This document shows positions 1-64,000 of a stretch of DNA of 64,000 bases, in pieces. Below the pieces are notes generated by a model, which had not been told where the DNA came from, did not search any database, and saw only the letters and a program-made list of their open reading frames with translations. Each line of letters starts with the position of its first letter. Position 1 is the stretch's first letter. This stretch comes from Streptosporangiaceae bacterium. Lineage in GTDB: Bacteria; Actinomycetota; Actinomycetes; Streptosporangiales; Streptosporangiaceae. The position numbers and the translations under genes are program-made. Where the stretch lies: positions 4,507 to 68,506 of the forward strand of contig DATKQH010000376.1 of the NCBI GenBank assembly GCA_035532775.1, in the 5' to 3' direction.

Positions 1-615
1 CAGGCCCGCGGCGGATGTTCCTGCGCCGGTCCGTACGGGCACCGCCTGCTGGCCATCGGGATAGGCCGCTCGCACGCATTCCGCGAGGAGATCGAGCACG
101 GCTGCTACGGAGTCAAGCCTGGCTGGAGCAGGGTCAACCTCAACTACTTCATCTCGGCCGCCGCAGCCGACTTCATCGCCACCGCAGTCGAGCTGATCGC
201 CGTCGACGGCTACCGGCTGCTGCCGTACTACCGGTTCGATCCGCGGACCGGGCTCTGGCGGCACGCCGACGGCCCGCCGCGACCTCAGATCACCCTGGAC
301 GACGTGACCTATGGACCGGACGGAGAACTGGACTATCCCCGGCGGCGCGAACAGGTGGGCGAGGACGTCTTCGCCAGCTACCTGCAGCAGGCTCGGGCGA
401 TGCTGACCGCGCTCCCGGCCCGTCTCGACGACGGGCCACCTGGCTTGCCATCGAGCTTCGAAGCCCTGCGGTGGTTCCCGCTCCCGCCAGGCAGCCTGCT
501 AACCGAGTCAGATAGCGCTGGGCAAAGAGGCCGAGTTGGCAGGTATCTGGGCTGCCGATCCGCACGGTCGATGTCGCGTTGCTGCTCCCATCATCCGCCA
601 ACGCTGATACCCTAG
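1..615 (+). CDS. C-terminal part of an aminotransferase class V-fold PLP-dependent enzyme (5' end lies outside the window)
   Basis: Frame 1 is open from base 1. Translation QARGGCSCAGPYGHRLL...GVKPGWSRVNLNYF...YRLLPYYRFDPRTGLWRH resembles the conserved C-terminal region of NifS/selenocysteine-lyase-like class V enzymes. Stop is TAG 613-615. The last ~35 aa look non-conserved. Confidence 0.55.
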   Translation, partial: QARGGCSCAGPYGHRLLAIGIGRSHAFREEIEHGCYGVKPGWSRVNLNYFISAAAADFIATAVELIAVDGYRLLPYYRFDPRTGLWRHADGPPRPQITLDDVTYGPDGELDYPRRREQVGEDVFASYLQQARAMLTALPARLDDGPPGLPSSFEALRWFPLPPGSLLTESDSAGQRGRVGRYLGCRSARSMSRCCSHHPPTLIP

Positions 616-622
616 GGGGTAT
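607..622. promoter_or_regulatory. CsoR/CstR-operator-like GC-tract pseudo-palindrome ATACCCTAGGGGGTAT
   Basis: Arms ATACCC / GGGTAT are exact reverse complements separated by TAGG. The site overlaps the stop codon of the upstream ORF and lies 110 bp upstream of the PIG-L gene start. The similarity to CsoR-family operators is from memory, not from a search. Confidence 0.3.
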
Positions 623-731
623 TGGTGTCTGATCACGGACGTCGCCAGGATCGAGATGGCAAGTTCCTGTAGCGTCGCCATGCTGGCAGAAGAAGGTACC
701 CCTGATCGTTATCAGGCCGAGTGGAGCTTTC

Positions 732-1433
732 ATGTGCCCGTCCGGACCGACGACCCCGAGGGCCGCATCGGGATCGGAGCTGCCTTCATGGTCACGCGTC
801 CTGGTCGTGGTGGCTCATCCGGACGACGAGACGTTCGGCCTCGGCGCCGTCATCGACCTGCTGACCCGAACCGGCGCGGAGGTACGCGTACTTTGCTACA
901 CCCGCGGCGAGGCATCGACCCTGAATGAGATCGGCGCGAGCCTGCACAGTGTGCGGGAAGGCGAGCTGCGGGAGGCGGGCGCCGTGCTCGGCGTGGCCGG
1001 CGTCGACTTGCTTGACTATGGTGACGGCCGCCTGGCAGCCATTCCAGAGGCCGAACTTGCCGCCCAGGTGCTGCAGGCCCTCACCAGCCATCGCGCTGAT
1101 GGCCTGCTCGTCTTCGACGAGACCGGCATCACCGGCCACCCCGATCACCGGGCAGCCACCAAGGCTGCCGTGCGCGCCGCCAGTTCGCGCGGCCTGCCGG
1201 TACTCGCCTGGGCCCTTCCCCGTATGGTCGCGGACCAGTTGCGCGCGGAGACGGGGCAGCCATTCGCCGGGCAGCCGCCTGACCGGCTGGACATGAGCCT
1301 TCCGGTGGACCGCGGCGCGCAGCGCCGGGCCGCGGCTGAGCACGCCAGCCAGGTCGCACCGACCTCGGTACTGTGGCGTCGGCTTGAGCTGCTCGGAGAC
1401 CACGAGCATCTGCGCTGGCTGAGCCGGCCCTGA
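732..1433 (+). CDS. PIG-L/LmbE family deacetylase (MshB/Mca-like fold)
   Basis: ORF 732-1433 carries the VVVAHPDDETFG signature (AHPDDE metal-binding motif) and a later HPDH motif. The start codon is not verified. Confidence 0.8.
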   Translation: MCPSGPTTPRAASGSELPSWSRVLVVVAHPDDETFGLGAVIDLLTRTGAEVRVLCYTRGEASTLNEIGASLHSVREGELREAGAVLGVAGVDLLDYGDGRLAAIPEAELAAQVLQALTSHRADGLLVFDETGITGHPDHRAATKAAVRAASSRGLPVLAWALPRMVADQLRAETGQPFAGQPPDRLDMSLPVDRGAQRRAAAEHASQVAPTSVLWRRLELLGDHEHLRWLSRP

Positions 1434-1679
1434 CGGATGCCGATGGGGACGGCGGTCGGCTTCCGAGCATCCGGCTCGCCGAACTCCGCGGTGAACATCA
1501 GAGTCGGCTCGAAGACAGGTAGCCAGAGGGCCCTGGCCATCCAGGTCGCGGGATGCCGAAGCTCGCACGGGTGACCATCCCCCGAGCGGCGAGCGTGCCG
1601 CACCGCTCCTGCACGCACCGCTGCGCGCACGCTAGGCCGCCGCGTTAACCAGGCGACCGACGCGAGTTGCCAGCCGCAG

Positions 1680-2633
1680 CTAGCGGCGTGGTCGGCTGAC
1701 GTGGGCGAGCAGATCACGGGCCGCGCCGCTGGGCGGAACGGCACCCCCGGTCCAGATCGCCCGCAGCGCCCGGTGCAGGTCAAGGCCGTCGACTGTCACG
1801 CGAGTCAGCCGGTGTGACGCGAGGTCCTCGCTGACGGCTAGCTCGCTGAGCACCGCTGGTCCGGCACCGGCCAGAACCGCCGCCCGGACGGCTGCCGTAG
1901 TGGACAGGGCGAGCGCGACTGGAGGCACCGTCACGGGCGACTGCCCGGCGGGGCGGTGCAGAGCCGTTGCCAGCGCCGCCGTGAGAGCGTCACGGGTCCC
2001 CGATCCTTCCTCGCGACTGACCAGCGGGGTCGCCGCGAGTTCCGCCGGGCTCAGCGGCTGGCGGCGTTCCGCCCACGGATGGTCGGGCCGGACGATCACC
2101 AGCAGCTCGTCCCGTCCGATGATCCGGCTGCGGACGTCCGGCGGAGCAGCCGGACCTTCGACGAAGCCCAGGTCGGCGGTTCCCTCCCGGACCTGCTGGG
2201 CGACGGTCTCGCTGTTCGCCGCGGTCAGGACGATCTCCGCGCGCGGCTCGCCGCGGCGCTGAGCCGCCACCTGGAGGGCGACCAGCCAGCCGGGCAGGAG
2301 CTGCTCGGCGATAGTCAGGCTGGCGCTCACTCGCAACCTGGTGTGGTGGCGATTGCGCAGGGCCGCGAGACCAGCATCGAGCTCGGCGGCAACGGCGAGC
2401 AGGCGGGCTGCCCATTCCGCCACGACCACGCCTTCCGGGGTCAGAGTTGAGCCGCGTGACGTGCGCGCGACCAGCGCGACCCCGGCCTGTGCCTCCGCGG
2501 CCCTGATCCTGGCGGATACCGCTTGCTGGGTGACGCCGACCTGCCGCGCCGCCGAGCTGAGGCTGCCGGTGCGGGCCACCGCGAGCAGCATTTCGAGCGC
2601 GGCCAGGTCAGGCATCCGCGCGCTCAGGGACAT
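1680..2633 (-). CDS. LysR family transcriptional regulator
   Basis: N-terminal wHTH LLAVARTGSLSSAARQVGVTQQAVSARI followed by a LysR-type substrate-binding region. It is divergent from the ArsR gene. Confidence 0.9.
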   Translation of the reverse strand: MSLSARMPDLAALEMLLAVARTGSLSSAARQVGVTQQAVSARIRAAEAQAGVALVARTSRGSTLTPEGVVVAEWAARLLAVAAELDAGLAALRNRHHTRLRVSASLTIAEQLLPGWLVALQVAAQRRGEPRAEIVLTAANSETVAQQVREGTADLGFVEGPAAPPDVRSRIIGRDELLVIVRPDHPWAERRQPLSPAELAATPLVSREEGSGTRDALTAALATALHRPAGQSPVTVPPVALALSTTAAVRAAVLAGAGPAVLSELAVSEDLASHRLTRVTVDGLDLHRALRAIWTGGAVPPSGAARDLLAHVSRPRR

Positions 2634-2804
2634 GCGCTCACATTAGAAGGTCACAAGCTGCTCACGGAGCAGGTTCCCGCGGGCGTGCGTCAGTCGCTGC
2701 CGTGTCAGCTCCGATCTCGCTGCGCGCTTGCGCCACCAGACATAATGTGGATGCGGGCTGATGGGCGAGGGCCCGCCCGGGGGAGAGGAGCAGGCGTGGC
2801 ACGT

Positions 2805-3155
2805 ATGGACGCGGCAGAGATCAACGAGCTGCATGCCCGCGTCTGCAAGGCCATTGCGGACCCGAAGCGCCTGCTGATCATCAACGAGCTGCGAGACGGG
2901 CCGATGTCGGTCGGCGACATAGCCGATGCGCTGGGAATTTCCCAGCCGAACGCGAGCCAGCATCTGTCGCTGCTGCGCGATCGCGGCATCGTCACCGCGC
3001 AGCGATCCGGCAGCACCATCTGCTACGCGCTGACGAGCCAGAAGATCGTGCAGGCCGTCGACCTCCTGGGCGAGTTCATGGCCGAGGAGCTCGGCTGGCG
3101 GTCGCCGGACGCGCAGGCGGTCGCCGGGCCGTCGGCTGAGGCCCCCGCGAGGTAG
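2805..3155 (+). CDS. ArsR/SmtB family transcriptional regulator with two cysteines; candidate sHdrR/SqrR-like persulfide-responsive repressor
   Basis: ADPKRLLIINELRDGPMSVGDIADALGISQPNASQHLSLLRDRGIV is the ArsR HTH signature. I chose the internal ATG at 2805 within ORF 2523-3155. Cys residues sit in ARVCKAIADP and STICYAL. Position next to the sulfur cluster is the only support for the sensor role. Confidence 0.85.
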   Translation: MDAAEINELHARVCKAIADPKRLLIINELRDGPMSVGDIADALGISQPNASQHLSLLRDRGIVTAQRSGSTICYALTSQKIVQAVDLLGEFMAEELGWRSPDAQAVAGPSAEAPAR

Positions 3156-3171
3156 GCCGCCCCGGAGGTCG

Positions 3172-3543
3172 TCACTCACCGGACGGCCGGGACGCGGAGG
3201 CAGCCGGGAACCGGAACGCGGCGGGATCCAGCTTCGGCTCCACGGTCCGCAGACGATTGAGGAACCCTGCGGCATGGCTGGCGCACAGCCGCCAGGCGCG
3301 GCGGTCGCCAAGACGGCGCACGTGCAGGCATTCGGTGCGCGTGACCGCCTTGCCGCAGACAGCGCATGACCGTGCAGTCGGCTCACCGAGCTGGCCGACA
3401 GCGTCCGTCCAGCATGGCCCGCAGGCAAGCCCGGAGTCATCGCGGAACTGCGGCGCTCCGGGATGGTAGCCGAAGCGCGCCGCGCCGCCTGGCGCGGCGA
3501 GAAGCCGCCCGCAGAAGTCGCAGCACAGGTCGTTGATCGTCAT
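3172..3543 (-). CDS. Small cysteine-rich hypothetical protein (several CxxC pairs; possible zinc ribbon)
   Basis: Starts at MTINDLCCDFCG (ATG complement at 3543). Contains CDFC, CGPC and CAVC pairs, has GC3-rich codon usage, and is divergent from tusA. I recognise no family. Confidence 0.55.
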   Translation of the reverse strand: MTINDLCCDFCGRLLAAPGGAARFGYHPGAPQFRDDSGLACGPCWTDAVGQLGEPTARSCAVCGKAVTRTECLHVRRLGDRRAWRLCASHAAGFLNRLRTVEPKLDPAAFRFPAASASRPSGE

Positions 3544-3604
3544 GGCCTCAACGCGGGTCGAAGCGGCAAGTGATCGAGCGGAACACTGGACAAGCATCGG
3601 TTCC

Positions 3605-3636
3605 ACACGTAAGCATATGTGCAATTGCGAATGTGT
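3605..3636. promoter_or_regulatory. AT-richer palindromic segment in the tusA / Cys-rich-ORF divergent promoter region; candidate operator
   Basis: ACACGTAAGCATATGTGCAATTGCGAATGTGT contains the perfect palindromes CATATG and GCAATTGC, two ATGTG direct repeats 15 bp apart, and near-symmetric outer ACACGT/ATGTGT. It is locally much less GC-rich than its surroundings. Confidence 0.3.
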
Positions 3637-3671
3637 TCTGGCTCACGCCGGGAAACCTTAAGGCGGACGTT

Positions 3672-3920
3672 GTGGCCGAAGCTGCCCAGCCGGTTGCGGA
3701 TCAGGTTCTGGACTGCTCGGGCATGGCCTGCCCGCTGCCGGTCGTCAAGACGTCACAGGCGATCAAGAAGATCGATCCCGGCCAGGTTCTCGAATTGCTC
3801 GCGACCGATCCGGGCGTCGAGCCTGACATGCGGGCCTGGACCACGCGCACCGGCAACGAGCTCCTCAGCATCGCCAGGCAGGGCGACGTGTTCCACGTCC
3901 TGATTCGCCGGATGAAGTGA
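3672..3920 (+). CDS. tusA: TusA-family sulfur carrier protein
   Basis: LDCSGMACPLPVVK is the CPxP active-site motif. GTG 3672 is preceded by AAGGCGGA. The ATG at 3570 was rejected because it would place the AT-rich promoter-like segment inside the gene. Confidence 0.85.
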   Translation: MAEAAQPVADQVLDCSGMACPLPVVKTSQAIKKIDPGQVLELLATDPGVEPDMRAWTTRTGNELLSIARQGDVFHVLIRRMK

Positions 3921-3932
3921 CGGGAGCCACGC

Positions 3933-4316
3933 ATGTGGACCGGTGACCTCGATTCCAAGGTTCTTTACGTGCAGACGCATGGAGTGAGCGACCCGGGCCG
4001 CTCGGCGACCCCGTTCTTCCTCGCGGCATCCGCAGCGGCGATGGAGTGCGAGGTCATGATCTATTTCACGATGTACGGGCCGACGCTCCTGCGCAAGGAC
4101 GTCATCGACAAGATCGGGCCGAAAGGCGACCACGGCCAGCCGCTGCGCTACTTCATCGAGCAGGCCACCGGCCTCGGGGTCCGGCTGCTGGTCTGCCAGC
4201 CCTCGCTTGACCTGAACGACCTGCGCATCGGGGATCTCCTCGACGGCGTCACGATGATCGGCGGCGCGGCCTTCAACGACCTTGCGATCTCCGCCGACGC
4301 AGTCATCAGCTTCTAG
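3933..4316 (+). CDS. DsrE/DsrF-family sulfur-relay protein (DsrE3-like)
   Basis: 127 aa with a DsrE-fold pattern (VLYVQTHG...MIYFTMYG...LLVCQPSL with a conserved Cys). SD GGGAG lies upstream. Its position directly after tusA matches shdr clusters. Confidence 0.8.
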   Translation: MWTGDLDSKVLYVQTHGVSDPGRSATPFFLAASAAAMECEVMIYFTMYGPTLLRKDVIDKIGPKGDHGQPLRYFIEQATGLGVRLLVCQPSLDLNDLRIGDLLDGVTMIGGAAFNDLAISADAVISF

Positions 4317-4327
4317 GAGCCGCGGCC

Positions 4328-5041
4328 ATGCCCGAGACGGACGCTCACATGAAGGCACCAGTGGTGGCGGGCTACCCTGACGTACCCCTGGCCGAGAAGG
4401 AGCGGCTGTTCGAGCAGGTCAAGGGCGATCTCCGATTCGGTGACTACCTGTACGGCTGCTATGAGTGCGGCATCTGCGTCGCCGTCTGCCCATCGGCCAG
4501 GTTCTACGACTTCAGCCCCCGGCGCATCGCGCAGGCCGCCGCGCGCGAAGACGTCGAGCTCATCTACCAGCAGATGCAAGAAGACATCTGGGAATGCTCC
4601 CAGTGCTTTTCCTGCCTGCGCTGCCCGCGCGGGAACAACCCAGGCGGGCTCATCACGATCATGCGCGAGGTCGCCGTCAACAACGGCCTGGCGTCCGCGA
4701 AGGAAGCCCTCGGCGGATACTCGCGGATCATCTACAAGATCATGTCGACCGGCACCCAGGTGTCACCGGACATGCTCCAGCCCGATGCTTTTCCCGATTG
4801 GGGCCCGGAGACCAGCGACGTCTCGGTCAATCTGGACCTGTGGCGCCGGGCGCTGCCGCCGGAGACGATGCACACCACGAACACCGGCTGGAAGGTCGCC
4901 GACTCGACGCTGATCGAGCTCTACCTCATCTGGCTGCACACCGGCGTCCTCGACATGATCGAGGACGTCGACCCCGGCTTGCACGCGATCCTCCGCGAGC
5001 TCATGGAGGAACGCCTCGAAGAGGAAGGGATTGAGCCATGA
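4328..5041 (+). CDS. shdrC1: sHdrC1, heterodisulfide reductase subunit C-like 4Fe-4S dicluster protein
   Basis: Two ferredoxin motifs, CYECGICVAVCP and CSQCFSCLRCP. ATGA overlap with the next gene. Confidence 0.85.
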   Translation: MPETDAHMKAPVVAGYPDVPLAEKERLFEQVKGDLRFGDYLYGCYECGICVAVCPSARFYDFSPRRIAQAAAREDVELIYQQMQEDIWECSQCFSCLRCPRGNNPGGLITIMREVAVNNGLASAKEALGGYSRIIYKIMSTGTQVSPDMLQPDAFPDWGPETSDVSVNLDLWRRALPPETMHTTNTGWKVADSTLIELYLIWLHTGVLDMIEDVDPGLHAILRELMEERLEEEGIEP

Positions 5042-6228
5042 CGATTCCGATCGAGGCGCTCAAGCGCAAGAAGGAGCACTTCGAACGCGGCGAGGACCAC
5101 CGCGCCCTGGAAGACCCGCGCGGTGAACTGCTCGAACTCGAAGAGCGGGGCGAGGTTGTGGTGCAGAAGATCGACCGCGAGGCGATCACCGTGCCCACCA
5201 AATACGGCCGCGACAAGCGGATCCAGAAAGCCCATCTCTGGCACCACAAGTCCTGCGGGCAGTGCGGCCACATCCCCGGCTACTCGACCTCGATCTTCTG
5301 GGTCATGCGCAAGCTCGGCTACGACTATCACGACCCGCAGGACCAGACGTCCTGCACGGCCTGGAACTACTACGCCAGCGCGACGTCGAATTCCGCCGCG
5401 CAGGCCGCGGTGGCCGTGCGGAACTTCGCCGCCGCGCACCAGACCGGGTATTTCCCGCTGATCCACTGCGGCACCTCCTACGGGCACTACAAGGAGGTCA
5501 GGGAGGAGCTGATCCGGCATCCCGAACTGCGCTCCGAGGTACGCGAGATCATGGCCAGGCTCGGCAAGGAACTCGTCCTGCCTGAGGAGATCGTCCACTA
5601 CTCCGAGTGGTTCCACGCGATGCGGCACGAGATCGCGGCCCGGGCAATCCGAGACGTGTCCTCGATCACGGTCACGGTCCATCCCGCCTGCCACTACTAC
5701 AAGCTCGTCGAGGGCGACGCGATCTACGACCCGGACATCTACGGCGGCCAGCGGACCGCCGTGGTCACCGGGCTCGCCGAGGCGCTGGGCGCCGAGGTTC
5801 GGAGCTACTCGACCTGGTTCGACTGCTGCGGCTTCGGCTTCCGGCACATCCTCGTCCAGCGGGATTTCACCCGGTCCTTCGCGACCCTGCGCAAGATCGA
5901 GGTCATGAAGGAGGAGGCCGACCCCGACGTCGTCCTCACCCACGACACCGGCTGCGTGACAACCCTGGACAAGAGCCAGTTCGCCGCCCAGGCCCATGAC
6001 CGCAACGTCGGTGTGGCCGTGATGAGCGACGCGCAGTTCGCCGCCCTGGCCATGGGCGCCCACCCGTACCGCGTCTGCCAGCTCCACTGGCATTCCGCCG
6101 ACTACCGGCCGGTGCTGGAAAAGATGGGCATTGACCACGAGCGGGCGTGGGCCGAGTTCCAGGCTGACCTCAAGCGGCTCGAAAGCGGCGAGAAGCGGTA
6201 CCTCGACTGGGATGACGTCGACGGCTAA
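5038..6228 (+). CDS. shdrB1: sHdrB1, heterodisulfide reductase subunit B-like CCG-domain protein
   Basis: CCG-domain signature WFDCCGFGFRH plus a second degenerate CCG region. Translationally coupled to shdrC1. Confidence 0.85.
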   Translation: MTIPIEALKRKKEHFERGEDHRALEDPRGELLELEERGEVVVQKIDREAITVPTKYGRDKRIQKAHLWHHKSCGQCGHIPGYSTSIFWVMRKLGYDYHDPQDQTSCTAWNYYASATSNSAAQAAVAVRNFAAAHQTGYFPLIHCGTSYGHYKEVREELIRHPELRSEVREIMARLGKELVLPEEIVHYSEWFHAMRHEIAARAIRDVSSITVTVHPACHYYKLVEGDAIYDPDIYGGQRTAVVTGLAEALGAEVRSYSTWFDCCGFGFRHILVQRDFTRSFATLRKIEVMKEEADPDVVLTHDTGCVTTLDKSQFAAQAHDRNVGVAVMSDAQFAALAMGAHPYRVCQLHWHSADYRPVLEKMGIDHERAWAEFQADLKRLESGEKRYLDWDDVDG

Positions 6229-6280
6229 GCAGAGCCGGTACCGCAGCCGCGGTGCCGCTGATCAGCACATGGGGTGAGGG

Positions 6281-7345
6281 ATGTCCTCGGACACGATAGC
6301 CGTTATCGGCGGCGGGCCTGGCGGCCTTCGGGCCGCGCACGGCATCGCCGAGATCGGCGGAAAGGTCCTGCTGATCGAGCAGCGCGACTTCCTGGGCGGA
6401 GCGCCGATCGCGGAGAACTACGCGGGCCTGACCCCGCGCGGGGAGCCAGCCGAGCCGCAGATCCGCCGGATGATCGACCTGGTGACGGCGAGCCCGGATG
6501 TCGACATCCGGCTCGGCACCGAACTGGCCGCCGCGGCTGGCGAGCCGGGGGCATTCTCACTAACCCTCGCCGGCCCCGATGGCGAGCAGCGGGCGGAGTG
6601 CGGTGCGATCATCGTCGCGACCGGATTCACCCACTTCGATCCGGGCCGGGAAACCCAGATGTACGGGTACTACGAGTTTCCCGACGTCATCACCCTGCCC
6701 GACCTGGAGGGGATGCTGTCCCAGCACCAGGTCGTCCGGCCATCCAATGGCGAGCCGCCGGAACGGATCTGTTTCATCCAGTGCGTCGGCAGCCGGGACC
6801 GCAAGATCGGCAACGAGTACTGCTCCAAGGTTTGCTGCGGGGTCGCCTCCAAGGAGGCGATCGAACTCCGGCAGCTGCTGCCGAACTCCAAGGTCTACAT
6901 CTTCTACATCGACATGCGGATGTATGGCTACTGGGAAAACGAGATCTACTGGCCCGCTCAGGAAAAGCACCATGTCCAGTACGTCAAGGGGATCATCAGC
7001 GAGGTGCTGCCCAAGGGCGACAAGCTGCTCGTCCGCGGCGAGGACACCACCATGGGACGCCCGATGGAGATCCTGATGGACCTGGTGGTCCTGTCGGTGG
7101 GCATGGAACCATCGCCCGGCACCAAGAAGGTAGCCGGCCTTCTCGGCGTCAGGCAGAACAAATACGGCTTCATCGATGCGGTCGGCATGCCCCTGGACAC
7201 TGTGTCCACCAGCCGGGAAGGGATCTTTGCCTGCGGCGCCGCGCTCGGGCCGGCCGACATCGAGGACACCGTCTCCTCGGCGGCCGGAGCGGCCATGAAG
7301 GCCTTCGGGTACCTGCGCTCGCAGTCTCGTGCGTCGGTCGGCTGA
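6281..7345 (+). CDS. shdrA: sHdrA, FAD- and FeS-binding heterodisulfide reductase subunit A-like protein
   Basis: Dinucleotide fold IAVIGGGPGG and the HdrA cluster motif CFIQCVGSRDRKIGNEYCSKVCCGVASK. Confidence 0.9.
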   Translation: MSSDTIAVIGGGPGGLRAAHGIAEIGGKVLLIEQRDFLGGAPIAENYAGLTPRGEPAEPQIRRMIDLVTASPDVDIRLGTELAAAAGEPGAFSLTLAGPDGEQRAECGAIIVATGFTHFDPGRETQMYGYYEFPDVITLPDLEGMLSQHQVVRPSNGEPPERICFIQCVGSRDRKIGNEYCSKVCCGVASKEAIELRQLLPNSKVYIFYIDMRMYGYWENEIYWPAQEKHHVQYVKGIISEVLPKGDKLLVRGEDTTMGRPMEILMDLVVLSVGMEPSPGTKKVAGLLGVRQNKYGFIDAVGMPLDTVSTSREGIFACGAALGPADIEDTVSSAAGAAMKAFGYLRSQSRASVG

Positions 7346-7356
7346 GCGAGCAGGTC

Positions 7357-8091
7357 ATGATCGCGGGACCGGTTGTCGACACGCCAAGCGCGCAGGAGTT
7401 CCAGCGCGAGATTCTCGGTCGGATCACGGCTGAGGAACTCCAGGCCATCGCGGCTGACCTGGAGCGCAAGTCCCGCATGCTTCGCGACGTGCTGCTGCCG
7501 GACCCCGGAAGCCTCGATCGCGCGGCGCTGCGGCAGGTGCTGCGTCTCACGTTCGCGACCAGACGCCGTGCCGATCAGATCCTGGACGAGATCGGCCCGG
7601 GCCGGCTCGCCGCAGCCATCGCCGGCCTTCTCGGCGGCGGTGATGACCTTGCCGCGCGGTACGACCAGTTCAGTGCGCTGCTCACCGGTTATCCGGGGCC
7701 TGGCTTCGACCTGCCGTCCGAGCTGCTCCATTTCACCTATCCGGACCGGTACTGGCTGTGGACCAGGTGGCTGTGGGACCCCAGCACCGAGACCGGCGCC
7801 CTCGGCCTGGTGACTACCGATGACGTCGATCTGACCGAAGGCACGAGCCGGGGCGAGATCTACCTGACCGTCGGGCGCGCCATGGCCTTCGTCGACGAGA
7901 CCGGCAAGGCGGCCGGCTTCACGACCGCCGGCCCGGGCCTGTTCGGCACCGACGTCTTCCTGGCCGCCGTCTACGGGATCTACATGTACACAGTCCTGCG
8001 GATGCGGATGACGCGGGAGTTCAACCGGCTCGTCCCGCCGCTGCCCGACCTCATCCGTCGCCTGCTCGGCGTCTACCACCTGGAGGGCTAG
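7357..8091 (+). CDS. shdrH: Conserved hypothetical protein in the sHdrH position
   Basis: In-frame ATG at 7357 within ORF 6274-8091. The upstream part of that ORF is an out-of-frame shadow of shdrA. No cofactor motif was found, so the call rests on position between shdrA and the C2-B2 fusion. Confidence 0.6.
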   Translation: MIAGPVVDTPSAQEFQREILGRITAEELQAIAADLERKSRMLRDVLLPDPGSLDRAALRQVLRLTFATRRRADQILDEIGPGRLAAAIAGLLGGGDDLAARYDQFSALLTGYPGPGFDLPSELLHFTYPDRYWLWTRWLWDPSTETGALGLVTTDDVDLTEGTSRGEIYLTVGRAMAFVDETGKAAGFTTAGPGLFGTDVFLAAVYGIYMYTVLRMRMTREFNRLVPPLPDLIRRLLGVYHLEG

Positions 8092-8095
8092 GACC

Positions 8096-9406
8096 ATGCC
8101 AATCGGAGGCCGAAAGGTCCCGCCCCGCGCGGTAGAGAAGGAGACCGCGACGGTCGCCTCGCCCATCTCCGGCCGGGAGGTCGAGCTTCCGGCGATGTGG
8201 AACCGGATGTTCGAGCCGCGCGTGCTCACCGACTACGACCCAGTCGGCTTCGAGAAGATCTCCGCGCTTCCCGGCGGTGAGTCACTGGAATGGTGCTACG
8301 GCTGCGGAAAGTGCATTCCGGTCTGCCCGGTGGACATGGTGGGGGAGTACAGCCCGCGCAAGCTGCACCGCAAAGTCCAGACCGGTATCGACCTGCTCAC
8401 CGACGATGATCTGTGGCTCTGCACCACCTGCGGTAATTGCCTGCGGGTCTGCCCGAAGGAAGTCGACATGATCCAGATCATGCCGGCCGTCCGCGAGGCC
8501 GCTCTGACCGACGGCTCCCCAGTGCCGTCCGAGCTTCAGGATGTCTTCGAGAAGACCTTCAGATACGGCAACGCACTCGGCGAGAACGCCCGCCGCCGCG
8601 CCCAGTGGACCAGGGCGGCCGGCGTCCCGGTGCGGATCCTGCCTAGTGACCCGTTGCCGGTGGACGTGCTGTTCTACGTCGAGGACTACTGGAGCTACCA
8701 CCCGCGCGGCCAGCAGGCCGCGCGGGCCTTCGCCCGGGTCGCCACCGCGCTCGGCGTCGACTGGGCCATCCTCGGCCACGAGGAAAAGACGGTCGGCGAC
8801 TCGCAGCGCCTGGCCGGCGAGCAAGGCCTGTTCGATTCGCTCGTCGAGGATGTGACCGCGACCCTGGCCAAGTACGAGTTCGCCAGGATCGTGACCCCTG
8901 ACCCGCACGCGTTCAACGCCCTGGTCAAGGAGTACCCCAGGCGGGGGCACTCCTTCGACGTGCTGCACTACACCCAGCTTCTTGCGCCCCTGGTCGGGCA
9001 GGTCACCTGGGCGAAAGAGCTGAACCTGCGGGTCACCTTCCACGACCCCTGCTACCTCGGCCGGCACAACGGCGAGTACGACGCCCCGCGCACCCTGATC
9101 GAGGCCATACCGGGCGTGGAACTCCTCGAGATGGCCCGGTGCCGCGAGAACGGCTACTGCTGCGGCGGCGGGGGCGGCGGCATGTGGCTGGATGGATTCG
9201 CGAAGAACCACGCGGCCGAGCGCCTGTCCGAGCGCCGGGTCAGAGAGGCCGCGGCGACCGGTGCCGACGTCCTTGTCGTCTGCTGCCCGTACGAGGTCTC
9301 GCGGTTCGAGGACGCCGCTAAGTCCACGGGGCACGATCAGCTGCAGGTCAGGGACATCATCGAGCTGATCGACGAGGCGATGGGCCTTGGGTCTGCCGGT
9401 GAGTGA
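8096..9406 (+). CDS. shdrB3: Fused HdrC2-HdrB2-like FeS/CCG protein (sHdrB3 type)
   Basis: N-terminal CYGCGKCIPVCP and CTTCGNCLRVCP; C-terminal CCG motifs (HDPCYLGRH, YCCGGGGG). SD GGAGGG lies upstream. Confidence 0.8.
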   Translation: MPIGGRKVPPRAVEKETATVASPISGREVELPAMWNRMFEPRVLTDYDPVGFEKISALPGGESLEWCYGCGKCIPVCPVDMVGEYSPRKLHRKVQTGIDLLTDDDLWLCTTCGNCLRVCPKEVDMIQIMPAVREAALTDGSPVPSELQDVFEKTFRYGNALGENARRRAQWTRAAGVPVRILPSDPLPVDVLFYVEDYWSYHPRGQQAARAFARVATALGVDWAILGHEEKTVGDSQRLAGEQGLFDSLVEDVTATLAKYEFARIVTPDPHAFNALVKEYPRRGHSFDVLHYTQLLAPLVGQVTWAKELNLRVTFHDPCYLGRHNGEYDAPRTLIEAIPGVELLEMARCRENGYCCGGGGGGMWLDGFAKNHAAERLSERRVREAAATGADVLVVCCPYEVSRFEDAAKSTGHDQLQVRDIIELIDEAMGLGSAGE

Positions 9407-10421
9407 CGTGCTGCGAGTCATCGACTTCGGGCGGGTCACGCCGCTGCGCTCGCAGACCCTGTGGCATGCCGTTGCCTACGGCGTCAGCGGCGGCGAGCCC
9501 GCCACGCTGTCCTTCGCCCGGCCGTCCGCGCCGTACGTCTGCCTCGGCTACCTACGCGACGCCGCCGAGGTGGACCATGAATATTGCGCGTCCCATGGCC
9601 TGCCTGTCTACCGGCGGATGGTCGGCGGTGGTCCGGTCTACCTGGATGACCGGCAGCTCTTCTTCCAGATCTGCATCCCGGCCGGCGACGTCTCGCCATC
9701 ACGCCGCGACGCACTGCGCTCACTGCTGGAGCCGGCCGTGTCGGCGTTCCGTGTGCTTGGTGTCGACGCCAGACTCGATGACAACGGCGAGATCTGCCGC
9801 GATGATGCGAAGATCTGCGGTCACGGTGCCGGCCAGATCGAGGACGCGGTGGTGGTCTGCGGCAACCTGATCGAGGCGTTCGACCACCAGCGCGCCGCCC
9901 GCGTGCTGGCGCTGACCGATCCGGTGCAGCGCGCCGAGACACTGCGGCTGATGCGGCGCTACGTCGCCTCGACGCCGGTAGATCCGGGAGCCTTCCGCGC
10001 CGCGCTGATCGACTCGTTTTCCGGCGCCCTGGGGCTGCGGGCCGAATCTGGCGTGCTCAGCCCCGCCGAGCTCAAGTCAGTCCACAAGCTCGACCGCCGC
10101 TTCGTTACAGCCGAATGGCTCGCCGGGCCAGACCGGACGGCCCCGACTGTCAGCACGGGCCGGCAGGTCAAGGTGCGCGCGGGAATCTGGACGTTCGCCG
10201 TGCAGGCGAGCAGCGGCGCCAGCGTCGTGGCGAGCGTGGTGAGGGAAAGGCTGGACCGGGTCGTCCTTACTGCGCCAGGAATGAATAGCCAGGCCGAGGC
10301 CGCGGCGTGCGCCCTTGCCGGGATGCCCGTCTCTGCCGCCGCCGACGTGCTGAGCCGGTTCGGCGAGTCAGGAACTGAACTTGCGGCGGCACTGGCCAGA
10401 GCCGAAGGCAGACTGCCATGA
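9387..10421 (+). CDS. Divergent lipoate-protein ligase A-like protein (sLpl(AB)-like, paralog 1)
   Basis: BPL/LplA-type core with VYRRMVGGGPVYLD and the probable catalytic-lysine region AKICGHGAGQ. The TTG start at 9387 is uncertain; GTG 9399 or 9408 are alternatives. Confidence 0.7.
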   Translation: MGLPVSDVLRVIDFGRVTPLRSQTLWHAVAYGVSGGEPATLSFARPSAPYVCLGYLRDAAEVDHEYCASHGLPVYRRMVGGGPVYLDDRQLFFQICIPAGDVSPSRRDALRSLLEPAVSAFRVLGVDARLDDNGEICRDDAKICGHGAGQIEDAVVVCGNLIEAFDHQRAARVLALTDPVQRAETLRLMRRYVASTPVDPGAFRAALIDSFSGALGLRAESGVLSPAELKSVHKLDRRFVTAEWLAGPDRTAPTVSTGRQVKVRAGIWTFAVQASSGASVVASVVRERLDRVVLTAPGMNSQAEAAACALAGMPVSAAADVLSRFGESGTELAAALARAEGRLP

Positions 10422-10897
10422 CTAGTACCGGGCCGGCTAGCTCCGCGGCGATGCGGGACGTGCACGGATTCGCGCTCGCCCTCGACCGCAGCTACCAGCC
10501 CGCTACGCACATGTGGGTCAAGCTCACCGCGCCTGGCCGAGTCAGGATCGGCATCGACCCGCTCGGTGTCGAGACGAGCGGCACGCTCGCCCAGCTGTCC
10601 CTTCCCGCAGCGGGAACCAACCTGACCGCCGGGCGGCCCTTCGGCGAGATGGAAGCGGTGAAGTTCGTCGGCCCGCTGAGCAGCCCGGTATCGGGCACCG
10701 TACGGGCGGTCAATTCCGCAGCAGCAGACAACCCCGGGCTCGTCGAACGGGATCCGTTCGGTGACGGCTGGCTGATTGAGGCGGAACTGGCCGATCCGGC
10801 CGACCTCGATGCCCTGATCGCCGATCCGGAGGAAATCACCACCTGGTACGCGGCGAAGATTGCCGAGTACCGGCTGTCCGGGGCGATCGCGGAATGA
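10418..10897 (+). CDS. lbpA: GcvH-like lipoate-binding protein LbpA (paralog 1)
   Basis: H-protein fold pattern HMWVK...RIGIDP...GEMEAVKFVGPLSSPVSG (lipoyl-lysine motif)...DPFGDGWL. ATGA overlap on both sides. Confidence 0.8.
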   Translation: MTSTGPASSAAMRDVHGFALALDRSYQPATHMWVKLTAPGRVRIGIDPLGVETSGTLAQLSLPAAGTNLTAGRPFGEMEAVKFVGPLSSPVSGTVRAVNSAAADNPGLVERDPFGDGWLIEAELADPADLDALIADPEEITTWYAAKIAEYRLSGAIAE

Positions 10898-11916
10898 CCG
10901 GCAAGCAGCCGCCGGGCGGGCCGGCCGACCGGGCACGCACCGACGTGCAGTCGCCCGCGGATATCCGCCGGGCGAACTTTCCGGACGTGATGGACTTCTA
11001 CGCGCCCGGCCTGAAACGGTGGCAGACGCCGGAATGGACGCCAGAGAACCCGCGCCGGTTCCTGCCGGTCTCCGTCACCGGCTCGGCCTGCGCGCTGTCC
11101 TGCGACCACTGCCAGACCAAGGTGCTCGACGGCATGATCTCCGTCCGGGCCGACCAGGACCTGTTCACCCTGGCGAGCCGGCTGCGCAGCCAGGGCAGCG
11201 AGGGACTGCTCGTCTCCGGCGGATCGACCAGGACCGGCGAGGTGCCGCTCCTTCCGCACCTGCGGCACATCCCGCGGATCAAGTCCGAGCTCGGCATGAA
11301 GGTCATCGTCCACTCGGGCGTCGTCTCACCGAGGCTGGCCACCGGGCTGGCCCAAGCTGGCGTCGACGGAGTGATGCTCGACATCATCGGCGCCGACGAG
11401 ACGATCCGCGACGTGTACCACCTGAACCTGACCGTCGCCGACATGGAACGGTCACTCAGCGTGCTGGCCGGGGAAGGCCTGCGGATCATCCCGCACATCG
11501 TCCTCGGCCTGCATTACGGGAGGTTCCTCGGCGAGCACCGGGCGCTCGAGATGCTCACCCGCTACCCGGTCTCCACCCTCATCCTGGTGGTACTGACCCC
11601 GCTGACCGGCACGCCGATGGCGCACATCCCGCCGCCGCCGACCGATCAGGTCGCCGAGTTCTTCGGCACCGCCCGGCTGGCCGCCCCGACGACACCGGTC
11701 AACCTCGGCTGCGCCCGGCCGCTCGGCAAAACCAAGACCGACCTCGATCAGGCCGCGATCGACCTGGGGCTGAACGGCATCGCCTATCCCGCCGACGGCG
11801 CGATCGCCTATGCCGCAGCCCGCGGCCTGACGCCGCGTCTGTTCGAGTACTGCTGCTCGCTCACGTGGACCGGCGACAGCGAGGAGAGCTACTCGAAAGT
11901 CGAGGTGGGCACGTGA
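10894..11916 (+). CDS. Radical SAM protein, LipS1/LipS2-type lipoyl synthase component
   Basis: CALSCDHC is a CxxxCxxC radical-SAM motif. Embedded between lbpA and a ligase gene and coupled by 4-nt overlaps. Confidence 0.75.
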   Translation: MTGKQPPGGPADRARTDVQSPADIRRANFPDVMDFYAPGLKRWQTPEWTPENPRRFLPVSVTGSACALSCDHCQTKVLDGMISVRADQDLFTLASRLRSQGSEGLLVSGGSTRTGEVPLLPHLRHIPRIKSELGMKVIVHSGVVSPRLATGLAQAGVDGVMLDIIGADETIRDVYHLNLTVADMERSLSVLAGEGLRIIPHIVLGLHYGRFLGEHRALEMLTRYPVSTLILVVLTPLTGTPMAHIPPPPTDQVAEFFGTARLAAPTTPVNLGCARPLGKTKTDLDQAAIDLGLNGIAYPADGAIAYAAARGLTPRLFEYCCSLTWTGDSEESYSKVEVGT

Positions 11917-13073
11917 GCACCGGTACCGCCGGACGCTGGCTGACCGCAGCGGGACAGTCCTGGCGGCTGCTCACGGAGGACCGAGCGGAAGCTGCGGAGG
12001 GCCTTGCCCTGGACGAGGCGCTGATGGCGCGGTACTCGCGCGGAGCACTGCCCCGGCCGCCGACGCTGCGCCTGTACACCTATCGCACGCACTGCGCGCT
12101 GATTGGCCGCTACCAGAACCTGGACGCCGAGGTCGACCTGGCGGTGTGCCGCGACACCGGAACCCGTGTCAGCCGCCGCCCCACCGGCGGCGGGGCGATC
12201 ATCATGGGCGCCGGTCAGCTCGGCGTCGCACTGGTGGCCGCCGCGCCGTCCGACCTGCGTCCGCGCGAGATCATCTCCGAACTCGCCGGCGGGCTGATCA
12301 CGGGCCTGTCCGAACTCGGCATCAGCGCCGTGTTCAAGGGCAAGAACGACCTCGAGGTCAACGGGCGCAAGGTCGCCGGTCTCGGCCTGTATCTCGATCA
12401 ATCGGGCGCGATGCTGTTCCATGCCAGCGTCCTGGCCGATCTCGACATCGGCTTCATGCTCCGGGCGCTGCGAATCCCGGCCGCGAAACTCGGGGACAAG
12501 GCGGCATCCGCGGTCGCCGAGCGCGTCACCACAGTCACCGCACTGACCGGCCAGCCCTGGGACGGCCCCGCGCTGCGCCAGGTGATCGCGTCAGGATTCG
12601 CTACGGCCCTCGGCGCCGACCTTGAGCCGGGGGAGCCTTCAGATCACGAGTGCGCGCTGGCCGCCCAGTTCGCCGCAGGCAAGTACTCCCGTGATTCCTG
12701 GCTCGCGGACCGCAGCGCCGCCCTCGACGGGACCGGCTCAGCCTCCCTCAAGACCCCAGCCGGCCTGGCTCGCATCTACCTCACGACCCACGGCGACCTG
12801 GTGAAGAGCGCCGTCGTCGTCGGCGACTTCAATGAGCTTCCCGCCCCGGTCGTGGCGATGGAGTCGGCCTTGCGCTGGCACCGCCTCGACGGCCTCTCGG
12901 TCGCCAGGGCGATTGCCCGGTCCGGTGCCGCCAGCGCGCTGGGCGTCGCGCCAGAGCAACTTGTCGCGGCTGTCGTTCAGGCCGGCCGCCAGGCGCAGGA
13001 TCGCGTCGCTGCCGCTCCCGTCCGATCCGAAGGCTCCTGCTACTTCCCCGAGCCGACCCGGAGCCTGGCATGA
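11913..13073 (+). CDS. Lipoate-protein ligase A-like protein (sLpl(AB)-like, paralog 2; the more canonical one)
   Basis: GTG 11913 overlaps the upstream stop (GTGA). Motifs RRPTGGGAI and KNDLEVNGRKVAGLG (catalytic Lys region). The upstream part of ORF 10860-13073 is a shadow frame. Confidence 0.8.
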   Translation: MSTGTAGRWLTAAGQSWRLLTEDRAEAAEGLALDEALMARYSRGALPRPPTLRLYTYRTHCALIGRYQNLDAEVDLAVCRDTGTRVSRRPTGGGAIIMGAGQLGVALVAAAPSDLRPREIISELAGGLITGLSELGISAVFKGKNDLEVNGRKVAGLGLYLDQSGAMLFHASVLADLDIGFMLRALRIPAAKLGDKAASAVAERVTTVTALTGQPWDGPALRQVIASGFATALGADLEPGEPSDHECALAAQFAAGKYSRDSWLADRSAALDGTGSASLKTPAGLARIYLTTHGDLVKSAVVVGDFNELPAPVVAMESALRWHRLDGLSVARAIARSGAASALGVAPEQLVAAVVQAGRQAQDRVAAAPVRSEGSCYFPEPTRSLA

Positions 13074-14212
13074 CAGCCCGAGCGAGGGCCTGCGGGGGTG
13101 GCCCAGCGCGTAAAAGAGCCGAAGGCGACGCGCAGGGCCACCCCCGCAGGCCCTCGCTCCCCCTGCTGACCCGACCTAGGACCAGCCCCGACTACGTAAG
13201 AATCTCCTACGCCAGCGCCATCGCCCTCCGCATGAAGTCCGGAAGATTCAGCCGGGACTTCGATTTCGGTGGCATCAACCTGCTGCTCAATTACGACGAG
13301 GGCTGCCTGTCCGACTGCGGCTACTGCGGCCTGGCCCGCACGAGGCCCGTCGACTATGGCGACCAGTTCATCCGGGTGGAGTGGCCCCTGGTCGGAACCG
13401 ACGAACTCGTCGACCGGATGGCCACCCGCGAGGACAAGCTGACCAGGCTGTGCATCTCGATGGTCACGCACGGCCATGCCTACGCCGACACTTGCGACAT
13501 CACCCGGCGGATCGCAGCGCGGGTGCGCACTCCGCTGTCGATCCTGGTCGCGCCGCCGACCCTCAACCGGGAGCGGCTGGAGACGTTCAAGGCGCTGGGC
13601 GTAGACATGATCGGGATCGGGCTGGACGCCGTCACCGAGGACCTTTTCCGCAACATCCGCACCGACGTGCCGGCCGGCGGCCTGAAGTGGGAGAAGTACT
13701 GGGAGGTCGTCACCGACTCCCGCGAGATCTTCGGTCCGTGGAAGGTCAACGTGCACACCCTGGTCGGGCTCGGGGAGACCGACCAGGACCTGATCGAACT
13801 GTTCTGTGCGCTGCGGGACAAGGAGATCTTCTCCTACCTGTTCTGCTTCAACCCAGAGCCCGACTCCCGGATGGCTGGTCACCCCAAGTCGCCGTTGGTC
13901 CGCTGGCGCCGGGTCCAGCTGGCCAAGCACCTGATCGAAACCGAGGGCTACGACCTGGGCCAGTTCGACTTCGACGCCGACGGCGGCCTCGTGCACCTGC
14001 GGGCCGGTGCAGCGGCAGTAGACGCGGTGGTCAGCCAGGGCGTCGCCTTCATGACCAACGGCTGTCCGGGCGAGAAAGGCGAACCAGGCTGTACCCGGCC
14101 GTATGGCTCCTACCGTCCGGCCGAGCCATTCCGCGATTACCCGTTCCTCCCTTCGGCAGCCGACCTGGATGAGATCAGGCAGCAGCTGCGGCTCGACGAA
14201 GTTCTCCGCTAG
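13070..14212 (+). CDS. Radical SAM protein, LipS1/LipS2-type lipoyl synthase component (BioB/LipA-like)
   Basis: CLSDCGYC radical-SAM motif. The conserved-looking N-terminal segment VRISYASAIAL begins about 40 codons after ATG 13070, which makes an ATGA overlap with the ligase. Those 40 codons contain the hairpin, so the true start is uncertain. Confidence 0.75.
   Translation: MTARARACGGGPARKRAEGDAQGHPRRPSLPLLTRPRTSPDYVRISYASAIALRMKSGRFSRDFDFGGINLLLNYDEGCLSDCGYCGLARTRPVDYGDQFIRVEWPLVGTDELVDRMATREDKLTRLCISMVTHGHAYADTCDITRRIAARVRTPLSILVAPPTLNRERLETFKALGVDMIGIGLDAVTEDLFRNIRTDVPAGGLKWEKYWEVVTDSREIFGPWKVNVHTLVGLGETDQDLIELFCALRDKEIFSYLFCFNPEPDSRMAGHPKSPLVRWRRVQLAKHLIETEGYDLGQFDFDADGGLVHLRAGAAAVDAVVSQGVAFMTNGCPGEKGEPGCTRPYGSYRPAEPFRDYPFLPSAADLDEIRQQLRLDEVLR
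13080..13159. repeat. Perfect 25-bp inverted repeat (about 80-nt hairpin)
   Basis: GAGCGAGGGCCTGCGGGGGTGGCCC (13080-13104) is the exact reverse complement of 13135-13159. A further 5 bp (13106-13110 / 13129-13133) pair after one A/A mismatch. The loop is 18 nt, TAAAAGAGCCGAAGGCGA. Confidence 0.9.
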
Positions 14213-14227
14213 ATAAGGCAGAAACGC

Positions 14228-14998
14228 GTGCGAATTGTTGTGCTTATGAAGGCAGTTCCGGACCTCGTCGAAGAGATCGAGCTCACCGCTGACGAGACCG
14301 GTATCGATCGCGAGTTCCTCAAGTTCGTGGTGAGCGAATGGGACGCGCAGGCGCTGGAGGAGGCGCTGCTAATCAAGGACGCCGCCGGCGCCGACGTCGT
14401 GGCCGTCGGCCTGGCCAGTGATCCGGACATCGACCAGGCGCTCTACACAGCGCTCGCCAAGGGTGCTGATTCGGCGGTGAAGGTCACCGGCGGCGAGGAG
14501 ACGATGCTCACCGGTGACCGGGCCGCGCTGCTGGCCGGCTACCTGGCGGCCGAGCCGGCCGACCTGGTGATGACCGGGGTGCAGGCTGCTGACGACATCG
14601 ACGGCCAGTTGCCGCCGATGCTCGCCGCTCACCTCGGACAGCCGCACGTATCGGTGGTGGTCGCGGTGGAGGCCGCCAATGGCGGGGTCACCGTGCGGCA
14701 GGAGTTCGCCGGCGGCCTGGTGCACGAGCTTGCGGTGCAGCTTCCGGCCGTGATCGGCGTGCAGGCGGCCAGGCAGGCACCCCGGTACGCCCCGATCACC
14801 CGGATCCGGCAGGCGATGCAGGCCGGCGGCCTGCGTGAGGTGACTGCCGCCGCAGCGACTGCCGCCCCAGCACCGACGGTGCGGCGAATGTTCCGGCCGG
14901 AGCAGGCCAGTCACGCCCAGATGCTGACCGGCAGCGCCGATGACGTGGCTACGGCGATCGCGGACCTGCTCCGCGACCGCGGCCTGGTGAAGGGGTGA
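14228..14998 (+). CDS. etfB: Electron transfer flavoprotein beta subunit
   Basis: MRIVVLMKAVPD... typical EtfB N-terminus and length. GTG start. Confidence 0.9.
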   Translation: MRIVVLMKAVPDLVEEIELTADETGIDREFLKFVVSEWDAQALEEALLIKDAAGADVVAVGLASDPDIDQALYTALAKGADSAVKVTGGEETMLTGDRAALLAGYLAAEPADLVMTGVQAADDIDGQLPPMLAAHLGQPHVSVVVAVEAANGGVTVRQEFAGGLVHELAVQLPAVIGVQAARQAPRYAPITRIRQAMQAGGLREVTAAAATAAPAPTVRRMFRPEQASHAQMLTGSADDVATAIADLLRDRGLVKG

Positions 14999-15005
14999 GG
15001 ATGTT

Positions 15006-15968
15006 ATGGGCGGGAACGTGCTGGTGCTCGCTGAGCACGACGGCAAGCAGATCTCCGACGCCACATACGAGCTGCTCGGGGCTGCCCGTGATCTCGCGGC
15101 CGCGCTGGGCGGTCAGGCGGAGGTGGCGCTGTTCGGGCCGCGCGATCTGGCCAGCCAGCTTGGCGGGGCCGATGTGGTCGTCAGCGTGGATCACCCCGCG
15201 CTCGCCGAGTACTTGCCCGAGGCGTACGAGCAGGCGCTGACCGCGGTGCTCGCCGAGCGGTCACCGCGGCTGGTGCTGATGTCTACGGCCACGGCGGGCC
15301 TCGACCTCGGCGCCGCGGCGGCAGTGCGCTGGCAGGCTCCGCTGGCCGCCGCTGTCACCAAGCTCGAGGCGGCGGCCGGTGAGATCGTGGCCACCGCGCA
15401 GATCCTGGGCGGGAAAGTGCTGGCCGAGCTTGAGCTACCGGGCGAGCGGGCGATCGCGGCCGTCGTCGGCGGGACATATCCTGCCGCGGCCGGCCAGGGA
15501 GCAGGCACGCCGGAGGTGGTCGAGGTCGCCCCGCCCGCCGGGCTTGACCGGCTGCGGATGAGCCTGGTCCAGGTGACCGAGCCGCCGGGTGGCGACGTGG
15601 ATATCACCACGGCCGACCTGCTGGTGTCGGTCGGGCGGGGAATCGAGTCGCAGGACAACGTCGAGCTCGTGCAAGAGCTCGGCGACGCGCTCGGCGTCCC
15701 GCTGTCGGCATCGCGGCCCGTGGTCGACGCGGGCTGGCTGCCCAAGACCCGCCAGGTCGGCAAGTCGGGCCTGAAGGTAAAGCCGAAGGCCTACCTGGCG
15801 TTCGGCATCTCCGGCGCGCCGGAGCACCTCGAAGGGATGCGTGACGCCGACCTGATCATCGCCTGCAATACCGACCCGGGCGCGCCGATCTTCGACGTCG
15901 CGCACTACGGGACCACGGTCGATCTGTTCGACCTCGTTCCCGCGCTCACCGAGAAGCTGGGCCGGTGA
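15006..15968 (+). CDS. etfA: Electron transfer flavoprotein alpha subunit
   Basis: VLVLAEHDG...; C-terminal FAD-binding region PKAYLAFGISGAPEHLEGM. Confidence 0.9.
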   Translation: MGGNVLVLAEHDGKQISDATYELLGAARDLAAALGGQAEVALFGPRDLASQLGGADVVVSVDHPALAEYLPEAYEQALTAVLAERSPRLVLMSTATAGLDLGAAAAVRWQAPLAAAVTKLEAAAGEIVATAQILGGKVLAELELPGERAIAAVVGGTYPAAAGQGAGTPEVVEVAPPAGLDRLRMSLVQVTEPPGGDVDITTADLLVSVGRGIESQDNVELVQELGDALGVPLSASRPVVDAGWLPKTRQVGKSGLKVKPKAYLAFGISGAPEHLEGMRDADLIIACNTDPGAPIFDVAHYGTTVDLFDLVPALTEKLGR

Positions 15969-17989
15969 TGCTCGTCCGGATCATCGTCGGCGGCGTCATC
16001 GTCCTGGCCGGGCTGGGCCTGGCGGGGACGCGGCTCGCCTGGCTGGCTCGCCTGGTCCGGTCAGGCCAGCCTGCGCCTGGTCGGCTCGCGGACGCGCCCG
16101 CCCGGGTGACTGCCGAGCTCGCTGAGGTGCTCGGCCAGCGCAAGCTCTTCAAGCGGTGGCGGTCGGGACTTCCGCATGCGCTGGTGTTCTGGGGTTTCCT
16201 GATCCTGCTCTTCACCATCATCGAAGCACTGGGGGACACCTTCCTCAGCAAGGACTTCGCGATCCCGCTGATCGGGCACTCGGGCGAGCTCGGCTTCGTC
16301 GAGGACCTATTCACGGTGATCGTGCTGGCCGGGCTCGCGGTCTTCACGGTGACCCGGCTGGTCGAATCACCCCGCCGCCGGGGAAAGTCCTCCCGTTTCT
16401 ACGGCTCGCACACGACGGCCGCGTGGATCACGCTGTCGATGATCGCGCTTGTGATGATCACGCTGCTCGGCTACCGCGCGGCGCAAGTCAACACCGGTCA
16501 TTTCCCCTACGGGAACGCGGCATTCGCGTCCCACTGGCTCGCGGGCGTCTTGAAGCCGCTCGGCACGAGCGCGAACTCCGGGCTCGAAACCGGCCTGCTG
16601 CTGGCGAACATCGCCGTGATCATGGGGTTCGGCGTCTTCGTCACCTACTCCAAGCACCTGCACATCGTGATGGCGCCGCTGAACGTCGCGTTCTCACGGC
16701 GGCCGCGTGCGCTCGGGGCGCTGGGCGAGCTGCCCGCCGAGGCGCCGGCGGCAACTCCGCAACTCGAGCTGCTGACCTGGAAGCAGCGGCTGGACGCGCT
16801 GACGTGCACCGAATGCGGGCGATGCCAGTCCGCCTGTCCGGCGTGGAATAGTGGCCAGCCGCTGTCTCCCAAGCTGCTCATCATGAACCTGCGGGACGGC
16901 CTGATGTCGTCTGGTACCGGGAGCGCAAGCGACACTGTCCATGACGGGGACAGCAACGGAACCGATGGCGCCGCCGAGACGGCGGTCATCAGCCCGGACG
17001 TTCTGTGGTCCTGCACTACCTGCGGTGCCTGCGTGGAGCAATGCCCCGTCGACATCGAGCACGTCGACACGATCGTGCATCTGCGCCGCCAGCTCGTCGA
17101 CGCGGGACAGATCGAGCCTGCCGTCCGGCAGGTTCTCCAGGCTGACGCCCAGCAGGGCAACTCCTTCGGCAAGTCGAGCCGGATGCGTGCCCGGTGGACC
17201 CGCGAGCTCGGCTTCGGCGTGAAGGACGCCCGCAAGGAGCCAGTGCGGTACCTGTGGTTCGTCGGCGACTTCGCCTCGTTCGACGAACGGCTTCAGGTCC
17301 TGTCCCGCAGCCTGGCCCGCATCCTGCGCGATGCGGGCGTGGACTTCGGGATGCTCTTCGACGGCGAACGCGACGACGGCAACGACGTGCGGAGGATCGG
17401 CGAGGAGGGCCTGTTCCAGATGCTCGCCGAGCAGAACATGGAAGCGTTCCGCAGCGCCACCTTCGAGGAGATCTTCACCACTGATCCCCACTCGTTCAAT
17501 ACCCTGCGGAACGAGTATCCGGCGTTCGGCCTGGACAAGCCGGTCATGCACTACTCGCAACTGCTGCAGCGCCTGCTTGGCGATGGGGCCATCGGCGTCG
17601 AGCCGCTCGGCATGCGGGTGACCTACCACGACCCGTGTTACCTGGCCAGGCACAACCGGCTTACCGACCCGCCACGGCAAGTCCTCGCTGCGCTCGGCTG
17701 CGATCTGGTGGAGATGCCGAGGAACGGGCTGAACACGTTCTGCTGCGGAGCAGGCGGCGGGCGGATCTGGATGACGGGACCTGAACAGGCCGAGCGGCCG
17801 AGCGAGAGCCGGATCCGCGAGGCGGTTGCCGTCGGCGTCGATCACTTCGTGGTCGCCTGCCCGAAGGACTTCGTCATGTACACCGATGCGGTCAAGACCA
17901 CGGGCAACGACGACCGCATCACGGTGATCGATCTCATCCAGCTTGTCGACCGGGCGCGCCGCCCGGCCCCGACTCTCGAAACCGTCTGA
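15965..17989 (+). CDS. Membrane-anchored FeS/CCG oxidoreductase (EMO / EtfD-like ETF:menaquinone oxidoreductase)
   Basis: The N-terminal ~250 aa are hydrophobic with several predicted helices. These are followed by CTECGRCQSACP, CTTCGACVEQCP and CCG motifs (HDPCYLARH, FCCGAGGG). ATGA overlap with etfA. Confidence 0.8.
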   Translation: MMLVRIIVGGVIVLAGLGLAGTRLAWLARLVRSGQPAPGRLADAPARVTAELAEVLGQRKLFKRWRSGLPHALVFWGFLILLFTIIEALGDTFLSKDFAIPLIGHSGELGFVEDLFTVIVLAGLAVFTVTRLVESPRRRGKSSRFYGSHTTAAWITLSMIALVMITLLGYRAAQVNTGHFPYGNAAFASHWLAGVLKPLGTSANSGLETGLLLANIAVIMGFGVFVTYSKHLHIVMAPLNVAFSRRPRALGALGELPAEAPAATPQLELLTWKQRLDALTCTECGRCQSACPAWNSGQPLSPKLLIMNLRDGLMSSGTGSASDTVHDGDSNGTDGAAETAVISPDVLWSCTTCGACVEQCPVDIEHVDTIVHLRRQLVDAGQIEPAVRQVLQADAQQGNSFGKSSRMRARWTRELGFGVKDARKEPVRYLWFVGDFASFDERLQVLSRSLARILRDAGVDFGMLFDGERDDGNDVRRIGEEGLFQMLAEQNMEAFRSATFEEIFTTDPHSFNTLRNEYPAFGLDKPVMHYSQLLQRLLGDGAIGVEPLGMRVTYHDPCYLARHNRLTDPPRQVLAALGCDLVEMPRNGLNTFCCGAGGGRIWMTGPEQAERPSESRIREAVAVGVDHFVVACPKDFVMYTDAVKTTGNDDRITVIDLIQLVDRARRPAPTLETV

Positions 17990-17999
17990 GGGGGACAGC

Positions 18000-18320
18000 A
18001 TGGACTGCCCGTGGTGCGACCTCGCGGCCGGGCCACGGGCACTTCATGCTCATCTCGGCGAGCGGCACGGCGACCAGGTCCGGACAAGTGAGCGCAACGG
18101 GAAGGTCTTCTACGAGATCACCTGCCCGAAGTGCGGAGACCGTTACCAGCATTTGGTCAGGAAGGCCGCCCGCGACCCGGAGTTCCTGGCCGGATTCGGC
18201 CGCGAGATACGCATGGTTGCCCTCGACATGCTCGTCCATCACCTGTTGGCCGAGCACGGGCAGCCCCACGACGAGCAGCCCGGACACGAACTGCCAGCAC
18301 AGCAGGGGACAGGAGACTGA
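18000..18320 (+). CDS. Small hypothetical protein with two CxxC...HxxxxH zinc-finger-like units
   Basis: MDCPWCDLAAGPRALHAHLGERH and CPKCGDRYQH...LVHHLLAEH. The ATG at 18000 lies 11 nt after the EMO stop, and the gene ends 5 nt before lbpA paralog 2. Confidence 0.5.
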   Translation: MDCPWCDLAAGPRALHAHLGERHGDQVRTSERNGKVFYEITCPKCGDRYQHLVRKAARDPEFLAGFGREIRMVALDMLVHHLLAEHGQPHDEQPGHELPAQQGTGD

Positions 18321-18324
18321 CGCG

Positions 18325-18762
18325 GTGGCCCTGGTCAACAACTGCAACATTCCCGAGGACCTGTACTACGTCGTCGACAAGCACGTCTGGGCCCGCAAGG
18401 ACGGCGACCTGGTGACGGTCGGGATGACCGACGTCGCGCAGAGCCTCGCCAAGTCGATCATCGCCGTGACCCTCAAGAAGCCGGGCAGGGCAGTCGCCCG
18501 TGGCCGCAACATCGCCACGGTCGAAAGCGGCAAGTGGGTCGGCCCGGTGCCCGCGCCTGTAACCGGCGAGATCGCGGAGGTCAATGCCGCGCTCGAAACC
18601 TCACCGGGGCTGATCAACTCCGATCCGTATGGTGGCGGATGGGTGGCCAGGCTGCGACCCTCTGACTGGGACGCCGAAGTGAGCGACCTCGCATCGGGCC
18701 CGGCGGGCGTCGAGGTATACCGGCAGTTCCTCGACGCGGAAGGGATCGCCTGCGGCGGGTGA
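18325..18762 (+). CDS. lbpA: GcvH-like lipoate-binding protein LbpA (paralog 2)
   Basis: IPEDLYYVVDKHVWAR...VGMTDVAQ...ATVESGKWVGPVPAPVTG...DPYGGGWVARL. GTG 18325 with AGGAG 9 nt upstream. Confidence 0.75.
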   Translation: MALVNNCNIPEDLYYVVDKHVWARKDGDLVTVGMTDVAQSLAKSIIAVTLKKPGRAVARGRNIATVESGKWVGPVPAPVTGEIAEVNAALETSPGLINSDPYGGGWVARLRPSDWDAEVSDLASGPAGVEVYRQFLDAEGIACGG

Positions 18763-18768
18763 CGATGC

Positions 18769-19224
18769 ATGGCTGACCTCCTCTGGCATGGCTGCGCCGT
18801 TCCGGACCACCTGCTCTATGACGTCGAACTGAACGTCTGGGTCCGCCTGGAAGGCGACGTCGCCGTGCTGGGGATGACCGATATCGCTCAGACCCTGGGC
18901 GGACGGATGGTGCAGGTCAGCTGGAAAAGAACCGGCCGGAGCTATCAGCGCGGCCGGTCCGTCGCGGTCATCGAGAGCGCCAAGTGGGTCGGGCCGTTTC
19001 CCACGCCGCTGACCGGAGAACTGCTCGAGGTTAACGAGGAGCAGTTTGCCTCCGATATTGCCGTCGCCAACCGCGACCCGTACGGGACGGGCTGGATGGC
19101 GCGGATCCGGCCAGCCGATCTCGCGGGGGAGCGGCACCACCTGGTGGACGGCACCGCTGCGTTCGAGGCTTACCGCGAACTGATCGATGAACGAGATATC
19201 CGCTGCTACCGATGTGTGGACTGA
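18769..19224 (+). CDS. lbpA: GcvH-like lipoate-binding protein LbpA (paralog 3)
   Basis: VPDHLLYDVELNVWVR...LGMTDIAQ...AVIESAKWVGPFPTPLTG...DPYGTGWMARI. Clearly a tandem paralog of the preceding gene. Confidence 0.8.
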   Translation: MADLLWHGCAVPDHLLYDVELNVWVRLEGDVAVLGMTDIAQTLGGRMVQVSWKRTGRSYQRGRSVAVIESAKWVGPFPTPLTGELLEVNEEQFASDIAVANRDPYGTGWMARIRPADLAGERHHLVDGTAAFEAYRELIDERDIRCYRCVD

Positions 19225-19243
19225 CCCGAAGGAGAGAGCACCC

Positions 19244-19771
19244 ATGCAGACCACCGACATCTCCGCCGCTGCCCAGGAAATGACCCAGGACGAGCAGGCC
19301 AAGCGCATGGCCATCATCTGCTGGAGCGGTGACCTGGACCGGGTGTGGCCGACCCTGATCCTGGCCACGACCGGCGCCGCATCCGGCCTGGAGGTCGACG
19401 TGTTCTTCACCTTCTGGGGACTGCGAGTGCTCCAGAAGAACTCCAGGCGGATCACCGGCAGGAACTGGATGCAAAAGGGCGAGTCGCTCGTCGACCGCGG
19501 CGGCACCGACCACCTCAAGCTCGGCAAGATCCATTTCGGCGGCATGGGCACAAAGATGATCAAGATGCTGGCAAAGCGGTACAAGGTCGCCAGCCCGACC
19601 GAGCTGCTGGACATGGCGCTCGAGTGCGGCGTGCGGCTGCACCCCTGCCAGATGACGATGGACCTGTACGGCTTTGCCGCGGACGATTTCATCGACGGCC
19701 TGCAGCCCACGCTCGGCGCGGCGAGCTTCATCGACATGGCGGCCAAAGCCGACATCACGTTGTTCATCTGA
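19244..19771 (+). CDS. DsrE/DsrF/DrsH-like family protein (DrsE_2 type)
   Basis: MAIICWSGDLDRVWPTLILATTGAASGLEVDVFFTFWGL...HPCQMTMD pattern. ATG 19244 preceded by GGAGAG. Confidence 0.7.
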   Translation: MQTTDISAAAQEMTQDEQAKRMAIICWSGDLDRVWPTLILATTGAASGLEVDVFFTFWGLRVLQKNSRRITGRNWMQKGESLVDRGGTDHLKLGKIHFGGMGTKMIKMLAKRYKVASPTELLDMALECGVRLHPCQMTMDLYGFAADDFIDGLQPTLGAASFIDMAAKADITLFI

Positions 19772-19772
19772 C

Positions 19773-20444
19773 GTGCTGATCCTGCTGACCACCGACCCGG
19801 TCATCACCCGCCGGATCGGTCAGCTGGCGCAGGAGCATGGGCTGGTAGTCGCCGATCCGCCGGAGGCGGCACCGGACTCGGATCAGGCTACGGCTGGCGC
19901 GGCACCTGTGCTGGCCGTTATCGACGTGCTGCGCTCGGATGCCCTGGAGCGCGTGCGAGCGTGGCGTGCCTGGTGGCCGGACACGCTGATCGCGGGCCAC
20001 ATCGGCGTTCCGGACAAAGACCGGTGGGTTGCCGCCCAGCGGGCCGGCTGCGATCTGGTTGCCAGCCGGGGCGCGTTGCTGCCGCAGCTGCGCGAACGGC
20101 TGGCCCGGAGCGGCGGCCAGCGTAGTGAGCGGTTCCCGCTGCTCGATGTGGCTGAGGCCGCCGGACGGCTCGGGCTGGTCTGCCGAGTGGACGTGACGCC
20201 AGTTGGCCCGGTGTCCGTCTATCGGGTGGCCGGTGGCTGGCACGTGGTCGCCGACCGCTGTCCGCATGCCGGGGCCGCGCTCTCCGCCGGGGATCTCGAT
20301 GGCACGGTGATCACGTGTCCCGGGCACGGTAGCAGGTTCGATGTCCGGACCGGCGAGCGGCTTCGCGGCCCGGCCGATACCGACATCGCGGTGTTCCCCA
20401 TCGTCCAGGAAGGCGGTCAGATCTGCCTGTCGGTCAGGCGGTAA
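19773..20444 (+). CDS. Rieske [2Fe-2S] domain protein with an uncharacterised ~110-aa N-terminal domain
   Basis: C-terminal CPHAGAALS...CPGHGSRF Rieske motifs. GTG 19773 lies 2 nt after the upstream stop. I do not recognise the N-terminal half. Confidence 0.75.
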   Translation: MLILLTTDPVITRRIGQLAQEHGLVVADPPEAAPDSDQATAGAAPVLAVIDVLRSDALERVRAWRAWWPDTLIAGHIGVPDKDRWVAAQRAGCDLVASRGALLPQLRERLARSGGQRSERFPLLDVAEAAGRLGLVCRVDVTPVGPVSVYRVAGGWHVVADRCPHAGAALSAGDLDGTVITCPGHGSRFDVRTGERLRGPADTDIAVFPIVQEGGQICLSVRR

Positions 20445-20460
20445 GCCCGCTCGACAGACC

Positions 20461-21075
20461 TCACTGGTGCGGCAGGAAGATCTCCCGTGCCTCGCGAAGG
20501 GCGTAGAAGACGATGACAAGGGCGGCAATAGGGTCGGCCCACCACCAGCCCGCGGCAGCATTGAGAAGCAATCCGGCCAGCACGGCGACCGCCAGGATCC
20601 CGTCGACGAGCGTCACTCTGCCCTCGGTGATGAGCACGGGGTTATCTAGTTGCCTCCCGGCGCGAGCCTTGCCGGCGGCCAGGCCAGCCATGGCGGCCGC
20701 GGTCATGGCCGTCCAGGCAATGCCGAGTGCGCTATGGCCGGGGTGGTAGCCGGTGACCAGAACCACGACAGACTGCGCGGCCAGGTATCCGGCGAGGGCC
20801 AGGAACGCGCCCCCGATCAGCCGGAGGGCACGGCGCTGCCGGTTTTCGCCAGTGCCCGACAGCTCCCAGAGCACGACCGTGCTTGCGCCGATCTCGATCA
20901 GCGAGTCCAGGCCGAATCCGGCTAGCGCGACCGAGCGGGCCTGAATCGCGGCGACGGCCAGCACGACGATGCCGACGACGTTCCAGCCCAGCGTGATGCC
21001 TTCCAGAATGCGGCCGCGGCGCAGCAGTGTGGCGGAGGCGGCAGGCGCCTCTGGTGCTGATTCGGCGGTCGTCAT
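20461..21075 (-). CDS. Cation diffusion facilitator-type cation efflux protein (membrane domain only)
   Basis: 204 aa with a multi-helix hydrophobic profile and CDF-like motifs (ALAGFGLDSLIE, DPIAALVI). Confidence 0.7.
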   Translation of the reverse strand: MTTAESAPEAPAASATLLRRGRILEGITLGWNVVGIVVLAVAAIQARSVALAGFGLDSLIEIGASTVVLWELSGTGENRQRRALRLIGGAFLALAGYLAAQSVVVLVTGYHPGHSALGIAWTAMTAAAMAGLAAGKARAGRQLDNPVLITEGRVTLVDGILAVAVLAGLLLNAAAGWWWADPIAALVIVFYALREAREIFLPHQ

Positions 21076-21218
21076 GTTTGGCTTCCGTCACTGGTACTGA
21101 GAGGTGGCTCGATGCGGCCCGTGAACTGCTCTGGGAGTCTGCCAGGTACTTCGCTGGCAGAACAATAGCGCCGGCCCATTCGTCTGGCAGAGTTCATCTG
21201 CTGTCGGCTGCGTGGATG

Positions 21219-22505
21219 TCAGCTGGCTGTTCTGTCGAGGTGGCGCAGTCCTTCGCCGACGTAGATCTGCCGCGGCCGGGAGATCTTCTGTTCCGGGTCA
21301 GCTGCGCCTTCCTGCCACTGGGCCAGCCAGCCAGGCATCCGCCCGATCGCGAAGAGCACCGGGAACATGCTGACCGGGAAGCCCATCGCCTGGTAGATGA
21401 TGCCGGAGTAGAAGTCGACGTTCGGGTACAGCCTGTGCTCGATGAAGTACTGGTCGGCGAGCGCGATCCGCTCCAGCTCGAGGGCGATGTCAAGGAGCGG
21501 GTTACGCCCGGTGACCTGGAACACGTCGTCGGCGACTGTCTTGATGATCGTGGCGCGGGGGTCGAAGTTCTTGTACACGCGGTGGCCGAACCCCATCAGC
21601 CGCAGTTCGCCTCGCTTCACCCGCTCGATGTAGGCGGGGATGTTGTCCGTGGACCCGATCTGTCGCAGCATGCGCAGTACTTGCTCGTTGGCGCCGCCGT
21701 GCAGCGGGCCGTACAGCGCAGCGGTGGCCGCCGCGGCCGCCGAGTAGGGGTCGACCTGGGAGCTGCCGACGAGCCGCATCGCACTGGTAGAGCAGTTCTG
21801 CTCGTGATCGGCGTGCAGCGTGAACAGCACGTCCAGGGCGTGCTCGAGCACCGGGTCGGGACGGTACCGGGGCTCGGTCATCTTCCGCATCATGGACAGG
21901 AAGTTGCCCGGATAGGACAGGTCGTCGTCAGGATAGGCGTACGGCAGGCCCATCGCGTGCCGGTAGGCGAACGCTGCCAGCGTCGGCATCTTGGCGATCA
22001 GCCGGACGACCTGCTCATCCTGGCGCGTCTCATCGGAGATGGCCTTTGCTTCCGGGTAGAAGGTGGACAGCGCGGCGACCGTGCTCACCAGGATGCCCAT
22101 GGGGTGGGCGTCGTGGTGGAAGCCGTCGATGAACTTCTTGACGTTCTCGTGCACGAAGGTGTGGTTGGTGATCTCCTGCGTCCAGGCGGCTGATTCTTCC
22201 TTGCCGGGCAGTTCGCCGCGCAGCAGCAGGTACGCCACATCCAGGAAGGACGTGTGGGTGGCGAGTTCCTCGATCGGGTAGCCGCGGTAGCGGAGGATTC
22301 CCTCATCGCCGTCGATGAAGGTGATCGCACTGCGGCAGTTCGCGGTGTTGAGGAACGCCGGATCGTACGACATCAGCCCGAAGTCGCTCTCGGACACCTT
22401 GATCTGGCGCAGGTCGATCGCACGGATGGCGCCATCGGTTATCGGGATCTCGTAGCTGCGGCCGCTCCGTGAATCGGTGACATGCAGGGCTCCGCTGGTG
22501 CCCAT
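21219..22505 (-). CDS. gltA: Citrate synthase
   Basis: Hallmark motifs GFGHRVYK and ADHEQNCST. Start MGTSGALHV at 22505 with GAGGAGGG SD. The longer ORF to 22652 was rejected. Confidence 0.9.
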   Translation of the reverse strand: MGTSGALHVTDSRSGRSYEIPITDGAIRAIDLRQIKVSESDFGLMSYDPAFLNTANCRSAITFIDGDEGILRYRGYPIEELATHTSFLDVAYLLLRGELPGKEESAAWTQEITNHTFVHENVKKFIDGFHHDAHPMGILVSTVAALSTFYPEAKAISDETRQDEQVVRLIAKMPTLAAFAYRHAMGLPYAYPDDDLSYPGNFLSMMRKMTEPRYRPDPVLEHALDVLFTLHADHEQNCSTSAMRLVGSSQVDPYSAAAAATAALYGPLHGGANEQVLRMLRQIGSTDNIPAYIERVKRGELRLMGFGHRVYKNFDPRATIIKTVADDVFQVTGRNPLLDIALELERIALADQYFIEHRLYPNVDFYSGIIYQAMGFPVSMFPVLFAIGRMPGWLAQWQEGAADPEQKISRPRQIYVGEGLRHLDRTAS

Positions 22506-22849
22506 AACTGCACCCTCCTCAGCGCACACAGGCGTCGGGCAGCAGTCGCGTCCGCCTGCAAGGCTTCCATGCCTGCACCCTAAGCCGCGCGGGCCGGAGC
22601 GAGGGCGGCCCGAACGGCCTGTACTGGCGGGACTTCGGTCACTGGGCAGCATGATCCGCGGCTCGCGAGCGACCGCGGCCTAAGCGTGAGGGTCGTGACA
22701 GTCTGGGTCGCTGGGGCGGGTGGACACGCATGCCCGGGACTTCCGCTGACGTCTGTGTGCTGTCGTCCTACGGGCATGATCGGTTCCCTACCCTGCGAAC
22801 CTGTGCCCGTACCGCTTCAAGATTGTCGCGAGGGATCTGACCTTGGGGT

Positions 22850-23002
22850 TCACCGGGATCAGCTACACGATCCCAGAAGATGGACGCCGCCGGGGTGCTC
22901 CCTGAGTTCGCCGGCATCGCGGTGCATGACGCGTGGGCGCCATACGACACCTACCAGGACCTAGCCGGGCATGCTCTATGCAACGCCCGTGCGCTTGAGC
23001 GC
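22850..23002 (+). mobile_element. Remnant of an IS66-family-like transposase (about 50 codons)
   Basis: Translation ...[41 protein letters not shown] resembles the conserved DDE-region block of actinobacterial IS66-type transposases. No flanking transposase sequence or inverted repeats were seen. Confidence 0.4.
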
Positions 23003-23030
23003 GGACCTGAACCAGAAGGAGGACACCACA

Positions 23031-23816
23031 ATGACCGATCACAGGACCGGAACCCGTGAGGAGTGGCTTGCCGCCCGGCTGGAGCTGCTGGAGGCCGAGA
23101 AGGAGCTGACGCGGCGCGGCGACGAGCTGGCGCGGTGGCGGCAGGAGCTGCCGTGGGTCCGCGTCGGAAAACCTTACCGGTTCGACACCGACGAGGGCAC
23201 GGCGTCGCTGGCCGATCTGTTCGCGGGGCGTTCGCAGCTGCTCGTCTACCACTTCATGTTCGGGCCCGACTACAGCGCGGGGTGCCCGTCCTGCTCGTCG
23301 ATCGCCGACGGCTTCGACGGCTTCGTCGTCCACCTCGCCAACCACGACGTCACGATGTGTGCGGTGACGCGGGCTCCACTGGAGAAAATACAGGCGTACC
23401 AGCAGCGGATGGGCTGGAGCTTCCCCTGGGCGTCATCGTCCGGCAGCGACTTCAACTACGACTTCCAGGCGGCGTTCACCCCGGAGCAGCAGCAGTCGGG
23501 AACCGGCGAGTACAACTTCCGCCCGAGGGACATGCGGTCGTCGCTGGAGGCCGGCAAGGAGGGGCCGCTTGCCGGGTGGGCGGCCAACTGCGGCACGGAC
23601 TGGCCGACGTACGCGCGGGAGGCTCCCGGTATAAGCACGTTCGCGCTCGAGGACGGCGTCGTCTACCACACCTACTCGGCCTACGCGCGCGGCTTGGACG
23701 GCCTGTGGGGCATGTACCAGTGGCTGGACCGGGCACCACGAGGACGAAACGAGACACGTACCCCCGGCGCCCCCCTCAACTGGTACCGCCGGCACGACGA
23801 GTACGACAGCCAGTGA
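23031..23816 (+). CDS. DUF899 family thioredoxin-like protein
   Basis: [34 protein letters not shown]...[29 protein letters not shown] lies upstream of ATG 23031. Confidence 0.8.
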
Positions 23817-23911
23817 CGGGAGACCACGGACACGCAAAGGAACAGGACGATCATGAAGGATGAGCCAAGAATGCGGAGTGGCTGGTATCCGGCGCCACCG
23901 GCACGCCGGGG

Positions 23912-24229
23912 ATGCCCGTGCTGGCCGGCTTCCAGGCCGAACTGGACGCCCTGCGCCTTCGGGAGAATGCGCCCACTCGCGAAGGGGATGCGATCGCAGC
24001 GGCCCGCCGGCGGCTGCCGATGGTGGAGGTGGACTCCGCTACCCCGCTACCCCGCTACCCCGCTGACCGGCGAGCACGGGCCGGGCAGCCTGCTGGAGAC
24101 CTTCGAGGGCCGCCGGCAGGGGCCGGGCCGGGTCGCAGGCTTCTTGGGCTGGGATACTGTCGCCGCTGCGCCACCGGCTGGCCGGCCGGGTACCCGGCGG
24201 GCGCCGGGCCAGTTTCCCGCTCCGCTGCG
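23912..24229 (+). pseudogene. Frameshifted, truncated DUF899 paralog
   Basis: AELDALRLRENAPTREGDAIAAARRRLPMVEVD (frame 2) continues as LTGEHGPGSLLETFEGRRQ in another frame after the 8-bp tandem repeat. This parallels residues of the intact DUF899 gene upstream. The remainder is degenerate. Confidence 0.45.
24041..24064. repeat. Tandem repeat ACCCCGCT x3 (8-bp unit)
   Basis: Read directly: ccgct accccgct accccgct accccgct g. The unit length is not a multiple of 3. Confidence 0.9.
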
Positions 24230-24469
24230 ATGATGTGCGCCAGTACGGCTAAGACGGCGACTGCGCTGACCGCGACGCTGGGGCTGGCCGCCGCATCCTG
24301 GGTGGCCGCGGTCTGGCTGATGGGCGGGATGGACATGGGGCCTGCGACCCGGCCCGGCTCGTTCGCGTTCTTTATCGCCGTGTGGGTGGTGATGATGGCG
24401 GCGATGATGCTGCCGGGCGCGGCCCCGGCCGTGGTCAGGCGCGCCCAGGCCGGCGGGGTGCACGCCTGA
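24230..24469 (+). pseudogene. N-terminal fragment of a DUF2182-type metal-binding membrane protein
   Basis: MMCAS...WLMGGMDMG...FFIAVWVVMMAAMMLPGAAP matches the start of DUF2182 proteins. The ORF ends after ~80 aa, whereas full-length members are about three times longer. Confidence 0.4.
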
Positions 24470-24540
24470 TGCCGCATCCGGCCGCCGCGAGAGAACACAG
24501 CCATCTTGGCGGAGGCGTTCCGCGCCCACCCGGCACAGCG

Positions 24541-26856
24541 TCATGAAGACGCGAGAACCTCGTCGAGGGCCTGGAGGAGGAGGTCGGCGTGTTCGTGCTG
24601 GAATACCAGGGGCGGCCGGATCTTGAGCACGTTTCCAGCCGGGCCGGTTGCGCTGAGCAGTATCCCCCGCTCGCGCATCGCCTCGGTCACTTTGCGGGCG
24701 TTCCCAGCCGCTGGTCCGCGCGCCTCATCGACCAGTTCGACGCCGAGCAGGAGGCCCTCGCCCCGGACGTCCCCGATCAGGGGGTGGCGTTCCGCGAGTG
24801 TCAGCAGGCCCTGCCGGAGGTAGGAGCCGACTTTCGCGGCGTTGGCCACCAGGCCCTCATCCTCGATGACGGCCAGGACCGCGAGCGCGGCCGCGCAGGC
24901 TACCGGGTTGCCGCCGAAGGTGCTGAACAGCTCGACCTCCTCGGGAACGGCCTCGAGCAGCTGGGACCTGACCACCAGCGCGGCGACCGGGAAGCCGTTG
25001 CCCATCGGCTTGCCCATCACGACCATGTCAGGCGCGATCCCTGAGGCATGGAAGCTCCACAGGTGCGTCCCGGACCGGCCGTGACCGGCTTGCACTTCGT
25101 CGGCCACCACGAGCCCTCCCAGGGTCAGCGCCCGCCGGGCTGCTTCCTGCAGGTAGGTGGGAGGGGGCGACAGGATGCCGTCGGCGGTGAAGGCCGGATC
25201 CAGGTATATGGCGGCGAAGCCGCGGTCGCCGAGCGCTCGGGCGGCGTCATCGATGTGAGCGGCGTACCGCTGCACCCACCCGTCCTCTCCCCGCCGGTAC
25301 GGGCCGCGGTACCCGTCAGGCGCGGGGATCGTGGCGATGTGGGCGGGCTGCTCCCCCTTGGCCCACTCCTCGGGGGACAGGGCGTGGGTGGCCTCGGTCA
25401 GCCCGTGGTAGGCGCAGGCGGTCACGACCGCGCCGGCGCGCCCGGTGGCCGCGCGGGCGATCCGCCAGGCGAGGTCGTTGGCCTCGCTGCCGGAGTTCAC
25501 GACCATGACGGCGTCCAGCTCCGGCGGCAGGGTGGCTTGGAGCCGTTCGGCGAGCTCGACGATCGCCTCGTGCAGGTAGCGGCTGTGGGTCGCGAGCAGC
25601 CGCTGCTGCTGCGTGACCGCCTGCACGACCCGTCGGTGGCTGTGCCCGACCACGGGCACGTTGTTGTAGCAGTCGAGGTACCGCCGGTCGTCGGGGTCGA
25701 ACAGCCAGACACCCTCGCCGCGGACGAGGTGCACCGGGCGGGAGTAGAACAGCGGCGATCGGGGCAGCGCCCGCCGGCGGCGCTCCAGCAGGCTACTGGT
25801 GGCAGACCTTTGGTAGGGGAGCTGACGGCAGGCCTCGCGGAAACGCCGCGCGACAGCGTCTATCCCCATCGCCTCGATGGCATCGAGGAAGGCGCGGGCC
25901 CCCGGCTCGCCGCTCGCGGCGTACGCGGCGTTGTCCGGGTAGAGCCCGCGCCGCCAGGCGGTGACCGTGACCTCAGCGGCAAGCCTGGCCGCCACCAGAT
26001 CTGCGAGCAGCCCGGCCTCCTCGTCTTCGAGCGGCGTCACCGAGACGTAGCCGCCGATTATCGCGTCGGCCGCCTCGATGGCATCGTCACGGCCGTGGAG
26101 CACATCGGCGACGGCGACGGCGAGATCGCAGGCCAGCGGCGCATGGGTCATGTCCCCGAAGTCCACGATCCCGCTGACCCGAAAGTCGTCGCCGAACAGC
26201 ACGTTGTCCGGGCTCATGTCGCCGTGGATCACCTGTGCGCGCAGCCCGGGCAGCGCCGGCGCGACCCGGGCCTCGAACCGGTCCAGAACCCGCTCCACCT
26301 GTGCCCGGCGCTGGCTGTCGGAGACATGGGTGAGCAGCGGGCGGAGCTTGGGCAAGCGGGTGATATCCCACAAGATCTCGTAGTCGGCCGCGGGGTGGAA
26401 GAAGCCACGCAGCGCCTGCCCCAGACGGGCCGTGATCTGCCCATGGGACCAGATCGCCTCGGTGGTGAGCGCTGTGTTCGCGGTCACGTGCCCGGGCAGG
26501 AAGGTGAAAAGCCGGGCAGGGTAGGTTCGGCTGTCGGGCCCCGGCACCTCGACCCAGGATTCCCCCGCCGCGGTCGGCAGGGCACGCATCACCGGCAGGT
26601 CCGGATCCACTCGCTCGATATGGCGGAGAGCGGCGGCCTGCATCGCCAGGATGGGCCGGTCATCCGCCGGATTAGAGATCTTGAACAAGAAGCGCTGGCC
26701 GCCAGCCGTGTCCACCCGGAAGTTCTGGTCCCGTTCGCCCGCGAGGGGCTTGAGGGACGACGATTCCACGCCGAAGCCTTCCCGCAGGATCTGGCTGGCT
26801 GCCTCCTCGCCGAAGGCAGGCGGCGTGCTCTTCAAGGGGTCAGGGCGCCTCACCAT
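24541..26856 (-). CDS. Fusion protein: N-terminal APH/homoserine-kinase-II-like phosphotransferase domain and C-terminal class-III (omega) aminotransferase-fold domain
   Basis: N-terminal part: GERDQNFRV...FKISNP...VIHGDMSPDNVLF...IVDFGD. C-terminal part: DEVQAGHGRSG...MGKPMGNGFPVAA. The start MVRRPD at 26856 was chosen because the longer ORF to 27585 runs antisense through the SDR gene. Confidence 0.8.
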   Translation of the reverse strand: MVRRPDPLKSTPPAFGEEAASQILREGFGVESSSLKPLAGERDQNFRVDTAGGQRFLFKISNPADDRPILAMQAAALRHIERVDPDLPVMRALPTAAGESWVEVPGPDSRTYPARLFTFLPGHVTANTALTTEAIWSHGQITARLGQALRGFFHPAADYEILWDITRLPKLRPLLTHVSDSQRRAQVERVLDRFEARVAPALPGLRAQVIHGDMSPDNVLFGDDFRVSGIVDFGDMTHAPLACDLAVAVADVLHGRDDAIEAADAIIGGYVSVTPLEDEEAGLLADLVAARLAAEVTVTAWRRGLYPDNAAYAASGEPGARAFLDAIEAMGIDAVARRFREACRQLPYQRSATSSLLERRRRALPRSPLFYSRPVHLVRGEGVWLFDPDDRRYLDCYNNVPVVGHSHRRVVQAVTQQQRLLATHSRYLHEAIVELAERLQATLPPELDAVMVVNSGSEANDLAWRIARAATGRAGAVVTACAYHGLTEATHALSPEEWAKGEQPAHIATIPAPDGYRGPYRRGEDGWVQRYAAHIDDAARALGDRGFAAIYLDPAFTADGILSPPPTYLQEAARRALTLGGLVVADEVQAGHGRSGTHLWSFHASGIAPDMVVMGKPMGNGFPVAALVVRSQLLEAVPEEVELFSTFGGNPVACAAALAVLAVIEDEGLVANAAKVGSYLRQGLLTLAERHPLIGDVRGEGLLLGVELVDEARGPAAGNARKVTEAMRERGILLSATGPAGNVLKIRPPLVFQHEHADLLLQALDEVLASS

Positions 26857-26943
26857 AGGCCCGAAGGCTATCCCTTGCTGCCCACCGGCCGGCCACCGCC
26901 TTCTCGCGGGCCGGGGATCTGGCAGCCCTACTAGGATCGGACA

Positions 26944-27741
26944 ATGCCCATCCCAGCGGCGTTTGACCTGTCCGGCCGGGTCGCGGTGGTCACCGGGGCG
27001 GGCGGTCCCGGCGGCATCGGTTTCGCCGCCGCCAGGCTGCTCGCCGAACTCGGTGCGGCCGTGATGATCAGCGCCACCACGGCCCGGATCCAGGACAGGG
27101 TCAGCGAACTGCGCAGCGCTGGTTTCGACGCGGCGGGGATCGCCGGCGATCTCACCGAGGCCGGCCCGGCGTCCGGGCTTGTATCGGCTGCGCTGGAGCA
27201 ATGGGGAAGGCTGGACATCGTCGTCAACAACGCTGGCATGATCTCCGCCGCTGACCCCGTGTTCGAGTCCGGCACCGTGGAATCCATGGACCTGGCGACC
27301 TGGCAGGCTGCGCTCGCCCGCAACCTGACCACGGCCTTCCTGGTCACCAAGGCGGCGCTGCCGGCCATGACCAGTCGCGGCTGGGGGCGGATCATCATGG
27401 TGGCCAGCGTGACCGGCCCGGTGATGGCGATCCGCGCGGACGTCGGTTACGCCACCGCCAAGGCGGGCATGGTTGGCCTCACCCGCGCGGCCGCCGTCGA
27501 CACCGCAGGGCACGGAATCACCGTCAACGCCGTCGCCCCGGGCTGGATAGCGACCGGCTCCCAGACCCCGGAAGAGCGCGGCCAAGGGCAGGCCACCCCG
27601 GCCGGCCGGAGCGGCTCACCCGACGAGGTCGCCGCCGCCATTGCCTGGCTGGCCAGCCCCGGCGCGTCCTACATCACCGGGCAATACCTGGTCGTGGACG
27701 GCGGTAACTCGATCGCCGAGCAGCGCGCCACACAAGCGTGA
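26944..27741 (+). CDS. SDR family oxidoreductase (FabG-like)
   Basis: VAVVTGAGGPGGIG, NNAG and YATAKAG motifs. Confidence 0.9.
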   Translation: MPIPAAFDLSGRVAVVTGAGGPGGIGFAAARLLAELGAAVMISATTARIQDRVSELRSAGFDAAGIAGDLTEAGPASGLVSAALEQWGRLDIVVNNAGMISAADPVFESGTVESMDLATWQAALARNLTTAFLVTKAALPAMTSRGWGRIIMVASVTGPVMAIRADVGYATAKAGMVGLTRAAAVDTAGHGITVNAVAPGWIATGSQTPEERGQGQATPAGRSGSPDEVAAAIAWLASPGASYITGQYLVVDGGNSIAEQRATQA

Positions 27742-28389
27742 TCGGTTCGCGGCCGCCTGGCGCGCGTGGACCGGCACTTGCCATCTGCCCAGTCAGCGGC
27801 GAAGCGACCGGAGGGATCTGCAAGCCGTCTGACCTGCGCAAGCGGCGCTGGCTGGTCATTTACGCCGCGTGTTACACTGACTACGCATGACGGAAGCGGG
27901 CCGAACGGCCAGCGCGGCTAGCACCTCGGCAGTCGATAGGGCGTAAGTCCCAAATTGCAGCGAATGCGCGCCCGCCCGCTCCGTTGTGCACAGACCTTGC
28001 CCCCGGATCACGGGGGCCTTTGCGTGTCGGCCCTCATTCGGCCCAGGAAGTGGGCAGTTACCGCCCGATGCGGTCTGCAAGCGAGCCTGGTCATGCAGTG
28101 ATGCCTTCAACAGAGGATCCAGCCGCCGACCTCGTCGAAGCTGGCGTCGCGGTATTCCGGATCGAGGCGCGGGTGGTGCCCGGGTCGACCCGCAGTGGTG
28201 GCGCTTGTATCTGGTCGTGCTGGTGGATGGCACACCGGCCGGGATGCAGGATCTGATCGGGGATAGCCGGGCTTACGCATGGTTACCAGCCGCGGCTGCT
28301 CGTGCTCGCCGCAGGTGCGGCGCCGCTCTCGCGGCCTCTGCATCAGCAGACCTGGCAGTCCTTCGGCCGGAGTTCGTCAGCTCGGTGCA

Positions 28390-28860
28390 AGCCTGCAAGA
28401 CCTCGAGTGGACGATCAACGCCTACAGCCTGGTCTTTGGCTGCCTGATGCTGACTGGCCCAGAGCGCCGGGCTGCTGATCGCCGCACGGGTGGTGCAGGG
28501 CGCTGGCGGCGCCGTGCTGGTGCCGCCGACGCTGACGCTGACGCTGACCTGCGACGCATTCCCGGTGGACAAGCGCGGGACCGCGATCGGGATCTGTCAG
28601 CGGCCTCGGGGTGGCGGTCGGCCCGGTGGTCGGCGGCGCGATCGTGCAGACGTGGGCGTAGCGGCCGGCACGAACAACGCGCTGAACGCGCTGGGCGGCG
28701 TATTCGGCGTCGCTGTGATGGCTGCGGTCTTCGCAGCGCACGGCAGCTATGCCTGCTCGGCGTCGTTCATCGCGGGCTTCCGGCCTGCCGAGTGGGCGGC
28801 CGCGGCCGTGGCGGGCGCCGGAGTGATCGCAGCAGTGCTCGCGCCGTCCAGGCGGCAGCT
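28390..28860 (+). pseudogene. Decayed MFS (DHA2-like) transporter gene with a frameshift and internal deletions
   Basis: Fragments LEWTINAYSLVFGCLMLTG (one frame), LLIAARVVQGAGGAVLVPPTLTLTLTCDAFPVDKRGTAIGI and NALNALGGVFGVAVMAAVFAA (another frame). Contains a GACGCT x3 tandem repeat at 28528-28548. Confidence 0.5.
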
Positions 28861-28911
28861 GGCGCTGTCCCTGGCGCCAGCGACCGCGGAGCCCGCAATC
28901 CTGCAGCGGCG

Positions 28912-29095
28912 CGTGCCCGTCGGCTGTCCTGGCGCCGCGCAGCGTCTTGCCGTCCACCGTGAGCACCGCCGGTGCCTGCGGGAGCTGGCTGGCCGCCAGG
29001 CTGGCCGCGACCTGCGAGCCGATGACCTGGTCCAGAGCCAGTATGTCCACGGCGGTCAGAACCCGCCAGATCGTAGCCGCAGCTCCGACGGGGCA
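28912..29095 (-). mobile_element. Remnant of an ISAs1-family-like transposase
   Basis: TIWRVLTAVDILALDQVIGSQVAASLA...AVLTVDGKTLRGARTADGHA resembles the conserved block of ISAs1-type transposases. The rest of the ORF has no coding character. Confidence 0.4.
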
Positions 29096-29302
29096 TCGCT
29101 GGCCCACCCCGCGATCGCTGTACAGGAGCGGGTGCCGGCCATGGTCGCGTACACCGCCACCGCCGGGACCGAGACGAAGCGGTAGCGCACCCACCCCCGC
29201 GCAGGTCACGGGGATGGTGGCCGGCAACCCGGACAGTGGGCGACGATGACCCGGCAAGCTCTGGTACCGTCACGATCCCGGCGTGTCGTACTTATCCAGG
29301 AC

Positions 29303-29318
29303 TGATCGCACGCGATCA
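29303..29318. promoter_or_regulatory. 7-2-7 perfect palindrome TGATCGCACGCGATCA upstream of the isochorismatase-family gene
   Basis: Read directly. The centre is ~60 bp upstream of ATG 29370. The binding factor is unknown. Confidence 0.25.
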
Positions 29319-29369
29319 CACGACTGCGCAAAGGCCGTGGGATCCGGGCCATGAGAAAGGAAGGCAGGT

Positions 29370-29966
29370 ATGAGGCAGAACGTAAGCGAGCTCGTGGGCG
29401 CACCTGAGAAGACGGCATTGCTCATAGTCGACATGCAGAATGACTTCGTCATTCCCGGCGCACCGGTGGCCGCGCCAGGAGCGCTGGAGATCATGCCGTT
29501 GATCGCTGAACTGGCGACAAGGTCACGGGCGAAGGGGCTTCCGGTCGTCTTCACCCAGGAAATGCATCGCGCTGACGGGTCGGACTTCGGGATAGAGCTC
29601 GAATTCGAGCCCCCGCACTGCCTGGAGGGGACTCCTGGCCTGGACATCGTCGACGACCTGACGCCAGAACCCGGAGACCGCCTGATCCGGAACAAGCGCC
29701 GTTATGACGCGTTTCTCGGCACGGATCTCGATTTTGTCCTGCGCCTGGCCGGGGCGGAGAACCTCATCGTCACCGGAGTCTGCACGGATGTCTGCGTGAT
29801 CTCGACCGTCCAGCATGCCCGCAATCTCGACTACCGGTGCTTCGTCGTGGCCGACGCGGTCGCCGGGACGTCCCCGGAGCGGCATGAGGCAGCGCTGATG
29901 TGCATGGAACACGTCTTCGCCAACGTGGGCACGAGCCGCCAGATCACGGGCTTGTTCAAGCTTTAG
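29370..29966 (+). CDS. Isochorismatase-family cysteine hydrolase (N-carbamoylsarcosine amidase / maleamate amidase-like)
   Basis: ALLIVDMQNDF (Asp), a conserved Lys region, and VTGVCTDVCVISTV (nucleophile Cys). Confidence 0.85.
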   Translation: MRQNVSELVGAPEKTALLIVDMQNDFVIPGAPVAAPGALEIMPLIAELATRSRAKGLPVVFTQEMHRADGSDFGIELEFEPPHCLEGTPGLDIVDDLTPEPGDRLIRNKRRYDAFLGTDLDFVLRLAGAENLIVTGVCTDVCVISTVQHARNLDYRCFVVADAVAGTSPERHEAALMCMEHVFANVGTSRQITGLFKL

Positions 29967-30027
29967 GCGTGCTGACGCGCAGATCTTGATGACAGTAATC
30001 GCGCTGTCCAGCGAGGCCGCGGCTGAC

Positions 30028-30744
30028 TCATGTCGCCGCGCCGCGCTCGTGCAGGTGGCCGAGGATGAGCCTGCCGGCGTTGCGGACGTGCTCGGTCATC
30101 GACGTGCGCGCGGTCTCTGCGTCGTTCTGCTCAAGTGCATGGAGGATCCGGCGATGCTCGATCACGTTGATCGCCTCGATCTGGTCCGCTGACCCGGTCG
30201 CCTTCCAGACGTAGTCCTTGGGGAAGCGCCGCTGCAGGTCGGCGACGAGCCGATCCAGAAGCCGGTTTCCGGCCAGGTCCCGGATGACACCGTGGAATTC
30301 CTCGTTGAAGCGGGTGAGCTGGGCATTGATGAAGCTGTCGGCGGGGCGCTTGCCTACGGACAGTCTCGCCGAAGCGACGACCGCCTCCAGTTGCAACTGA
30401 ATTGTTTCGAGCGCGGCGACCTGATCCCCGGTGAAGGTGGCCGCAGCGAGCGATGCCGCGTACCCTTCGAGCTCGGCGCGCACCGCGTACACCTCGCCCA
30501 GCTCAGACAGGGTGATGACCCGGATTCGGGCGCCCTTGTTGGGGATGAGATCGACCAGGTTCTGCGCCTGGAGCTTCCGCAAAGCCTCTCGCACTGGGGT
30601 CCTGCTCACCCCGAACCGGGCGCAGATCTCCTCTTGCATGAGATGCGAGCCGGGCTCATAGACCCCGTCGAGGATCTCCGCTTCCAGCCGGAACGCGATC
30701 TCATCCGCGTAGCTGGTCAGTGCGATCGGCTCGTTCAGGCTCAT
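30028..30744 (-). CDS. GntR family transcriptional regulator (FadR/FCD subfamily)
   Basis: EEICARFGVSRTPVREALRKLQAQNLV wHTH and a C-terminal FCD-like helical domain. Divergent from the hutU-like operon. Confidence 0.9.
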   Translation of the reverse strand: MSLNEPIALTSYADEIAFRLEAEILDGVYEPGSHLMQEEICARFGVSRTPVREALRKLQAQNLVDLIPNKGARIRVITLSELGEVYAVRAELEGYAASLAAATFTGDQVAALETIQLQLEAVVASARLSVGKRPADSFINAQLTRFNEEFHGVIRDLAGNRLLDRLVADLQRRFPKDYVWKATGSADQIEAINVIEHRRILHALEQNDAETARTSMTEHVRNAGRLILGHLHERGAAT

Positions 30745-30940
30745 GCGGGCTCCGTTTCATGCTGGCCATCGGGCGACTGGCACCCTATCCGGCCCGGCGT
30801 CCCCCGCGCCGTCAGGTGCCTGGGCGGCCGGACCCACAGCGGGCTCATGATACTGCCGGTCCCGCCAGGCCCCGGTTCTGGCAGGTCGCGCTGGTCGGAG
30901 GCGGCACCGGAACTGCAGCATCAAGCTCTTGACATTTTGG

Positions 30941-30950
30941 ATCCATGGAT
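30941..30950. promoter_or_regulatory. Perfect 10-bp palindrome ATCCATGGAT next to a TTGACA hexamer in the GntR / hutU-like divergent intergenic region
   Basis: TTGACA at 30929-30934 and the palindrome at 30941-30950, in a locally AT-richer stretch ~65 bp upstream of ATG 31014. Confidence 0.25.
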
Positions 30951-31013
30951 ACGAAGATTCAACCGTTGCAGCACAAGATCAACTGATGCAGCCTTTGCCC
31001 AGAGAGGGGCGGA

Positions 31014-32687
31014 ATGTCGGCCAGCGCCACCCATGGAGCCGCGCCCACCGGCAGTCACCGCTCCTGCCTGGGCTGGGAGCAGGAGGGGGCACTCCGCTGC
31101 CTGCTCAATAACCTTGACCCAGCCGTGGCCGAGGACCCGGACGCGCTGATCGTCTACGGGGGCCACGGCAAGGCCGCCCGTGACCCGGTCTCCCTGCAGG
31201 CCACCATCGACGCACTGCGTCGGCTGAAGGCAGACGAGACGCTCATCGTCCAGTCCGGGAAGCCGGTAGCGGTACTCCCCAGCCACCCCGACGCACCCCG
31301 GGTACTGATCTCGACCGCCATGATCGTCCCCGCCTGGTCGACCCATGAGAACTTCTGGGCCTACGAAGCGGCCGGGCTGACCATGTATGGGCAGATGACC
31401 GCCGCAGGCTGGTTCTACATCGGGACGCAGGGGATCCTCGGCTTCAGCTACGAGACATTCGCGGCAATCGGGAGGCAGCATTTTGGCGGGCGGCTGGACG
31501 GGTGCCGGGTACTTACCGCGGGCCTGGGCGGCATGGGCGGAGCCCAGGGGCGCGGGATCGCCTACAACGGCGCCAGCGCGCTCATCGTGGAGGTCGACGA
31601 TCGCCGGGCCAAGCGCCGCGCGGACTCCGGGTGGGTTGATCATCTCACCGACGACTACGCCGAGGCGCTGCGGCTTCTCGACCGGGCTGCCGGGCCGGTT
31701 TCCGTCGGGTTGGTGGGCAACATCGCCGAGGTCGCCCCCCGGCTGGTCGCGGACCGCGTCCATTTCGATGTCGCGACCGACCAGACGGCCGCACACGACC
31801 TGCTCCACGGCTACGTTCCGGTCGGGTACACGCCGGACGATGCCGCGGCGGCGGTCCCCGGTGATCGAGTACACGAGGAGGCAGTCCGCCAGTCCCTGAC
31901 CTCCCATGTGGGTGCCTTGCTGGCACTTCGCGAGCGCGGCACCGTGGTCTTCGAGTACGGCAATAACCTCCGCGCCCAGGCCGCGGAGGCTGGGGTGCAG
32001 GGAGCGCTTGACATTCCCGGCTTCGTCGCCGCTTACGTTCGCCCGATCTTTTCCCGCGGCGTCGGGCCATACCGGTGGATCTGTCTCAGCGGGAACCCGG
32101 AGGACCTGCGCCGCACCGAGGAGGCCGTGCTGGGGGCGGCTGGCACTCCCGGGATGGCCCGCTGGTTCGAACGCGCCCGGGCCGACCTGCCTGCCCAAGG
32201 CCTGCCCGCCCGGATCTGCTGGCTCGGTCTGGGGGAACGGCACGAGGCGGGGCTCGCCATCAACAAACTCGTCCGGGAGGGCGTCATCGGCCCGGTCGCA
32301 CTGGGCCGGGACCACATGGACCCGGCATCGGTGGCGTCGCCGTCACGAGAGACCGAGGGGATGCTCGACGGCAGCGACGCGATCGCGGACTGGCCAGTGC
32401 TGTCGGCCATGCTCAACGCGGCCCAGGGAGCAAGCTGGGTGGCTATCGGCAACGGCGGCGGCGTAGGCGTCGGCCGCAGCATCCATTCAGGAATGGTCGT
32501 GATCGCCGACGGATCGGACCTGGCCGAGCGGAAGATCCGGCGCGTGTTCTGGGCCGACCCCGCGCTAGGCCTCGCCCGCTATGCCGACGCCGGGTACCCT
32601 GACGCGCTTGAGAAGTCTCATCAGATGGGTCTGGACCTGCCCAGCTGCCCGCGGGCAGCGGGCACCTCACGGAGGGAGGCCCGGTGA
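31014..32687 (+). CDS. hutU: Urocanate hydratase family protein (HutU-like; physiological substrate uncertain)
   Basis: 557 aa. LLNNLDPAVAEDPDALIVYGGHGKAARD and downstream urocanase blocks (GLGGMGGAQ NAD-binding loop). Confidence 0.8.
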   Translation: MSASATHGAAPTGSHRSCLGWEQEGALRCLLNNLDPAVAEDPDALIVYGGHGKAARDPVSLQATIDALRRLKADETLIVQSGKPVAVLPSHPDAPRVLISTAMIVPAWSTHENFWAYEAAGLTMYGQMTAAGWFYIGTQGILGFSYETFAAIGRQHFGGRLDGCRVLTAGLGGMGGAQGRGIAYNGASALIVEVDDRRAKRRADSGWVDHLTDDYAEALRLLDRAAGPVSVGLVGNIAEVAPRLVADRVHFDVATDQTAAHDLLHGYVPVGYTPDDAAAAVPGDRVHEEAVRQSLTSHVGALLALRERGTVVFEYGNNLRAQAAEAGVQGALDIPGFVAAYVRPIFSRGVGPYRWICLSGNPEDLRRTEEAVLGAAGTPGMARWFERARADLPAQGLPARICWLGLGERHEAGLAINKLVREGVIGPVALGRDHMDPASVASPSRETEGMLDGSDAIADWPVLSAMLNAAQGASWVAIGNGGGVGVGRSIHSGMVVIADGSDLAERKIRRVFWADPALGLARYADAGYPDALEKSHQMGLDLPSCPRAAGTSRREAR

Positions 32688-34699
32688 CAGCGACATCCGC
32701 GCAGGCCCCCAGCTACCAGCTCAGCATCGACACCGGTGGCACGTTCACCGACGGGTTCGTCACCAGCGGGGACCGTTCGGCCCAGGTGAAGGTGGACACC
32801 ACGCCGGACGACCCGACCGAGGGCTTCGCCGCCTGCGTGGCCGCGGCCGCCGAGGCGATGGGCGAAACTGTACCCGCGTTCCTCGCCCGGGCCAGGCTCG
32901 TGCACTTCAGCTCCACGATTGCTACGAACATCGTGGTGCAGCGCACTGGCGCCCAGGTAGGCCTCCTGGTCACCGCAGGCTGCGAGCACGCCCTCTACGG
33001 GAGCCCGCAGGAGGCCAGCAGCCTGGCCGGCTTCGTCCACGCGGGCGCCGTGCGCGGTGTGGACGAGGCCACCGGCCTGGACGGCACCGTGAAGCGACCG
33101 GTCGACCCTGCAAGCCTGGAGGCCGCCGTCAGGGAACTGCTTGAGTACGGCGTGCACATCTTGGTCATCAGCTTCGCCGGGGCGCACCTGAACCCGGCAA
33201 ATGAGCTCGCGGCCAAGGCCCTCATCGAGGCCTCCTACCCCCGGCATTACCTGGGGGCAATCCAGATCGTGCTGTCCTCCCAGCTGTCGCTGCACCCCGG
33301 CGATCACGCCCGAACCGCCCTGGCCGTGGCGAACGCCTACCTTCACCCCGCCCTCGCCCGCAGCCTGTACAAGGCCGAGGATCGGCTGCGGGCCCAGAAG
33401 TTCCAGCGCCCCCTTCTCGTGATCACCACCGACGGGTCGAGCACGCGGGTCGCCAAGACCCGGGCGATCGATACCTACAACTCCGGGCCCAGCTCGGGCG
33501 TACTCGGCGCAGCGATCGTCGCACGCGCTCTGGGGGCCGAGCACGTGGTGACCTTCGATGTCGGCGGCACCACTACCGACGTGGCCTGCATCAGCACGGC
33601 CACCCCGCCGCGCTCCGCCAGCACCGAGTTCGGCGGCCTCACCCTGTCTCACCCGGCCGTGGCCCTGCGGTCCTTCGGGCTGGGCGGCGGCTCGATCATC
33701 GCGGCTGGGCCCGGAGGCGCACCGACGGTCGGCCCGCGCAGCGCGGGCGCGGTGCCCGGTCCGGCCTGCTTCGGTCTCGGTGGCAGCGAGCCCACGCCAA
33801 CGGACGTCTGGCTCGAGCTTGGCTACCTAGAGCCCGGCGAGTTCCTCTCCGGACGGCGCCAGCTCGACCCTGAGAGTGCGCGGGCCGCCATCGCCGCGCT
33901 GGGCGCAGAACTTGGCACCAGCGCGGATGCGGCCGCGCTCGCTGCCCTTGACGCGGTCCATGCCACGCTGGCGGAGCACCTGCAGGCGTGGTCGGCGGGC
34001 GAGCCGGGGCTGACCGGCTCGGACCCGGCCGGAAGGTCGCTGTTCTCCTACGGCGGTGGCGGGGGGCTGCTCGCGGTGCCCGCGGCAGCGGCGCTCGGGA
34101 TCGGCGAGGTGGTGGTGTTCCCGCAGAGCTCAGTGTTCTCCGCGTTCGGCGGCAGTCTCCTGCCGATCGCGCACGCCTACCACGCCGCCGTGCCCGACGT
34201 CTGCGACTCCGAGGTGGTCAGCCAGGTGCTCGCTGAGATGCTCGATCGGGCGGCACGGGACATGCGAGCAGAGGCGGTGCCTGCCGAGGTCGGCCTGGCC
34301 GCCGAGGTGATCCTCAGCGATTTCGCCGGACAGCAGGCCAGCTCCGCCGGGTCCTTCCCGGAGCTGCGCCGCGATCCCGCGAGCGCGGGCGTAGCACTGC
34401 CCGGGCCGGGCGGCCGCGGGCGGCTGAGCTTGCGTATCACCGCGGTGAGCGAGGTGCCGCTGCGCCCGGCGGGACCGCGTCCCGATGCCGCGGCCACCCG
34501 GGCGCGGAAGGTCCGTTTCGCCGATGGGATGCGGGACCTGGTGGTGTCGGGCGGGCTCGGCTGCCCGGACGCGACCCCTGTGACCGGGCCGGCGTTCCTG
34601 GCCGCGCCCGATACCACGGTGTTCGTCCCGGCCGGCTGGACCGCAGAATTCGGCGCCCTCGGATACGGGATCGTGCGGAGGCAGGGCAATGACAGCTGA
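32684..34699 (+). CDS. Hydantoinase A / oxoprolinase / acetone-carboxylase beta-type ATPase subunit (copy 1)
   Basis: IDTGGTFTDG and FDVGGTTTDV ASKHA-type motifs. GTGA overlap with the hutU-like stop. Confidence 0.85.
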   Translation: MTATSAQAPSYQLSIDTGGTFTDGFVTSGDRSAQVKVDTTPDDPTEGFAACVAAAAEAMGETVPAFLARARLVHFSSTIATNIVVQRTGAQVGLLVTAGCEHALYGSPQEASSLAGFVHAGAVRGVDEATGLDGTVKRPVDPASLEAAVRELLEYGVHILVISFAGAHLNPANELAAKALIEASYPRHYLGAIQIVLSSQLSLHPGDHARTALAVANAYLHPALARSLYKAEDRLRAQKFQRPLLVITTDGSSTRVAKTRAIDTYNSGPSSGVLGAAIVARALGAEHVVTFDVGGTTTDVACISTATPPRSASTEFGGLTLSHPAVALRSFGLGGGSIIAAGPGGAPTVGPRSAGAVPGPACFGLGGSEPTPTDVWLELGYLEPGEFLSGRRQLDPESARAAIAALGAELGTSADAAALAALDAVHATLAEHLQAWSAGEPGLTGSDPAGRSLFSYGGGGGLLAVPAAAALGIGEVVVFPQSSVFSAFGGSLLPIAHAYHAAVPDVCDSEVVSQVLAEMLDRAARDMRAEAVPAEVGLAAEVILSDFAGQQASSAGSFPELRRDPASAGVALPGPGGRGRLSLRITAVSEVPLRPAGPRPDAAATRARKVRFADGMRDLVVSGGLGCPDATPVTGPAFLAAPDTTVFVPAGWTAEFGALGYGIVRRQGNDS

Positions 34700-35042
34700 G
34701 TACCGCGTGACTGAGTACCTCGTCATCGACCTTGACAGCGAGCGATGGAAGTGCCAGCGATGCGGCGCCGACCTCGGGTCGTCACGCGCCAACTACAAGG
34801 AGGGCTGCCTGGTCGCCGAGCGCGACCCCACCGAGGTGCACCCGCCGCGGGTCGTCGGGCACTACACCTTCGCCCCGGATCCGCAGTGGTGCCGGCTCAT
34901 CGAGTTCTACTGCCCGGGCTGCCTGACCCTGGTCGAAACGGAGTACCTGCCGCCCGGGCATCCGATCACCCATGACATCGAGATCGACATCGACTCTCTC
35001 AAGGCGTCGGTGACTGCGCACGGCGAGGAAGGACCGGCGTGA
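34689..35042 (+). CDS. Acetone/acetophenone carboxylase gamma-subunit-like zinc-binding protein
   Basis: 117 aa. WKCQRCGADLG...FYCPGCLTLVETEYLPPGHP is typical of the acetone-carboxylase gamma family. Overlaps both neighbours. Confidence 0.8.
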   Translation: MTAEYRVTEYLVIDLDSERWKCQRCGADLGSSRANYKEGCLVAERDPTEVHPPRVVGHYTFAPDPQWCRLIEFYCPGCLTLVETEYLPPGHPITHDIEIDIDSLKASVTAHGEEGPA

Positions 35043-37174
35043 GCGGATCCATTGACATCGACATCGGCGGCACGTTTACCGACTGCTACGCCCAGCTCGG
35101 CAGCGAGATCGCCTGGTGCAAGACCCGCACCACCGGCTACGACCTCAGCCGGGGCATGGTCCAGGCGATCGAGGACGCCGCGAGCAGGCTCGGCGTCACC
35201 ACCACCGAGCTGCTTGGCCGCGCCGACATCATCAGGTACTCGACCACACTGGCGCTCAACAGCCTTCTCGAGGCGAAGGGACCCCGGCTCGGCTATGTCA
35301 CCACCGAGGGCTTCGAGGACAACCTGCTCATCGGCCGGGGCAGCCAGTGGTCGGACGGGCTGAGCATCAAGCAGCAGCGCAACGTCGCGCGCGCGCGCAA
35401 GCCCGCGCCGCTCATCGGCCGCGAACTCATGGTCGGCGTCAAGGCGCGGATGGACCACCGCGGGCACGAGGTCCGCCCCCTCGATGAGGAGGACTTCCTG
35501 CGCAAGCTCGACTACCTCGTGGACCAGGGCGTCCGCGGCTTCGTGGTCTGCCTGCTGTGGTCGTACGTCAACCCCGCCCACGAGCTGCGCATCCGCGAGC
35601 TCATCGAGCTGGAGTACGGAGAAAGCTACCTGGGCCACACGCCGGTGTTCCTGTCGAGCGAGAACTCCCCGCGCCGGCTGGAATACACCCGGGCGACCAC
35701 CACCTTGCTCAACGCCTACCTCCACGCCTCGATGTACAGCGAGCTGTCCGGGATCGGGCAGCGGCTGCGGGCGGGAGGCTACCGTGCCCCCCTGATCATG
35801 GTGCACAACACCGGCGGCATGGCGTCGGTGCTGCGGTCCAGCGCCATCCAGACCTTCTCTGGAGGGCCAGTGGCCGGGCTGATGGGCAGCGCCCACCTGG
35901 GCCGCGCCTACGGGTTCGAGAATGTGGTCGTCACTGACATGGGTGGCACCAGTTTCGACATCGGCCTCATCGTCTCCGGCAGCACCCGGTTCTACCAGCT
36001 CGCTCCGACGGTCGACCGCTGGCTTATCGACGCGACGATGCTCGACACCCACTCCATCGGGGCGGGGGGCGGGTCGATCGCCCGCATCAACACCGATGTA
36101 GGCGGCCGTCTTGAGGTGGGCCCGGAGAGCGCCGGGTCCATGCCCGGACCGGCCTGCTACGGCCAGGGCGGCCGGGAGCCCACGGTGACCGATGCGGATC
36201 TGGTCCTAGGCTACGTTAACCCGGCCCGCTTCAACGGAGGCCAGCTGGCGATCAGCCCCGCGCGCGCCGAGCGCGCGCTGCGGGACCGTATCGCCGAGCC
36301 GCTCGGCGTGTCGGCGACCGACGCCGCGCTGCTCGTCAAGCGGATCGTGGACGCGCACATGGGCGCGGTCATCCACAAGGAGACCGTGCTCAAGGGCTAC
36401 GACCCCCGTGACTTCGTCATCTTCGCCGCAGGCGGGGCCGGGCCGCTGCACGCTTGCGGGTACGCGGAGGCCGCCGGGATGACCCGGGTCGTGATCTTCC
36501 CGTTCGCGCCCGTGTTCTGCGCGTATGGATCTTCCACCATGGACGTCCTGCATGTGTACGAGAGGTCGGCTCACTTCACCCTGTTCGACGGCAACACCAA
36601 AGAGTGGCTCGCGGAGATGAGCGGGTTCAACGCGGTCGTGGACGCACTGGCCGCGCAGGCCGCACGGGACTTTGCGGGCGAGGGGTTCGACGTCAGCGCC
36701 GTGGAGTACTCGCTGGAGCTGGACATGAAGTTCGGCGGGCAGCTCAACGTCAAGCGCGTGGCCGCGCCGTCAATCCGCCTCGCCGACGTTACGGACGTCC
36801 GCCGGCTGTACCAGGCGTTCGAGGTCGAGTACTCGGAGGCGTACAGCCCGCTGGGCCTGAACCCCGACGCTGGAGTCGAGATCGACGCGCTGGTACTCAA
36901 GGCGCGGCTGCGCCAGCCCCAGCGCCCCCCGCCCATGCCGGAGCGGCCCGCAGGTGGCGCTGCGTCGCTGGGCACCCGTCCCGCGGTGTGGGAGCTCGGC
37001 ACGGGGCCGGTGGATACGCCGGTTTTCGAGGCCGCGGTGCTGGCGCCGGGCACAGTTGTCACCGGCCCGGCCCTGGTGGAAGCCGAGACGACGACCACGG
37101 CCGTGGCACCCGGCTGGTCCCTCGTGGTGGACGAGCGATCCGCCTTCATCCTCACCTACGAGCAGGGGCAGTGA
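35039..37174 (+). CDS. Hydantoinase A / oxoprolinase-type ATPase subunit (copy 2)
   Basis: IDIGGTFTDC and TDMGGTSFDI motifs. 711 aa. Confidence 0.85.
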   Translation: MSGSIDIDIGGTFTDCYAQLGSEIAWCKTRTTGYDLSRGMVQAIEDAASRLGVTTTELLGRADIIRYSTTLALNSLLEAKGPRLGYVTTEGFEDNLLIGRGSQWSDGLSIKQQRNVARARKPAPLIGRELMVGVKARMDHRGHEVRPLDEEDFLRKLDYLVDQGVRGFVVCLLWSYVNPAHELRIRELIELEYGESYLGHTPVFLSSENSPRRLEYTRATTTLLNAYLHASMYSELSGIGQRLRAGGYRAPLIMVHNTGGMASVLRSSAIQTFSGGPVAGLMGSAHLGRAYGFENVVVTDMGGTSFDIGLIVSGSTRFYQLAPTVDRWLIDATMLDTHSIGAGGGSIARINTDVGGRLEVGPESAGSMPGPACYGQGGREPTVTDADLVLGYVNPARFNGGQLAISPARAERALRDRIAEPLGVSATDAALLVKRIVDAHMGAVIHKETVLKGYDPRDFVIFAAGGAGPLHACGYAEAAGMTRVVIFPFAPVFCAYGSSTMDVLHVYERSAHFTLFDGNTKEWLAEMSGFNAVVDALAAQAARDFAGEGFDVSAVEYSLELDMKFGGQLNVKRVAAPSIRLADVTDVRRLYQAFEVEYSEAYSPLGLNPDAGVEIDALVLKARLRQPQRPPPMPERPAGGAASLGTRPAVWELGTGPVDTPVFEAAVLAPGTVVTGPALVEAETTTTAVAPGWSLVVDERSAFILTYEQGQ

Positions 37175-37176
37175 CG

Positions 37177-39234
37177 ATGAGCGTTCTCGGCAACCTGTTG
37201 GCAACCGGCATGAAGCCGGAGTCCCCGTCCGACGAAGAGCTGGAGGCGATGCAGTCGCTGCGGCTGGGCGACTACGAGATCCTCTCCGAGAAGCTCGTCC
37301 TCATCGCCCAGGAGGGCAAGGAGGTCATGACCCGAATGGGCATCTCCTCCATGCTGCACTCCGGGGACACGCTCGTCGCCGTTTACACCGCGGCCGGGGA
37401 TCTAGTCGCGCCTGTCTGCGGCACCTACCTGCACTCGGTCACGGGCCAGATCCCGATCAAGTTCATTCTCGCCGAGTACGCCGGCGACCCGTCGGTCGGC
37501 GTGCGCGAAGGTGACATCTTCTACTGCAATGAGGCCCTGTACGGCGGGATCCACAATCCGGACCAGTTCGCCCTCATGCCGGTGTTCAACGAAGGCGAGC
37601 TAGTGGCGTGGGCAGTGTGCGGGGCGCATCAGAGCGAGACCGGCGGAGCCGAGCCGGGCGGGGAGATCACCCAGGCACGGACCCGGCACGACGAGGGAAT
37701 GAAGTTGTCGCCGATGAAGATCGGCGAGAATTACCTGCTCCGGGAAGACTTGCTGCGGATGATGGAGAACTTCATCTCCCGGGCTCCGCGGATGCAGGTG
37801 ACCGACGTGAAGGCGCGGGTTGCCGCGTGCGACCGGGTCCGCATCCGAGTACAAGAACTGGCCAGAAAGCATGGCAACACGGTCCTGCGCGGGCTGTTCC
37901 GCCGGATGATCCAGCAGACCTCGGCGGGCGTGCGCCGCAGAATCGCGAGCTGGCCGGACGGGACTTACCGGCACGTCGTGTTCATGGACACCACTGGGCA
38001 CGATGCGTACCTGCTTCGCGCCGTGGTGGCGGTCACCGTGGCCGGCGACCGGCTGATCATCGATTTCGAGGGCACCTCGCCCGAGCACGAAGGGTCCTAC
38101 AACGCCTTCGCCCACATCATCGCGGCCCACTGTGCGGTGAACCTTTACCAGTTCCCGTTCCACGACTTCCCCATTTCCTCGGGGATGCTGGAGCACATCG
38201 ACATCCGCGTGCCCAAGGGCTCGTTCTTCGATGCCGACAGCGAGGCGGCGGTGAGCTGCTCACCGCTGGTAGGCGCACTGGTGTTCCCCCTGCTCGGGGT
38301 GGCCCTTTCGAAGATTATGTACTCAACCCCGCAGCGGGATCTCGTGTGCGGCTTCTGCACCTCCAGCGCCTCGGCGGTGATGGTGAGCGGGGTGAACCAG
38401 CACGGCTACCGGGTGACCGACTTCATGGGCTACCCGCTTAACGCCTACGGCCTGGCCGCGCGGCACGACATGGACGGCGTGGACGTGTTTGGCTTCCCGC
38501 ACGGTCCGTGGGGCAAGGCGCCGGATGTTGAGGACATCGAGCAGGAGTTCCCGGTGCTGCACTTGTACGAGCATCAGCTCAGGGACACGTGCGGCTTCGG
38601 CCGGTACCGGGGCGGGTGCGGCGCCGCAGTCTGCTACATGGTGTACGGCAGCCGCTACCTCGCGTTCACATCCAGCCAGAAGGAATCAAAATTCCCGTCG
38701 GCAAACGGCCTCTTCGGAGGGTATGCCGCCACCACGCTCCCCGGCATCCGGGTTATGGGCTCGGACATTCTCGAGCGGATGCGGGCGGGCGACGCTGACA
38801 TCCCCACCGATGACTATGGCCTCGCCGCCGCGGACCCGGGTCCCGGCGAGCTGATACTGGAGCATCAGACCCGGGGCGTCAGCATCCTGCATGAGGGCGA
38901 CATCCTGGCCGCGAGTACCAACGGCGGCGGCGGCTACGGCGACGTGCTGGAACGGGAACCTGACGAGGTGCTGTCGGATGTGGCTCGCTCGATCATCTCG
39001 GCGTCGGTGGCGCGCGACGTGTACTGCGTCGTCTTCGATCCGGAGACGATGCTCCTCGACGTCGGGGGCACCACGAAGGCACGAGAAGCCGCACGGCAGG
39101 ACCGGGCCCGCCGGGGACGCCCGTACGTCGAGTTCGCCGCCGAGTGGAGCACTCGCCGCCCGCCCGAAGAGATCCTCACCTACTACGGAGCGTGGCCGTC
39201 GGCGGCCCGTAATCGCGAGGTGGTACGGATTTGA
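37177..39234 (+). CDS. Hydantoinase B / oxoprolinase / acetone-carboxylase alpha-type subunit
   Basis: ATG 37177 lies within ORF 36454-39234, whose upstream part is a shadow of the previous gene. HyuB-like blocks GDIFYCNEALYGGIHNPD, FGRYRGGCG and GGGGYGD. Confidence 0.85.
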   Translation: MSVLGNLLATGMKPESPSDEELEAMQSLRLGDYEILSEKLVLIAQEGKEVMTRMGISSMLHSGDTLVAVYTAAGDLVAPVCGTYLHSVTGQIPIKFILAEYAGDPSVGVREGDIFYCNEALYGGIHNPDQFALMPVFNEGELVAWAVCGAHQSETGGAEPGGEITQARTRHDEGMKLSPMKIGENYLLREDLLRMMENFISRAPRMQVTDVKARVAACDRVRIRVQELARKHGNTVLRGLFRRMIQQTSAGVRRRIASWPDGTYRHVVFMDTTGHDAYLLRAVVAVTVAGDRLIIDFEGTSPEHEGSYNAFAHIIAAHCAVNLYQFPFHDFPISSGMLEHIDIRVPKGSFFDADSEAAVSCSPLVGALVFPLLGVALSKIMYSTPQRDLVCGFCTSSASAVMVSGVNQHGYRVTDFMGYPLNAYGLAARHDMDGVDVFGFPHGPWGKAPDVEDIEQEFPVLHLYEHQLRDTCGFGRYRGGCGAAVCYMVYGSRYLAFTSSQKESKFPSANGLFGGYAATTLPGIRVMGSDILERMRAGDADIPTDDYGLAAADPGPGELILEHQTRGVSILHEGDILAASTNGGGGYGDVLEREPDEVLSDVARSIISASVARDVYCVVFDPETMLLDVGGTTKAREAARQDRARRGRPYVEFAAEWSTRRPPEEILTYYGAWPSAARNREVVRI

Positions 39235-39947
39235 ACAGGCGGGCCCGGACCCGGGCGGTGCTCGCTGGCGGCAAGGACGTCGTGTTCGCCCCCCTCGCCT
39301 GGTCCCGGCTGCCGGAATTCGTCCGCACGCCGGCGCCCGGCGAGTTCTGGCTGGACACTGCCGTCACCCAGCGGATGCTGGGTGACGCCGGTGATGTCTG
39401 CGCCGCAGACGCCCTCGCCGTGCCGCTGGTGCCCTGCCTCCGTTCGCATGGGGGAGCTGCCCCCATCGGCCATCCGGACGAAATCGCTGGGCTCCCCGAC
39501 GTCCTGGCCGCCATCAGGCTGATCGGGCGGCTCGCCGCAGTGGGGGCAGTCGGGCAGATCGCCGAGCTGCCCACCCTCGGTGAGCTGGCCGCGCTGCTAC
39601 CGGAGGCAGTCACCGAGGACACCGAGGATGCGCTGAGCGATTTGGTGCGGGCCGGCCTGGAGGCAGGCGGCGACGCCGTAGCCGTGCGCGGCACTGACCA
39701 CGCTGACGTCCGCAGGACCGTCGACGTGGTCGCCCCCCTGGCCGGCTTCTACGGGGCCCCCGTGCTCGGGCTGGACGGTGCGCGGGGCTGGGTCGCCGAC
39801 AACGGCTTTCCGGTGGGGATGCTCGGCCCTGCGGGCGACTGGCCACGGCTGGCCCGCGGCCTGATCCTCACCAGAGGTGACATCACCGGATGGTGGACCC
39901 CGAGCCAGGTGCGCGCGGTGCTGCGTGGTCGCGGGGAGGTGGTCTGA
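39231..39947 (+). CDS. Hypothetical protein, translationally coupled to the HyuB-like gene
   Basis: TTG start overlapping the upstream stop. GC3-rich coding character. I recognise no family. Confidence 0.5.
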   Translation: MNRRARTRAVLAGGKDVVFAPLAWSRLPEFVRTPAPGEFWLDTAVTQRMLGDAGDVCAADALAVPLVPCLRSHGGAAPIGHPDEIAGLPDVLAAIRLIGRLAAVGAVGQIAELPTLGELAALLPEAVTEDTEDALSDLVRAGLEAGGDAVAVRGTDHADVRRTVDVVAPLAGFYGAPVLGLDGARGWVADNGFPVGMLGPAGDWPRLARGLILTRGDITGWWTPSQVRAVLRGRGEVV

Positions 39948-40970
39948 GTGGGGGCTCGGGAGCCGCGGCGGCCGGAGCGGGTGGTGATCATCGGCGCTGG
40001 GACGATGGGCGCCCGGATCGCGCTTTTCTTCGCCCAGGCAGGCCTCACGGTATGCGCGACCTCGCGGCGTCCGGAGACGCTCAGAGCGGCCGGCGCCACC
40101 ATCCGTTCCGCGCTCGCTGCGCCGGTGACCGGCAGCCATCCGGCTGCATGGCCGTCGGTAGCGGCACCTGAGCACCCCGAGGAAATCCTCGCCCGGATCC
40201 GGCTGACCTCCGACGCCGACGACGAGCTCGGGACAGCCGATCTGGTGGTGGAGACGATCCGCGAGGACCTCGGCGAGAAGATCACTGTGCTCGGGCGGGC
40301 CGGGTCACGGGTACGGTCCGACGCCATCGTGACGACGAATACCTCCTCCCTGGACCTGGCTGCCCTGAGTGAAGCGGTGCCGGGGCCGGAACGGTTCGTC
40401 GGCTTGCACTGGTTCAACCCGGCGGACCTGGTCGAGCTCGTCGAGGTTGTGCCGACCCCGGGCACCGCCTCCACCGTCGTGGAGACGCTGCGGTCCTGGC
40501 TGGCCGAGCTGGGTAAGGCGCCTGTGGTGCTCGGTCATGCCGTGCCGGGCTTCATCGCCAACCGGCTGCAGTACGCGCTGTTGCGCGAGGCATACGCCCT
40601 AGTCGCCGGTGGTGTCTGCACATGGGCCGATGCGGACCTCGCGGTAGTCCGGGGCCTTGGCCCCCGGTGGGCGGCAATAGGGCCGTTCCAGAGCATGGAC
40701 CTCGCCGGGCTCGATGTGCACCTCGCGGTGGCCCGCACCCTTTTCCCGGACCTGGCGGTGGGCACCGCGCCACCGGAGCTGCTAGCGGACCTGGTGAAGG
40801 CTGGCCACCTGGGCGCCAAGTCGGGCCACGGGCTGCTCGGCGACTACCCGCCGGAAAGGCAGGAGATCGTTGCCCGGCTGCGCGACGCGACGCTGCGGCT
40901 GATGCACGTGGTGCGGGAGACAGCAGCGGGCCAGCAGCCCATGCACGTAACGACAGAAAGGCCAGCGTGA
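39948..40970 (+). CDS. 3-hydroxyacyl-CoA / 3-hydroxybutyryl-CoA dehydrogenase family protein
   Basis: VVIIGAGTMGARIA Rossmann motif, then GLHWFNPADLVELVEVV and PGFIANRLQYALLREA. Confidence 0.85.
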   Translation: MGAREPRRPERVVIIGAGTMGARIALFFAQAGLTVCATSRRPETLRAAGATIRSALAAPVTGSHPAAWPSVAAPEHPEEILARIRLTSDADDELGTADLVVETIREDLGEKITVLGRAGSRVRSDAIVTTNTSSLDLAALSEAVPGPERFVGLHWFNPADLVELVEVVPTPGTASTVVETLRSWLAELGKAPVVLGHAVPGFIANRLQYALLREAYALVAGGVCTWADADLAVVRGLGPRWAAIGPFQSMDLAGLDVHLAVARTLFPDLAVGTAPPELLADLVKAGHLGAKSGHGLLGDYPPERQEIVARLRDATLRLMHVVRETAAGQQPMHVTTERPA

Positions 40971-41071
40971 TGATCTTTAAGCCGCCGAATCAGGCCGTCG
41001 CGTCGCACCGGCACCGAAGCCGTGGCGTCGGCGCCCGGCCATGACCAAGGGAACGCAGCGGCTCGTTTACC

Positions 41072-41122
41072 CTGGCAGATACCGACAACTCAGAGACGGC
41101 AATGTTTGGCAATATCTGCCAG
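41072..41122. promoter_or_regulatory. 10-bp inverted repeat CTGGCAGATA ... TATCTGCCAG enclosing a TTGGCAAT-N3-TGCCAG motif, in the long leader of the NCS1 permease gene
   Basis: Arms at 41072-41081 and 41113-41122 are exact reverse complements. TTGGCAATATCTGCCAG at 41106-41122 resembles the perfect palindrome at 52378-52394. A further TTGGCAA lies at 41181-41187. Confidence 0.4.
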
Positions 41123-41309
41123 CGACAAGTTATCAAGGCGCCCTTACCGTAAACCCACAACCATAGCACGATTAACTAGGTTGGCAACTGCCCCGGACCA
41201 GCTCTTTCCGGAGTACTGCCGCAGCCCAGCGGCTGATTCCGTTCAGGAGCCGAGGCGTGCTTTAAGGATCAGGCCTCCCACCATCAATTACTGGGAGAAG
41301 GGAAGAGCG

Positions 41310-42740
41310 ATGAGTACGAATTCTCAGGACCCTAGCCAGCACCTCTACACCGATGAAGTGATGGTGGTCGAACCGCACGGCATCGAGCACATCGGAGACA
41401 ATGAGCGGCACGGAAAGCCATACCTCCAGGGAACGATTTGGTTTGCTGCCCAGATCAACTTCGTGACCGTGCTGATCGGCTCACTCGCGGTCGTATTCGG
41501 GCTCGGGTTCTGGGTCGCCGTCATCACCTGCGTCACGGCCAATATCGTCGGAGCGCTCATGAACTCGGCGGCTGTGGCGATGGGGCCGAAGCTTGGGATG
41601 CCCCAGATGCCCATGAGCCGGGCTGCCTTCGGTTACGTCGGGAATTACCTTCCAGCGTTCCTCGCCTCGACGCTGTTCGTGGGGTATTTCGCCACGACCA
41701 ACATTGTCGGCGCGGAAACCGTGCAGCAGATCTGGAGCGGGGTGCCCTACACCCCGGTCGCGATCATCCTCGGCATCGTCGCCATCGGACTGACCATCTA
41801 CGGCTACAACCTGGTGCATTCGATCGAGCGGTACATGTCGATGGCCCTCGGGGCCGTCTTCGTCATCCTGACGATCACGGCTTTCGTGCACGGGGTGGGG
41901 CCGAGCCACACCACCACCGTGCACGGCACGGCCTTCTGGGAGTCGGTGGCCCTGGAGTTCATGATCATCTTCTCCTTCACCGCCAGCTGGGCACCTTACG
42001 CGTCTGACTTCTCCCGGTACCTCCCCGCAAGCACCCCGAGCCGCAAGCCGTTCGGCTGGTCCTTCCTGGGCATGCTCCTGGGCACATCCTGGATGAATAT
42101 CGTGGGCATCTACCTCGGCACGCTCGCCGACAAGGGCGGCATCCTGCCGAGCATCAGGACGATCTCCCACGGATTCGCCGACGTGGCCTACGTCGGGATC
42201 ATCGTGGGCGGGCTGATGGTGTGCGCGATCAATGCCTACAGCGGGGCACTGTCCGGGATCACCTGGAATATCCCGCTGAAGCGAGTGCCCGCGGTAATCC
42301 TCATCGGCTCGGTCAGCATCGTGCTGTCGGTAGCGTTCGGCGGACCCAAATTCCAGGCATCGCTTGAGGACTTCCTGTACCTGGTCGCGTACTTCGTCAC
42401 CCCGTGGCTCGCCGTCGTCATCATTGACTTCTGGGTACTGAACTCCGGCGGCAGGGGCTACCCGGACCTTGCCGAGTTCTACAAGCGGACCGGTGCCTTC
42501 GGGTCAGTCCGCTGGGCGGGCTTCCTCTCCTTCGTCATCGGCATAGCCGTGTCGGTGCCGTTCATGGCCACGGTGCTCTACACCGGGCCGATCGGCAAAG
42601 CCATGGGCGGCGCGGATGTCAGCTACGGCGTCAGCGCCCTCGTCGCCGGCGTCCTGTACTACGTGTGGGGCAGGCGGCAAGCGCGCGCCCGCGGCACCGC
42701 GACTGTCCGCAGTGCGGTCACAGGCTCCGTGACGCAATGA
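41310..42740 (+). CDS. NCS1 family purine-cytosine-type permease
   Basis: Starts MSTNSQDP with GGGAGAAGGGAAG upstream. About 12 hydrophobic segments. The N-terminal IEHIGDNERHGKP motif is typical of CodB/FCY2-like permeases. Confidence 0.8.
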   Translation: MSTNSQDPSQHLYTDEVMVVEPHGIEHIGDNERHGKPYLQGTIWFAAQINFVTVLIGSLAVVFGLGFWVAVITCVTANIVGALMNSAAVAMGPKLGMPQMPMSRAAFGYVGNYLPAFLASTLFVGYFATTNIVGAETVQQIWSGVPYTPVAIILGIVAIGLTIYGYNLVHSIERYMSMALGAVFVILTITAFVHGVGPSHTTTVHGTAFWESVALEFMIIFSFTASWAPYASDFSRYLPASTPSRKPFGWSFLGMLLGTSWMNIVGIYLGTLADKGGILPSIRTISHGFADVAYVGIIVGGLMVCAINAYSGALSGITWNIPLKRVPAVILIGSVSIVLSVAFGGPKFQASLEDFLYLVAYFVTPWLAVVIIDFWVLNSGGRGYPDLAEFYKRTGAFGSVRWAGFLSFVIGIAVSVPFMATVLYTGPIGKAMGGADVSYGVSALVAGVLYYVWGRRQARARGTATVRSAVTGSVTQ

Positions 42741-42747
42741 CGCACCG

Positions 42748-42794
42748 CCTGGGCTGGCCAGCCGGGGAAGGGGGGAACAGCTGGCCAGCCCAGG
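42748..42794. terminator. Bidirectional terminator-like hairpin between convergent genes
   Basis: 15-bp perfect stem CCTGGGCTGGCCAGC / GCTGGCCAGCCCAGG with a 17-nt loop. Located between the permease stop (42740) and the ThDP enzyme stop (42830). No U-tract. Confidence 0.55.
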
Positions 42795-42829
42795 TCCGCA
42801 GGAGCGGACCGGTGCACGGCGTGCCGGGC

Positions 42830-44512
42830 TCAGCCACGCGGAGGGGCGGCAACCTGCACATCGAGCACAGTTGGCCGGGCGGTCGCTATCGCGGCACGGA
42901 CGGCCTCACCCACCTCGGCCAGGCGGTCGACCCGGACGGCGTCCGCGCCGAGCCCACGGGCTATTGCCACCAGATTCACGCTGGGATCAGTGATGTCCAT
43001 CCCGACGCTGGAGGCGGCACGGGCGTCAGGACCGCGCATCTCGGCCAGGAACCGCCGCAGGATCAGGTAACCGCGGTTGTTCAGGACCACCGCCACAACG
43101 GGGAGATTCTCCCGCACCGCCGTCCACAGCGCCTGCGGCGAGTAGAGGAACGAGCCGTCACCCACGACCGATACGACCGGCTCGCGGTCCCGCCCCAGCG
43201 AGACTCCCATGGCGGCGGGAAGGCCCCATCCGAGACCGCCGCCACGGGAGTACAGGAACCGGCCGGCGGTCCTGACCAGATGGAAGGCCCGGACGTACGG
43301 ATCACTGGTGACTCCCTCGTCGACCACCATGGTCTCGGGTGGGAGCGCCGACAGCACCGACTGGACGGCCGGGAGCGGATGCATCCGCCCGTGCTCGTCG
43401 GGCCTGGCTGCCGCGGCCCGCTCTGTGAGCTGCGCGAGCCGCTGGCTGGCCCTCGCCTCGGCGGCCTTGATCAGTCTCGCGGTTTCCGTCTCGTCCACCC
43501 CGGACAACAGCGGCACGAGTGCCTCCAGTGCGGCCCGCGGGTCGCCGACCAGGCCCAGCGAGGTCGGGTAAGTCCGCCCGAGATCCTCCGCCGCAGGCGA
43601 GAGGTGGAGCAGCCGGAGCCCAGGCGGCACCGGCCAGGCGTCCCGGTATCCGAAGGTCATGAATCCGCGCGAGCCGATCAGGAGCACGGTGTCGAACCTG
43701 GCCAGTTCCGCCCGCATCTGCTCAGCGTCGGCGGTGAGAGCGCCGGCCCACAGCGGATCAGCGGTCGGGAAGACGAGCGTGGAGTGCATGGGCGTGCCGT
43801 AGACAGAGCAGCCCAGCCGCTGCGCTACCGTCACCAGCGCATCGGTCGCCCCGGACCGGGTCACCTCGTCACCCGCGACCACCGCGAAGCGCGCACGCGG
43901 GGCGGCCAGGATGGCCGAAGCAAGGTCGGCCAGGGCGGCGGGGACCACGCGACGCTCGATGCGGGACGGCGCTGGCACCGGGAAGTCGCCCCGTTCCTGC
44001 AGCATGTCCATGGGCATCGAGACGAACACCGGTCCCGTAGGGGGCGACGCCGCGTCGTGGAAGGCCCGGCGGAGCACCGGGCCCAGGTCGGCGGTCCTGT
44101 GGACCTCGTGGGCCCACTTCACCAGGCCGGTCGCCATGCCGGTCAGATTCCCGGAGAGGAACGGCTCCGCCAGCAGGTGGCGCCGGTCCTGCTGTCCGGC
44201 GGTCACCACCATCGGCGTGCCGGTGGCCCGCGAGTTGGACAGATTCCCCATCGCGTTTCCCAGGCCGGTGGCGGTATGGAGATTGATGAAGGAAGGCCTT
44301 CCCGTGGCCTGCGCATAACCATCGGCCAGCCCGGCCGCCACGGATTCGTGCAAAGCCAGCACGTAATGAAACCGGCTATCCGCAGCCAGTGCATCCAGCA
44401 GAGGGAGTTCGGTGGTTCCCGGATTTCCGAAGATGTGACGAACCTGCTCGCTCTCCAGAATCTCGAGAAGAACCTCGGTGCCCGACTTCGGTTGACTCAT
44501 GGCCGTAATCAT
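42830..44512 (-). CDS. Thiamine-diphosphate enzyme, benzoylformate decarboxylase-like
   Basis: IFGNPGTTELPLLDAL...YAQATGRPSFINLHTATGLGNAMGNLSNS...VVTAGQQ is closely parallel to MdlC-type BFD. C-terminal GDGSF ThDP motif. The start is either 44512 or 44500. Confidence 0.85.
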   Translation of the reverse strand: MITAMSQPKSGTEVLLEILESEQVRHIFGNPGTTELPLLDALAADSRFHYVLALHESVAAGLADGYAQATGRPSFINLHTATGLGNAMGNLSNSRATGTPMVVTAGQQDRRHLLAEPFLSGNLTGMATGLVKWAHEVHRTADLGPVLRRAFHDAASPPTGPVFVSMPMDMLQERGDFPVPAPSRIERRVVPAALADLASAILAAPRARFAVVAGDEVTRSGATDALVTVAQRLGCSVYGTPMHSTLVFPTADPLWAGALTADAEQMRAELARFDTVLLIGSRGFMTFGYRDAWPVPPGLRLLHLSPAAEDLGRTYPTSLGLVGDPRAALEALVPLLSGVDETETARLIKAAEARASQRLAQLTERAAAARPDEHGRMHPLPAVQSVLSALPPETMVVDEGVTSDPYVRAFHLVRTAGRFLYSRGGGLGWGLPAAMGVSLGRDREPVVSVVGDGSFLYSPQALWTAVRENLPVVAVVLNNRGYLILRRFLAEMRGPDARAASSVGMDITDPSVNLVAIARGLGADAVRVDRLAEVGEAVRAAIATARPTVLDVQVAAPPRG

Positions 44513-44569
44513 ATCGGTGACAAAGGGAAATGAGGCAGGGCTTTCCGGTTGATAGTTCGAGAAAGGGAA

Positions 44570-45298
44570 ATGATGAGTGAGACCTTCGTCCTGCTGCACG
44601 GCTCGTGGCACGGCGGGTGGGCATGGGAGCCGACTGCATGGTGCCTTCGCGAACTCGGCCACATCGCATATGCGCCGACCTATCCGGGGCATTGGCTCGG
44701 AGCTGTTCGTACTGGCATCAGCCACGATGATTACGTGTCGGCGGTGCGGAGCTTCATCGAGGGCCGGGATCTTCGCGATGTCGTTCTGGTGGGCCACAGC
44801 TTCGGTGGCTCCGTTGTCAGCCGAGTATCCCAGCTGATCCCCGAACGGCTGAAGCGCCTGGTGTTCCATACCGCCTTCGTGGTCGAGGACGGCGGCAGCG
44901 TCAACGACAACATCGCTGCCGAGCAGACCGCCCTGTTCGCCCAGTCCGCCAGCGCCAGTCCCGACAACACGGTGGAGTGCCCGTGGGAGGTGTTCCGCGA
45001 CCTTTTCATGCAGGACGCGGCACCGGAGGACGCGCGATCGGTGTGGGAACGGCTGGTCCCGCAGCCGTTCCAGCCATGGGACGCCACGCTCGATCTCGCG
45101 GAGTTCTACCGGGCTGGGCTGGCCAAGAGTTACATCGCGGTGCGGGATGACCGGGCACTGCCAGAGGGGACGTGGCATCCGGGCATGTCATCGCGGCTGG
45201 GCGCGTTCAAGCTCGTCGAGATGGCGGGCAGCCACGAGGTCATGTTCACGCGGCCGGCCGAGCTTGCCCGCAAGCTCGTCGAGGCCGCCAGCGACTGA
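44570..45298 (+). CDS. Alpha/beta hydrolase (SABP2/methylesterase-like)
   Basis: FVLLHGSWHGGWAW and the nucleophile elbow VGHSFGG. ATG 44570 is preceded by AAAGGGAA. Confidence 0.8.
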   Translation: MMSETFVLLHGSWHGGWAWEPTAWCLRELGHIAYAPTYPGHWLGAVRTGISHDDYVSAVRSFIEGRDLRDVVLVGHSFGGSVVSRVSQLIPERLKRLVFHTAFVVEDGGSVNDNIAAEQTALFAQSASASPDNTVECPWEVFRDLFMQDAAPEDARSVWERLVPQPFQPWDATLDLAEFYRAGLAKSYIAVRDDRALPEGTWHPGMSSRLGAFKLVEMAGSHEVMFTRPAELARKLVEAASD

Positions 45299-45312
45299 GG
45301 GAGGAAGGCCGG

Positions 45313-46452
45313 TTGGCCAGCCACGAGATCAGGATCAACCCAGCGTGCCCGCTCGCGAGCCAGCCGGGCACCGGGCACAACCGCTGGCATCCGGATATTC
45401 CGCCGGCCATCCGGGTCGAGCCTGGCGACGATGTCATGCTGCAGACCCGTGACGCGGTCGATGGGCAGATCGGCCCGGAGTCGGTGGCGACCGACGTTCT
45501 GGGTGTCGACATCAGCGTCGTGCACCCCCTGACCGGCCCGGTATTCGTGGCGGGAGCAGAGCCCGGCGACCTGCTGGAGGTAGAGATACTCGATGTTTCC
45601 ACCGGGTCCTTCGGCTACACCATGCAGTCGCCGGGGTTCGGGTTCCTCCGCGACGACTTCCCCGAGCCGTTTCTGGCGCGGTGGCAGATCGAGCGTGGGT
45701 TCGCAGTCTCCCCGGACGTGCCTGGGGTCCGCATTCCGGGGCATCCGTTCATGGGCACGATGGGGGTGGCTCCGTCACCCGACCTGCTGGCGCGGATCAC
45801 CGCCCGGGAACGCGGCCTGGCCGCGGCTGGCGGCATGGTGGACCTCCCCGAGCCGCGGGGCGCTGTCCCGTCCGTTCCGGCTGTGATGGGCGGAGGGCTC
45901 CGCACCATCGCCCCTCGGGAGAACGCAGGGAACGTCGACATCAAGCAGCTCACGGCGGGAACGCGGCTGCTGATCCCGGTCTGGGTTCCTGGCGCCCTAT
46001 TCTCGGCCGGCGATGCTCACTTCGCGCAGGGCGACGGCGAGGCATGTGGTCAGGCGATCGAGGTGCGGGGCATGCTGCGGGCCCGGTTCGGCCTCCGGAA
46101 GGGCGCGGCCGCGGCCCATAAGATCGATCAGCCGCAATTCGAGCGGATGGCCTCGTCACCCGCGCCCGGCCCGTACTTCGCGACCACCGGAACCTGCCTG
46201 CACCAGGATGGGCGCAACGCGGCCGAGGATCTCTCCCTGGCCGCCCGCAACGCCCTGCGCTACATGATCGAGCACCTGGCCACGCGGTACGGCTTTACGA
46301 GGCAGCAGGCCTACGTGATCTGCAGTGTCGCGGTGGACCTGAAGGCCAGCCAGGTGGTGGACCTTCCGAACGTGCTGGTCTCAGCGTTCCTGCCGCTGGG
46401 GATCTTCGGGGCAACCGCATCCGGTGCCGCTTCGTGCCGGGTGACCGGCTGA
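45313..46452 (+). CDS. Acetamidase/formamidase family protein
   Basis: HNRWHPDIPP, HPLTGPVFVAGAEPGD and GNVDIKQL blocks. TTG 45313 with GGAGGAAGG upstream. The start is uncertain. Confidence 0.8.
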   Translation: MASHEIRINPACPLASQPGTGHNRWHPDIPPAIRVEPGDDVMLQTRDAVDGQIGPESVATDVLGVDISVVHPLTGPVFVAGAEPGDLLEVEILDVSTGSFGYTMQSPGFGFLRDDFPEPFLARWQIERGFAVSPDVPGVRIPGHPFMGTMGVAPSPDLLARITARERGLAAAGGMVDLPEPRGAVPSVPAVMGGGLRTIAPRENAGNVDIKQLTAGTRLLIPVWVPGALFSAGDAHFAQGDGEACGQAIEVRGMLRARFGLRKGAAAAHKIDQPQFERMASSPAPGPYFATTGTCLHQDGRNAAEDLSLAARNALRYMIEHLATRYGFTRQQAYVICSVAVDLKASQVVDLPNVLVSAFLPLGIFGATASGAASCRVTG

Positions 46453-46463
46453 CCACCTGCCGG

Positions 46464-46571
46464 ACTGGCGAGTTCGGGATAGCCGGGCTTTCCGTCTGCT
46501 TCGACGGGGACTTCCGGGAGGTGGCCCGCGAATTGCGACTGGCCGGCGCCACGATGGTGGTCGCGGCTCAG
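46464..46571 (+). pseudogene. Short remnant of a carbon-nitrogen hydrolase (nitrilase-superfamily) gene
   Basis: GEFGIAGLSVCFDGDFREVARELRLAGATMVV matches the catalytic-Cys block of CN hydrolases. Only ~36 codons remain, between convergent genes. Confidence 0.35.
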
Positions 46572-46592
46572 CGCATGCCGCGCCGCACACCG

Positions 46593-47627
46593 CTAAATCA
46601 CGTTGCGGAGCGGCTCGCCGCGAAGGGCGCGCGCGACGTTGTCCAGGCAGCACCGGATCATGCGCTCACGGCTCTCGTTCGTGGAACCGGCCAGGTGCGG
46701 GGAGAGAAGGACATTCGGCAGGCCGGCCCATGGATGGCCGGGACCCAGCGGCTCGGAGTCGAACACGTCAAGCGCGGCAGCCTTGAGACGGCCTGACGTG
46801 AGCGCGTCGCGCAGCGCCCCGCTGTCCACGACGGCGCCGCGGGATGTGTTGATCAGGACACCGTCAGGTCCGAGGAGATCCAGCAGTTCCGTGCCGACCA
46901 GGTGCCGGGTGGAGTCCGTTAGCGGCACGTGCAGGGTCACCACGTCGCTCCGCAGGAAGAGTTCCGCAAGGCTGACCCGGTTCAGGCGGAGCTCGGCCGC
47001 ACGTCCCTCCGGCACCGCGACCGCATCCGCGTACAGGATGGCGCGCGGCTCGAATGGCACCAGCCGCCGGGCCACCTCAACGCCGATCCGGCCCAGCCCG
47101 ACGATCCCCACCGTCCGCCCGCGGAGTTCGAAGACCCCCGCACGGGCAGCCTCGATCATCGGCCAGAAGCCCTCCCGGACCTCCCGGTGAAAGCGCGGGA
47201 CCTCTTTGAGTGACAAGAGCGCGGCCATCACAACCCATTCAGCAACGGCACTCGCATTGGCCCCAGGGACGTTCGCCACCGTAATCCCCGCTCGGCGCGC
47301 AGCGCCGATGTCGATGCAGTTGTAGCCGCTGGTCGGCTGCACTATCGCCACGCACTGCCGCGCGGCGGCGATGTCCGCAGCTGTGAGCTGGATACGGCCT
47401 GTCCAGTCGCCGATAATGACAGTGGCTGCCGAGAGCATGCGGTGTAGCGCCGCCGCGTCCCGGTCGGCCGACGTGACGAGCACGTGCGCGGGCATGCTGG
47501 CAGCAGCCAATCGGTACACCGGATCCATAACCTCATGCGGCGTGAGGCAGGCGACCCGCGGCACTGCGGAGACCGCCGCGCCCGCGGGCTGAACCTGGTC
47601 TGGGCTGCTACTCCTCTCCGTGACCAT
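46593..47627 (-). CDS. D-isomer-specific 2-hydroxyacid dehydrogenase family protein
   Basis: GRTVGIVGLGRIGVEVARRL NAD motif and the C-terminal catalytic block NTSRGAVVD...LLSPHLAG. Confidence 0.85.
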   Translation of the reverse strand: MVTERSSSPDQVQPAGAAVSAVPRVACLTPHEVMDPVYRLAAASMPAHVLVTSADRDAAALHRMLSAATVIIGDWTGRIQLTAADIAAARQCVAIVQPTSGYNCIDIGAARRAGITVANVPGANASAVAEWVVMAALLSLKEVPRFHREVREGFWPMIEAARAGVFELRGRTVGIVGLGRIGVEVARRLVPFEPRAILYADAVAVPEGRAAELRLNRVSLAELFLRSDVVTLHVPLTDSTRHLVGTELLDLLGPDGVLINTSRGAVVDSGALRDALTSGRLKAAALDVFDSEPLGPGHPWAGLPNVLLSPHLAGSTNESRERMIRCCLDNVARALRGEPLRNVI

Positions 47628-47633
47628 GCTGCT

Positions 47634-49859
47634 TCAACTGTCTGGATACAGAATCACGTGAAGCTCACCTGGGCCGTGTACGCCGATCACTGGCCTCATC
47701 TCAATATCGCTCGACCGGCTCGGCCCGGTTACGAGCTGAATGCTCGACGGCATCTCGCTGACATTGCGCAGCGTTCCGATGAGATCGGCATACGTGGCTA
47801 CCAGGCGCGAGTACGGCACCAGGGCAATGTGGATCGGCGGCACGAGCGAGGTGCTGCGGGGGCATCCCGGCGCTGCCGCCATGGCCAGTGTTCCTGTCTC
47901 CGCCGCGGCGGCCAGCACTCCCGTCACGCCAATGTCCGCGTCCCACACGTCCTGCACGACGGTACCTCCCAGCGCCAGCTCTGCCAGGTCAGGGTGGCGG
48001 TCCACGGCGATTCTGCTGCCCGCGCACAGCTCTTGCGCCACAGTCCGGGCTGCCGCACCGGACTGGCACCGGTGCACGTGGGCAGCAACGTCCGCGAGCC
48101 GCTGGGCGAACCGATCTGCCCACTGCTCAGGGCTGGCGGTCCCGGATCCGGGGAACCCAAGTCGGGCGGCCGGGTCCTGAGGTGATGTGGTGACCGGCTC
48201 AGGCAGTTCCGCGGCGGGGGCGGGGCAGGCCGGCACGTCCGGGGGTGGCCCGGGAAGAAGCGGCACGGGTACCGGCCCGGACCCGGCTGAGAGGTCGGAC
48301 CGGGCGCGGGAAGCGACCCGCGCCCGGACTCGGCCGGCCCGTTCAACGGACGGCACCGCGCGGCCGCGGCTCCAGGCCCGTGGCCCGGGCAGGCGGCGCA
48401 GTAGCGCAGCAGGGAGCAGCCGCTGCACGATCGCGGCCGCGGCGCTGGTGGCTATGAATCCTGCTGGCCACCGCCAGAGCACGGACCAGGCCCACCACTG
48501 CCCCCGTGCCAGGTGCCGCCCGGCCTGGAAGTCGGCCCGCAGGCCAACCAGCATGTCAGGGAGGTCGATGCTGACCGGACAAGCCTCGCGGCAGGCCCCG
48601 CAGAGTGAGGAAAGGAAGGGCAGATCAGCATCCTGATGCTCGCCGATCAGCGGGCTCAGGACGGCCCCGATGGGGCCACCGTAGGTGGACGGGTACGCTT
48701 GCCCGCCGCCGAGGTTCCGGTATACGGGACAAGCGATCTGGCAGCTGCCGCAGCGGATGCACGCCAGGATGTCGTTGTACCGGGTGCCGACGAGCTGGCT
48801 TCGGCCGTTGTCAAGAATAACGAGGTGAAGCTCATCGGGGCCGTCCGCTTCATCGGCGCCCGCGGGGCCGGTGATCAGTGTCTGGTACGTCGTCAGATGC
48901 TGCCAGGCTCCCGTGTAGCTGAGCAGAGGCAGCAGGGTTGCCAGGTCGGCGAAGCGGGCGATTACCTTGTCGACCGACATCACCGCGATATGCACCGGTG
49001 GCTGTGATGTCACCATACGTCCGTTGCCTTCGTTGGTCACCAGGACAAGGGTCCCGGTATCCGCGCAGGCGAAGTTAACCCCGCTGATCCCGAGCTGCGC
49101 TGCCCGGAAGTCAGGTCTCAGCCGGTCGCGGGCCAGCTGCGCAAGCCCCGGAGGCGCGTCCGGCACCTGCCGTCCGGCCAGCTCGCCCAGCAGCGCGGCG
49201 ATCTCAGTGCGCGATTTATGCAGCGCGGGGGCGGTGATGTGGCTGGGGCGCTCGTCCGCGACCTGCAGGATGTACTCGCCGAGATCCGTCTCCACCGCCT
49301 CGATCCCGGCATCCTCCAGGCCGCGGTTGAGACCGATTTCCTCGGTGATCATGGACTTGGACTTCACCGCCAGCTGGACTCCATGAGCCCTGGCGATGGA
49401 TGTCACGATCGCGACGGCGTCGTGCGGGGTGGCGGCCCGGTGCACCGCGCCACCCGCCAGCTCCACGTTCCGGGCGAGCTGGGCGAGGTACTGTTCCAGA
49501 TGGGGGAGCGTCTCACGGCGGACTGATCCGGCCCGGTCGCGCAGCTCAGCGACATGGGAAGTCCAGCGGCCGACATGGCGGTCCCGATTGAGGCCGGCCA
49601 GCCGGTCAGCGATGGCTGGCGTCCTGGCCAGAGCGAGCGCTTCCGCCGAGATCAGCGGAAGAGAGCGGTGGCCTGGCGCGGCGCTAGCACTCGCCCAGGA
49701 CGGGCGGCTGAGCGCAACCCTGTCACGACCTTCCAGCGCGGCAGACCGCACTGAGGCGCGGTCTGCGGGCAGCCCGGCCGGGGTGCCGCGAGCGCGCCGC
49801 GGATTCACCAGAGCCGCCGGGCCCTGGTCGTCATTGCCGTCGCTCGCCGGACCGGTCAC
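47634..49859 (-). CDS. LutB-LutC fusion (lactate-utilisation FeS protein with two LUD/DUF162-type regions)
   Basis: KSKSMITEEIGLN, CIRCGSCQIACPVY and CGACREACPV are LutB-like. The C-terminal ~200 aa (IGVTGVLAAAAETGTLAM...IHIALVPYSRLV) are LutC-like. GTG 49859 gives a GTGA overlap with lutA, but the start is uncertain. Confidence 0.75.
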   Translation of the reverse strand: MTGPASDGNDDQGPAALVNPRRARGTPAGLPADRASVRSAALEGRDRVALSRPSWASASAAPGHRSLPLISAEALALARTPAIADRLAGLNRDRHVGRWTSHVAELRDRAGSVRRETLPHLEQYLAQLARNVELAGGAVHRAATPHDAVAIVTSIARAHGVQLAVKSKSMITEEIGLNRGLEDAGIEAVETDLGEYILQVADERPSHITAPALHKSRTEIAALLGELAGRQVPDAPPGLAQLARDRLRPDFRAAQLGISGVNFACADTGTLVLVTNEGNGRMVTSQPPVHIAVMSVDKVIARFADLATLLPLLSYTGAWQHLTTYQTLITGPAGADEADGPDELHLVILDNGRSQLVGTRYNDILACIRCGSCQIACPVYRNLGGGQAYPSTYGGPIGAVLSPLIGEHQDADLPFLSSLCGACREACPVSIDLPDMLVGLRADFQAGRHLARGQWWAWSVLWRWPAGFIATSAAAAIVQRLLPAALLRRLPGPRAWSRGRAVPSVERAGRVRARVASRARSDLSAGSGPVPVPLLPGPPPDVPACPAPAAELPEPVTTSPQDPAARLGFPGSGTASPEQWADRFAQRLADVAAHVHRCQSGAAARTVAQELCAGSRIAVDRHPDLAELALGGTVVQDVWDADIGVTGVLAAAAETGTLAMAAAPGCPRSTSLVPPIHIALVPYSRLVATYADLIGTLRNVSEMPSSIQLVTGPSRSSDIEMRPVIGVHGPGELHVILYPDS

Positions 49860-50617
49860 CGCGCGCTTCCGTCCTGAAGAGCTGCGCTGACGATCTCCGC
49901 GATGTGACGGGTGCGAAGATGACAGTGTCCGGCCGTCGCGCGGGTGCTCAGGTGCATGAGGCAGCCGGGGTCGGCAGAGACCAGGCACTCGGCTCCGGAA
50001 TCGGCCGCCGCCGCCAGCTTCCGATCCGCCATCGCAACCGAGATGTCGGGAAACGACGTCGAGAAAGTCCCTCCGAATCCGCAGCAGACGTCGGCATCAG
50101 CCATTTCGTGAACCTGCAGGCCATCGATGCGCCCCAGCACGCGGCGCGGCGCCGAGCGCGCCCCGAGGCTGCGTAGCATGTGGCATGAGTCATGCCAGGT
50201 CACGCTGGCCGGCAGGCGCAGCGGAAGGCGGGCGCCAAAAGCGTCGACAAACTGCGTGAACTCCCACACCCGCCCGGCGATCCGCTCCATCGATGCCGAC
50301 CAGCGATCCCCGAACATGCGGGCGTACTGACAACGCACGGTCGCCGCACACGACCCCGACGGAGTGACGATCACCGGGTAGGGCGCGAAGACGTCCAGCC
50401 ACTTCCGGGCCAAGGTCCTGGCCGCATCCGGAAATCCTGTGTTCAGAGCCGGCTGACCGCAGCAGGTCTGCCCTGCCGGGTACGCCACCTCCATCCCCAG
50501 GGCATCGAGCACTGTGACAGCGGCCCGGACCGTATTCGGCGCCGTGACCTCACCAAGGCATGAGGCGAAGAGGGCGACCCGCGGCGGCACTGATCGCGCG
50601 GCGGGAAAGACAGTCAT
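49856..50617 (-). CDS. lutA: LutA-type (Fe-S) oxidoreductase with CCG domains
   Basis: VALFASCL...GQTCCGQP...SGSC...HDSCH...VCCGFGGTF. Confidence 0.85.
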   Translation of the reverse strand: MTVFPAARSVPPRVALFASCLGEVTAPNTVRAAVTVLDALGMEVAYPAGQTCCGQPALNTGFPDAARTLARKWLDVFAPYPVIVTPSGSCAATVRCQYARMFGDRWSASMERIAGRVWEFTQFVDAFGARLPLRLPASVTWHDSCHMLRSLGARSAPRRVLGRIDGLQVHEMADADVCCGFGGTFSTSFPDISVAMADRKLAAAADSGAECLVSADPGCLMHLSTRATAGHCHLRTRHIAEIVSAALQDGSAR

Positions 50618-50660
50618 GCGGCAGCCTCCGTTGCCACCCGGGAAGTCGCTGCTCCCGCCC

Positions 50661-50677
50661 GGCTGACCTGGTCAGCC
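50661..50677. promoter_or_regulatory. 8-1-8 perfect palindrome GGCTGACCTGGTCAGCC upstream of lutA
   Basis: Read directly. Lies 44-60 bp upstream of the lutA start, on the other strand. Confidence 0.3.
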
Positions 50678-50754
50678 CGGTGCCGACGGGGGAAGTGCGC
50701 AGCGAGCTTGGCCGCGGGAATGCCCGGCCCTGAGTTCCTGGAAAGTTTGACCGG

Positions 50755-52206
50755 TCACGCGACCACTGACCCCGCGTCGGCAGCGCTGCGCTGTTCGTCT
50801 GCCACGACGACCTCGCTGGCAACGTCGAGGTTCCGGCAGAGCAGGAGGTAGGCGATGGCGGCGACCGGGAATCCTATAGCCGGCGAGATATCGCCGCCGC
50901 CAAGCGACCGCGCTACCGGGCCAGTGTAGATTGTCGTGCTGAAAAATGGGAACATGGCAGCGAATCCGATGAAGTAGGCAGTGATTCCGCGCCAGCCCCA
51001 CGGCTTGTAGATGCCGTTCGGCTTGAATATCTCCAGGATCGCGTAGTTCCCCTTGCGGACGAAGAAAAAGTCGACGAGGTTGACCGCGGTCCATGGGATC
51101 ATGAAGTACAGCACTAGCAGCAGGAAGTTGTTGAACGAAGGCAGGAAGTTCGCGGGCAGTATGAAAGCGAGGACAGTGCCGGCGACGGTCACTACCATGA
51201 TCCCGACGAGTCGCTTGTTCAGGGTAGGCTTAATTGGCTTGATAACATCGATAGTCGCAAGGAAAGCGAGCGCCCCGCTGTACATGTTCATCGCGATTAC
51301 GGCAATCAGGCCGGGTACAGAGCACAGCAGAATGATGAACCCGAAACCGTGAAAGAGCTTGTCAGCCGTCGCATGCACGGCCGCGATCTCGCCAAGGGTC
51401 GGGTTGGGCGCCAAGATGAATGCGCCGAGCACCATGGGCCAGATCGCGCCGATGCCGCTGCCGGCATACGTCCACCAGAATGTCGCCCGGGTGGTGGTGG
51501 ACGCCGGCAGGTAGCGCGAGTATTCCGAGACATAAGGAGCCCAGGTCAGCTGGTAGCTCGTAGTCGCGCCCAGCTGGATGAGGAACGGTGTCAGCTTGAA
51601 TGCCCCGGCGCCGAGGGAGAGCTGCGCGGCGCTGAGATGGACGTTGACGAGCGCCGTGATCGTGAAGATGCCGTACATCGCGATGAAGAGGTACGTCGCC
51701 CAGCGCAGGCCCACGTGGATTAGTCTGTAGCCGACGATCGTCAGCGCCAGTGCCAATATGACGATGATCAGCGTCGCGATGGTGAAGTTGGCAGGAATAA
51801 CCTGCTGCACCGTCTGGCCACCGATGATCGTGTTGAAGATGTTGAATCCAATGAAGAGCAGCACCGCGATGACGACAGGCAGCAGTGAGCCGTAGTAGCC
51901 GAACTGGGGGCGTGACTGAATCATTTGCGGCAGCCCGAGTTTGGGACCCTGCGCGGAGTGGAATGCCATGAAGAGCGTTCCGATGAGCGATCCAAGAATG
52001 ATCGCTACCGCGGACCAGGCGAAATTCAGTCCGACGGACACGCCGAGGAGGCCTACCGCGAGGGTGGCCAGTTGCGCGTTACCCTGGAACCAGACTGGCC
52101 CTAGGTGCGCCACCCGGCCGTGCCGCGCGTTCGCCGGCACATAGTCGATCGAGCGGACCTCAAGGCGCGGCCCTGCCGATCTCGGGGGGCCCTGTGTTGT
52201 GCTCAT
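50755..52206 (-). CDS. NCS1 family purine-cytosine-type permease (second copy)
   Basis: 483 aa. SIDYVPANARHGR N-terminal motif and a multi-helix profile. Paralogous in layout to 41310-42740. Confidence 0.85.
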   Translation of the reverse strand: MSTTQGPPRSAGPRLEVRSIDYVPANARHGRVAHLGPVWFQGNAQLATLAVGLLGVSVGLNFAWSAVAIILGSLIGTLFMAFHSAQGPKLGLPQMIQSRPQFGYYGSLLPVVIAVLLFIGFNIFNTIIGGQTVQQVIPANFTIATLIIVILALALTIVGYRLIHVGLRWATYLFIAMYGIFTITALVNVHLSAAQLSLGAGAFKLTPFLIQLGATTSYQLTWAPYVSEYSRYLPASTTTRATFWWTYAGSGIGAIWPMVLGAFILAPNPTLGEIAAVHATADKLFHGFGFIILLCSVPGLIAVIAMNMYSGALAFLATIDVIKPIKPTLNKRLVGIMVVTVAGTVLAFILPANFLPSFNNFLLLVLYFMIPWTAVNLVDFFFVRKGNYAILEIFKPNGIYKPWGWRGITAYFIGFAAMFPFFSTTIYTGPVARSLGGGDISPAIGFPVAAIAYLLLCRNLDVASEVVVADEQRSAADAGSVVA

Positions 52207-52377
52207 CTTTGGCTCCGTCTGACGGGTTACGACAATGAGATCTGGCGACCAACCGCCCGTATGTCCCAGCGAGCGATGGCGCTAGAACCTTGGCACCGCG
52301 TTGCGCCTCGAAGGCCGCTCAAGATCCGTGTCACCGCAAGTTACGGTTTACGCTAGGGGTGAGCTGGCCGGCTGTCG

Positions 52378-52394
52378 TTGGCAAGCATTGCCAA
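52378..52394. promoter_or_regulatory. Perfect 7-3-7 palindrome TTGGCAAGCATTGCCAA; candidate operator between the PucR gene and the permease gene
   Basis: Read directly. About 170-190 bp upstream of the permease start (52206), in an AT-richer stretch. A neighbouring near-palindrome TTATTGTCGATAATA lies at 52408-52422. Confidence 0.45.
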
Positions 52395-52537
52395 ATATAA
52401 GGCCCAGTTATTGTCGATAATAGCCGGTGAAATGTCCGCCGGGCGCGCAAGGTCGTCTGCAGATCGAAGCACCTAGCTCGCCGGCCTGTGGTGCGCGCCG
52501 TACGGTTCGTCCACCATGGACGATCGGCTGGCCGCGT

Positions 52538-54259
52538 TCACAACAGTGCCCTGCGGGCGTCGTCGGAAATCTCGTGCATCCGCAAGATCTGCATGGCCAC
52601 GCCAACACGCAATACGGCCTGTGCGTCGTCCACGAACTCACCGAGGAGACGCTCCAGCTTGCCGACGCGATAGCGCATTGTGTTGTAGTGGTAATGCAGC
52701 AGGCGCGCCGATTCGGCGACGTTGATCTGGGTATCGAGCAGGACAGCGAGCGTTCTCAGCAGATCCGTGCGCGCCGGTTCCGGGAGGTCCAGTACCGGGC
52801 CGAGGGTGTCGCGGACGAACGAGCGGAGCTCAGCCTGGCTCACGCTGCTGATGAGCCGGTACAGGCCGAGCCCGCCGAAGCCGGTCACCGCACCGCTCCC
52901 AGTCAGCCGACGGCCAACCCGCAAAGCGACCCGGGCTTCCTCGTAGAGCCGGGGGATGCCTTCCGGACCGGCGCTGACCTGGCTCACTCCTACGGAGTAG
53001 ACGCGCCGGGTCGCGGCGGCCATGTCCGCCTGCACCTTCCGTGCCAGCGCCACCGGATCCTCGACGCCGACCACTGCCACGAGTTCGGTGGCGAATCCGG
53101 CCACCGCCGCGTGAGGGTCGCGTGCGCGGATGGCCGACGTCCACAATTCAACCGAGCGCACTGGTGCTGGCTCGCGCCGCCGGGCCGTCTCGTCAGCCGG
53201 TTCGGAGCCATCCCAATGCCTGCTAACCAGCACGGCTAGCGGGCGCCCCAGATCCCACCGGAAGCTGGCGGCGCGGGCGACCGAATCGTCGACGTCGGCC
53301 GGGGTGCTGGTGACCAGGTCATGCAGGACGTTGGAGGCGAACTGCTGCCCGACAGCGAGAACGGCGAGGTCACGGGTGATCTCGAGCGCGGCCACGAGGG
53401 CGGCCTGCTCAACTGCCGCACCGGCCACTGTGGGCAGGCCCTGCCTGTGCACGACCGCGAGCACGTACCCGTGCTGCATCGCACCCGCGCGGATCACCCC
53501 CACCGCCCACCTGGCTCCGGATTCGGCGTCCTCGTGCACGCCCGCGACAAGGCGTGAGGCGCTGACCAGGCCGCTGGAATCGGTGAATCCCATGTCGCTG
53601 AGGCGGTCCGGTCGCTTGGTCGTGGCGAGGGGACATCCTGCCGGGTCGCAGATGACGACATCCGCGCCCGGCAGGATCACCGCCAGCTCGTCAACGAGCT
53701 TCGCCAGCCCCCCGCCGGTCAGCGCGACCCCGAGAAACGCATCGTGGATTTCCTGCGTTTTCGCCAGCACCGCTGCCTGCCGGTTCACGATGGTCTCGAA
53801 GGCCTGGCTGAGTACATCGTCGAGCGGGGCGGTGCCCGGGATCACCACGATCGGGAAGCACGCGGCGTCTGCCAGCTCGACTACGGCGGCAGGCACTTCG
53901 GACAAGTACTCATCTAGCTTGACCCCCAGCCCGGCCAGGCCGTTCGCGGCCAGCTGGTCGACCAGGCGGCAGAACGCGGCCGGATCGCGGGGCAGCGGGT
54001 AGCCGGTGGTGAGCAGAAACTCTTCCTGCTTTGTCCACCGGACGATATTAGGAACCGTCATGACGTTAAGCCGCCGGATCAGCCGGCCGAGTCCTCCGGC
54101 GCCCGCGATGAGCTGAGCGCCCCGCATGGCCTCCTGGCCGAGCAGCTCGCGCACGGTCAGGGCATCATGCGGGACTTCAGTATCAACGCGGCGCTGATCG
54201 GGAGAAGTCACATTGCGAGCATAACCAGCGTCATCAGCACGCGAGGCAGACCAGCACAC
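52538..54259 (-). CDS. PucR family transcriptional regulator
   Basis: N-terminal LTVRELL...LIAGAGGLGR...EEFLLTTG and C-terminal HTH NVAESARLLHYHYNTMRYRVGKLERLLG. Confidence 0.85.
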   Translation of the reverse strand: MCWSASRADDAGYARNVTSPDQRRVDTEVPHDALTVRELLGQEAMRGAQLIAGAGGLGRLIRRLNVMTVPNIVRWTKQEEFLLTTGYPLPRDPAAFCRLVDQLAANGLAGLGVKLDEYLSEVPAAVVELADAACFPIVVIPGTAPLDDVLSQAFETIVNRQAAVLAKTQEIHDAFLGVALTGGGLAKLVDELAVILPGADVVICDPAGCPLATTKRPDRLSDMGFTDSSGLVSASRLVAGVHEDAESGARWAVGVIRAGAMQHGYVLAVVHRQGLPTVAGAAVEQAALVAALEITRDLAVLAVGQQFASNVLHDLVTSTPADVDDSVARAASFRWDLGRPLAVLVSRHWDGSEPADETARRREPAPVRSVELWTSAIRARDPHAAVAGFATELVAVVGVEDPVALARKVQADMAAATRRVYSVGVSQVSAGPEGIPRLYEEARVALRVGRRLTGSGAVTGFGGLGLYRLISSVSQAELRSFVRDTLGPVLDLPEPARTDLLRTLAVLLDTQINVAESARLLHYHYNTMRYRVGKLERLLGEFVDDAQAVLRVGVAMQILRMHEISDDARRALL

Positions 54260-54283
54260 CGCCAGCCGGCGGACGGGTCCAGC

Positions 54284-55264
54284 TCAGCCTGGGTGATCGC
54301 CGGGTTGAGCCGTGCAGGGGTCCTCGACCAGGCCGCGGGCCCAGGCGATGTCCTCTGCGGTCGGCTCTGGATCGGAATCCACGTCGAGCAGCTGCAGCGG
54401 GTTCTGCGTGATCATCTGCGTGACCTGCTCAAGTGGTACGCCCTTCTCGAAGACGGTCTGTGCGAAGATCCGGAGGGCCTCGGACGGCAGCGGGTTGTGC
54501 CGCTGGCCAGTGTCGGACACAAGCAGGCACCGTGATGCGCCGATGCGGGCGACACTCTCGGCGATCTTGTCCACCGTGGCATAATGCCACGCTGGCGATA
54601 CCGTGCAGTAGCCGAATTCGGGCATGGCGCCCAGCCTGGCCAGCTCCTCGAGGGTGTCGAGGTCGAGATCGGGTACCCGGAAATACGGGTGCGTGACGAC
54701 TATCTTCTCCACCCCGACCGATCTCGCCTCGCGCACCAGCGCGACGATCTCGCGCGGCGCCAGGTGGCAGGTGCCCAGGATTGCCTCATGCTCGGCGACG
54801 AGTTCGAGCACCTCCTTTACTCCCGGGCTCAGCTTGCCCTCCCGGTCGGCGACCCAGATGCCCTCTGCCTGGCTCCGGCCACCTTTCTGGGAGTCGTAGC
54901 CTCCCGTTCCGCCGTGCACCTCGGCGTGGTAACCCGCGTCCACGGTAGGCATCCACACCTCCTTGGCGCCCAGCCGCAGGGCAGCCTCGACCGCGGCCGG
55001 GTTGAGGCCGCCCACGTAGTTGTTGAGAACGATCCCGCCGTAGACCCGGATCCCGGGTACCACCCGCTGGACCAGGTAGGCACGGGACACGGTGCTCTCG
55101 TGGTGGCACTTGAGCAGGATTGCCTTCATCCCGGCGGTACGGGCAGCCCGCACGATGTCGAAGTCGTCGGCCAGCCGCGGAAACAGGTCAGGGAACGGGT
55201 GACAATGCAGATCCACGGCGCCGGAGATGTCGACCAGCGGTCCTCCGAAGGTGCGTCCAGTCAT
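54284..55264 (-). CDS. Amidohydrolase-fold (TIM-barrel metal hydrolase-like) protein, DUF6282-like
   Basis: DLHCHPFPD at the N-terminus, with later CHHES, GTCH and THPYF His-containing strands typical of PHP/amidohydrolase-like folds. The family name is from memory. Confidence 0.55.
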   Translation of the reverse strand: MTGRTFGGPLVDISGAVDLHCHPFPDLFPRLADDFDIVRAARTAGMKAILLKCHHESTVSRAYLVQRVVPGIRVYGGIVLNNYVGGLNPAAVEAALRLGAKEVWMPTVDAGYHAEVHGGTGGYDSQKGGRSQAEGIWVADREGKLSPGVKEVLELVAEHEAILGTCHLAPREIVALVREARSVGVEKIVVTHPYFRVPDLDLDTLEELARLGAMPEFGYCTVSPAWHYATVDKIAESVARIGASRCLLVSDTGQRHNPLPSEALRIFAQTVFEKGVPLEQVTQMITQNPLQLLDVDSDPEPTAEDIAWARGLVEDPCTAQPGDHPG

Positions 55265-55309
55265 GCTGTCCTCCTGTGTGTCGGTTGCGACGGGGCAGGG
55301 CCATCCCGA

Positions 55310-56362
55310 TCAGAATCCGGTGATGACAGAGAAACCGAGCGTCTCGTAGGTATCCATCGCGGTTAGCACGTCGTTCACTTTCTCTAGCGGCAGCGTCTCG
55401 CCGACGATACGAGCTGGCTGCAGTACGCCGATCTCCACCAGGCCGAGCAGGCCCGGGTAGTCGACGTGCGGGTTGCCGACACTGCCGACGATTTCGATCT
55501 CGCCCTCGATGATGTGATCGAGCGGCACCTGCACGTACCCCTGCTCCGCCTGGCTGGTCAGACCGATCTGGACGAGGCGACCACCCTTGCGCAAGGACAG
55601 CACCGCTGACTCGACCAGCGCTGCAGCCCCGATACCTCCGATCGCCAGGTCCGCGCCACCGCCGGTGAGTTCATTGACCGCGTCGACGACGTCCGTCCGC
55701 GCCGCGTTGATGGTGTGCAGCGCCCCCTCCGTCGTGGCCTTCTCCAGCTTGGCATCGGTCAGGTCGACTGCGATGACCCTGCCGCCAAGTGCGTGCGCGA
55801 TCTGTACGGCGGACAAGCCGATCCCGCCGGCACCGTGCACCACCACCCACTGTCCCGCGGCCAGCCGTCCTTGCTTGGTGACCGCATGGAAAGCGGTCAT
55901 ATAGCGGCAGCCGATCGCCGCTGCCGCGAGCGAATCGACCGCGTCGGGCAGTCGGATGCAGTTAAAGTCGGCATTGCGGATCACCGCGTACCGGGCGTAG
56001 CCGCCATCGTGCGTCAGCCCGAGGAATTGGAGATCGTCGCACAGGTTGGAGCGGCCGAGGAGGCAGTACCGGCAGCGCCCGCAGGACTCGTGGAACGGCG
56101 TGGTCACCCGTTCCCCGATCCGTACCGCCGATACTCCCGCACCAACTGCGACGACCGTTCCCCCCAGTTCGTGTCCCATCACCAGCGGCAGCGTCGGCGT
56201 CAGGCCCACCCAGCCCCAGTCACCGTTCCAGACGTGCCAGTCCGTCCGGCAGATGCCCTCAGCCTCCACCTCCACAACGACCTCGCCGGGATCCGGCGCG
56301 GGGTCAGGCAGATCCACCAGCTCGAGTGGCTTTCGCAGGCTGACGAGCCTCGCAGCTTTCAT
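55310..56362 (-). CDS. Zinc-dependent medium-chain alcohol dehydrogenase
   Basis: GICRTDWH, GHELGG, the structural-zinc CGRCRYCLLGRSNLC motif, and GAGGIG. Confidence 0.9.
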   Translation of the reverse strand: MKAARLVSLRKPLELVDLPDPAPDPGEVVVEVEAEGICRTDWHVWNGDWGWVGLTPTLPLVMGHELGGTVVAVGAGVSAVRIGERVTTPFHESCGRCRYCLLGRSNLCDDLQFLGLTHDGGYARYAVIRNADFNCIRLPDAVDSLAAAAIGCRYMTAFHAVTKQGRLAAGQWVVVHGAGGIGLSAVQIAHALGGRVIAVDLTDAKLEKATTEGALHTINAARTDVVDAVNELTGGGADLAIGGIGAAALVESAVLSLRKGGRLVQIGLTSQAEQGYVQVPLDHIIEGEIEIVGSVGNPHVDYPGLLGLVEIGVLQPARIVGETLPLEKVNDVLTAMDTYETLGFSVITGF

Positions 56363-56415
56363 GTGGCTGCCTCCAGATTCGGGTCGATGCGGCCGGCGGC
56401 TGGCCGGTGCCCGCG

Positions 56416-56559
56416 CTAGCGGGTCGCAGAGGCGGGATCCAGCATGTCGAATGATGCCCCGGAGACGGTACCCACCCAGGTGCCGCCCACGAGCATCTTC
56501 TGTTCCTGATCGAGAAGCTCGCGGACCGCCGCAGGCAGGGCAACCAGCGCCATCGACAT
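56416..56559 (-). pseudogene. 47-codon stub of an aldehyde dehydrogenase N-terminus (or a leader ORF derived from one)
   Basis: MSMALVALPAAVRELLDQEQKMLVGGTWVGTVSGASFDMLDPASATR then TAG. The (L)VGGxWV...G.xF...DPA pattern is the ALDH N-terminal block. A GAGGAG SD is retained. The ADH gene starts 54 bp downstream. Confidence 0.45.
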
Positions 56560-56855
56560 GCTCCTCGCGACGAGACCTGGCGAGCTTACGCCCTGCCGGT
56601 GGGGTTTCTTCGGGCCGAAATAACCTCTGATGGCCTGTCCCAGCCTAATTTGCGAGAGCCGGGAGGCAGTATGTTAACGATTGCCAATCTAACGCGCATT
56701 TTTTCGGCAGACTACAGTGACCGGTGAGACAGATGTGAGCGGAGGCAGTCAGCGCGATCACCGAGTCCGCCGCCGATGGCTGGAACGGGGGCACTGGGAG
56801 CGGGACCTCAGCGCGTGGCGGACGCCGCCCGCGCGGCGGCGGGTGCGGACCCGGC

Positions 56856-58064
56856 CTACCCGGACCGCTCGGGGCTGACCTGGCCGGGTACCGGGCGCCC
56901 GACGATCTGCTCCCATGCATGTGCGTCGGTGGCGCCCTCGGTGCACAGCAGGAGGACCGAGCTGCCCGAGTTCAGCCGGATAGCCTCCCGTATCGGCGCT
57001 CCCTCCGGCGTCTCGCAGACGGCGAGCAGACCGCCGAGGGCGGCCGCTCCAGTCTCTCCGGCGACGATCCCGGCTGTGGCGAGTGCCCGCATTGCCCTGC
57101 GGGCCCAGTCGTCTTCCATGGCCACCATGGCGTCCATGCCTGCCATGAGGAAGGGCCACGCGATCTGCGACGGCGTGCCGCAGTTGAGCCCGGCCATGAT
57201 CGAGGGGTGAGGGCCGGGCACAGTCACCAGGTGGCCTGCACGCAACGACTCCAGGACACATCTGGCTGAGCGTGGTTCCACGCCGAGAAGGAAGGGCGTG
57301 CGCGCTAGCCCCTCCGCCTTGAAGTGGTGCACGGCGGCCGCAGCGAGCGCGCCCACGCCGACCGGGACAACCACGAGGTCCGGCTCGCCCGCCCCGGCGG
57401 CAATGAGCTGATCGGAGACCTCGGCGAAGACGGTCGAGTACCCCTCGACGACCCAGGTCGGGGTGCGCGTGTAGCCCGGCCAGGACGTGTCGGAAACAAC
57501 GATGCAGTCCGCGCTGGCCTCCAATGCCGAACGGCGCACGGCTGCGTCATAGTCACCGACCACGACAGTCACCGTCGCGCCCTCGGATTCGATCGCCGCT
57601 ATCCGCTCCGCCACCGTCCCCGCTGGGACGTAAATGGCGGCGCTGAGACCCAGCAGCCGGGCCATCCGCGCCACCGCGCGACCGTGATTGCCGTCGGTCG
57701 CGGCGGCCAGGGTCAGCGGGCCGAGCACATGCAGCTCGGCGCGCAGATCGGCCACGCCAGCCCAGTCCACCTCGTGGCCGAGCCGTTCGATCAGCGTTCG
57801 GTAGACAGCGTAGGACGCACCGAGCATCTTGAAGGCCGGCAGCCCGAGCCGCCAGGTCTCGTCTTTCACCCACACTGCTCGCACGCCGAGTTCGGCGGCC
57901 AGGTCCGCGCAGCGGACCAAGGGCGTGGGAGCATAACCCGGCAGCCTGCGATGTATCTGCAAGGGCTCGCGGGTGCGGATGGCGCCAGGTACCTGCGGCT
58001 TAGCGGCGGCATTGACCAGCACCTCTGGCCGGCCCAGCCCTGTCACCCTCCTCGTGCTGGTCAT
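56856..58064 (-). CDS. Diaminopropionate ammonia-lyase-like PLP enzyme
   Basis: HRRLPGYAPTPLVRCADLAAELGVRAVWVKDETWRLGLPAFKMLGASYA is the DpaL-type N-terminal block with the PLP lysine. The start MTSTRR at 58064 was chosen over 58187, which overlaps the upstream gene. Confidence 0.75.
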   Translation of the reverse strand: MTSTRRVTGLGRPEVLVNAAAKPQVPGAIRTREPLQIHRRLPGYAPTPLVRCADLAAELGVRAVWVKDETWRLGLPAFKMLGASYAVYRTLIERLGHEVDWAGVADLRAELHVLGPLTLAAATDGNHGRAVARMARLLGLSAAIYVPAGTVAERIAAIESEGATVTVVVGDYDAAVRRSALEASADCIVVSDTSWPGYTRTPTWVVEGYSTVFAEVSDQLIAAGAGEPDLVVVPVGVGALAAAAVHHFKAEGLARTPFLLGVEPRSARCVLESLRAGHLVTVPGPHPSIMAGLNCGTPSQIAWPFLMAGMDAMVAMEDDWARRAMRALATAGIVAGETGAAALGGLLAVCETPEGAPIREAIRLNSGSSVLLLCTEGATDAHAWEQIVGRPVPGQVSPERSG

Positions 58065-58137
58065 CGGCCTTCCTGGACCATTCGAGGGTCGGGACCTTGC
58101 TGTACGCGACGGGGCACGCCCATGTGGTGAACCGTGG

Positions 58138-60494
58138 TCATGCCTGATCCTCCGCTTCGGCCCGGGACTGCTCATCGAGCATGGCAAGCACGCGCTCGGG
58201 GGTCATCGGCAGCTGAGTGGGCCGGACGCCGATGGCGTCCTGGATGGCGCTCGCGATGGTTGCAGCGACATTCCCGATCGGGGGCTCACCGATGCCCCGG
58301 GCTCCCAGCGGTCCCTTGCCCTCGCCGCTTTCGATGATGTCCGTCTGCACGTCGGGGAAGTCATACGAGTTAGGGATGAGGTAGCTGGAGAAGAGCGTCG
58401 ACTGGACGTATCCGTCCTTGATCCCGAGGTCCTCGGTGAGTGCGTAGCCCAGGCCCTGCATGGCACCACCTTGGATCTGGCCCTCCACTCGCATCGGATT
58501 GATGGCGCGGCCAACGTCATGGCAGGCCGCATAGCGCAGGACCGTGACCTGCCCGGTCTCGACGTCGACCTCGACGTCGGCCGCATGCGTGCCGTAGGTG
58601 TAATCAGGGAAGCTGTCGCCCTGCCCGGTGCGCGGGTTGAACGAGCCCGATTCGGCGCGCCATATCGACAGGTGCGAGGTGTGCACGCCGCGCCGCTCGC
58701 AGGATGCGGCGAGTTCAGCCAGGGTCAGGCTGACGCTGTCTGTTGCCCCGCCCGATCCGGGTGTCCGCCCCGGCCACACCCGGCCGTCGTCGAAGACGAG
58801 CTGGCCGGCCGGCACCCCCAGCAACTCAGCGGCAACCGGCGCGATCCGCTCGCGCAACTCGCGGGCAGCGTTAAGGACGGCATTGCCCGACATGAAGAGC
58901 TGGCGGGTGGCGAATGTGCCACCGGCCGGCGGGTTGAGTGCGCTGTCCCCGATGTAGATGCTGATGTCGTCCAGCGCGACCCCCAGAACTTCGGCGGCAA
59001 TCTGGCACAGGCTCGCTGCCTGGCCCGCCCCGAGATCAGTGATGCCGCTCCGGATCAGCAGTGTGCCGTCAGCCTGCAGGCTGAGCCAGGCCGAGGCCCG
59101 GTCCCGGAACCAGATGGTCCGGCCGTAAGGGTGCCGGTTGCACCCGATTCCCCGCCCGACCCGCTTTCCCCGGCCTGAAGGTGTGGACGGCTCACCGAGC
59201 ATCGCCAGGGCACGGTGCATCGACTGTCTCACTTCCACGCGGGTGGCCAGCCGTTCCCCGGTGGGGAGTAGGTCACCCTTGGCGAGGAAGTTGCACTCGC
59301 GGACCTGAGTTCGGGACAGGCCGAGCAACTCGGCGATCAGGTCCATCTGCGACTCGTAACCGAAGACCACTTGCATGGCGCCGAAGCCGCGGAAGGCGCT
59401 GGTTGGCATGTTGTTGGTGAAGATCGCGCGAGCGACGACGCTGACGTTGGCAACCCGGTACGGTCCGCAGGCCAGCGCCGCGCCGGCGAAGAGCACCCGT
59501 GGCGACAGGTAGGGATAGGCACCGGCGTCACCGAGGATCTCGACCTGCTGCGCGGTGATCGTGCCGTCGCTACGTGCGCCGGTCCGGTAGCGCATGATGA
59601 ACGGGTGCCGCTTGGTGCTGGCGAGCAATGACTCTTGGCGATCCCAGATCATTCGCACTGGCCGCCGCGTATGCCAGGCGAGGAGGGCAAGGTACGGCTC
59701 AACGGTCATGTCCTCCTTGCCGCCGAACCCGCCACCCATATAGGCGGCGATGACCCGTACCTTGCTCGCGGGCAGCCCCAGGATCTTCGCGATCGTCGCG
59801 GCGTGCTCGATGACCTGAGTCGAGACACGCAGTGTGACCACGCCGTTCTCCAGCCAGCCCACACCAGCCTCGGGCTCAAGGTAGGCGTGCTCTACGTGCT
59901 GGCTGGTGTACTCGCCCTCCACCACCACGTCCGAAGCGGCTAGCGCGGTGGTGGTGTCTCCACTATGAATCTCCCAGGTGACCAGGGTGTTGCCCGCCTC
60001 GTGAACCAGCGGCGCGCCGTCAGCCAGCGCCGCGTGCACATCGAAGACTCCAGGGAGATCGTCGTACTCCACCACCACCAGTTCTGCCGCCTCGTCCGCG
60101 ATTTGCTGGGTCACCGCCGCGATGAGCGCCACCGGCTCGCCGAGATAGCGCACGCGCTCAGTTGCGAGTACCGGCATCGCCACTTCTAGCTCGGCGAGGC
60201 CGCCACTGGCCAGCTCGACGATCCGGTTATTGGGGACATCAGCGGCGGTGATCACGGCAACCACGCCGGGCAGCGCGGATGCCTGCGTCACGTCAATGGA
60301 CAGGATGCGCGCGCTCGGCCTCTGGCCGCGTACCACCCTGCCATGCAGCATCCCCGGCAGCCGCCAATCGGCCGCGTAATGCAGCGACCCCTTTACCTTG
60401 TCGACGAAGTCGTGGTGTGCTGGCGATGTCCCGACCACGCGGTAGCCAGCGCCCTGCTGCTCTCCCCGGACCGGTTGCGGCTGCTGCACGACTG

Positions 60495-60498
<4 letters not shown>
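58138..60498 (-). CDS. Molybdopterin-binding large subunit of a xanthine dehydrogenase / aldehyde oxidase family hydroxylase
   Basis: 786 aa. Blocks GMLHGRVV, AYMGGGFGGK, AFRGFG and GIGEPP. ATGA overlap with the small subunit. Confidence 0.9.
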
Positions 60499-60994
<496 letters not shown>

Positions 60995-60998
<4 letters not shown>

Positions 60999-61876
60999 GC
61001 CGTCTCTCCCCTTGCCTTGTCGAATGCGTCGCGGAGCGCGCGAGCGCTGAGCACTTGCACCAGCCGCCGGCGATAGTCGCCGGACGCGTGCACGTCGCTG
61101 CTGGGATCGGCGCTCCGTGCTATCCCGGCAGCGACGTGGGCGAGGGTAACCTCGTCGGGTGCGATGCCGATCAGTTCCGCGACCAGTTCCGGTGCGGCAA
61201 GTACAACGCGGCCGGCGACCCCGGCCAGGGCCACGTGCGCCGCAGCGACAACGTCCGCCCGCTCGTCGAGCCTGATCCAGGCGGCCACGGCGACGATGGC
61301 GAAGTCAGACGTGCGCCGCACCATCTCGTGGAAGGACCAGCCCTGCCGCGGCCGGGTGACCCGGACCAGGACGTCGGTGATGACCTCCGGGTGCTCCAGC
61401 GCGGTCGTCAAGTAGGTGACGAACAGCTCGCGAACGGGAACGATCCGCTCCCCGTCGGGGCTGCGGACCACGGCTTGCGCGTCGAGGACGAGGGCGCAGG
61501 AGCTGATCTCCCCGGTCGGATCCGCGTGCGCGAGGCTGCCACCGATGGTGCCCCGGTTGCGGACCCTCACATTGCCCACGTGCCTGACAGCGTCAGCCAG
61601 AAGCGGACAGTACTGCCGCACGAGCGGGTGCTCCATCAAGATGCGGTGACGGGTCATGGCCGGGAGTCGGAGGACCTCACCCTCGATGACCGGTTCCCGC
61701 AGGTCGGCCCCATTGATGTCAATGAGCACGCTGGGCCGTGCTAGCCGCAGGTTGAGCATCGGCACCAGACTCTGGCCGCCGGCGATGATCACAGCCTCGT
61801 CGCCGAAGTGGGCGAGCTGCTGCACGGCGTCGTCGTAGCTGTGCACCGCAACGTAATCGAAAGGCGCGGAAACCAT
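60995..61876 (-). CDS. FAD-binding medium subunit of the molybdenum hydroxylase (CoxM/XdhB-like)
   Basis: IIAGGQSLVPMLNLR and RNRGTIGGSLAHADP motifs. 4-nt overlap with the small subunit. Confidence 0.9.
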
Positions 61877-61909
61877 CGATCCCCTTCCGGAACTCCTGCT
61901 AGCAGAGCC

Positions 61910-62611
61910 TCAGCTGACGTCTGCGTCGAGCCGGGCGATCGCTGCGGCGAGCACGGCCTGGTTGCTCGTGACTACGGGCAGGCGCAGCCGCTTGGCGATG
62001 GCCGCCCGCGCGGCCATGGCACCGAAGTTGGTACATGACGCGAAGACCAGGTCGATTGATCCGTCGGCGGCCAGATCCCCGAGGGCGCGGACGGCGAAAT
62101 CCATGATGTCCTCGTGCGTGACCCGTGCGATCTCGAAGTTCTCCGTCATGCCGAGACCCGCGATCCGCACCACCTCCACCCCATCGGCCTCAATGCTCTC
62201 CTTGATCTTCTCGTTCAGCTCATCGACGTATGGCGTCATCACCCCAATGCGGCTGGCACCGGAAGCCTCGATGGCCTCCCGGACCGAGCGAATCGTCGAC
62301 ACCGTCGGCGCACCGGTCAGATCACTGATCCGCTGGCACAATCCGGTGTCGTAGTCATTACCCCGGAGGGCGCCGGCGCTGGTGCAACCGAAGACCACCA
62401 GGTCAGGGTGAGCTGTGCCGAGGTCACGGGCGGCGGGGAGCGCGAACTCGTCCAGCATCCGGATCTCGCCCTCCGGCGTGGTGTCCGCCATGAACATCCG
62501 GGCGGTATGTACCGAGTTGCCGGCCGGGACGTCCCGGACGAAGTCCACCTCCATCATGGTGTTGGACGAGGGGATCATCAGTCCGATACGGCGGGCGGCC
62601 TGGGTGCTCAT
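61910..62611 (-). CDS. Asp/Glu/hydantoin racemase-superfamily protein, maleate cis-trans isomerase / arylmalonate decarboxylase-like
   Basis: IGLMIPSSNTMME, FGCTSAG and FASCTNF (two catalytic Cys regions). Confidence 0.75.
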   Translation of the reverse strand: MSTQAARRIGLMIPSSNTMMEVDFVRDVPAGNSVHTARMFMADTTPEGEIRMLDEFALPAARDLGTAHPDLVVFGCTSAGALRGNDYDTGLCQRISDLTGAPTVSTIRSVREAIEASGASRIGVMTPYVDELNEKIKESIEADGVEVVRIAGLGMTENFEIARVTHEDIMDFAVRALGDLAADGSIDLVFASCTNFGAMAARAAIAKRLRLPVVTSNQAVLAAAIARLDADVS

Positions 62612-63417
62612 ACTGGCCTCACGGTGGCTGAACTGGTCAGGTCGGGGGTGGTGGGCTGGCTGACCGCGAGCCCGTCACGTAGCGTGCGGTAGATCTCAAG
62701 TTCGTCCGGCGACGGCGGTGCCAACTCCTCCAGGTCATCGGTCACCGGCAAGTCGAATCCCGTCTGGCGCTGCACGTGTTCGACGGTGACCCCCGCCTGC
62801 AGCCCGCGCAATCGCATGCGCCGACTGCTCGGTTCAAAGTCCATCAGCGCGAGGTCCGTCACGACCGCGCCGATCTTGCCGAACAGCAGGCCGGCCGTCT
62901 CGCGGCTGTCTCCGCCGGAGAGGTAACCGGGACTGGTGATGAAGTCGACCTGCTGGACGAAGCGCCTAGGCTCGTGCTGCGTGACGATGAAGATCTCGTT
63001 ACACAGCGAGATGATGTCGTTGGCCCCGCCACTGCCTGGAAGCCGGACTTTGGGGTGCTCGACGCTGCCTATCACGCTGGTGTTGATGTTCCCGTACTGG
63101 TCGACCTGGGCAGCGCCAAGGAAACCGTAATCGAAATAGCCCCGCTGGGCGAACAGGAAAATATCAGTGATGTCGGTCAGCATCTGGGCGCCGTAGGCAG
63201 CCCGCATCTCATTGGTCGAAATCGGTAGATGCCCTGGCAGCAGACGCGTCCCGATGATCCCGCCTTCGAGGACGATGGTGAGGTTAGGTGCCTGCCGGTG
63301 CCGCGCGACAGCCGAGGCGAGCAACGGCATTCCGACGCCAGCAAAAACCACCTTGTGGTCGGCGAGCAGTCGGCTGGCGGTGATCGCCATCAGTTCCTCA
63401 GCGGTGACGTCGTTCAT
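62608..63417 (-). CDS. CoA-transferase subunit B (glutaconate / 3-oxoacid CoA-transferase family)
   Basis: VVFAGVGMPLLAS...LEGGIIG...GGANDI blocks. Overlaps both neighbours by 4 nt. Confidence 0.85.
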   Translation of the reverse strand: MNDVTAEELMAITASRLLADHKVVFAGVGMPLLASAVARHRQAPNLTIVLEGGIIGTRLLPGHLPISTNEMRAAYGAQMLTDITDIFLFAQRGYFDYGFLGAAQVDQYGNINTSVIGSVEHPKVRLPGSGGANDIISLCNEIFIVTQHEPRRFVQQVDFITSPGYLSGGDSRETAGLLFGKIGAVVTDLALMDFEPSSRRMRLRGLQAGVTVEHVQRQTGFDLPVTDDLEELAPPSPDELEIYRTLRDGLAVSQPTTPDLTSSATVRPV

Positions 63418-64000
63418 CGCGGCATCAGCTCTTCCGCGCCCGCCGCCCGCGCCGTCAGCCGCTCCGGGCCGACCCGGTCCAGGAATGCGGCGAAATCAGG
63501 GTTGCCGTCGACATGCTCCTCGACATAACGTCGCCCGGCCTCTATGCCGTGCTCCCGGATAGACTTGACATAGGCGTCGAAGTGATCCACGTCGGCCTCG
63601 TATGCGCCATAGCACTCATGCGGGTAGGCACCGTGCGGCGCCTCGACCACCGCGTCGACGGCGAAGTGCGGCAGCATCGTCGCTGACGGCTGCGCACAGA
63701 TCTCCTCCTGACTCACGATGCGCTCCGCGCTGACGATGACCCTGCGCGCCGCACGTGCCATGTCAACGTCCATATGGCGGTATCCGTCGACCTGGACGTT
63801 GCCGAACATGTCGGCACGATGTACGTGGATGAGAGTCACATCGGGGTTGAGCGCTGGCAGCGCGGCTAGCCGCTCACCGGAGTAGGGACAAGTCACAGTC
63901 TGAAGGCCGACCGTCCGGGCGATATCCGAACCGAGCATGCTCAGCCCCGGCAGGAAAGGTACGCCCATCGCCCCAGCCTTGTAACGCAGTCCGATCGCGA
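63414..64000 (-). CDS. CoA-transferase subunit A (5' end outside the window)
   Basis: GVPFLPG...VTLIHVHRADMFGNVQVDG blocks. The frame is still open at the window edge. Confidence 0.8.
   Translation of the reverse strand, partial: AIGLRYKAGAMGVPFLPGLSMLGSDIARTVGLQTVTCPYSGERLAALPALNPDVTLIHVHRADMFGNVQVDGYRHMDVDMARAARRVIVSAERIVSQEEICAQPSATMLPHFAVDAVVEAPHGAYPHECYGAYEADVDHFDAYVKSIREHGIEAGRRYVEEHVDGNPDFAAFLDRVGPERLTARAAGAEELMPR

Follow-up and report, generated by a model that had tools for sequence, protein, structure and literature searches.

A probable type II sHdr-LbpA operon for cytoplasmic sulfur oxidation in an uncultured member of the Actinomycetota

Twenty plus-strand open reading frames, all co-directional, fill positions 3672-20444 of the 64-kb stretch of DNA analyzed here (the window; Table 1), and we consider it probable that they make up a complete type II sHdr-LbpA operon through which an uncultured bacterium of the Actinomycetota oxidizes sulfur in the cytoplasm. 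The order is tusA-dsrE3A-shdrC1B1AH-shdrB3, a lipoate-assembly block, etfBA, emo, a small zinc-ribbon-like ORF, two lbpA genes, dsrE2, and a Rieske gene. An earlier sequence-only reading had proposed this 20-gene order, and ORF calling in the window recovered it; the gene calls stored with the source contig (ENA ERZ27256801, k141_1405001) describe the same genes. Every domain that it named was also returned by the Pfam search: TusA, DsrE, Fer4 dicluster, CCG, Pyr_redox_2, 2 LplA-B_cat, 3 GCV_H, 2 Radical_SAM, ETF, ETF_alpha, a Fer4 plus CCG membrane protein, DrsE_2, and Rieske. Its assignment to the type II sHdr/LbpA class agrees with the published operational definition, which is shdrC1B1AHB3 plus etfAB within one syntenic cluster (Tanabe 2024, PMC11094781).

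Table 1. Features of the putative operon and of the region upstream of it (window coordinates)
Feature	Coordinates	Strand	Evidence
ArsR/SmtB-family regulator, candidate cluster repressor	2796..3155	+	Pfam HTH_5 1.6e-16
Conserved Cys-rich small ORF, 123 aa	3172..3543	-	Several CxxC pairs; divergent from tusA
Candidate promoter + operator	3586..3635	+	Predicted from motifs only
tusA, sulfur carrier	3672..3920	+	Pfam TusA 3.4e-22; CPLP motif at Cys20
dsrE3A-type sulfurtransferase	3933..4316	+	Pfam DsrE/DrsE_2; Cys88 at conserved position
shdrC1, two [4Fe-4S] ferredoxin-like subunit	4328..5041	+	Fer4_8; eight Cys
shdrB1, CCG-domain, proposed catalytic subunit	5038..6228	+	CCG; HdrB relatives in PDB
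shdrA, FAD/[4Fe-4S] flavoprotein, 354 aa	6281..7345	+	Top PDB match 6TJR, 4e-84, full length
shdrH, conserved, H position	7357..8091	+	Homology to type I H-position ORF
shdrB3, HdrD-like	8096..9406	+	Fer4 dicluster + single CCG stretch, one intact CCG site
Lpl1, divergent LplA-like paralogue (from sequence)	9408..10421	+	LplA-B_cat 2.1e-20, partial
Lbp1, GcvH-like lipoyl carrier without LbpA cysteines	10418..10897	+	GCV_H 7.9e-25
lipS1, radical SAM lipoyl synthase component	10894..11916	+	NCBIfam LipS1 3.8e-65, 220 bits (cut-off 230)
Lpl2, sLpl(AB) lipoate:protein ligase orthologue (from sequence)	11913..13073	+	LplA-B_cat 2.4e-35, full length
lipS2, radical SAM lipoyl synthase component	13070..14212	+	NCBIfam LipS2 1.2e-55, 189 bits (cut-off 270)
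etfB	14228..14998	+	Pfam ETF
etfA	15006..15968	+	ETF + ETF_alpha; top PDB match 1O94 alpha, 182 bits
emo/etfD-like membrane ETF:menaquinone oxidoreductase	15965..17989	+	PDB 9OJN, 3e-148
Zn-ribbon-like small ORF, 106 aa	18000..18320	+	CPWC...CPKC; sub-threshold zinc-ribbon Pfam matches only
lbpA (Lbp2), canonical LbpA	18325..18762	+	GCV_H 2.6e-35
lbpA (Lbp3), second canonical LbpA	18769..19224	+	GCV_H 1.4e-26
dsrE2-type sulfurtransferase	19244..19771	+	DrsE_2 8.2e-42, full length
Two-domain Rieske protein	19773..20444	+	Pfam Rieske

The genes are tightly packed. All six 4-nt start/stop overlaps listed in the sequence-only reading were found again, as ATGA at 5038, 10418, 10894, and 13070 and as GTGA at 11913 and 15965, and its statement that most gaps are under 20 nt stands, the remaining spacers being 1-19 nt with the single exception of 52 nt between shdrB1 and shdrA. 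Together, the overlapping codons and the close spacing allow translational coupling. A scan of the region for consensus promoters and terminators gave matches at chance level, and we infer the single transcription unit. GC3 is 0.76-0.92 in 18 cluster ORFs (final frame, H-position and zinc-ribbon ORFs excepted), versus 0.68 overall.

Subunits C1, B1, A, and H are homologous to those of type I systems, with 47% (C1), 50% (B1), 42% (A), and about 27% (H) identity at the same positions in proteobacterial clusters. Relative to type I sHdrC1, the subunit here has 44-47% identity and shares eight of eight cysteines; sHdrB1 is 50-53% identical to its type I counterpart and has 8 cysteines in common with it, whereas the ninth is replaced by Ala332, with Cys347 present instead. 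In sHdrA the motifs GGGPGG and CVGSRD...YCSKVCC can be read directly, and the cluster cysteines 168, 181, 185, and 186 are conserved. sHdrH had no family match in Pfam and NCBIfam searches and its AF2 model is poor (pLDDT 58); it is 24-36% identical to the H-position ORF of type I clusters (tblastn and alignment) and has 1190 related clusters in the protein database. For sHdrB3, described earlier as a C2-B2 fusion, the N-terminal ferredoxin part does match type I sHdrC2, but the likeness ends with that part. The pattern of CCG ligands is that of EMO, with the second site kept and the first lost, and the two proteins share 35.8% identity over 425 columns of the EMO soluble half. Judged by sequence, sHdrB3 and the soluble EMO module are paralogues.

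The lipoate-assembly block contains two ligase-like proteins. The one ligase that type I clusters encode is closest to Lpl2 in nearly all of them (27-33% identity), and the columns invariant in type I sLpl(AB) are also present in Lpl2. Lpl1, which starts at GTG 9408 or TTG 9387, scores 56 bits against the NCBIfam lipoyltrans model (cut-off 280) and retains RRxxGGG and the catalytic Lys, but only 19 of the 51 columns invariant in Lpl2 and type I sLpl(AB). From these alignments, Lpl2 is the sLpl(AB) orthologue and Lpl1 a divergent paralogue. Among NCBIfam models, LipS1 and LipS2 match the two radical SAM proteins far better than any other, yet the scores lie below the equivalog cut-offs; each protein is about 40% identical to its type I counterpart. 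Three genes had been called lbpA, and for two of them the name holds. Lbp2 has the lipoyl Lys, Cys7 near the N terminus, and Cys143 in a C-terminal ACGG (134 bits against type I LbpA, 102 bits against the top PDB GcvH), and Lbp3 likewise has the Lys, with Cys9 and Cys146/149 (115 bits against type I LbpA); both cysteines, which GcvH lacks, are found in 53 of 53 Lbp2 orthologues and 19 of 19 Lbp3 orthologues. Lbp1, the copy within the lipoate block, has no cysteine at all and scores 72 bits against type I LbpA. Among its orthologues, 44 of 63 are Cys-less and none of the 63 has a C-terminal Cys, while 60 of 61 retain the lipoyl Lys.

On the electron-exit side, EtfB has as its top PDB match the beta subunit of Methylophilus methylotrophus ETF (1O94, 112 bits), followed by the Clostridioides ETF (5OL2, 76 bits). 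EMO, whose start may be the ATG at 15968, is predicted to join a haem b domain of five helices to one CCG and two cubane clusters. It is a close homologue of M. smegmatis EtfD (9OJN, 498 bits), with ligands for haem, quinone site, and cubanes all kept (haem His71 and His233, three Arg, two Phe, and eight cubane Cys), whereas the four cysteines of the EtfD linear [3Fe-4S] cluster are replaced by D435, D470, D507, and S510. In the EtfD structure, Fe-S clusters and haem form a wire that leads to menaquinone; coupling of ETF to the respiratory chain that depends on EtfD has been assayed (Courbon et al.). The distal [3Fe-4S] cluster stands first in the possible electron path given there, in which the ETF-binding site and entry cluster are undefined. 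Since EMO lacks this distal cluster, electron entry may differ from that of EtfD.

The sulfur-handling genes lie at both ends. The sole PDB match of the DsrE3A-type protein is 3MC3 from S. solfataricus, and the DsrE2-type protein (107 bits against NCBIfam DsrE2, cut-off 210) has 2QS7 as its top PDB match; Tanabe 2024 lists these two structures as DsrE3A and DsrE2B. The zinc-ribbon-like ORF, with boundaries corrected to 18000-18320, separates emo from lbpA in most related loci and also in Saccharomonospora marina. The Rieske protein combines an N-terminal alpha/beta domain containing an invariant Cys93 with a C-terminal Rieske [2Fe-2S] ferredoxin (AF2 pLDDT 87; Foldseek top matches are dioxygenase Rieske ferredoxins); its invariant motifs are present, and it has 495 homologues of the same two-domain length. 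Its gene follows dsrE2 in S. marina, Streptomyces caeni, and four other related loci (L037, L054, L063, and L064).

Upstream, the ArsR/SmtB-family regulator has NmtR, NolR, BigR, and SqrR among its PDB relatives, and such a gene adjoins the cluster in most related loci, often in two copies. Its only cysteines are 17 and 75 (spacing 58), and it seems unlike the two-Cys sHdrR type (Cys50/Cys116). The Cys-rich ORF gave nothing above threshold in the Pfam search, and tblastn places it upstream of tusA in many related loci, with 42-76% identity. A candidate promoter is suggested by a -35-like CTGGACA at 3586-3592 and TAAGCATAT at 3610-3618, and a candidate operator by the imperfect palindrome CATATGTGCAATTGCGAATGTG at 3614-3635; these motifs are kept upstream of tusA in related loci L001-L010 and L025. 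The source contig also encodes, just upstream, an Aminotran_5 protein resembling cysteine desulfurases and an MshB/Mca-like PIG-L protein. As the sequence-only reading had stated, sox, sqr, rhodanese, and thiosulfate dehydrogenase (tsdA) genes are absent from all 57 ORFs called in the window, as is gcvPT; neither pdo nor a sulfite-removal gene was found in the 64 kb. At 47.6-50.6 kb, outside the cluster, the window also has a separate LutB/LutA-like CCG pair.

This arrangement is not peculiar to the present contig. Among the best 80 related genomic loci, nearly all from Actinomycetota, 78 are informative for the position of the lipoate block, which falls between shdrB3 and etfB in 67. Lipoate genes amid redox genes, which had seemed to stand out, are therefore the standard actinobacterial layout, found in at least 67 loci, including those of cultured Amycolatopsis, Streptomyces, Saccharomonospora, Mycolicibacterium, and Gordonia. 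Nor are the four extra 3′ genes unusual: they recur wherever related loci extend far enough, and the full tail is present in S. marina and S. caeni. Conservation of the gene order in up to 80 independent loci is above chance.

Three other explanations of the same genes must be weighed. The proteins might serve protection, disposing of reactive sulfane sulfur in the cytoplasm without lithotrophic or lithoheterotrophic growth; persulfides and polysulfides would come from cysteine or organosulfur breakdown, and electrons reaching the quinone pool would be a by-product. The window without dedicated genes for acquiring sulfur substrates, the adjoining ArsR-type regulator, the Aminotran_5 and PIG-L proteins just upstream, the absence of SoxT importers from all type II genomes, and the mostly organotrophic life of the Streptomyces, Amycolatopsis, Gordonia, and Mycolicibacterium carriers are all in keeping with such a role. 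To our knowledge, many carriers are heterotrophic soil actinomycetes without a record as sulfur oxidizers, which counts against the sulfur-oxidation reading. Nevertheless, detoxification by an operon of 20 genes, among them a separate ETF, quinone reductase, and lipoate-assembly set, would be costly, the type I system is a supplementary electron-donor pathway in the organoheterotroph H. denitrificans, and the Calvin-cycle-type genes beside the S. marina cluster indicate a role in energy metabolism; we regard protection as unlikely.

Operation in the reductive direction, with quinol or ETF electrons passed to lipoyl- or protein-bound polysulfide or disulfide by a heterodisulfide-reductase-like sulfur reductase, seems highly improbable. 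The CCG clusters of methanogen HdrB are disulfide-reducing sites, and sHdrB2 is thought to be a disulfide reductase (PMC11094781). Sequence does not tell which way electrons flow through ETF and EMO. Menaquinol, at about -75 mV, would however be ill-suited to drive these reductions without coupling; moreover, the homologous type I system oxidizes to sulfite by genetic evidence, and mycobacterial EtfD works from ETF to menaquinone. A module unrelated to sulfur (Flx-Hdr, lactate/ETF, or methanogen HdrABC, with the H-proteins as glycine-cleavage or 2-oxoacid parts) is hardly credible and is already effectively refuted. Generic HdrB, HdrC, and HdrA models do match B1, C1, and A, Lbp2 scores above the NCBIfam GcvH "subfamily" cut-off (128 versus 117 bits), and the window holds the separate LutB/LutA-like pair. 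Against this, sHdrA is a short form that matches Hyphomicrobium sHdrA (6TJR) over its full length at 286 bits, compared with 186 bits over some 240 residues for methanogen HdrA; all Hdr NCBIfam equivalog scores fall far under their cut-offs; TusA, DsrE3A, and DsrE2 flank the genes; and synteny with type I shdr reaches shdrH, lbpA, and lipS1/S2. Two checks proposed with the sequence-only reading did not refute it: the proteins are not of the Flx or methanogen Hdr type, and there is no gcvPT nearby. The window also lacks E1/E2/E3 genes, all three H-proteins are under the gcvH equivalog cut-off, and Lbp2 and Lbp3 carry their two extra cysteines.

For the favored sulfur-oxidizing operon, homology suggests how it would work, although type II sHdr systems are so far uncharacterized at the biochemical and genetic level. 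Sulfane sulfur or thiosulfonate from a source outside the window would be taken up by TusA, DsrE3A, and DsrE2 and passed to lipoylated LbpA (Lbp2 and Lbp3) and an sHdrC1-B1-A-(H)-B3 complex, which would oxidize the bound sulfur to sulfite in the cytoplasm. Electrons would leave through the HdrD-like sHdrB3 to the dedicated EtfAB, and from there to menaquinone by way of a dedicated membrane protein of the EtfD/EMO type, which would carry haem b besides one CCG and two cubane clusters. LbpA would be activated by the operon's own lipoate set, Lpl2 as ligase and LipS1/LipS2 for sulfur insertion, with Lpl1 and Lbp1 as further predicted members; one promoter upstream of tusA probably drives expression under the adjacent ArsR-family repressor. 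The gene order itself is already known from dozens of Actinomycetota genomes, having been described for Actinobacteria in 2018 as "Group III" (Cao et al. 2018, PMC6067878) and later as "type II" (Tanabe et al. 2024, PMC11094781). What our analysis contributes to this family are refinements: the missing [3Fe-4S] cysteines in EMO, the paralogy of sHdrB3 with its soluble module, the Cys-less Lbp1, and the sequence-based assignment of Lpl1 and Lpl2.

By its operational definition, a type II sHdr system combines shdrC1B1AHB3 with etfAB in one syntenic cluster, emo usually coming next (Tanabe et al. 2024, Protein Sci, PMC11094781; Li et al. 2024), and this is the arrangement found here, so that the type II call of the sequence-only reading stands: shdrC1, B1, A, H and B3 are contiguous from 4328 to 9406, and etfB, etfA and emo, the gene for a membrane Fer4 and CCG protein, lie in the same cluster. 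Type II also goes with TusA and DsrE3A (Tanabe et al. 2024, PMC11094781), which the cluster fits as well. In all, 20 co-directional ORFs occupy the interval from 3672 to 20444. Pfam confirmed every domain that had been named for them from the sequence, and the six 4-nt ATGA/GTGA overlaps reported at the starts of shdrB1, lbp1, lipS1, lpl2, lipS2 and emo fall at exactly those positions. The other intergenic gaps measure 1 to 19 nt, with the one exception of 52 nt before shdrA. Third-position G+C in the 18 cluster ORFs measured in their final frame is 0.76-0.92, a range typical for real genes in DNA of this kind (68% G+C over the window), and the stored gene calls for the source contig (ENA ERZ27256801, k141_1405001, metagenome, 69.4 kb) agree with ours. 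The scan for promoters and terminators did no better than chance, with 2 promoter-like sites against 1.1 and 7 terminator-like ones against 5.5, and is thus uninformative on operon structure. Nothing turned up when the whole window was scanned for Rfam families and tRNAs, and the Zn-ribbon ORF matches no family above threshold.

Genes of the type II sHdr-LbpA cluster and the two upstream members of the conserved unit, in window coordinates
Feature	Position	Strand	Remark
ArsR-family regulator	2796-3155		part of conserved unit
Cys-rich ORF	3172-3543	-	part of conserved unit
tusA	3672-3920	+	
dsrE3-like	3933-4316	+	
shdrC1	4328-5041	+	
shdrB1	5038-6228	+	
shdrA	6281-7345	+	
H-position ORF (shdrH)	7357-8091	+	
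Fer4+CCG protein (shdrB3)	8096-9406	+	
LplA-like 1 (Lpl1)	9408-10421	+	
GcvH-like 1 (Lbp1)	10418-10897	+	
radical SAM 1 (LipS1)	10894-11916	+	
LplA-like 2 (Lpl2)	11913-13073	+	
radical SAM 2 (LipS2)	13070-14212	+	
etfB	14228-14998	+	
etfA	15006-15968	+	
membrane Fer4+CCG protein (emo)	15965-17989	+	
Zn-ribbon ORF	18000-18320	+	
GcvH-like 2 (Lbp2)	18325-18762	+	
GcvH-like 3 (Lbp3)	18769-19224	+	
DsrE2-like	19244-19771	+	
Rieske protein	19773-20444	+	

Type I clusters, known from Hyphomicrobium denitrificans, other Proteobacteria and Aquificota, read shdrC1B1AHC2B2-lbpA with lipS1-lipT-lipS2-slpl(AB); they too have DsrE3 and TusA nearby, and their lipoate genes likewise show start/stop overlaps. 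Our type I references were 80 proteobacterial loci fetched from metagenomes with the sequence of 6TJR, the H. denitrificans sHdrA; a tblastn search with sHdrA for a type I reference among the plasmids of PLSDB had returned two distant Hdr-like genes only. C1, B1, A and H proved homologous to the type I genes in the same positions, and B3 to the C2 part. Identity to the type I counterparts is 47% for C1, 50% for B1, 42% for A, 24-36% (typically about 27%) for H, about 44% for LbpA, about 40% each for LipS1 and LipS2, and about 31% for the ligase. Both types have in common all eight cysteines of C1, eight of B1 and, in sHdrA, the four of the cluster, whereas two type I-specific cysteines of sHdrA (positions 113 and 203 in the window protein) and the ninth of sHdrB1 are missing here. 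The larger differences are in gene content: an HdrD-like B3 with one CCG site takes the place of C2 and B2, a dedicated etfBA and emo are present, and beyond the type I set there are an extra ligase paralogue (Lpl1), a cysteine-less H-protein (Lbp1), a Rieske protein and the Zn-ribbon ORF. The H-position ORF matches no family model in the library, and a homologue search with it gave, among the matches listed, only close relatives (at least 71% identity) and no type I sHdrH; the link came through tblastn against the type I loci, and since the alignments show 24-36% identity to the genes in the same position, the ORF is evidently a true sHdrH homologue. Its family numbers 1190 protein clusters in the public collection, and the AF2 model has a mean pLDDT of 58, with the C-terminal half below 50.

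How common is this layout? A search with sHdrB3, taking one genome per species, found 209 loci, of which we analysed the best 80 (72-93% identity). Almost all of these are from Actinomycetota, including many MAGs of Acidimicrobiales and Streptosporangiaceae from soils and peat and the cultured carriers Amycolatopsis acididurans, A. alkalitolerans, Streptomyces caeni, Mycolicibacterium moriokaense, Gordonia rhizosphera and Ferrithrix thermotolerans. By tblastn synteny the gene order of the window is kept in nearly all of the best 80. The lipoate block directly follows shdrB3 in 67, and in the 11 others that have no lipoate block between shdrB3 and etfB, e.g., that of F. thermotolerans, etfB comes directly after shdrB3. 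On the 3′ side of emo the commonest continuation is the Zn-ribbon ORF and two lbpA genes, followed in most loci that extend that far by dsrE2 and the Rieske gene, a tail that a search with the Rieske protein also located in Saccharomonospora marina XMU15 and S. caeni. Type II relatives thus share the order tusA-dsrE3A-shdrC1B1AH-B3-(lpl1-lbp1-lipS1-lpl2-lipS2)-etfBA-emo-(ZnF)-lbpA-lbpA-dsrE2-Rieske, and because this order recurs across the related loci, S. marina and S. caeni, the lipoate genes and the four 3′ genes that the sequence-only reading had singled out as “spliced in” and “extra” are traits of the family and not peculiarities of the window. Nothing essential sets the cluster apart from its relatives: sHdr core identity to the closest MAGs is 70-93%, and protein identity to the single closest one is 70-92%. 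Two ORFs carried by S. marina and S. caeni are missing here, one of 144 aa that separates emo from the Zn-ribbon ORF and one of 45 aa before dsrE2. It is a further example of an already catalogued system, the “Group III” of Cao et al. (2018, eLife, PMC6067878) and “type II” of Tanabe et al. (2024, PMC11094781), who counted 130 type II assemblies, mostly from Chloroflexota, Actinobacteriota and Bacillota; the published statement that Actinobacteria carry two or three LbpA along with EtfBA also fits the window. As a side observation, near-identical clusters occur in MAGs labelled Gemmatimonadota, Dormiibacterota and Burkholderiales (loci L007, L059 and L062), and across the two classes Acidimicrobiia and Actinomycetes the proteins of the sHdr core share 70-90% identity, which points to errors in binning or else to lateral transfer of the operon as a whole.

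Among lipoyl carriers, an LbpA is marked by its lipoyl lysine with an N-terminal and a C-terminal cysteine, both of which are missing in GcvH (Cao et al. 2018, PMC6067878). All three GcvH-like proteins had been taken for LbpA, and for two of them this was right: Lbp2 (lysine in ESGKW, Cys7 and Cys143) and Lbp3 (lysine in ESAKW, Cys9 and Cys146/149) carry the signature, with both cysteines in 53 of 53 and 19 of 19 orthologues, respectively. Lbp1, encoded inside the lipoate block, does not; because it has the lipoyl lysine but lacks the cysteine signature (zero cysteines, and a C-terminal cysteine in 0 of 63 orthologues), we file it as a GcvH-like carrier, not an LbpA. Separation of LbpA from GcvH by score alone was tried and given up, as the margin is modest: for Lbp2 the best GcvH structure gives 102 bits and type I LbpA 134 (with Lbp1, type I LbpA reaches only 72 bits). 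Since the published deep LbpA/GcvH branches were also left unresolved (Cao et al. 2018, PMC6067878), our argument for LbpA is built on the signature cysteines and synteny.

For the two radical SAM proteins, LipS1 (3.8e-65) and LipS2 (1.2e-55) are the top NCBIfam matches by a wide margin, though at 220 bits against a cut-off of 230 and 189 against 270 they lie below equivalog status. LipS1, LipS2 and a ligase, the members of the sLpl(AB)-LipS1/LipS2 pathway (Tanabe et al. 2023), stand beside lbpA and shdr here. An ORF for LipT, the FAD oxidoreductase that is an accessory of type I clusters and not a defining member of the lipoate set, was found neither within 3672-20444 nor in the rest of the window. 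Of the two LplA-like ligases, Lpl2 is the orthologue of the characterised sLpl(AB), being the best match to the ligase of almost every type I locus and having the columns that are invariant there; Lpl1 keeps RRxxGGG and the catalytic lysine but only 19 of the 51 invariant columns, the pattern of a divergent paralogue of Lpl2. The lpl1 gene overlaps that of Lbp1, and the pair may be a lipoyl relay or an assembly scaffold. The parallel, as an analogy only, is the Bacillus subtilis relay (LipM, GcvH, LipA and LipL), where likewise a lipoyl synthase and two proteins of the LplA/LipB/LipM/LipL superfamily are encoded together with a lipoylatable H-protein, and where the H-protein, like Lbp1, is without the features of the end-user proteins. 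The synthase here is LipS1/S2 instead of LipA; moreover, Lpl1 has no NCBIfam match to LipL, LipM or LipB, keeps the ligase-typical lysine, and bears no sign in its sequence of being an amidotransferase or octanoyltransferase.

At the other end of the pathway, the cluster EMO is a close homologue of mycobacterial EtfD (PDB 9OJN, 3e-148), and Syntrophus EMO is a further known system of this kind. The cofactor ligands of EtfD (Rv0338c/MSMEG_0690) have been named by Courbon et al. (2026, EMBO J, PMC13083937), and we mapped those of the M. smegmatis protein onto EMO through the alignment. The haem b histidines (His71 and His233), three haem-propionate arginines (Arg131/144/286), two quinone-site phenylalanines (Phe78/222) and the eight cysteines of the two cubane clusters are all kept. 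The noncubane D2 cluster retains four cysteines and its histidine, with Cys712 of EtfD replaced by Asp635. The linear [3Fe-4S] cluster D1 has lost its ligands altogether, Cys503/538/581/584 of EtfD corresponding to Asp435, Asp470, Asp507 and Ser510. This D1-less pattern holds in every cluster-linked EMO that covers the positions (about 55 of the 59 loci with EMO) and in both of the sequence classes into which these proteins fall (61-90% and 43-49% identity to the window EMO, which belongs to the less common class). EMO is a D1-less subtype that is predicted to work like EtfD. Like EtfD it is partnered with EtfAB; it is shorter (674 against 1042 aa), has no long disordered C-terminal tail, and its gene sits in a sulfur-oxidation operon, while EtfD serves beta-oxidation.

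The same pattern is seen in sHdrB3, in which Pfam finds one CCG stretch and which likewise has none of the four cysteines of the linear [3Fe-4S] cluster. Aligned to EtfD, its first CCG site has D/T/D for the cysteines and its second keeps four cysteines and the histidine, and it shares 35.8% identity with the soluble half of the window EMO (425 columns, 246 bits). The N-terminal ferredoxin part matches type I sHdrC2 at about 80 bits, and the CCG half found no type I sHdrB2 match in the search against the type I loci. Hence the “C2-B2 fusion” of the sequence-only reading is right by position and architecture only; its sequence makes B3 a paralogue, of HdrD-like type, of the EMO module. We infer that the dedicated EtfAB would meet equivalent docking surfaces on sHdrB3 and on EMO. 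In the PDB the window ETF is closest to that of Methylophilus methylotrophus (1O94), above the other ETFs in the match list, which presumably include bifurcating ones, with weak discrimination for EtfA (182 against 171 bits). In M. methylotrophus this ETF is reduced by trimethylamine dehydrogenase through the [4Fe-4S] centre of that enzyme. The idea of a bifurcating ETF was dropped because the M. methylotrophus protein is the best match in the PDB, even with the weak EtfA margin. A wiring of sHdrB3, Etf and EMO has reportedly been proposed by Kümpel et al. in 2024.

Our own evidence comprises gene content, order and overlaps, per-protein homology, conservation of cofactor ligands and conservation of the unit across Actinomycetota. 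Type II sHdr systems are biochemically uncharacterised (Tanabe et al. 2024, PMC11094781), and the mechanism is read across from type I, which has been characterised, from the structure and assay of EtfD (PMC13083937) and from a proposal cited in Tanabe et al. (PMC11094781). Sulfane sulfur would be delivered by TusA, DsrE3A and DsrE2 to lipoylated LbpA and the sHdr complex, which would convert it to sulfite, with electrons passing from sHdrB3 through EtfAB and EMO to menaquinone; the carriers would be lipoylated by Lpl2 with LipS1/S2, Lpl1 and Lbp1 having some supporting role. The 5′ and 3′ DsrE proteins have as their sole and best PDB matches, respectively, 3MC3 and 2QS7, assigned to DsrE3A and DsrE2B (Tanabe et al. 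2024, PMC11094781). The Rieske protein belongs to a conserved two-domain family (495 homologues) with a confidently modelled (AF2) dioxygenase-type Rieske ferredoxin domain and an N-terminal alpha/beta domain bearing an invariant cysteine; a fold search identified the Rieske domain alone, the N-terminal domain remaining without a match. As to the source of sulfur and the fate of sulfite, no sox, sqr, rhodanese, tsdA, pdo, soe, sor or gcvPT appeared in Pfam scans of all 57 called ORFs of the window, which bears out the earlier statement that sox, sqr, rhodanese and thiosulfate dehydrogenase (tsdA) genes are absent, and SoxT importers are reported to be absent from all type II genomes (Li et al. 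2024).

Alternatives to respiratory sulfur oxidation have to be weighed against this scheme. That the genes belong to a non-sulfur Hdr-like complex or to a glycine-cleavage system is effectively refuted. Methanogen HdrA does match the window sHdrA, but only over residues 102-341 (about 240 residues) and at no more than 186 bits, whereas the best solved relative, H. denitrificans sHdrA (6TJR), matches over residues 6-350 at 286 bits, that is, full length. Unlike the methanogen and Flx proteins, an sHdrA is a FAD protein of about 350 aa that has a single [4Fe-4S] cluster and neither ferredoxin nor inserted domains, and the window protein is such a short form (354 aa), with the four cluster cysteines conserved. 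The GcvH-like proteins do score against the gcvH model TIGR00527 (75.8, 89.7 and 63.5), but all three fall short of its equivalog cut-off of 115.85, and neither GCV_T nor GDC-P has a match among the 57 window ORFs; they are thus not ordinary glycine-cleavage H proteins, in line with the sequence-only reading. Further arguments against this alternative are the presence of sulfur carriers, the cysteines of LbpA and the gene order shared with type I clusters. A reductive direction for the system would be most surprising. Detoxification in heterotrophs would use the same machinery, and we consider it an unlikely role. With respiratory sulfur oxidation as the preferred reading, a more ambitious proposal joins the two ends of the pathway: throughout the actinobacterial family of these clusters, Lpl2 and LipS1/S2 would build lipoate on Lbp1 and Lpl1 would hand it on to the true LbpAs, as GcvH and LipL do in Bacillus, while electrons would leave through a pair of homologous HdrD-like docking modules, both of them D1-less: sHdrB3, part of the soluble complex, and the membrane-bound EMO, with a dedicated ETF shuttling between them. 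The relay is so far undescribed, and as a joint claim the proposal is doubtful; if true, relay and two-module exit would constitute a concrete, testable wiring diagram for the type II system.

Upstream of tusA lies an AT-richer stretch (3586-3635) with a -35-like CTGGACA, the element TAAGCATAT and the palindrome CATATGTGCAATTGCGAATGTG at 3614-3635. The closest relatives keep all three in front of their tusA, and the stretch is a candidate promoter with an ArsR operator. The ArsR regulator itself has cysteines at 17 and 75 only, 58 apart, a spacing that does not fit the 66 between Cys50 and Cys116 of HdsHdrR, a repressor of the sulfane-sulfur-sensing sHdrR/SoxR type; according to the literature, shdr-linked ArsR regulators are often without the two sensing cysteines. 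Just upstream of the ArsR gene are a PIG-L family (MshB/Mca-like) gene (807-1433) and a divergent LysR regulator, the latter not kept beside the cluster in most relatives checked, and the window begins inside a gene for a 610-aa Aminotran_5 (cysteine-desulfurase-like) protein (window 1-615). A cysteine- or mycothiol-linked source of sulfane sulfur provided by the Aminotran_5 and PIG-L genes (see also locus L081, 2503-5153) is conceivable. Farther along, genes at 31014-39947 (urocanase-like, two hydantoinase A-type, acetone-carboxylase-gamma-like and hydantoinase B, with a GntR regulator upstream) look like a route for the catabolism of imidazolone, hydantoin or possibly thio-urocanate (ergothioneine-type), and in the last case release of sulfide would be possible. 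Two other gene groups are unrelated to the sHdr cluster: a second CCG system on the minus strand (47634-50590), with a LUD-domain/Fer4 protein and a two-CCG-domain protein resembling the lactate-utilisation pair LutB/LutA, and a three-subunit molybdenum hydroxylase of the xanthine/CO-dehydrogenase family (58138-61876, minus strand) with CoA-transferase and Asp/Glu-racemase-like genes downstream. About 1.5 kb at 27742-29300 is without a convincing gene; its ORFs overlap in several frames, one with an MFS-like fragment, and it may be a decayed gene or the remnant of an insertion. Behind the cluster tail of S. marina XMU15 (L163; CM001439.1, 1983438-2004106) come genes for Fe-S assembly (Mrp/ApbC-like and IscA-like) and a LysR gene, and further on those for a glpX-type FBPase, an aldolase, a ribulose-phosphate epimerase and a transketolase, a Calvin-cycle-like neighbourhood that hints at lithoautotrophy in this strain.

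The window adds one more uncultured member to the family, for which cultured carriers of the same layout (S. marina XMU15 and S. caeni) offer the better experimental entry. The D1-less EMO, the paralogy of B3 and EMO, and the cysteine-less Lbp1 with its divergent Lpl1 are family-wide refinements that may be new. The quinone-reducing end can now be read against the solved EtfD structure, where the D1-less EMO and its paralogue sHdrB3 suggest a docking place for the ETF, and the Lpl1/Lbp1 pair points to a specific lipoylation experiment. With 209 sHdrB3 loci and 1190 sHdrH clusters, type II sHdr systems are common in Actinomycetota of soil and peat. If these operons are active, reduced sulfur could be a source of respiratory electrons for many heterotrophic actinomycetes, Streptomyces, Amycolatopsis and Mycolicibacterium among them; this, if true, would be of relevance to sulfur cycling in soils.

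Follow-up and report, generated by a model that had tools for sequence, protein, structure and literature searches.

Seven tightly packed genes on the forward strand (31014-40970; all coordinates are positions in the window, by which we mean the whole stretch of 64,000 nucleotides that was analysed) form an operon that encodes a paralog of urocanase, here called HutUL, four subunits of the acetophenone carboxylase (Apc) type, a 238-aa protein and a dehydrogenase of the HAD family. The kinds of enzyme are themselves known, but no described pathway explains their combination; as the initial annotation had supposed, none was found in literature searches. The operon probably degrades a nitrogen-ring compound. 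Our tentative reading of the region 30028-40970 is a catabolic operon that is controlled by a repressor and serves the breakdown of a small N-heterocycle, most likely of the imidazole type. Directly observed are the genes themselves, the families to which the subunits belong, the conserved arrangement and the common operator.

Organization of the locus

The first gene of the operon encodes HutUL, a protein of 557 aa with three urocanase Pfam domains (31014-32687, +). The Apc-type subunit genes follow in the canonical apcABCD order: an ApcA-like, HyuA-type subunit, alpha', which is the second ATPase (32684-34699, +; Hydantoinase_A); an ApcB-like small zinc subunit of 117 aa, gamma (34689-35042, +; Acetone_carb_G, PF08882); an ApcC-like, HyuA-type subunit, alpha (35039-37174, +; Hydantoinase_A); and an ApcD-like, HyuB-type subunit, beta (37177-39234, +; Hydantoinase_B). 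The 238-aa ORF (39231-39947, +) and the NAD dehydrogenase (39948-40970, +; Pfam 3HCDH_N and 3HCDH) complete the series. Every gene named in the initial annotation is found at the position it had given. The host is a soil actinobacterium.

The HutUL stop and the GTG start of alpha' share the four letters GTGA (32684-32687), with GGAGGGAGG upstream. This overlap amounts to translational coupling, which is what survives of an earlier description of the two genes as "translationally fused"; there is no fused protein. Further along, alpha' and gamma overlap by 11 nt and gamma and alpha by 4 nt, alpha is separated by 2 nt from beta (which starts with ATG), beta overlaps the 238-aa ORF in TTGA, and the dehydrogenase gene follows that ORF with a gap of 0 nt. 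The junctions agree with the claim that the core genes overlap or lie at most 2 nt apart. The TTG start of the 238-aa ORF is backed by a conserved N-terminus in its homologs; an alternative GTG lies at 39258. Among the GC3-supported ORFs scanned across the window we find no hutH, hutI, hutG or hutF, and the hutU-like gene indeed stands outside a canonical hut operon.

A regulator of the GntR/FCD family (30028-30744, -; Pfam GntR and FCD) is divergent from the operon. Beyond it lies an isochorismatase-family cysteine hydrolase (29370-29966, +; PF00857, 164 bits) which, being convergent with the GntR gene, forms a separate transcription unit in the window. On the other side an NCS1-family permease of uncertain start codon (41022-42740, +; Transp_cyt_pur, PF02133, 131 bits; TIGR00800 below cut-off) begins at least 51 nt past the dehydrogenase. 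All three had been listed as flanking genes, and all three are present; the separate unit and the gap set two of them apart from it.

HutUL is a diverged urocanase paralog

The best PDB match of HutUL is the urocanase 1x87 (618 bits), and its score against TIGR01228 is 682 bits, as compared with 892 bits for the canonical HutU encoded beside related clusters. In a phylogenetic tree the HutUL proteins form a monophyletic, exclusively actinobacterial clade on a long stem, whose mean distance to canonical urocanases, 0.50, exceeds that between bacterial and archaeal urocanases, 0.36. Changes are found at 21 of 155 near-invariant urocanase columns, and an alignment shows the catalytic and NAD-binding residues to be retained; the phylogeny and residue comparison proposed earlier therefore yield a separate clade with its active site in place. 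Public records label proteins of this type urocanate hydratase.

A canonical hutU is present alongside HutUL in one related locus (L017), and in another (L087) a canonical hutU-hutI-hutF operon adjoins the HutUL cluster divergently. Because HutUL coexists with canonical hutU in both loci, it is not a spare urocanase, and these same neighbours indicate that the pathway is connected with the metabolism of histidine and urocanate. On its sequence, HutUL is predicted to be a neofunctionalised urocanase paralog.

Two cluster types share an operator

In every one of the 11 loci with enough DNA to be informative, HutUL lies directly upstream of an apcA-like gene, and in many of them the stop codon of the one overlaps the start codon of the other. 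These loci, found in a neighbourhood survey for the hutU-hyuA context such as had been proposed, span several actinobacterial orders (Streptosporangiales-like, Solirubrobacterales and Microbacteriaceae lineages), and the same gene order in 11 of 11 is not a chance arrangement. A nested sub-clade of HutUL occurs in a second kind of cluster, type II, which contains HutUL, the dehydrogenase and GntR without Apc. In place of Apc, type II clusters carry betaine-lyase-like and thiol-dioxygenase-like genes, that is, MIO-less enzymes resembling histidine-betaine lyase and an enzyme resembling ergothioneine dioxygenase; their cupin is closer to thiol dioxygenases than to diketone-cleaving enzymes. This Apc-free context of the HutUL, dehydrogenase and GntR module, which the initial annotation did not foresee, constrains any model of the pathway.

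The GntR ortholog adjoins HutUL in both cluster types. Upstream of the operon we find a putative promoter (30929-30958, +) with a -35 element TTGACA (30929-30934) and a -10-like element GAAGAT (30953-30958); since a generic promoter scan makes no call at 30929-30958, we infer its role. Inside it the sequence reads as a palindromic operator, GGATCCATGGATAC (30939-30952, +). The motif GKATCCAYGGATMC has a single exact match in the window. Of the loci that were fetched, 13 have it, and these include both cluster types; in each it stands upstream of HutUL and nowhere else. The 78 others have no copy. Apc-containing and Apc-free clusters share one palindromic operator. The GntR/FCD protein would repress the operon at this palindrome, which overlaps the promoter, and would probably sense a carboxylate intermediate common to the operon and its Apc-free sister cluster.

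An Apc-type enzyme with five subunits

The Apc of A. aromaticum is the best match for all four core subunits. Alpha aligns with 5l9w_B over its full length at 740 bits, as compared with 334 for caprolactamase and 308 for N-methylhydantoinase, and beta scores 511 bits over 669 residues against 5l9w_A, as compared with 154 for acetone carboxylase and 116-123 for hydrolases. Identity as a caprolactamase or a hydantoin hydrolase was considered and rejected, because alpha and beta score far higher against Apc; nor do these proteins fall in the 5-oxoprolinase, caprolactamase or N-methylhydantoinase clades. The gamma subunit matches 5l9w_C (154 bits) with its four cysteines (CxxC ... CPGC) conserved. 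For alpha' the top matches are ApcA in NCBIfam (375 bits, below the 1250 cut-off) and 5l9w_b in the PDB (338 bits); it contains the ATP motifs DTGGTFTD, DVGGTTTD and GAVPGP, and all three are kept in both ATPase subunits. In Apc, alpha' is the proposed bicarbonate kinase and alpha the proposed ketone kinase.

The putative alpha pocket reads L/F/S/P/V/D/T, as against L/F/N/P/I/Q/T in Apc (five of seven positions identical, with I333 replaced by Val), although the assignment of the substrate site in Apc is itself tentative (PMC5214803). Asp336, the equivalent of Apc Gln344, is found in all 119 homologs, and an invariant Asp in such a pocket fits a ring N-H or a basic substrate.

The 238-aa protein, which has no Pfam or NCBIfam match, was earlier called an orphan ORF, a description we must revise. 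Its gene always comes after the apcD-like gene in related loci, and its homologs amount to no more than 43 representative clusters in a set of 1.84 billion proteins. The top Foldseek PDB match of its AlphaFold2 model (pLDDT 85, pTM 0.85) is 9fou_D, the epsilon subunit ApcE of acetophenone carboxylase (E 4.6e-9, TM 0.74, 21% identity). By its modelled fold, then, the protein is an ApcE-like epsilon subunit, and all five Apc subunits are present.

Dehydrogenase and accessory genes

The dehydrogenase, once annotated as a 3-hydroxyacyl-CoA dehydrogenase, does belong to the 3HCDH family, but its closest relative is the CoA-independent FHMPC dehydrogenase, which is its best match in both NCBIfam (184 bits, against a cut-off of 500) and the PDB (4om8, 157 bits). 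The alignment contains the His/Glu/Asn catalytic motifs, and to judge from these comparisons the enzyme is probably CoA-independent. Orthologs accompany HutUL in both Apc-containing and Apc-free clusters.

The NCS1 permease is the likely importer. Its family transports neutral N-heterocycles and includes hydantoin and allantoin carriers, and its gene adjoins the core in L008, L009, L087 and L089. The isochorismatase-family hydrolase has the Asp21/Lys109/Cys138 triad motifs and weak NCBIfam matches, all below cut-off, to biuret hydrolase, RutB and nicotinamidase. Such a gene stands beside the core in six loci (the window, L001, L006, L007, L090 and L091); the L091 copy lies within the operon and overlaps the stop of the dehydrogenase gene.

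Past the permease lie a benzoylformate-decarboxylase-like ThDP enzyme (42830-44500, -, start approximate; three TPP domains; NCBIfam 394 bits, below the 493 cut-off), an alpha/beta-hydrolase (44549-45298, +; Abhydrolase_6) and an amidase of the formamidase/acetamidase family (45172-46452, +; FmdA_AmdA; 262 bits against FmdA in NCBIfam, below the 500 cut-off). Homologs of the ThDP enzyme adjoin the core in L001, L008 and L090; the hydrolase and amidase pair likewise follows it in L090, and L008 also has an FmdA-like gene. A distal block (52538-61876, -; Pfam and NCBIfam) encodes a PucR-type regulator, DUF6282, a Zn-ADH, a diaminopropionate-ammonia-lyase-like PLP enzyme and a Mo hydroxylase of the xanthine-dehydrogenase type with large, small and FAD subunits. 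In L001, L008 and L090 the Mo hydroxylase directly adjoins the core, sometimes together with DUF6282 or the PLP enzyme, and only by this recurrence would the block be linked functionally to the core. The accessory genes also include a maleate-isomerase/AMDase-family protein, and they are missing from several loci (L017, L087 and L088).

Proposed pathway and its alternatives

The account we favour, with less than even confidence, is that ATP drives the carboxylation of an N-heteroaryl ketone, probably an imidazolyl one, to a beta-keto acid, which is reduced and converted to a urocanate-like acrylate that HutUL hydrates. From the genes alone we infer every chemical step. A neutral heteroaryl alkyl ketone would be imported, with NCS1 as the likely carrier; alpha would phosphorylate its enol while alpha' activates bicarbonate, and the complex would make a 3-oxo-3-heteroaryl-propanoate at a cost of two ATP. 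The dehydrogenase would reduce this beta-keto acid to a 3-hydroxy acid, whose loss of water, spontaneous or catalysed by HutUL, would give the acrylate. HutUL would then hydrate or rearrange the acrylate using bound NAD+, and the product would pass to ring-cleaving enzymes, either canonical HutI and HutF, which are neighbours in some genomes, or accessory amidases.

HAD-family dehydrogenases classically act on beta-keto acids, and since these are also the class of product that Apc makes, the carboxylation route fits chemically. Several observations count against it. An imidazolyl methyl ketone is not known to us from any natural source. There is no dehydratase gene, and the dehydration has to be assumed. 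The dehydrogenase is kept in type II clusters, where a reductive role would have no obvious place because the lyase would yield the acrylate directly. The recurrent isochorismatase-type hydrolase and the formamidase-like amidase are left unexplained, the invariant Asp336 is common to N-methylhydantoinase, and the closest characterised relative of the dehydrogenase, by sequence, acts on a pyridine aldehyde.

The main alternative, though an unlikely one, begins with the hydration of a urocanate analog by HutUL, which would give an imidazolone-propionate. The dehydrogenase would oxidise its C2 hydrate to a ring of the hydantoin-5-propionate type, ATP would drive the opening of this ring by the Apc-like complex, and the carbamoyl group would be taken off by the isochorismatase-family hydrolase, much as creatinine degradation proceeds from N-methylhydantoin through N-carbamoylsarcosine to sarcosine. 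HutUL would then precede the dehydrogenase in one order for both cluster types, and a role is found for the triad-intact hydrolase that accompanies the core in six loci and enters the operon in L091. The closest characterised homolog of the dehydrogenase oxidises an aldehyde hydrate, which is analogous to a carbinolamine; the residue at Asp336 is Asp in N-methylhydantoinase 7hk5 and Gln in Apc and caprolactamase; and NCS1 carriers include those for hydantoin and allantoin. Caprolactamase, moreover, requires bicarbonate (PMC8453981), so the boundary between hydrolases and carboxylases in the family is not sharp. However, all known hydrolases of the family consist of two subunits or one fused chain, without alpha', gamma and epsilon (PMC5214803), whereas all three are conserved here together with a second intact ATPase, and with Apc as the reference alpha and beta reach two to four times the score that they reach with N-methylhydantoinase or caprolactamase. 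Type II clusters would also be left without a ring-opening enzyme. The known ergothioneine pathway opens hydantoin-5-propionate without ATP. A five-subunit enzyme with two intact ATPases thus favours carboxylation over hydantoin opening; of the two hypotheses first offered for this locus, we prefer the one in which carboxylation yields a beta-keto acid for the dehydrogenase to handle.

The ring might instead be a pyridine or another azine, with the same architecture acting on an acetylpyridine-type ketone and nicotinate-pathway-like neighbours degrading the ring. The Apc of A. aromaticum is said, in work by Jobst et al. from 2010, to accept 4-acetylpyridine, and the dehydrogenase is nearest to the pyridine-aldehyde dehydrogenase of vitamin B6 catabolism. 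The Mo hydroxylase, alpha/beta-hydrolase, isochorismatase-family amidase and maleate-isomerase/AMDase-family protein resemble the lower pathway of nicotinate and nicotine, namely what we take to be NicAB, NicD, NicF and NicE, but these genes are missing in L017, L087 and L088. To our knowledge every characterised enzyme of the urocanase family acts on imidazole acrylates, and HutUL retains the residues conserved in such urocanases. The canonical hut genes beside the cluster in two loci, and the histidine-betaine-lyase-like and ergothioneine-dioxygenase-like enzymes of the sister cluster, further make a pyridine quite improbable.

We consider it very unlikely that HutUL works as a simple hydratase, reversibly placing water on the beta-carbon of its acrylate, with the dehydrogenase then forming a beta-keto acid as a common hub. 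In type I clusters Apc would feed this hub or recapture the decarboxylation-prone ketone, and in type II clusters betaine lyases would supply the acrylate. HutUL and the dehydrogenase would have a single constant role throughout, and both the coexistence with canonical HutU and the divergence of HutUL (the 21 changed positions and the distance of 0.50 against 0.36) would be accounted for. Yet this requires a new reaction type, and we know of none of this kind in the urocanase family; neither cluster type conserves an enzyme that consumes the beta-keto acid, and the cupin of type II clusters looks like a thiol dioxygenase, not like an enzyme that cleaves diketones.

Finally, that a normal urocanase gene stands by chance before an acetophenone carboxylase operon for aromatic ketones, with no common pathway, would agree with the NCBI hutU model (682 bits, above its cut-off of 375), with the name urocanate hydratase and with a genome note that calls such an operon simply acetophenone carboxylase (PMC11737030), but it is extremely improbable given the conserved arrangement with overlapping codons in 11 of 11 loci across lineages, the separate HutUL clade beside canonical HutU in L017 and L087, the one operator before HutUL in both cluster types, and the lack of hutH, hutI and hutG in the window.

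Comparison with known systems

Against the carboxylation route, the CoA ligase and thiolase of the acetophenone pathway are absent here, and FHMPC dehydrogenase, the closest characterised relative of the dehydrogenase, oxidises a pyridine aldehyde in vitamin B6 catabolism and not a beta-hydroxy acid. In its subunits, the locus follows acetophenone carboxylase and not the two-subunit hydantoinases or caprolactamases, as had been proposed from the outset. The gene order apcABCD(E) was defined in PMC5214803, where Weidenweber et al. set the Apc branch apart from the two-gene hydantoinases by this order and by the alpha', gamma and epsilon subunits. The order of the locus is apcABCDE, as in the Apc branch, whereas the two-gene hydantoinases are without alpha', gamma and epsilon.

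Organization of the operon

At the protein level, the window matches a Streptosporangiaceae metagenome-assembled genome (MAG) with 100% identity. Seven open reading frames (ORFs), all with a strong third-position GC bias in a window of ~68% GC, lie on the forward strand between positions 31014 and 40970. The first encodes HutUL, a divergent urocanase-family paralog of 557 aa assigned by its Pfam and NCBIfam family matches (31014-32687). Next come genes that resemble those of acetophenone carboxylase (Apc): a HyuA-type gene for an alpha' subunit of 671 aa (ApcA-like, 32684-34699), an Acetone_carb_G gene for a gamma subunit of 117 aa (ApcB-like, 34689-35042), a second HyuA-type gene for an alpha subunit of 711 aa (ApcC-like, 35039-37174), a HyuB-type gene for a beta subunit of 685 aa (ApcD-like, 37177-39234), and a gene for an epsilon-like protein of 238 aa that has no Pfam or NCBIfam match and is ApcE-like by fold (39231-39947). 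The last gene encodes a dehydrogenase, placed by its fold family in the 3HCDH (HAD) group (39948-40970). Read 5' to 3', the junctions consist of overlaps of 4, 11 and 4 nt, a gap of 2 nt, another 4-nt overlap, and a gap of zero. The ribosome-binding sequence GGAGGGAGG lies upstream of the GTG start codon of alpha', which overlaps the stop codon of HutUL.

The ORF, Pfam and NCBIfam data bear out the gene content and the tight packing described in the initial annotation. Its term "translationally fused" is apt for the overlapping stop and start codons of HutUL and alpha' but not for their polypeptides, which are separate. We also found, as it had stated for the window, no hutH, hutI, hutG or hutF among the GC3-supported ORFs scanned over the whole window. 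An Rfam search of the window returned zero RNA elements.

Upstream of the operon and divergent from it is a GntR/FCD regulator (30028-30744, reverse strand), with which an isochorismatase-family hydrolase (29370-29966, forward strand) is convergent; an NCS1 permease gene occupies 41022-42740. In the ~1.6 kb between the isochorismatase gene and a preceding SDR gene (27742-29369), the only ORFs are 28279-28962, 28415-29257 and 27856-28233, for which Pfam gave zero matches and which show no clear GC3 signal. The SDR gene itself (26944-27741, forward strand) overlaps, in the ORF list, an ORF on the opposite strand (24541-27585, reverse strand) that encodes a 1014-aa fusion of an APH-type phosphotransferase and a class-III aminotransferase (PRK06148, 725 bits, below cut-off), and the gene calls here are doubtful.

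Farther upstream, a long co-directional cluster on the forward strand (3933-19771) encodes DsrE-like proteins, HdrC/HdrB-like Fe-S/CCG proteins, an HdrA-like flavoprotein, an LplA-like lipoate ligase, a GcvH-like lipoyl carrier, two radical-SAM proteins, ETF alpha and beta, and a DsrE_2 protein. The cluster resembles the sulfur-oxidizing sHdr-LbpA system, whose presence would be unusual for Streptosporangiaceae.

Relationship of the Hyu-type genes to acetophenone carboxylase

Three branches of the enzyme family, hydAB, acxABC and apcABCD(E), have been separated by gene organization, phylogeny and subunit length (Weidenweber et al. 2017, PMC5214803). In the Apc branch, the beta subunit measures ~670-685 aa and the gamma subunit is short, without the ~50-aa N-terminal extension of the gamma subunit of acetone carboxylase, Acx (PMC5214803).

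The NCBIfam models that rank first for the four Hyu-type genes are ApcA, ApcB, ApcC and ApcD, in that order, with equivalog scores of 375, 168, 797 and 557 bits against cut-offs of 1250, 250, 1500 and 1500. Comparison with solved structures gives the same picture. The alpha subunit matches Apc alpha (PDB 5L9W) over its full length at 740 bits, followed by caprolactamase (334), acetone carboxylase (318) and N-methylhydantoinase (308); the beta subunit matches Apc beta at 511 bits, with next matches at 154, 123 and 116; and the alpha' subunit matches Apc alpha' at 338 bits, with hydrolases at 207 and 197. The gamma subunit matches Apc gamma at 154 bits, the next match being at 37, and retains all four zinc-binding cysteines. 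The lengths agree as well: 685 versus 684 aa for beta, 117 versus 129 aa for gamma (168 aa in Acx), and 711 versus 732 aa for alpha. Both kinase-type subunits, alpha and alpha', retain the PHOSPHATE-1, PHOSPHATE-2 and ADENOSINE motifs, and the alpha fingerprint R/KERiDsxG is partly retained, reading KARMDHRG in the window and RERIDSSG in Apc.

Since gene order, subunit closeness (judged by score ranking rather than by a full tree) and subunit lengths all agree with the Apc branch, as do the Cys4 site of gamma and the ATP motifs, the operon is, by every sequence-level criterion, a member of that branch. The initial annotation had recognized the subunit logic of Apc, rather than that of a two-subunit hydantoinase, and this is upheld by the best matches of all Hyu-type subunits and by the presence of gamma and alpha'. 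We accordingly set aside a duplicated two-subunit hydantoinase, since one HyuA paralog matches Apc alpha' and the other Apc alpha, and the operon also encodes gamma and epsilon. The same holds for an ATP-dependent hydantoinase, oxoprolinase or caprolactamase, which is encoded by two genes or one fused gene; here there are five subunits, and the similarity to CapAB and N-methylhydantoinase is much lower than that to Apc.

The pocket proposed to bind acetophenone in Apc alpha comprises L81, F281, N282, P285, I333, Q344 and T345, a tentative site assignment (PMC5214803). When these positions are mapped through pairwise HMMER alignments onto the alpha subunit of the window, with the tentative nature of the 2017 assignment carried over, they read L, F, S, P, V, D and T; five of the seven are identical. 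The Asp that replaces Q344 is invariant, occurring in 119 of 119 close homologs of alpha. The equivalent residue is Ala in acetone carboxylase and Asp in N-methylhydantoinase (7HK5). Caprolactamase has a Gln there, which forms part of the lining of its substrate channel (PMC8453981). At the proposed bicarbonate site of Apc, E248 and K281, the alpha' subunit of the window has Asn and Asp. Because the equivalog cut-offs are missed ~1.5- to 3.3-fold and an invariant Asp takes the place of the pocket Gln, the name acetophenone carboxylase (EC 6.4.1.8) is unsuited to this enzyme.

A candidate epsilon subunit

The role of the epsilon subunit of Apc is still debated. In the window, the corresponding position is held by the 238-aa protein, which had been described as an orphan ORF. 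A word-based search found 19 homologs of this protein, while 1.84 billion proteins searched with a profile yielded 43 representative clusters; a metagenome scan with the epsilon alignment found a single locus. Its gene is the least conserved of the operon, with 28-72% identity across loci.

An AlphaFold2 model built with 18 homologs (pLDDT 85, pTM 0.85) has as its top Foldseek match in the PDB the chain D of 9FOU, "acetophenone carboxylase subunit epsilon ApcE" (E 4.6e-9, TM 0.74, 21% identity), and the protein is thus no orphan in its predicted fold. The next matches, URO-D and MtaA-type barrels, are five orders of magnitude weaker (E ~5e-4), and we do not adopt a dehydratase or a URO-D-like enzyme as its identity. 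Fold and position, the two grounds of the assignment, mark the 238-aa protein as a predicted epsilon subunit. Together with the four subunits that match Apc, it gives the operon a full set of five Apc subunits, arranged as in apcABCDE.

The sequence profile of the protein, searched against PDB sequences, returned noise only (E >0.1) and did not find ApcE. This agrees with the remark made in 2017 that epsilon subunits are far more divergent than the other Apc subunits (PMC5214803).

HutUL as a separate urocanase clade

HutUL has the three-domain architecture of urocanases (PF01175, PF17391, PF17392) and aligns over its full length with the solved enzymes, best with 1X87 (618 bits). Its score on the NCBI hutU model is 682 bits (range 682-731), above the cut-off of 375, and therefore public records name it urocanate hydratase; the canonical HutU proteins found beside related clusters score ~892.

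In a genome scan, sequence identities leave a gap between 67% and 55%. In a neighbor-joining tree of 16 HutUL and 73 canonical bacterial and archaeal urocanases, based on tblastn-derived fragments, all HutUL sequences group in a single long-stemmed clade; their mean distance to canonical enzymes is 0.50, versus 0.36 among the latter. HutUL retains the NAD-binding glycine loop together with Y52, Q131, T133, R362, D443, H444, R455, E456 and E458. Among the 155 columns whose conservation in canonical urocanases is 95% or more, 21 are changed, the changes including Q147G, G148F, P183G, D377E, N474S/A, H489G, Y498R and H533Y. Residues are numbered by what we take to be the P. putida urocanase sequence, used as a ruler only; the column statistics are independent of it. 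HutUL is a member of the urocanase family by its domains, NAD-binding loop and catalytic residues, and the initial description of a HutU-like protein is sustained by a separate clade in which the loop and the conserved catalytic residues are intact.

HutUL is not taken here for HutU sensu stricto, or for the ordinary urocanase of the organism: its clade is distinct, its score on the hutU model is lower, its operon has no hut neighbors, and a canonical copy (892 bits) coexists with it. Nor do we take it for a thiourocanate or S-methyl-thiourocanate hydratase. On the corresponding models, NF058530 and NF058531, HutUL scores 540 and 566 bits, far under the cut-offs of 930 and 880, and canonical HutU scores above it (643-702 bits). 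Since HutUL falls below both the cut-offs and canonical HutU, it lies outside both thiourocanate families. Its matches to 8Q9U/8Q9V and 7NED (420-460 bits) are likewise weaker than those to canonical urocanases.

Conservation and two types of cluster

The hutU-like/hyuA arrangement noted initially recurs among the related loci that we fetched: HutUL lies immediately upstream of the apcA-like gene in all 11 informative loci, that is, in 11/11 of those with upstream DNA, in a sample biased by the search patterns and by the length of the available contigs. In loci that reach far enough, the epsilon-like gene and the dehydrogenase come next downstream. The exception is locus L017, in which the dehydrogenase lies upstream on the opposite strand and the apcD-like gene is followed by a 237-aa ORF without detectable similarity. 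Such type I clusters, which combine HutUL with Apc-like genes, are carried by Streptosporangiaceae-like MAGs, Solirubrobacterales, an Actinomycetota UBA lineage, and Naasia (Microbacteriaceae). An Apc-like operon also occurs outside Actinomycetota: a Nitrospira MAG contig (L086, 212-8967) carries Apc-like genes, epsilon and dehydrogenase, then a family III CoA-transferase, and ends inside apcA.

Canonical hut genes are found close to two type I clusters. In locus L087, the type I operon is divergent from a canonical operon of IclR, hutU (893 bits), hutI (302 bits, above cut-off) and hutF, with an NCS1 gene and a HAL-family gene close by; L017 has a canonical hutU (892 bits) at a distance of 7.5 kb. 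At 6111-7779 of L087, a 2.5-Mb ENA contig, the ORF calls break HutUL into pieces of 448 and 118 aa and likewise the apcA-like gene into pieces of 492 and 114 aa, which points to frameshifts from sequencing error or decay.

Type II clusters keep HutUL, the dehydrogenase and the GntR/FCD regulator, while the Apc genes are replaced by HAL-like lyases, a small cupin, an ornithine-cyclodeaminase-family protein and often an OpuAC-type betaine ABC transporter. They occur in Streptomyces, Nonomuraea, and some Streptosporangiaceae and Solirubrobacteraceae. In loci L004/L005, L010-L016, L018 and L053, the whole cluster, with its thiol-dioxygenase-like cupin and two HAL-like lyases, lies at locus positions ~6000-18000, and L004 also carries a sulfite-dehydrogenase-like gene. 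The best solved relatives of the cupin are 8QFL-8QFR, named "cysteine dioxygenase" (E 5e-16); we take 8QFL to be the ergothioneine dioxygenase of Thermocatellispora. The HAL-like lyases are without the Ala-Ser-Gly MIO motif, an absence that is a hallmark of trimethylammonia-lyases such as ergothionase and histidine-betaine lyase (bioRxiv 10.1101/2025.08.13.670108). The type II cluster looks like an undescribed extension of oxidative ergothioneine/hercynine catabolism.

Compared with the window, type II HutUL proteins are orthologs at 67-71% identity, the GntR/FCD regulators are orthologous, and the dehydrogenases are 40-56% identical, which is as similar as deep type I members are to one another. 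In the neighbor-joining tree, type II HutUL forms a sub-clade nested in a paraphyletic type I.

The two types have in common a palindrome, GKATCCAYGGATMC, in the GntR-HutUL intergenic region. It is present in 13 HutUL loci and in 0/78 of the other loci fetched, with one exact match in the 64-kb window. The window copy, GGATCCATGGATAC, occupies 30939-30952, between TTGACA (30929-30934) and GAAGAT (30953-30958). The operon promoter was not among the predictions of a generic promoter and terminator scan, none of which exceeded chance. Since both types carry the same palindrome, it indicates a common putative repressor of the HutUL and dehydrogenase modules and probably a common effector.

The dehydrogenase and accessory genes

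The best match of the dehydrogenase is FHMPC dehydrogenase, at 184 bits against an NCBIfam cut-off of 500 and at 157 bits for 4om8. It was initially called a 3-hydroxyacyl-CoA dehydrogenase. The HAD fold family stands, but a CoA substrate is improbable: the protein falls below the cut-off of every CoA-dependent NCBIfam model, and the operon offers no beta-oxidation context, with no enoyl-CoA hydratase, thiolase or CoA ligase in it.

The isochorismatase-family hydrolase has the motifs of the Asp/Lys/Cys triad found in N-carbamoylsarcosine amidase, maleamate amidase and nicotinamidase, but it stays under the cut-off of every specific NCBIfam family, the best match being biuret hydrolase (104 of 370 bits). 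In six loci it lies beside the core, and in one of them (L091) its gene overlaps the stop codon of the dehydrogenase gene. The window and three other loci have recurrent accessory genes beside the core or at most 20 kb away: a benzoylformate-decarboxylase-like TPP enzyme, an alpha/beta-hydrolase, a formamidase-family amidase, a xanthine-dehydrogenase-type Mo hydroxylase, DUF6282, and a diaminopropionate-ammonia-lyase-like enzyme. Together with the hut neighbors, these genes point to the breakdown of an N-heterocycle, without naming the compound.

Just past the formamidase-like gene of the window, at 46593-49988 on the reverse strand, are a D-2-hydroxyacid dehydrogenase and a LutB/LldF-like iron-sulfur protein in a 784-aa ORF. 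These genes, and a GlcD-like FAD oxidase in loci L001 and L090, are hints of a step from alpha-hydroxy acid to alpha-keto acid before the benzoylformate-decarboxylase-like enzyme. Directly after the Mo-hydroxylase genes, at 61910-63417 on the reverse strand, are an arylmalonate-decarboxylase/maleate-isomerase-family protein and a CoA transferase, which with the alpha/beta-hydrolase and the isochorismatase-family amidase are reminiscent of the lower nicotinate pathway.

A putative pathway

The data establish which parts are present, to which family each belongs, that they are conserved and that the operator is shared; the chemical steps we infer. We commit, tentatively, to a carboxylation route. 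The Apc-type complex would carboxylate an enolizable ketone to a beta-keto acid, with alpha' as the second ATPase, to which bicarbonate activation is assigned in Apc. The HAD-family dehydrogenase, of a group whose substrate class is beta-keto acids, would reduce this product, and dehydration of the reduced acid would then lead to an aryl-acrylate, a compound of the class on which urocanases act. We favor carboxylation because of the five subunits, the second intact ATPase, the high identity to Apc and the near-identical pocket, and because alpha', gamma and epsilon are all absent from the known hydrolases of this family. By analogy with urocanase-family chemistry, and given the hut neighbors and the histidine-betaine context of the sister cluster, the ring would most likely be an imidazole.

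More doubtful is the pathway taken as a whole, in which the operon would provide the first functional context for another Apc-branch enzyme. This biotin-independent carboxylase would use two ATP to place CO2 onto an N-heteroaryl (imidazolyl) ketone, and its product would pass through the dehydrogenase and the altered urocanase paralog into, or beside, histidine/urocanate catabolism. If true, it would be an undescribed catabolic pathway of soil Actinomycetota (Streptosporangiaceae, Solirubrobacterales, Microbacteriaceae), related by descent to the equally undescribed ergothioneine/hercynine degradation branch.

We consider it unlikely that HutUL acts first, the dehydrogenase then forming a hydantoin-type ring that is opened at the expense of ATP before an isochorismatase-type enzyme removes the carbamoyl group. 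Such a route would suit the recurrent isochorismatase-type hydrolase, the Asp that alpha has in common with N-methylhydantoinase, and the fact that type II clusters always pair HutUL with the dehydrogenase; we nevertheless give carboxylation more weight, because the family evidence of a five-subunit, Apc-type complex counts more. A variant with a pyridine substrate seems improbable, and slightly more so a variant in which HutUL is a hub that merely adds water at the beta-carbon. That HutUL and the Apc-like genes are only juxtaposed is very improbable indeed.

Novelty and significance

Our literature searches found no paper linking a urocanase-family gene with an Apc-, Acx- or Hyu-type enzyme, in keeping with the initial view that this is not a described pathway. 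In a 2024 genome note, an operon of this kind from Paraconexibacter appears simply under the name acetophenone carboxylase core complex (PMC11737030). As of 2017 a single Apc-branch enzyme had been characterized (PMC5214803), and we found no later one in the literature. The operon is of real interest because that branch has one characterized member; compact, conserved and present in culturable soil actinobacteria (relatives of Solirubrobacter and Naasia), it offers a second tractable Apc system with a different substrate, whose predictions are testable with commercially available substrates. HutUL, for its part, would be the third neofunctionalized urocanase clade, after the thiourocanate and S-methyl-thiourocanate hydratases, and two genomic contexts, type I and type II, are available for working out its role.

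Present annotation hides the system, naming HutUL "urocanate hydratase", the dehydrogenase "3-hydroxyacyl-CoA dehydrogenase", epsilon "hypothetical", and the Apc-like genes either "acetophenone carboxylase" or "hydantoinase/oxoprolinase". Should the pathway prove real, an ATP-dependent, CO2-fixing step would join the catabolism of histidine-derived or related N-heterocycles, and metabolic models that count HutUL as histidine utilization would need correcting.

Comparison with known systems

The Apc of A. aromaticum EbN1 (5L9W for the core, 9FOU with epsilon) has the same five subunit types in the same gene order, with 278 modeled residues in ApcE versus 238 aa in the epsilon-like protein. The window operon differs in being without a benzoylacetate-CoA ligase and in being flanked instead by a urocanase paralog and a HAD-family dehydrogenase. 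The hosts also differ, being soil actinobacteria in one case and a denitrifying betaproteobacterium in the other.

N-methylhydantoinase (which acts with N-carbamoylsarcosine amidase in the creatinine pathway), CapAB and 5-oxoprolinase belong to the same HyuA/HyuB superfamily as the window enzyme, and hydantoin-type pathways resemble the window in having an isochorismatase-family hydrolase and an NCS1 permease near. However, those hydrolases consist of two subunits or one fused chain, without the alpha', gamma and epsilon that the window has (PMC5214803, PMC8453981), and the similarity of the window alpha and beta to them is two- to fourfold below that to Apc.

Canonical HutU (TIGR01228; 1X87, 2FKN, 1UWK) has the same three domains as HutUL, to which it is about 50-55% identical, and belongs to hut operons, whereas HutUL was never found in one operon with hutH, hutI or hutG. 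The thiourocanate hydratases are the precedent: urocanase paralogs that, within histidine-betaine catabolism, have been re-tuned to substituted urocanates, a setting comparable to that of the type II HutUL clusters with their betaine-lyase-like genes.
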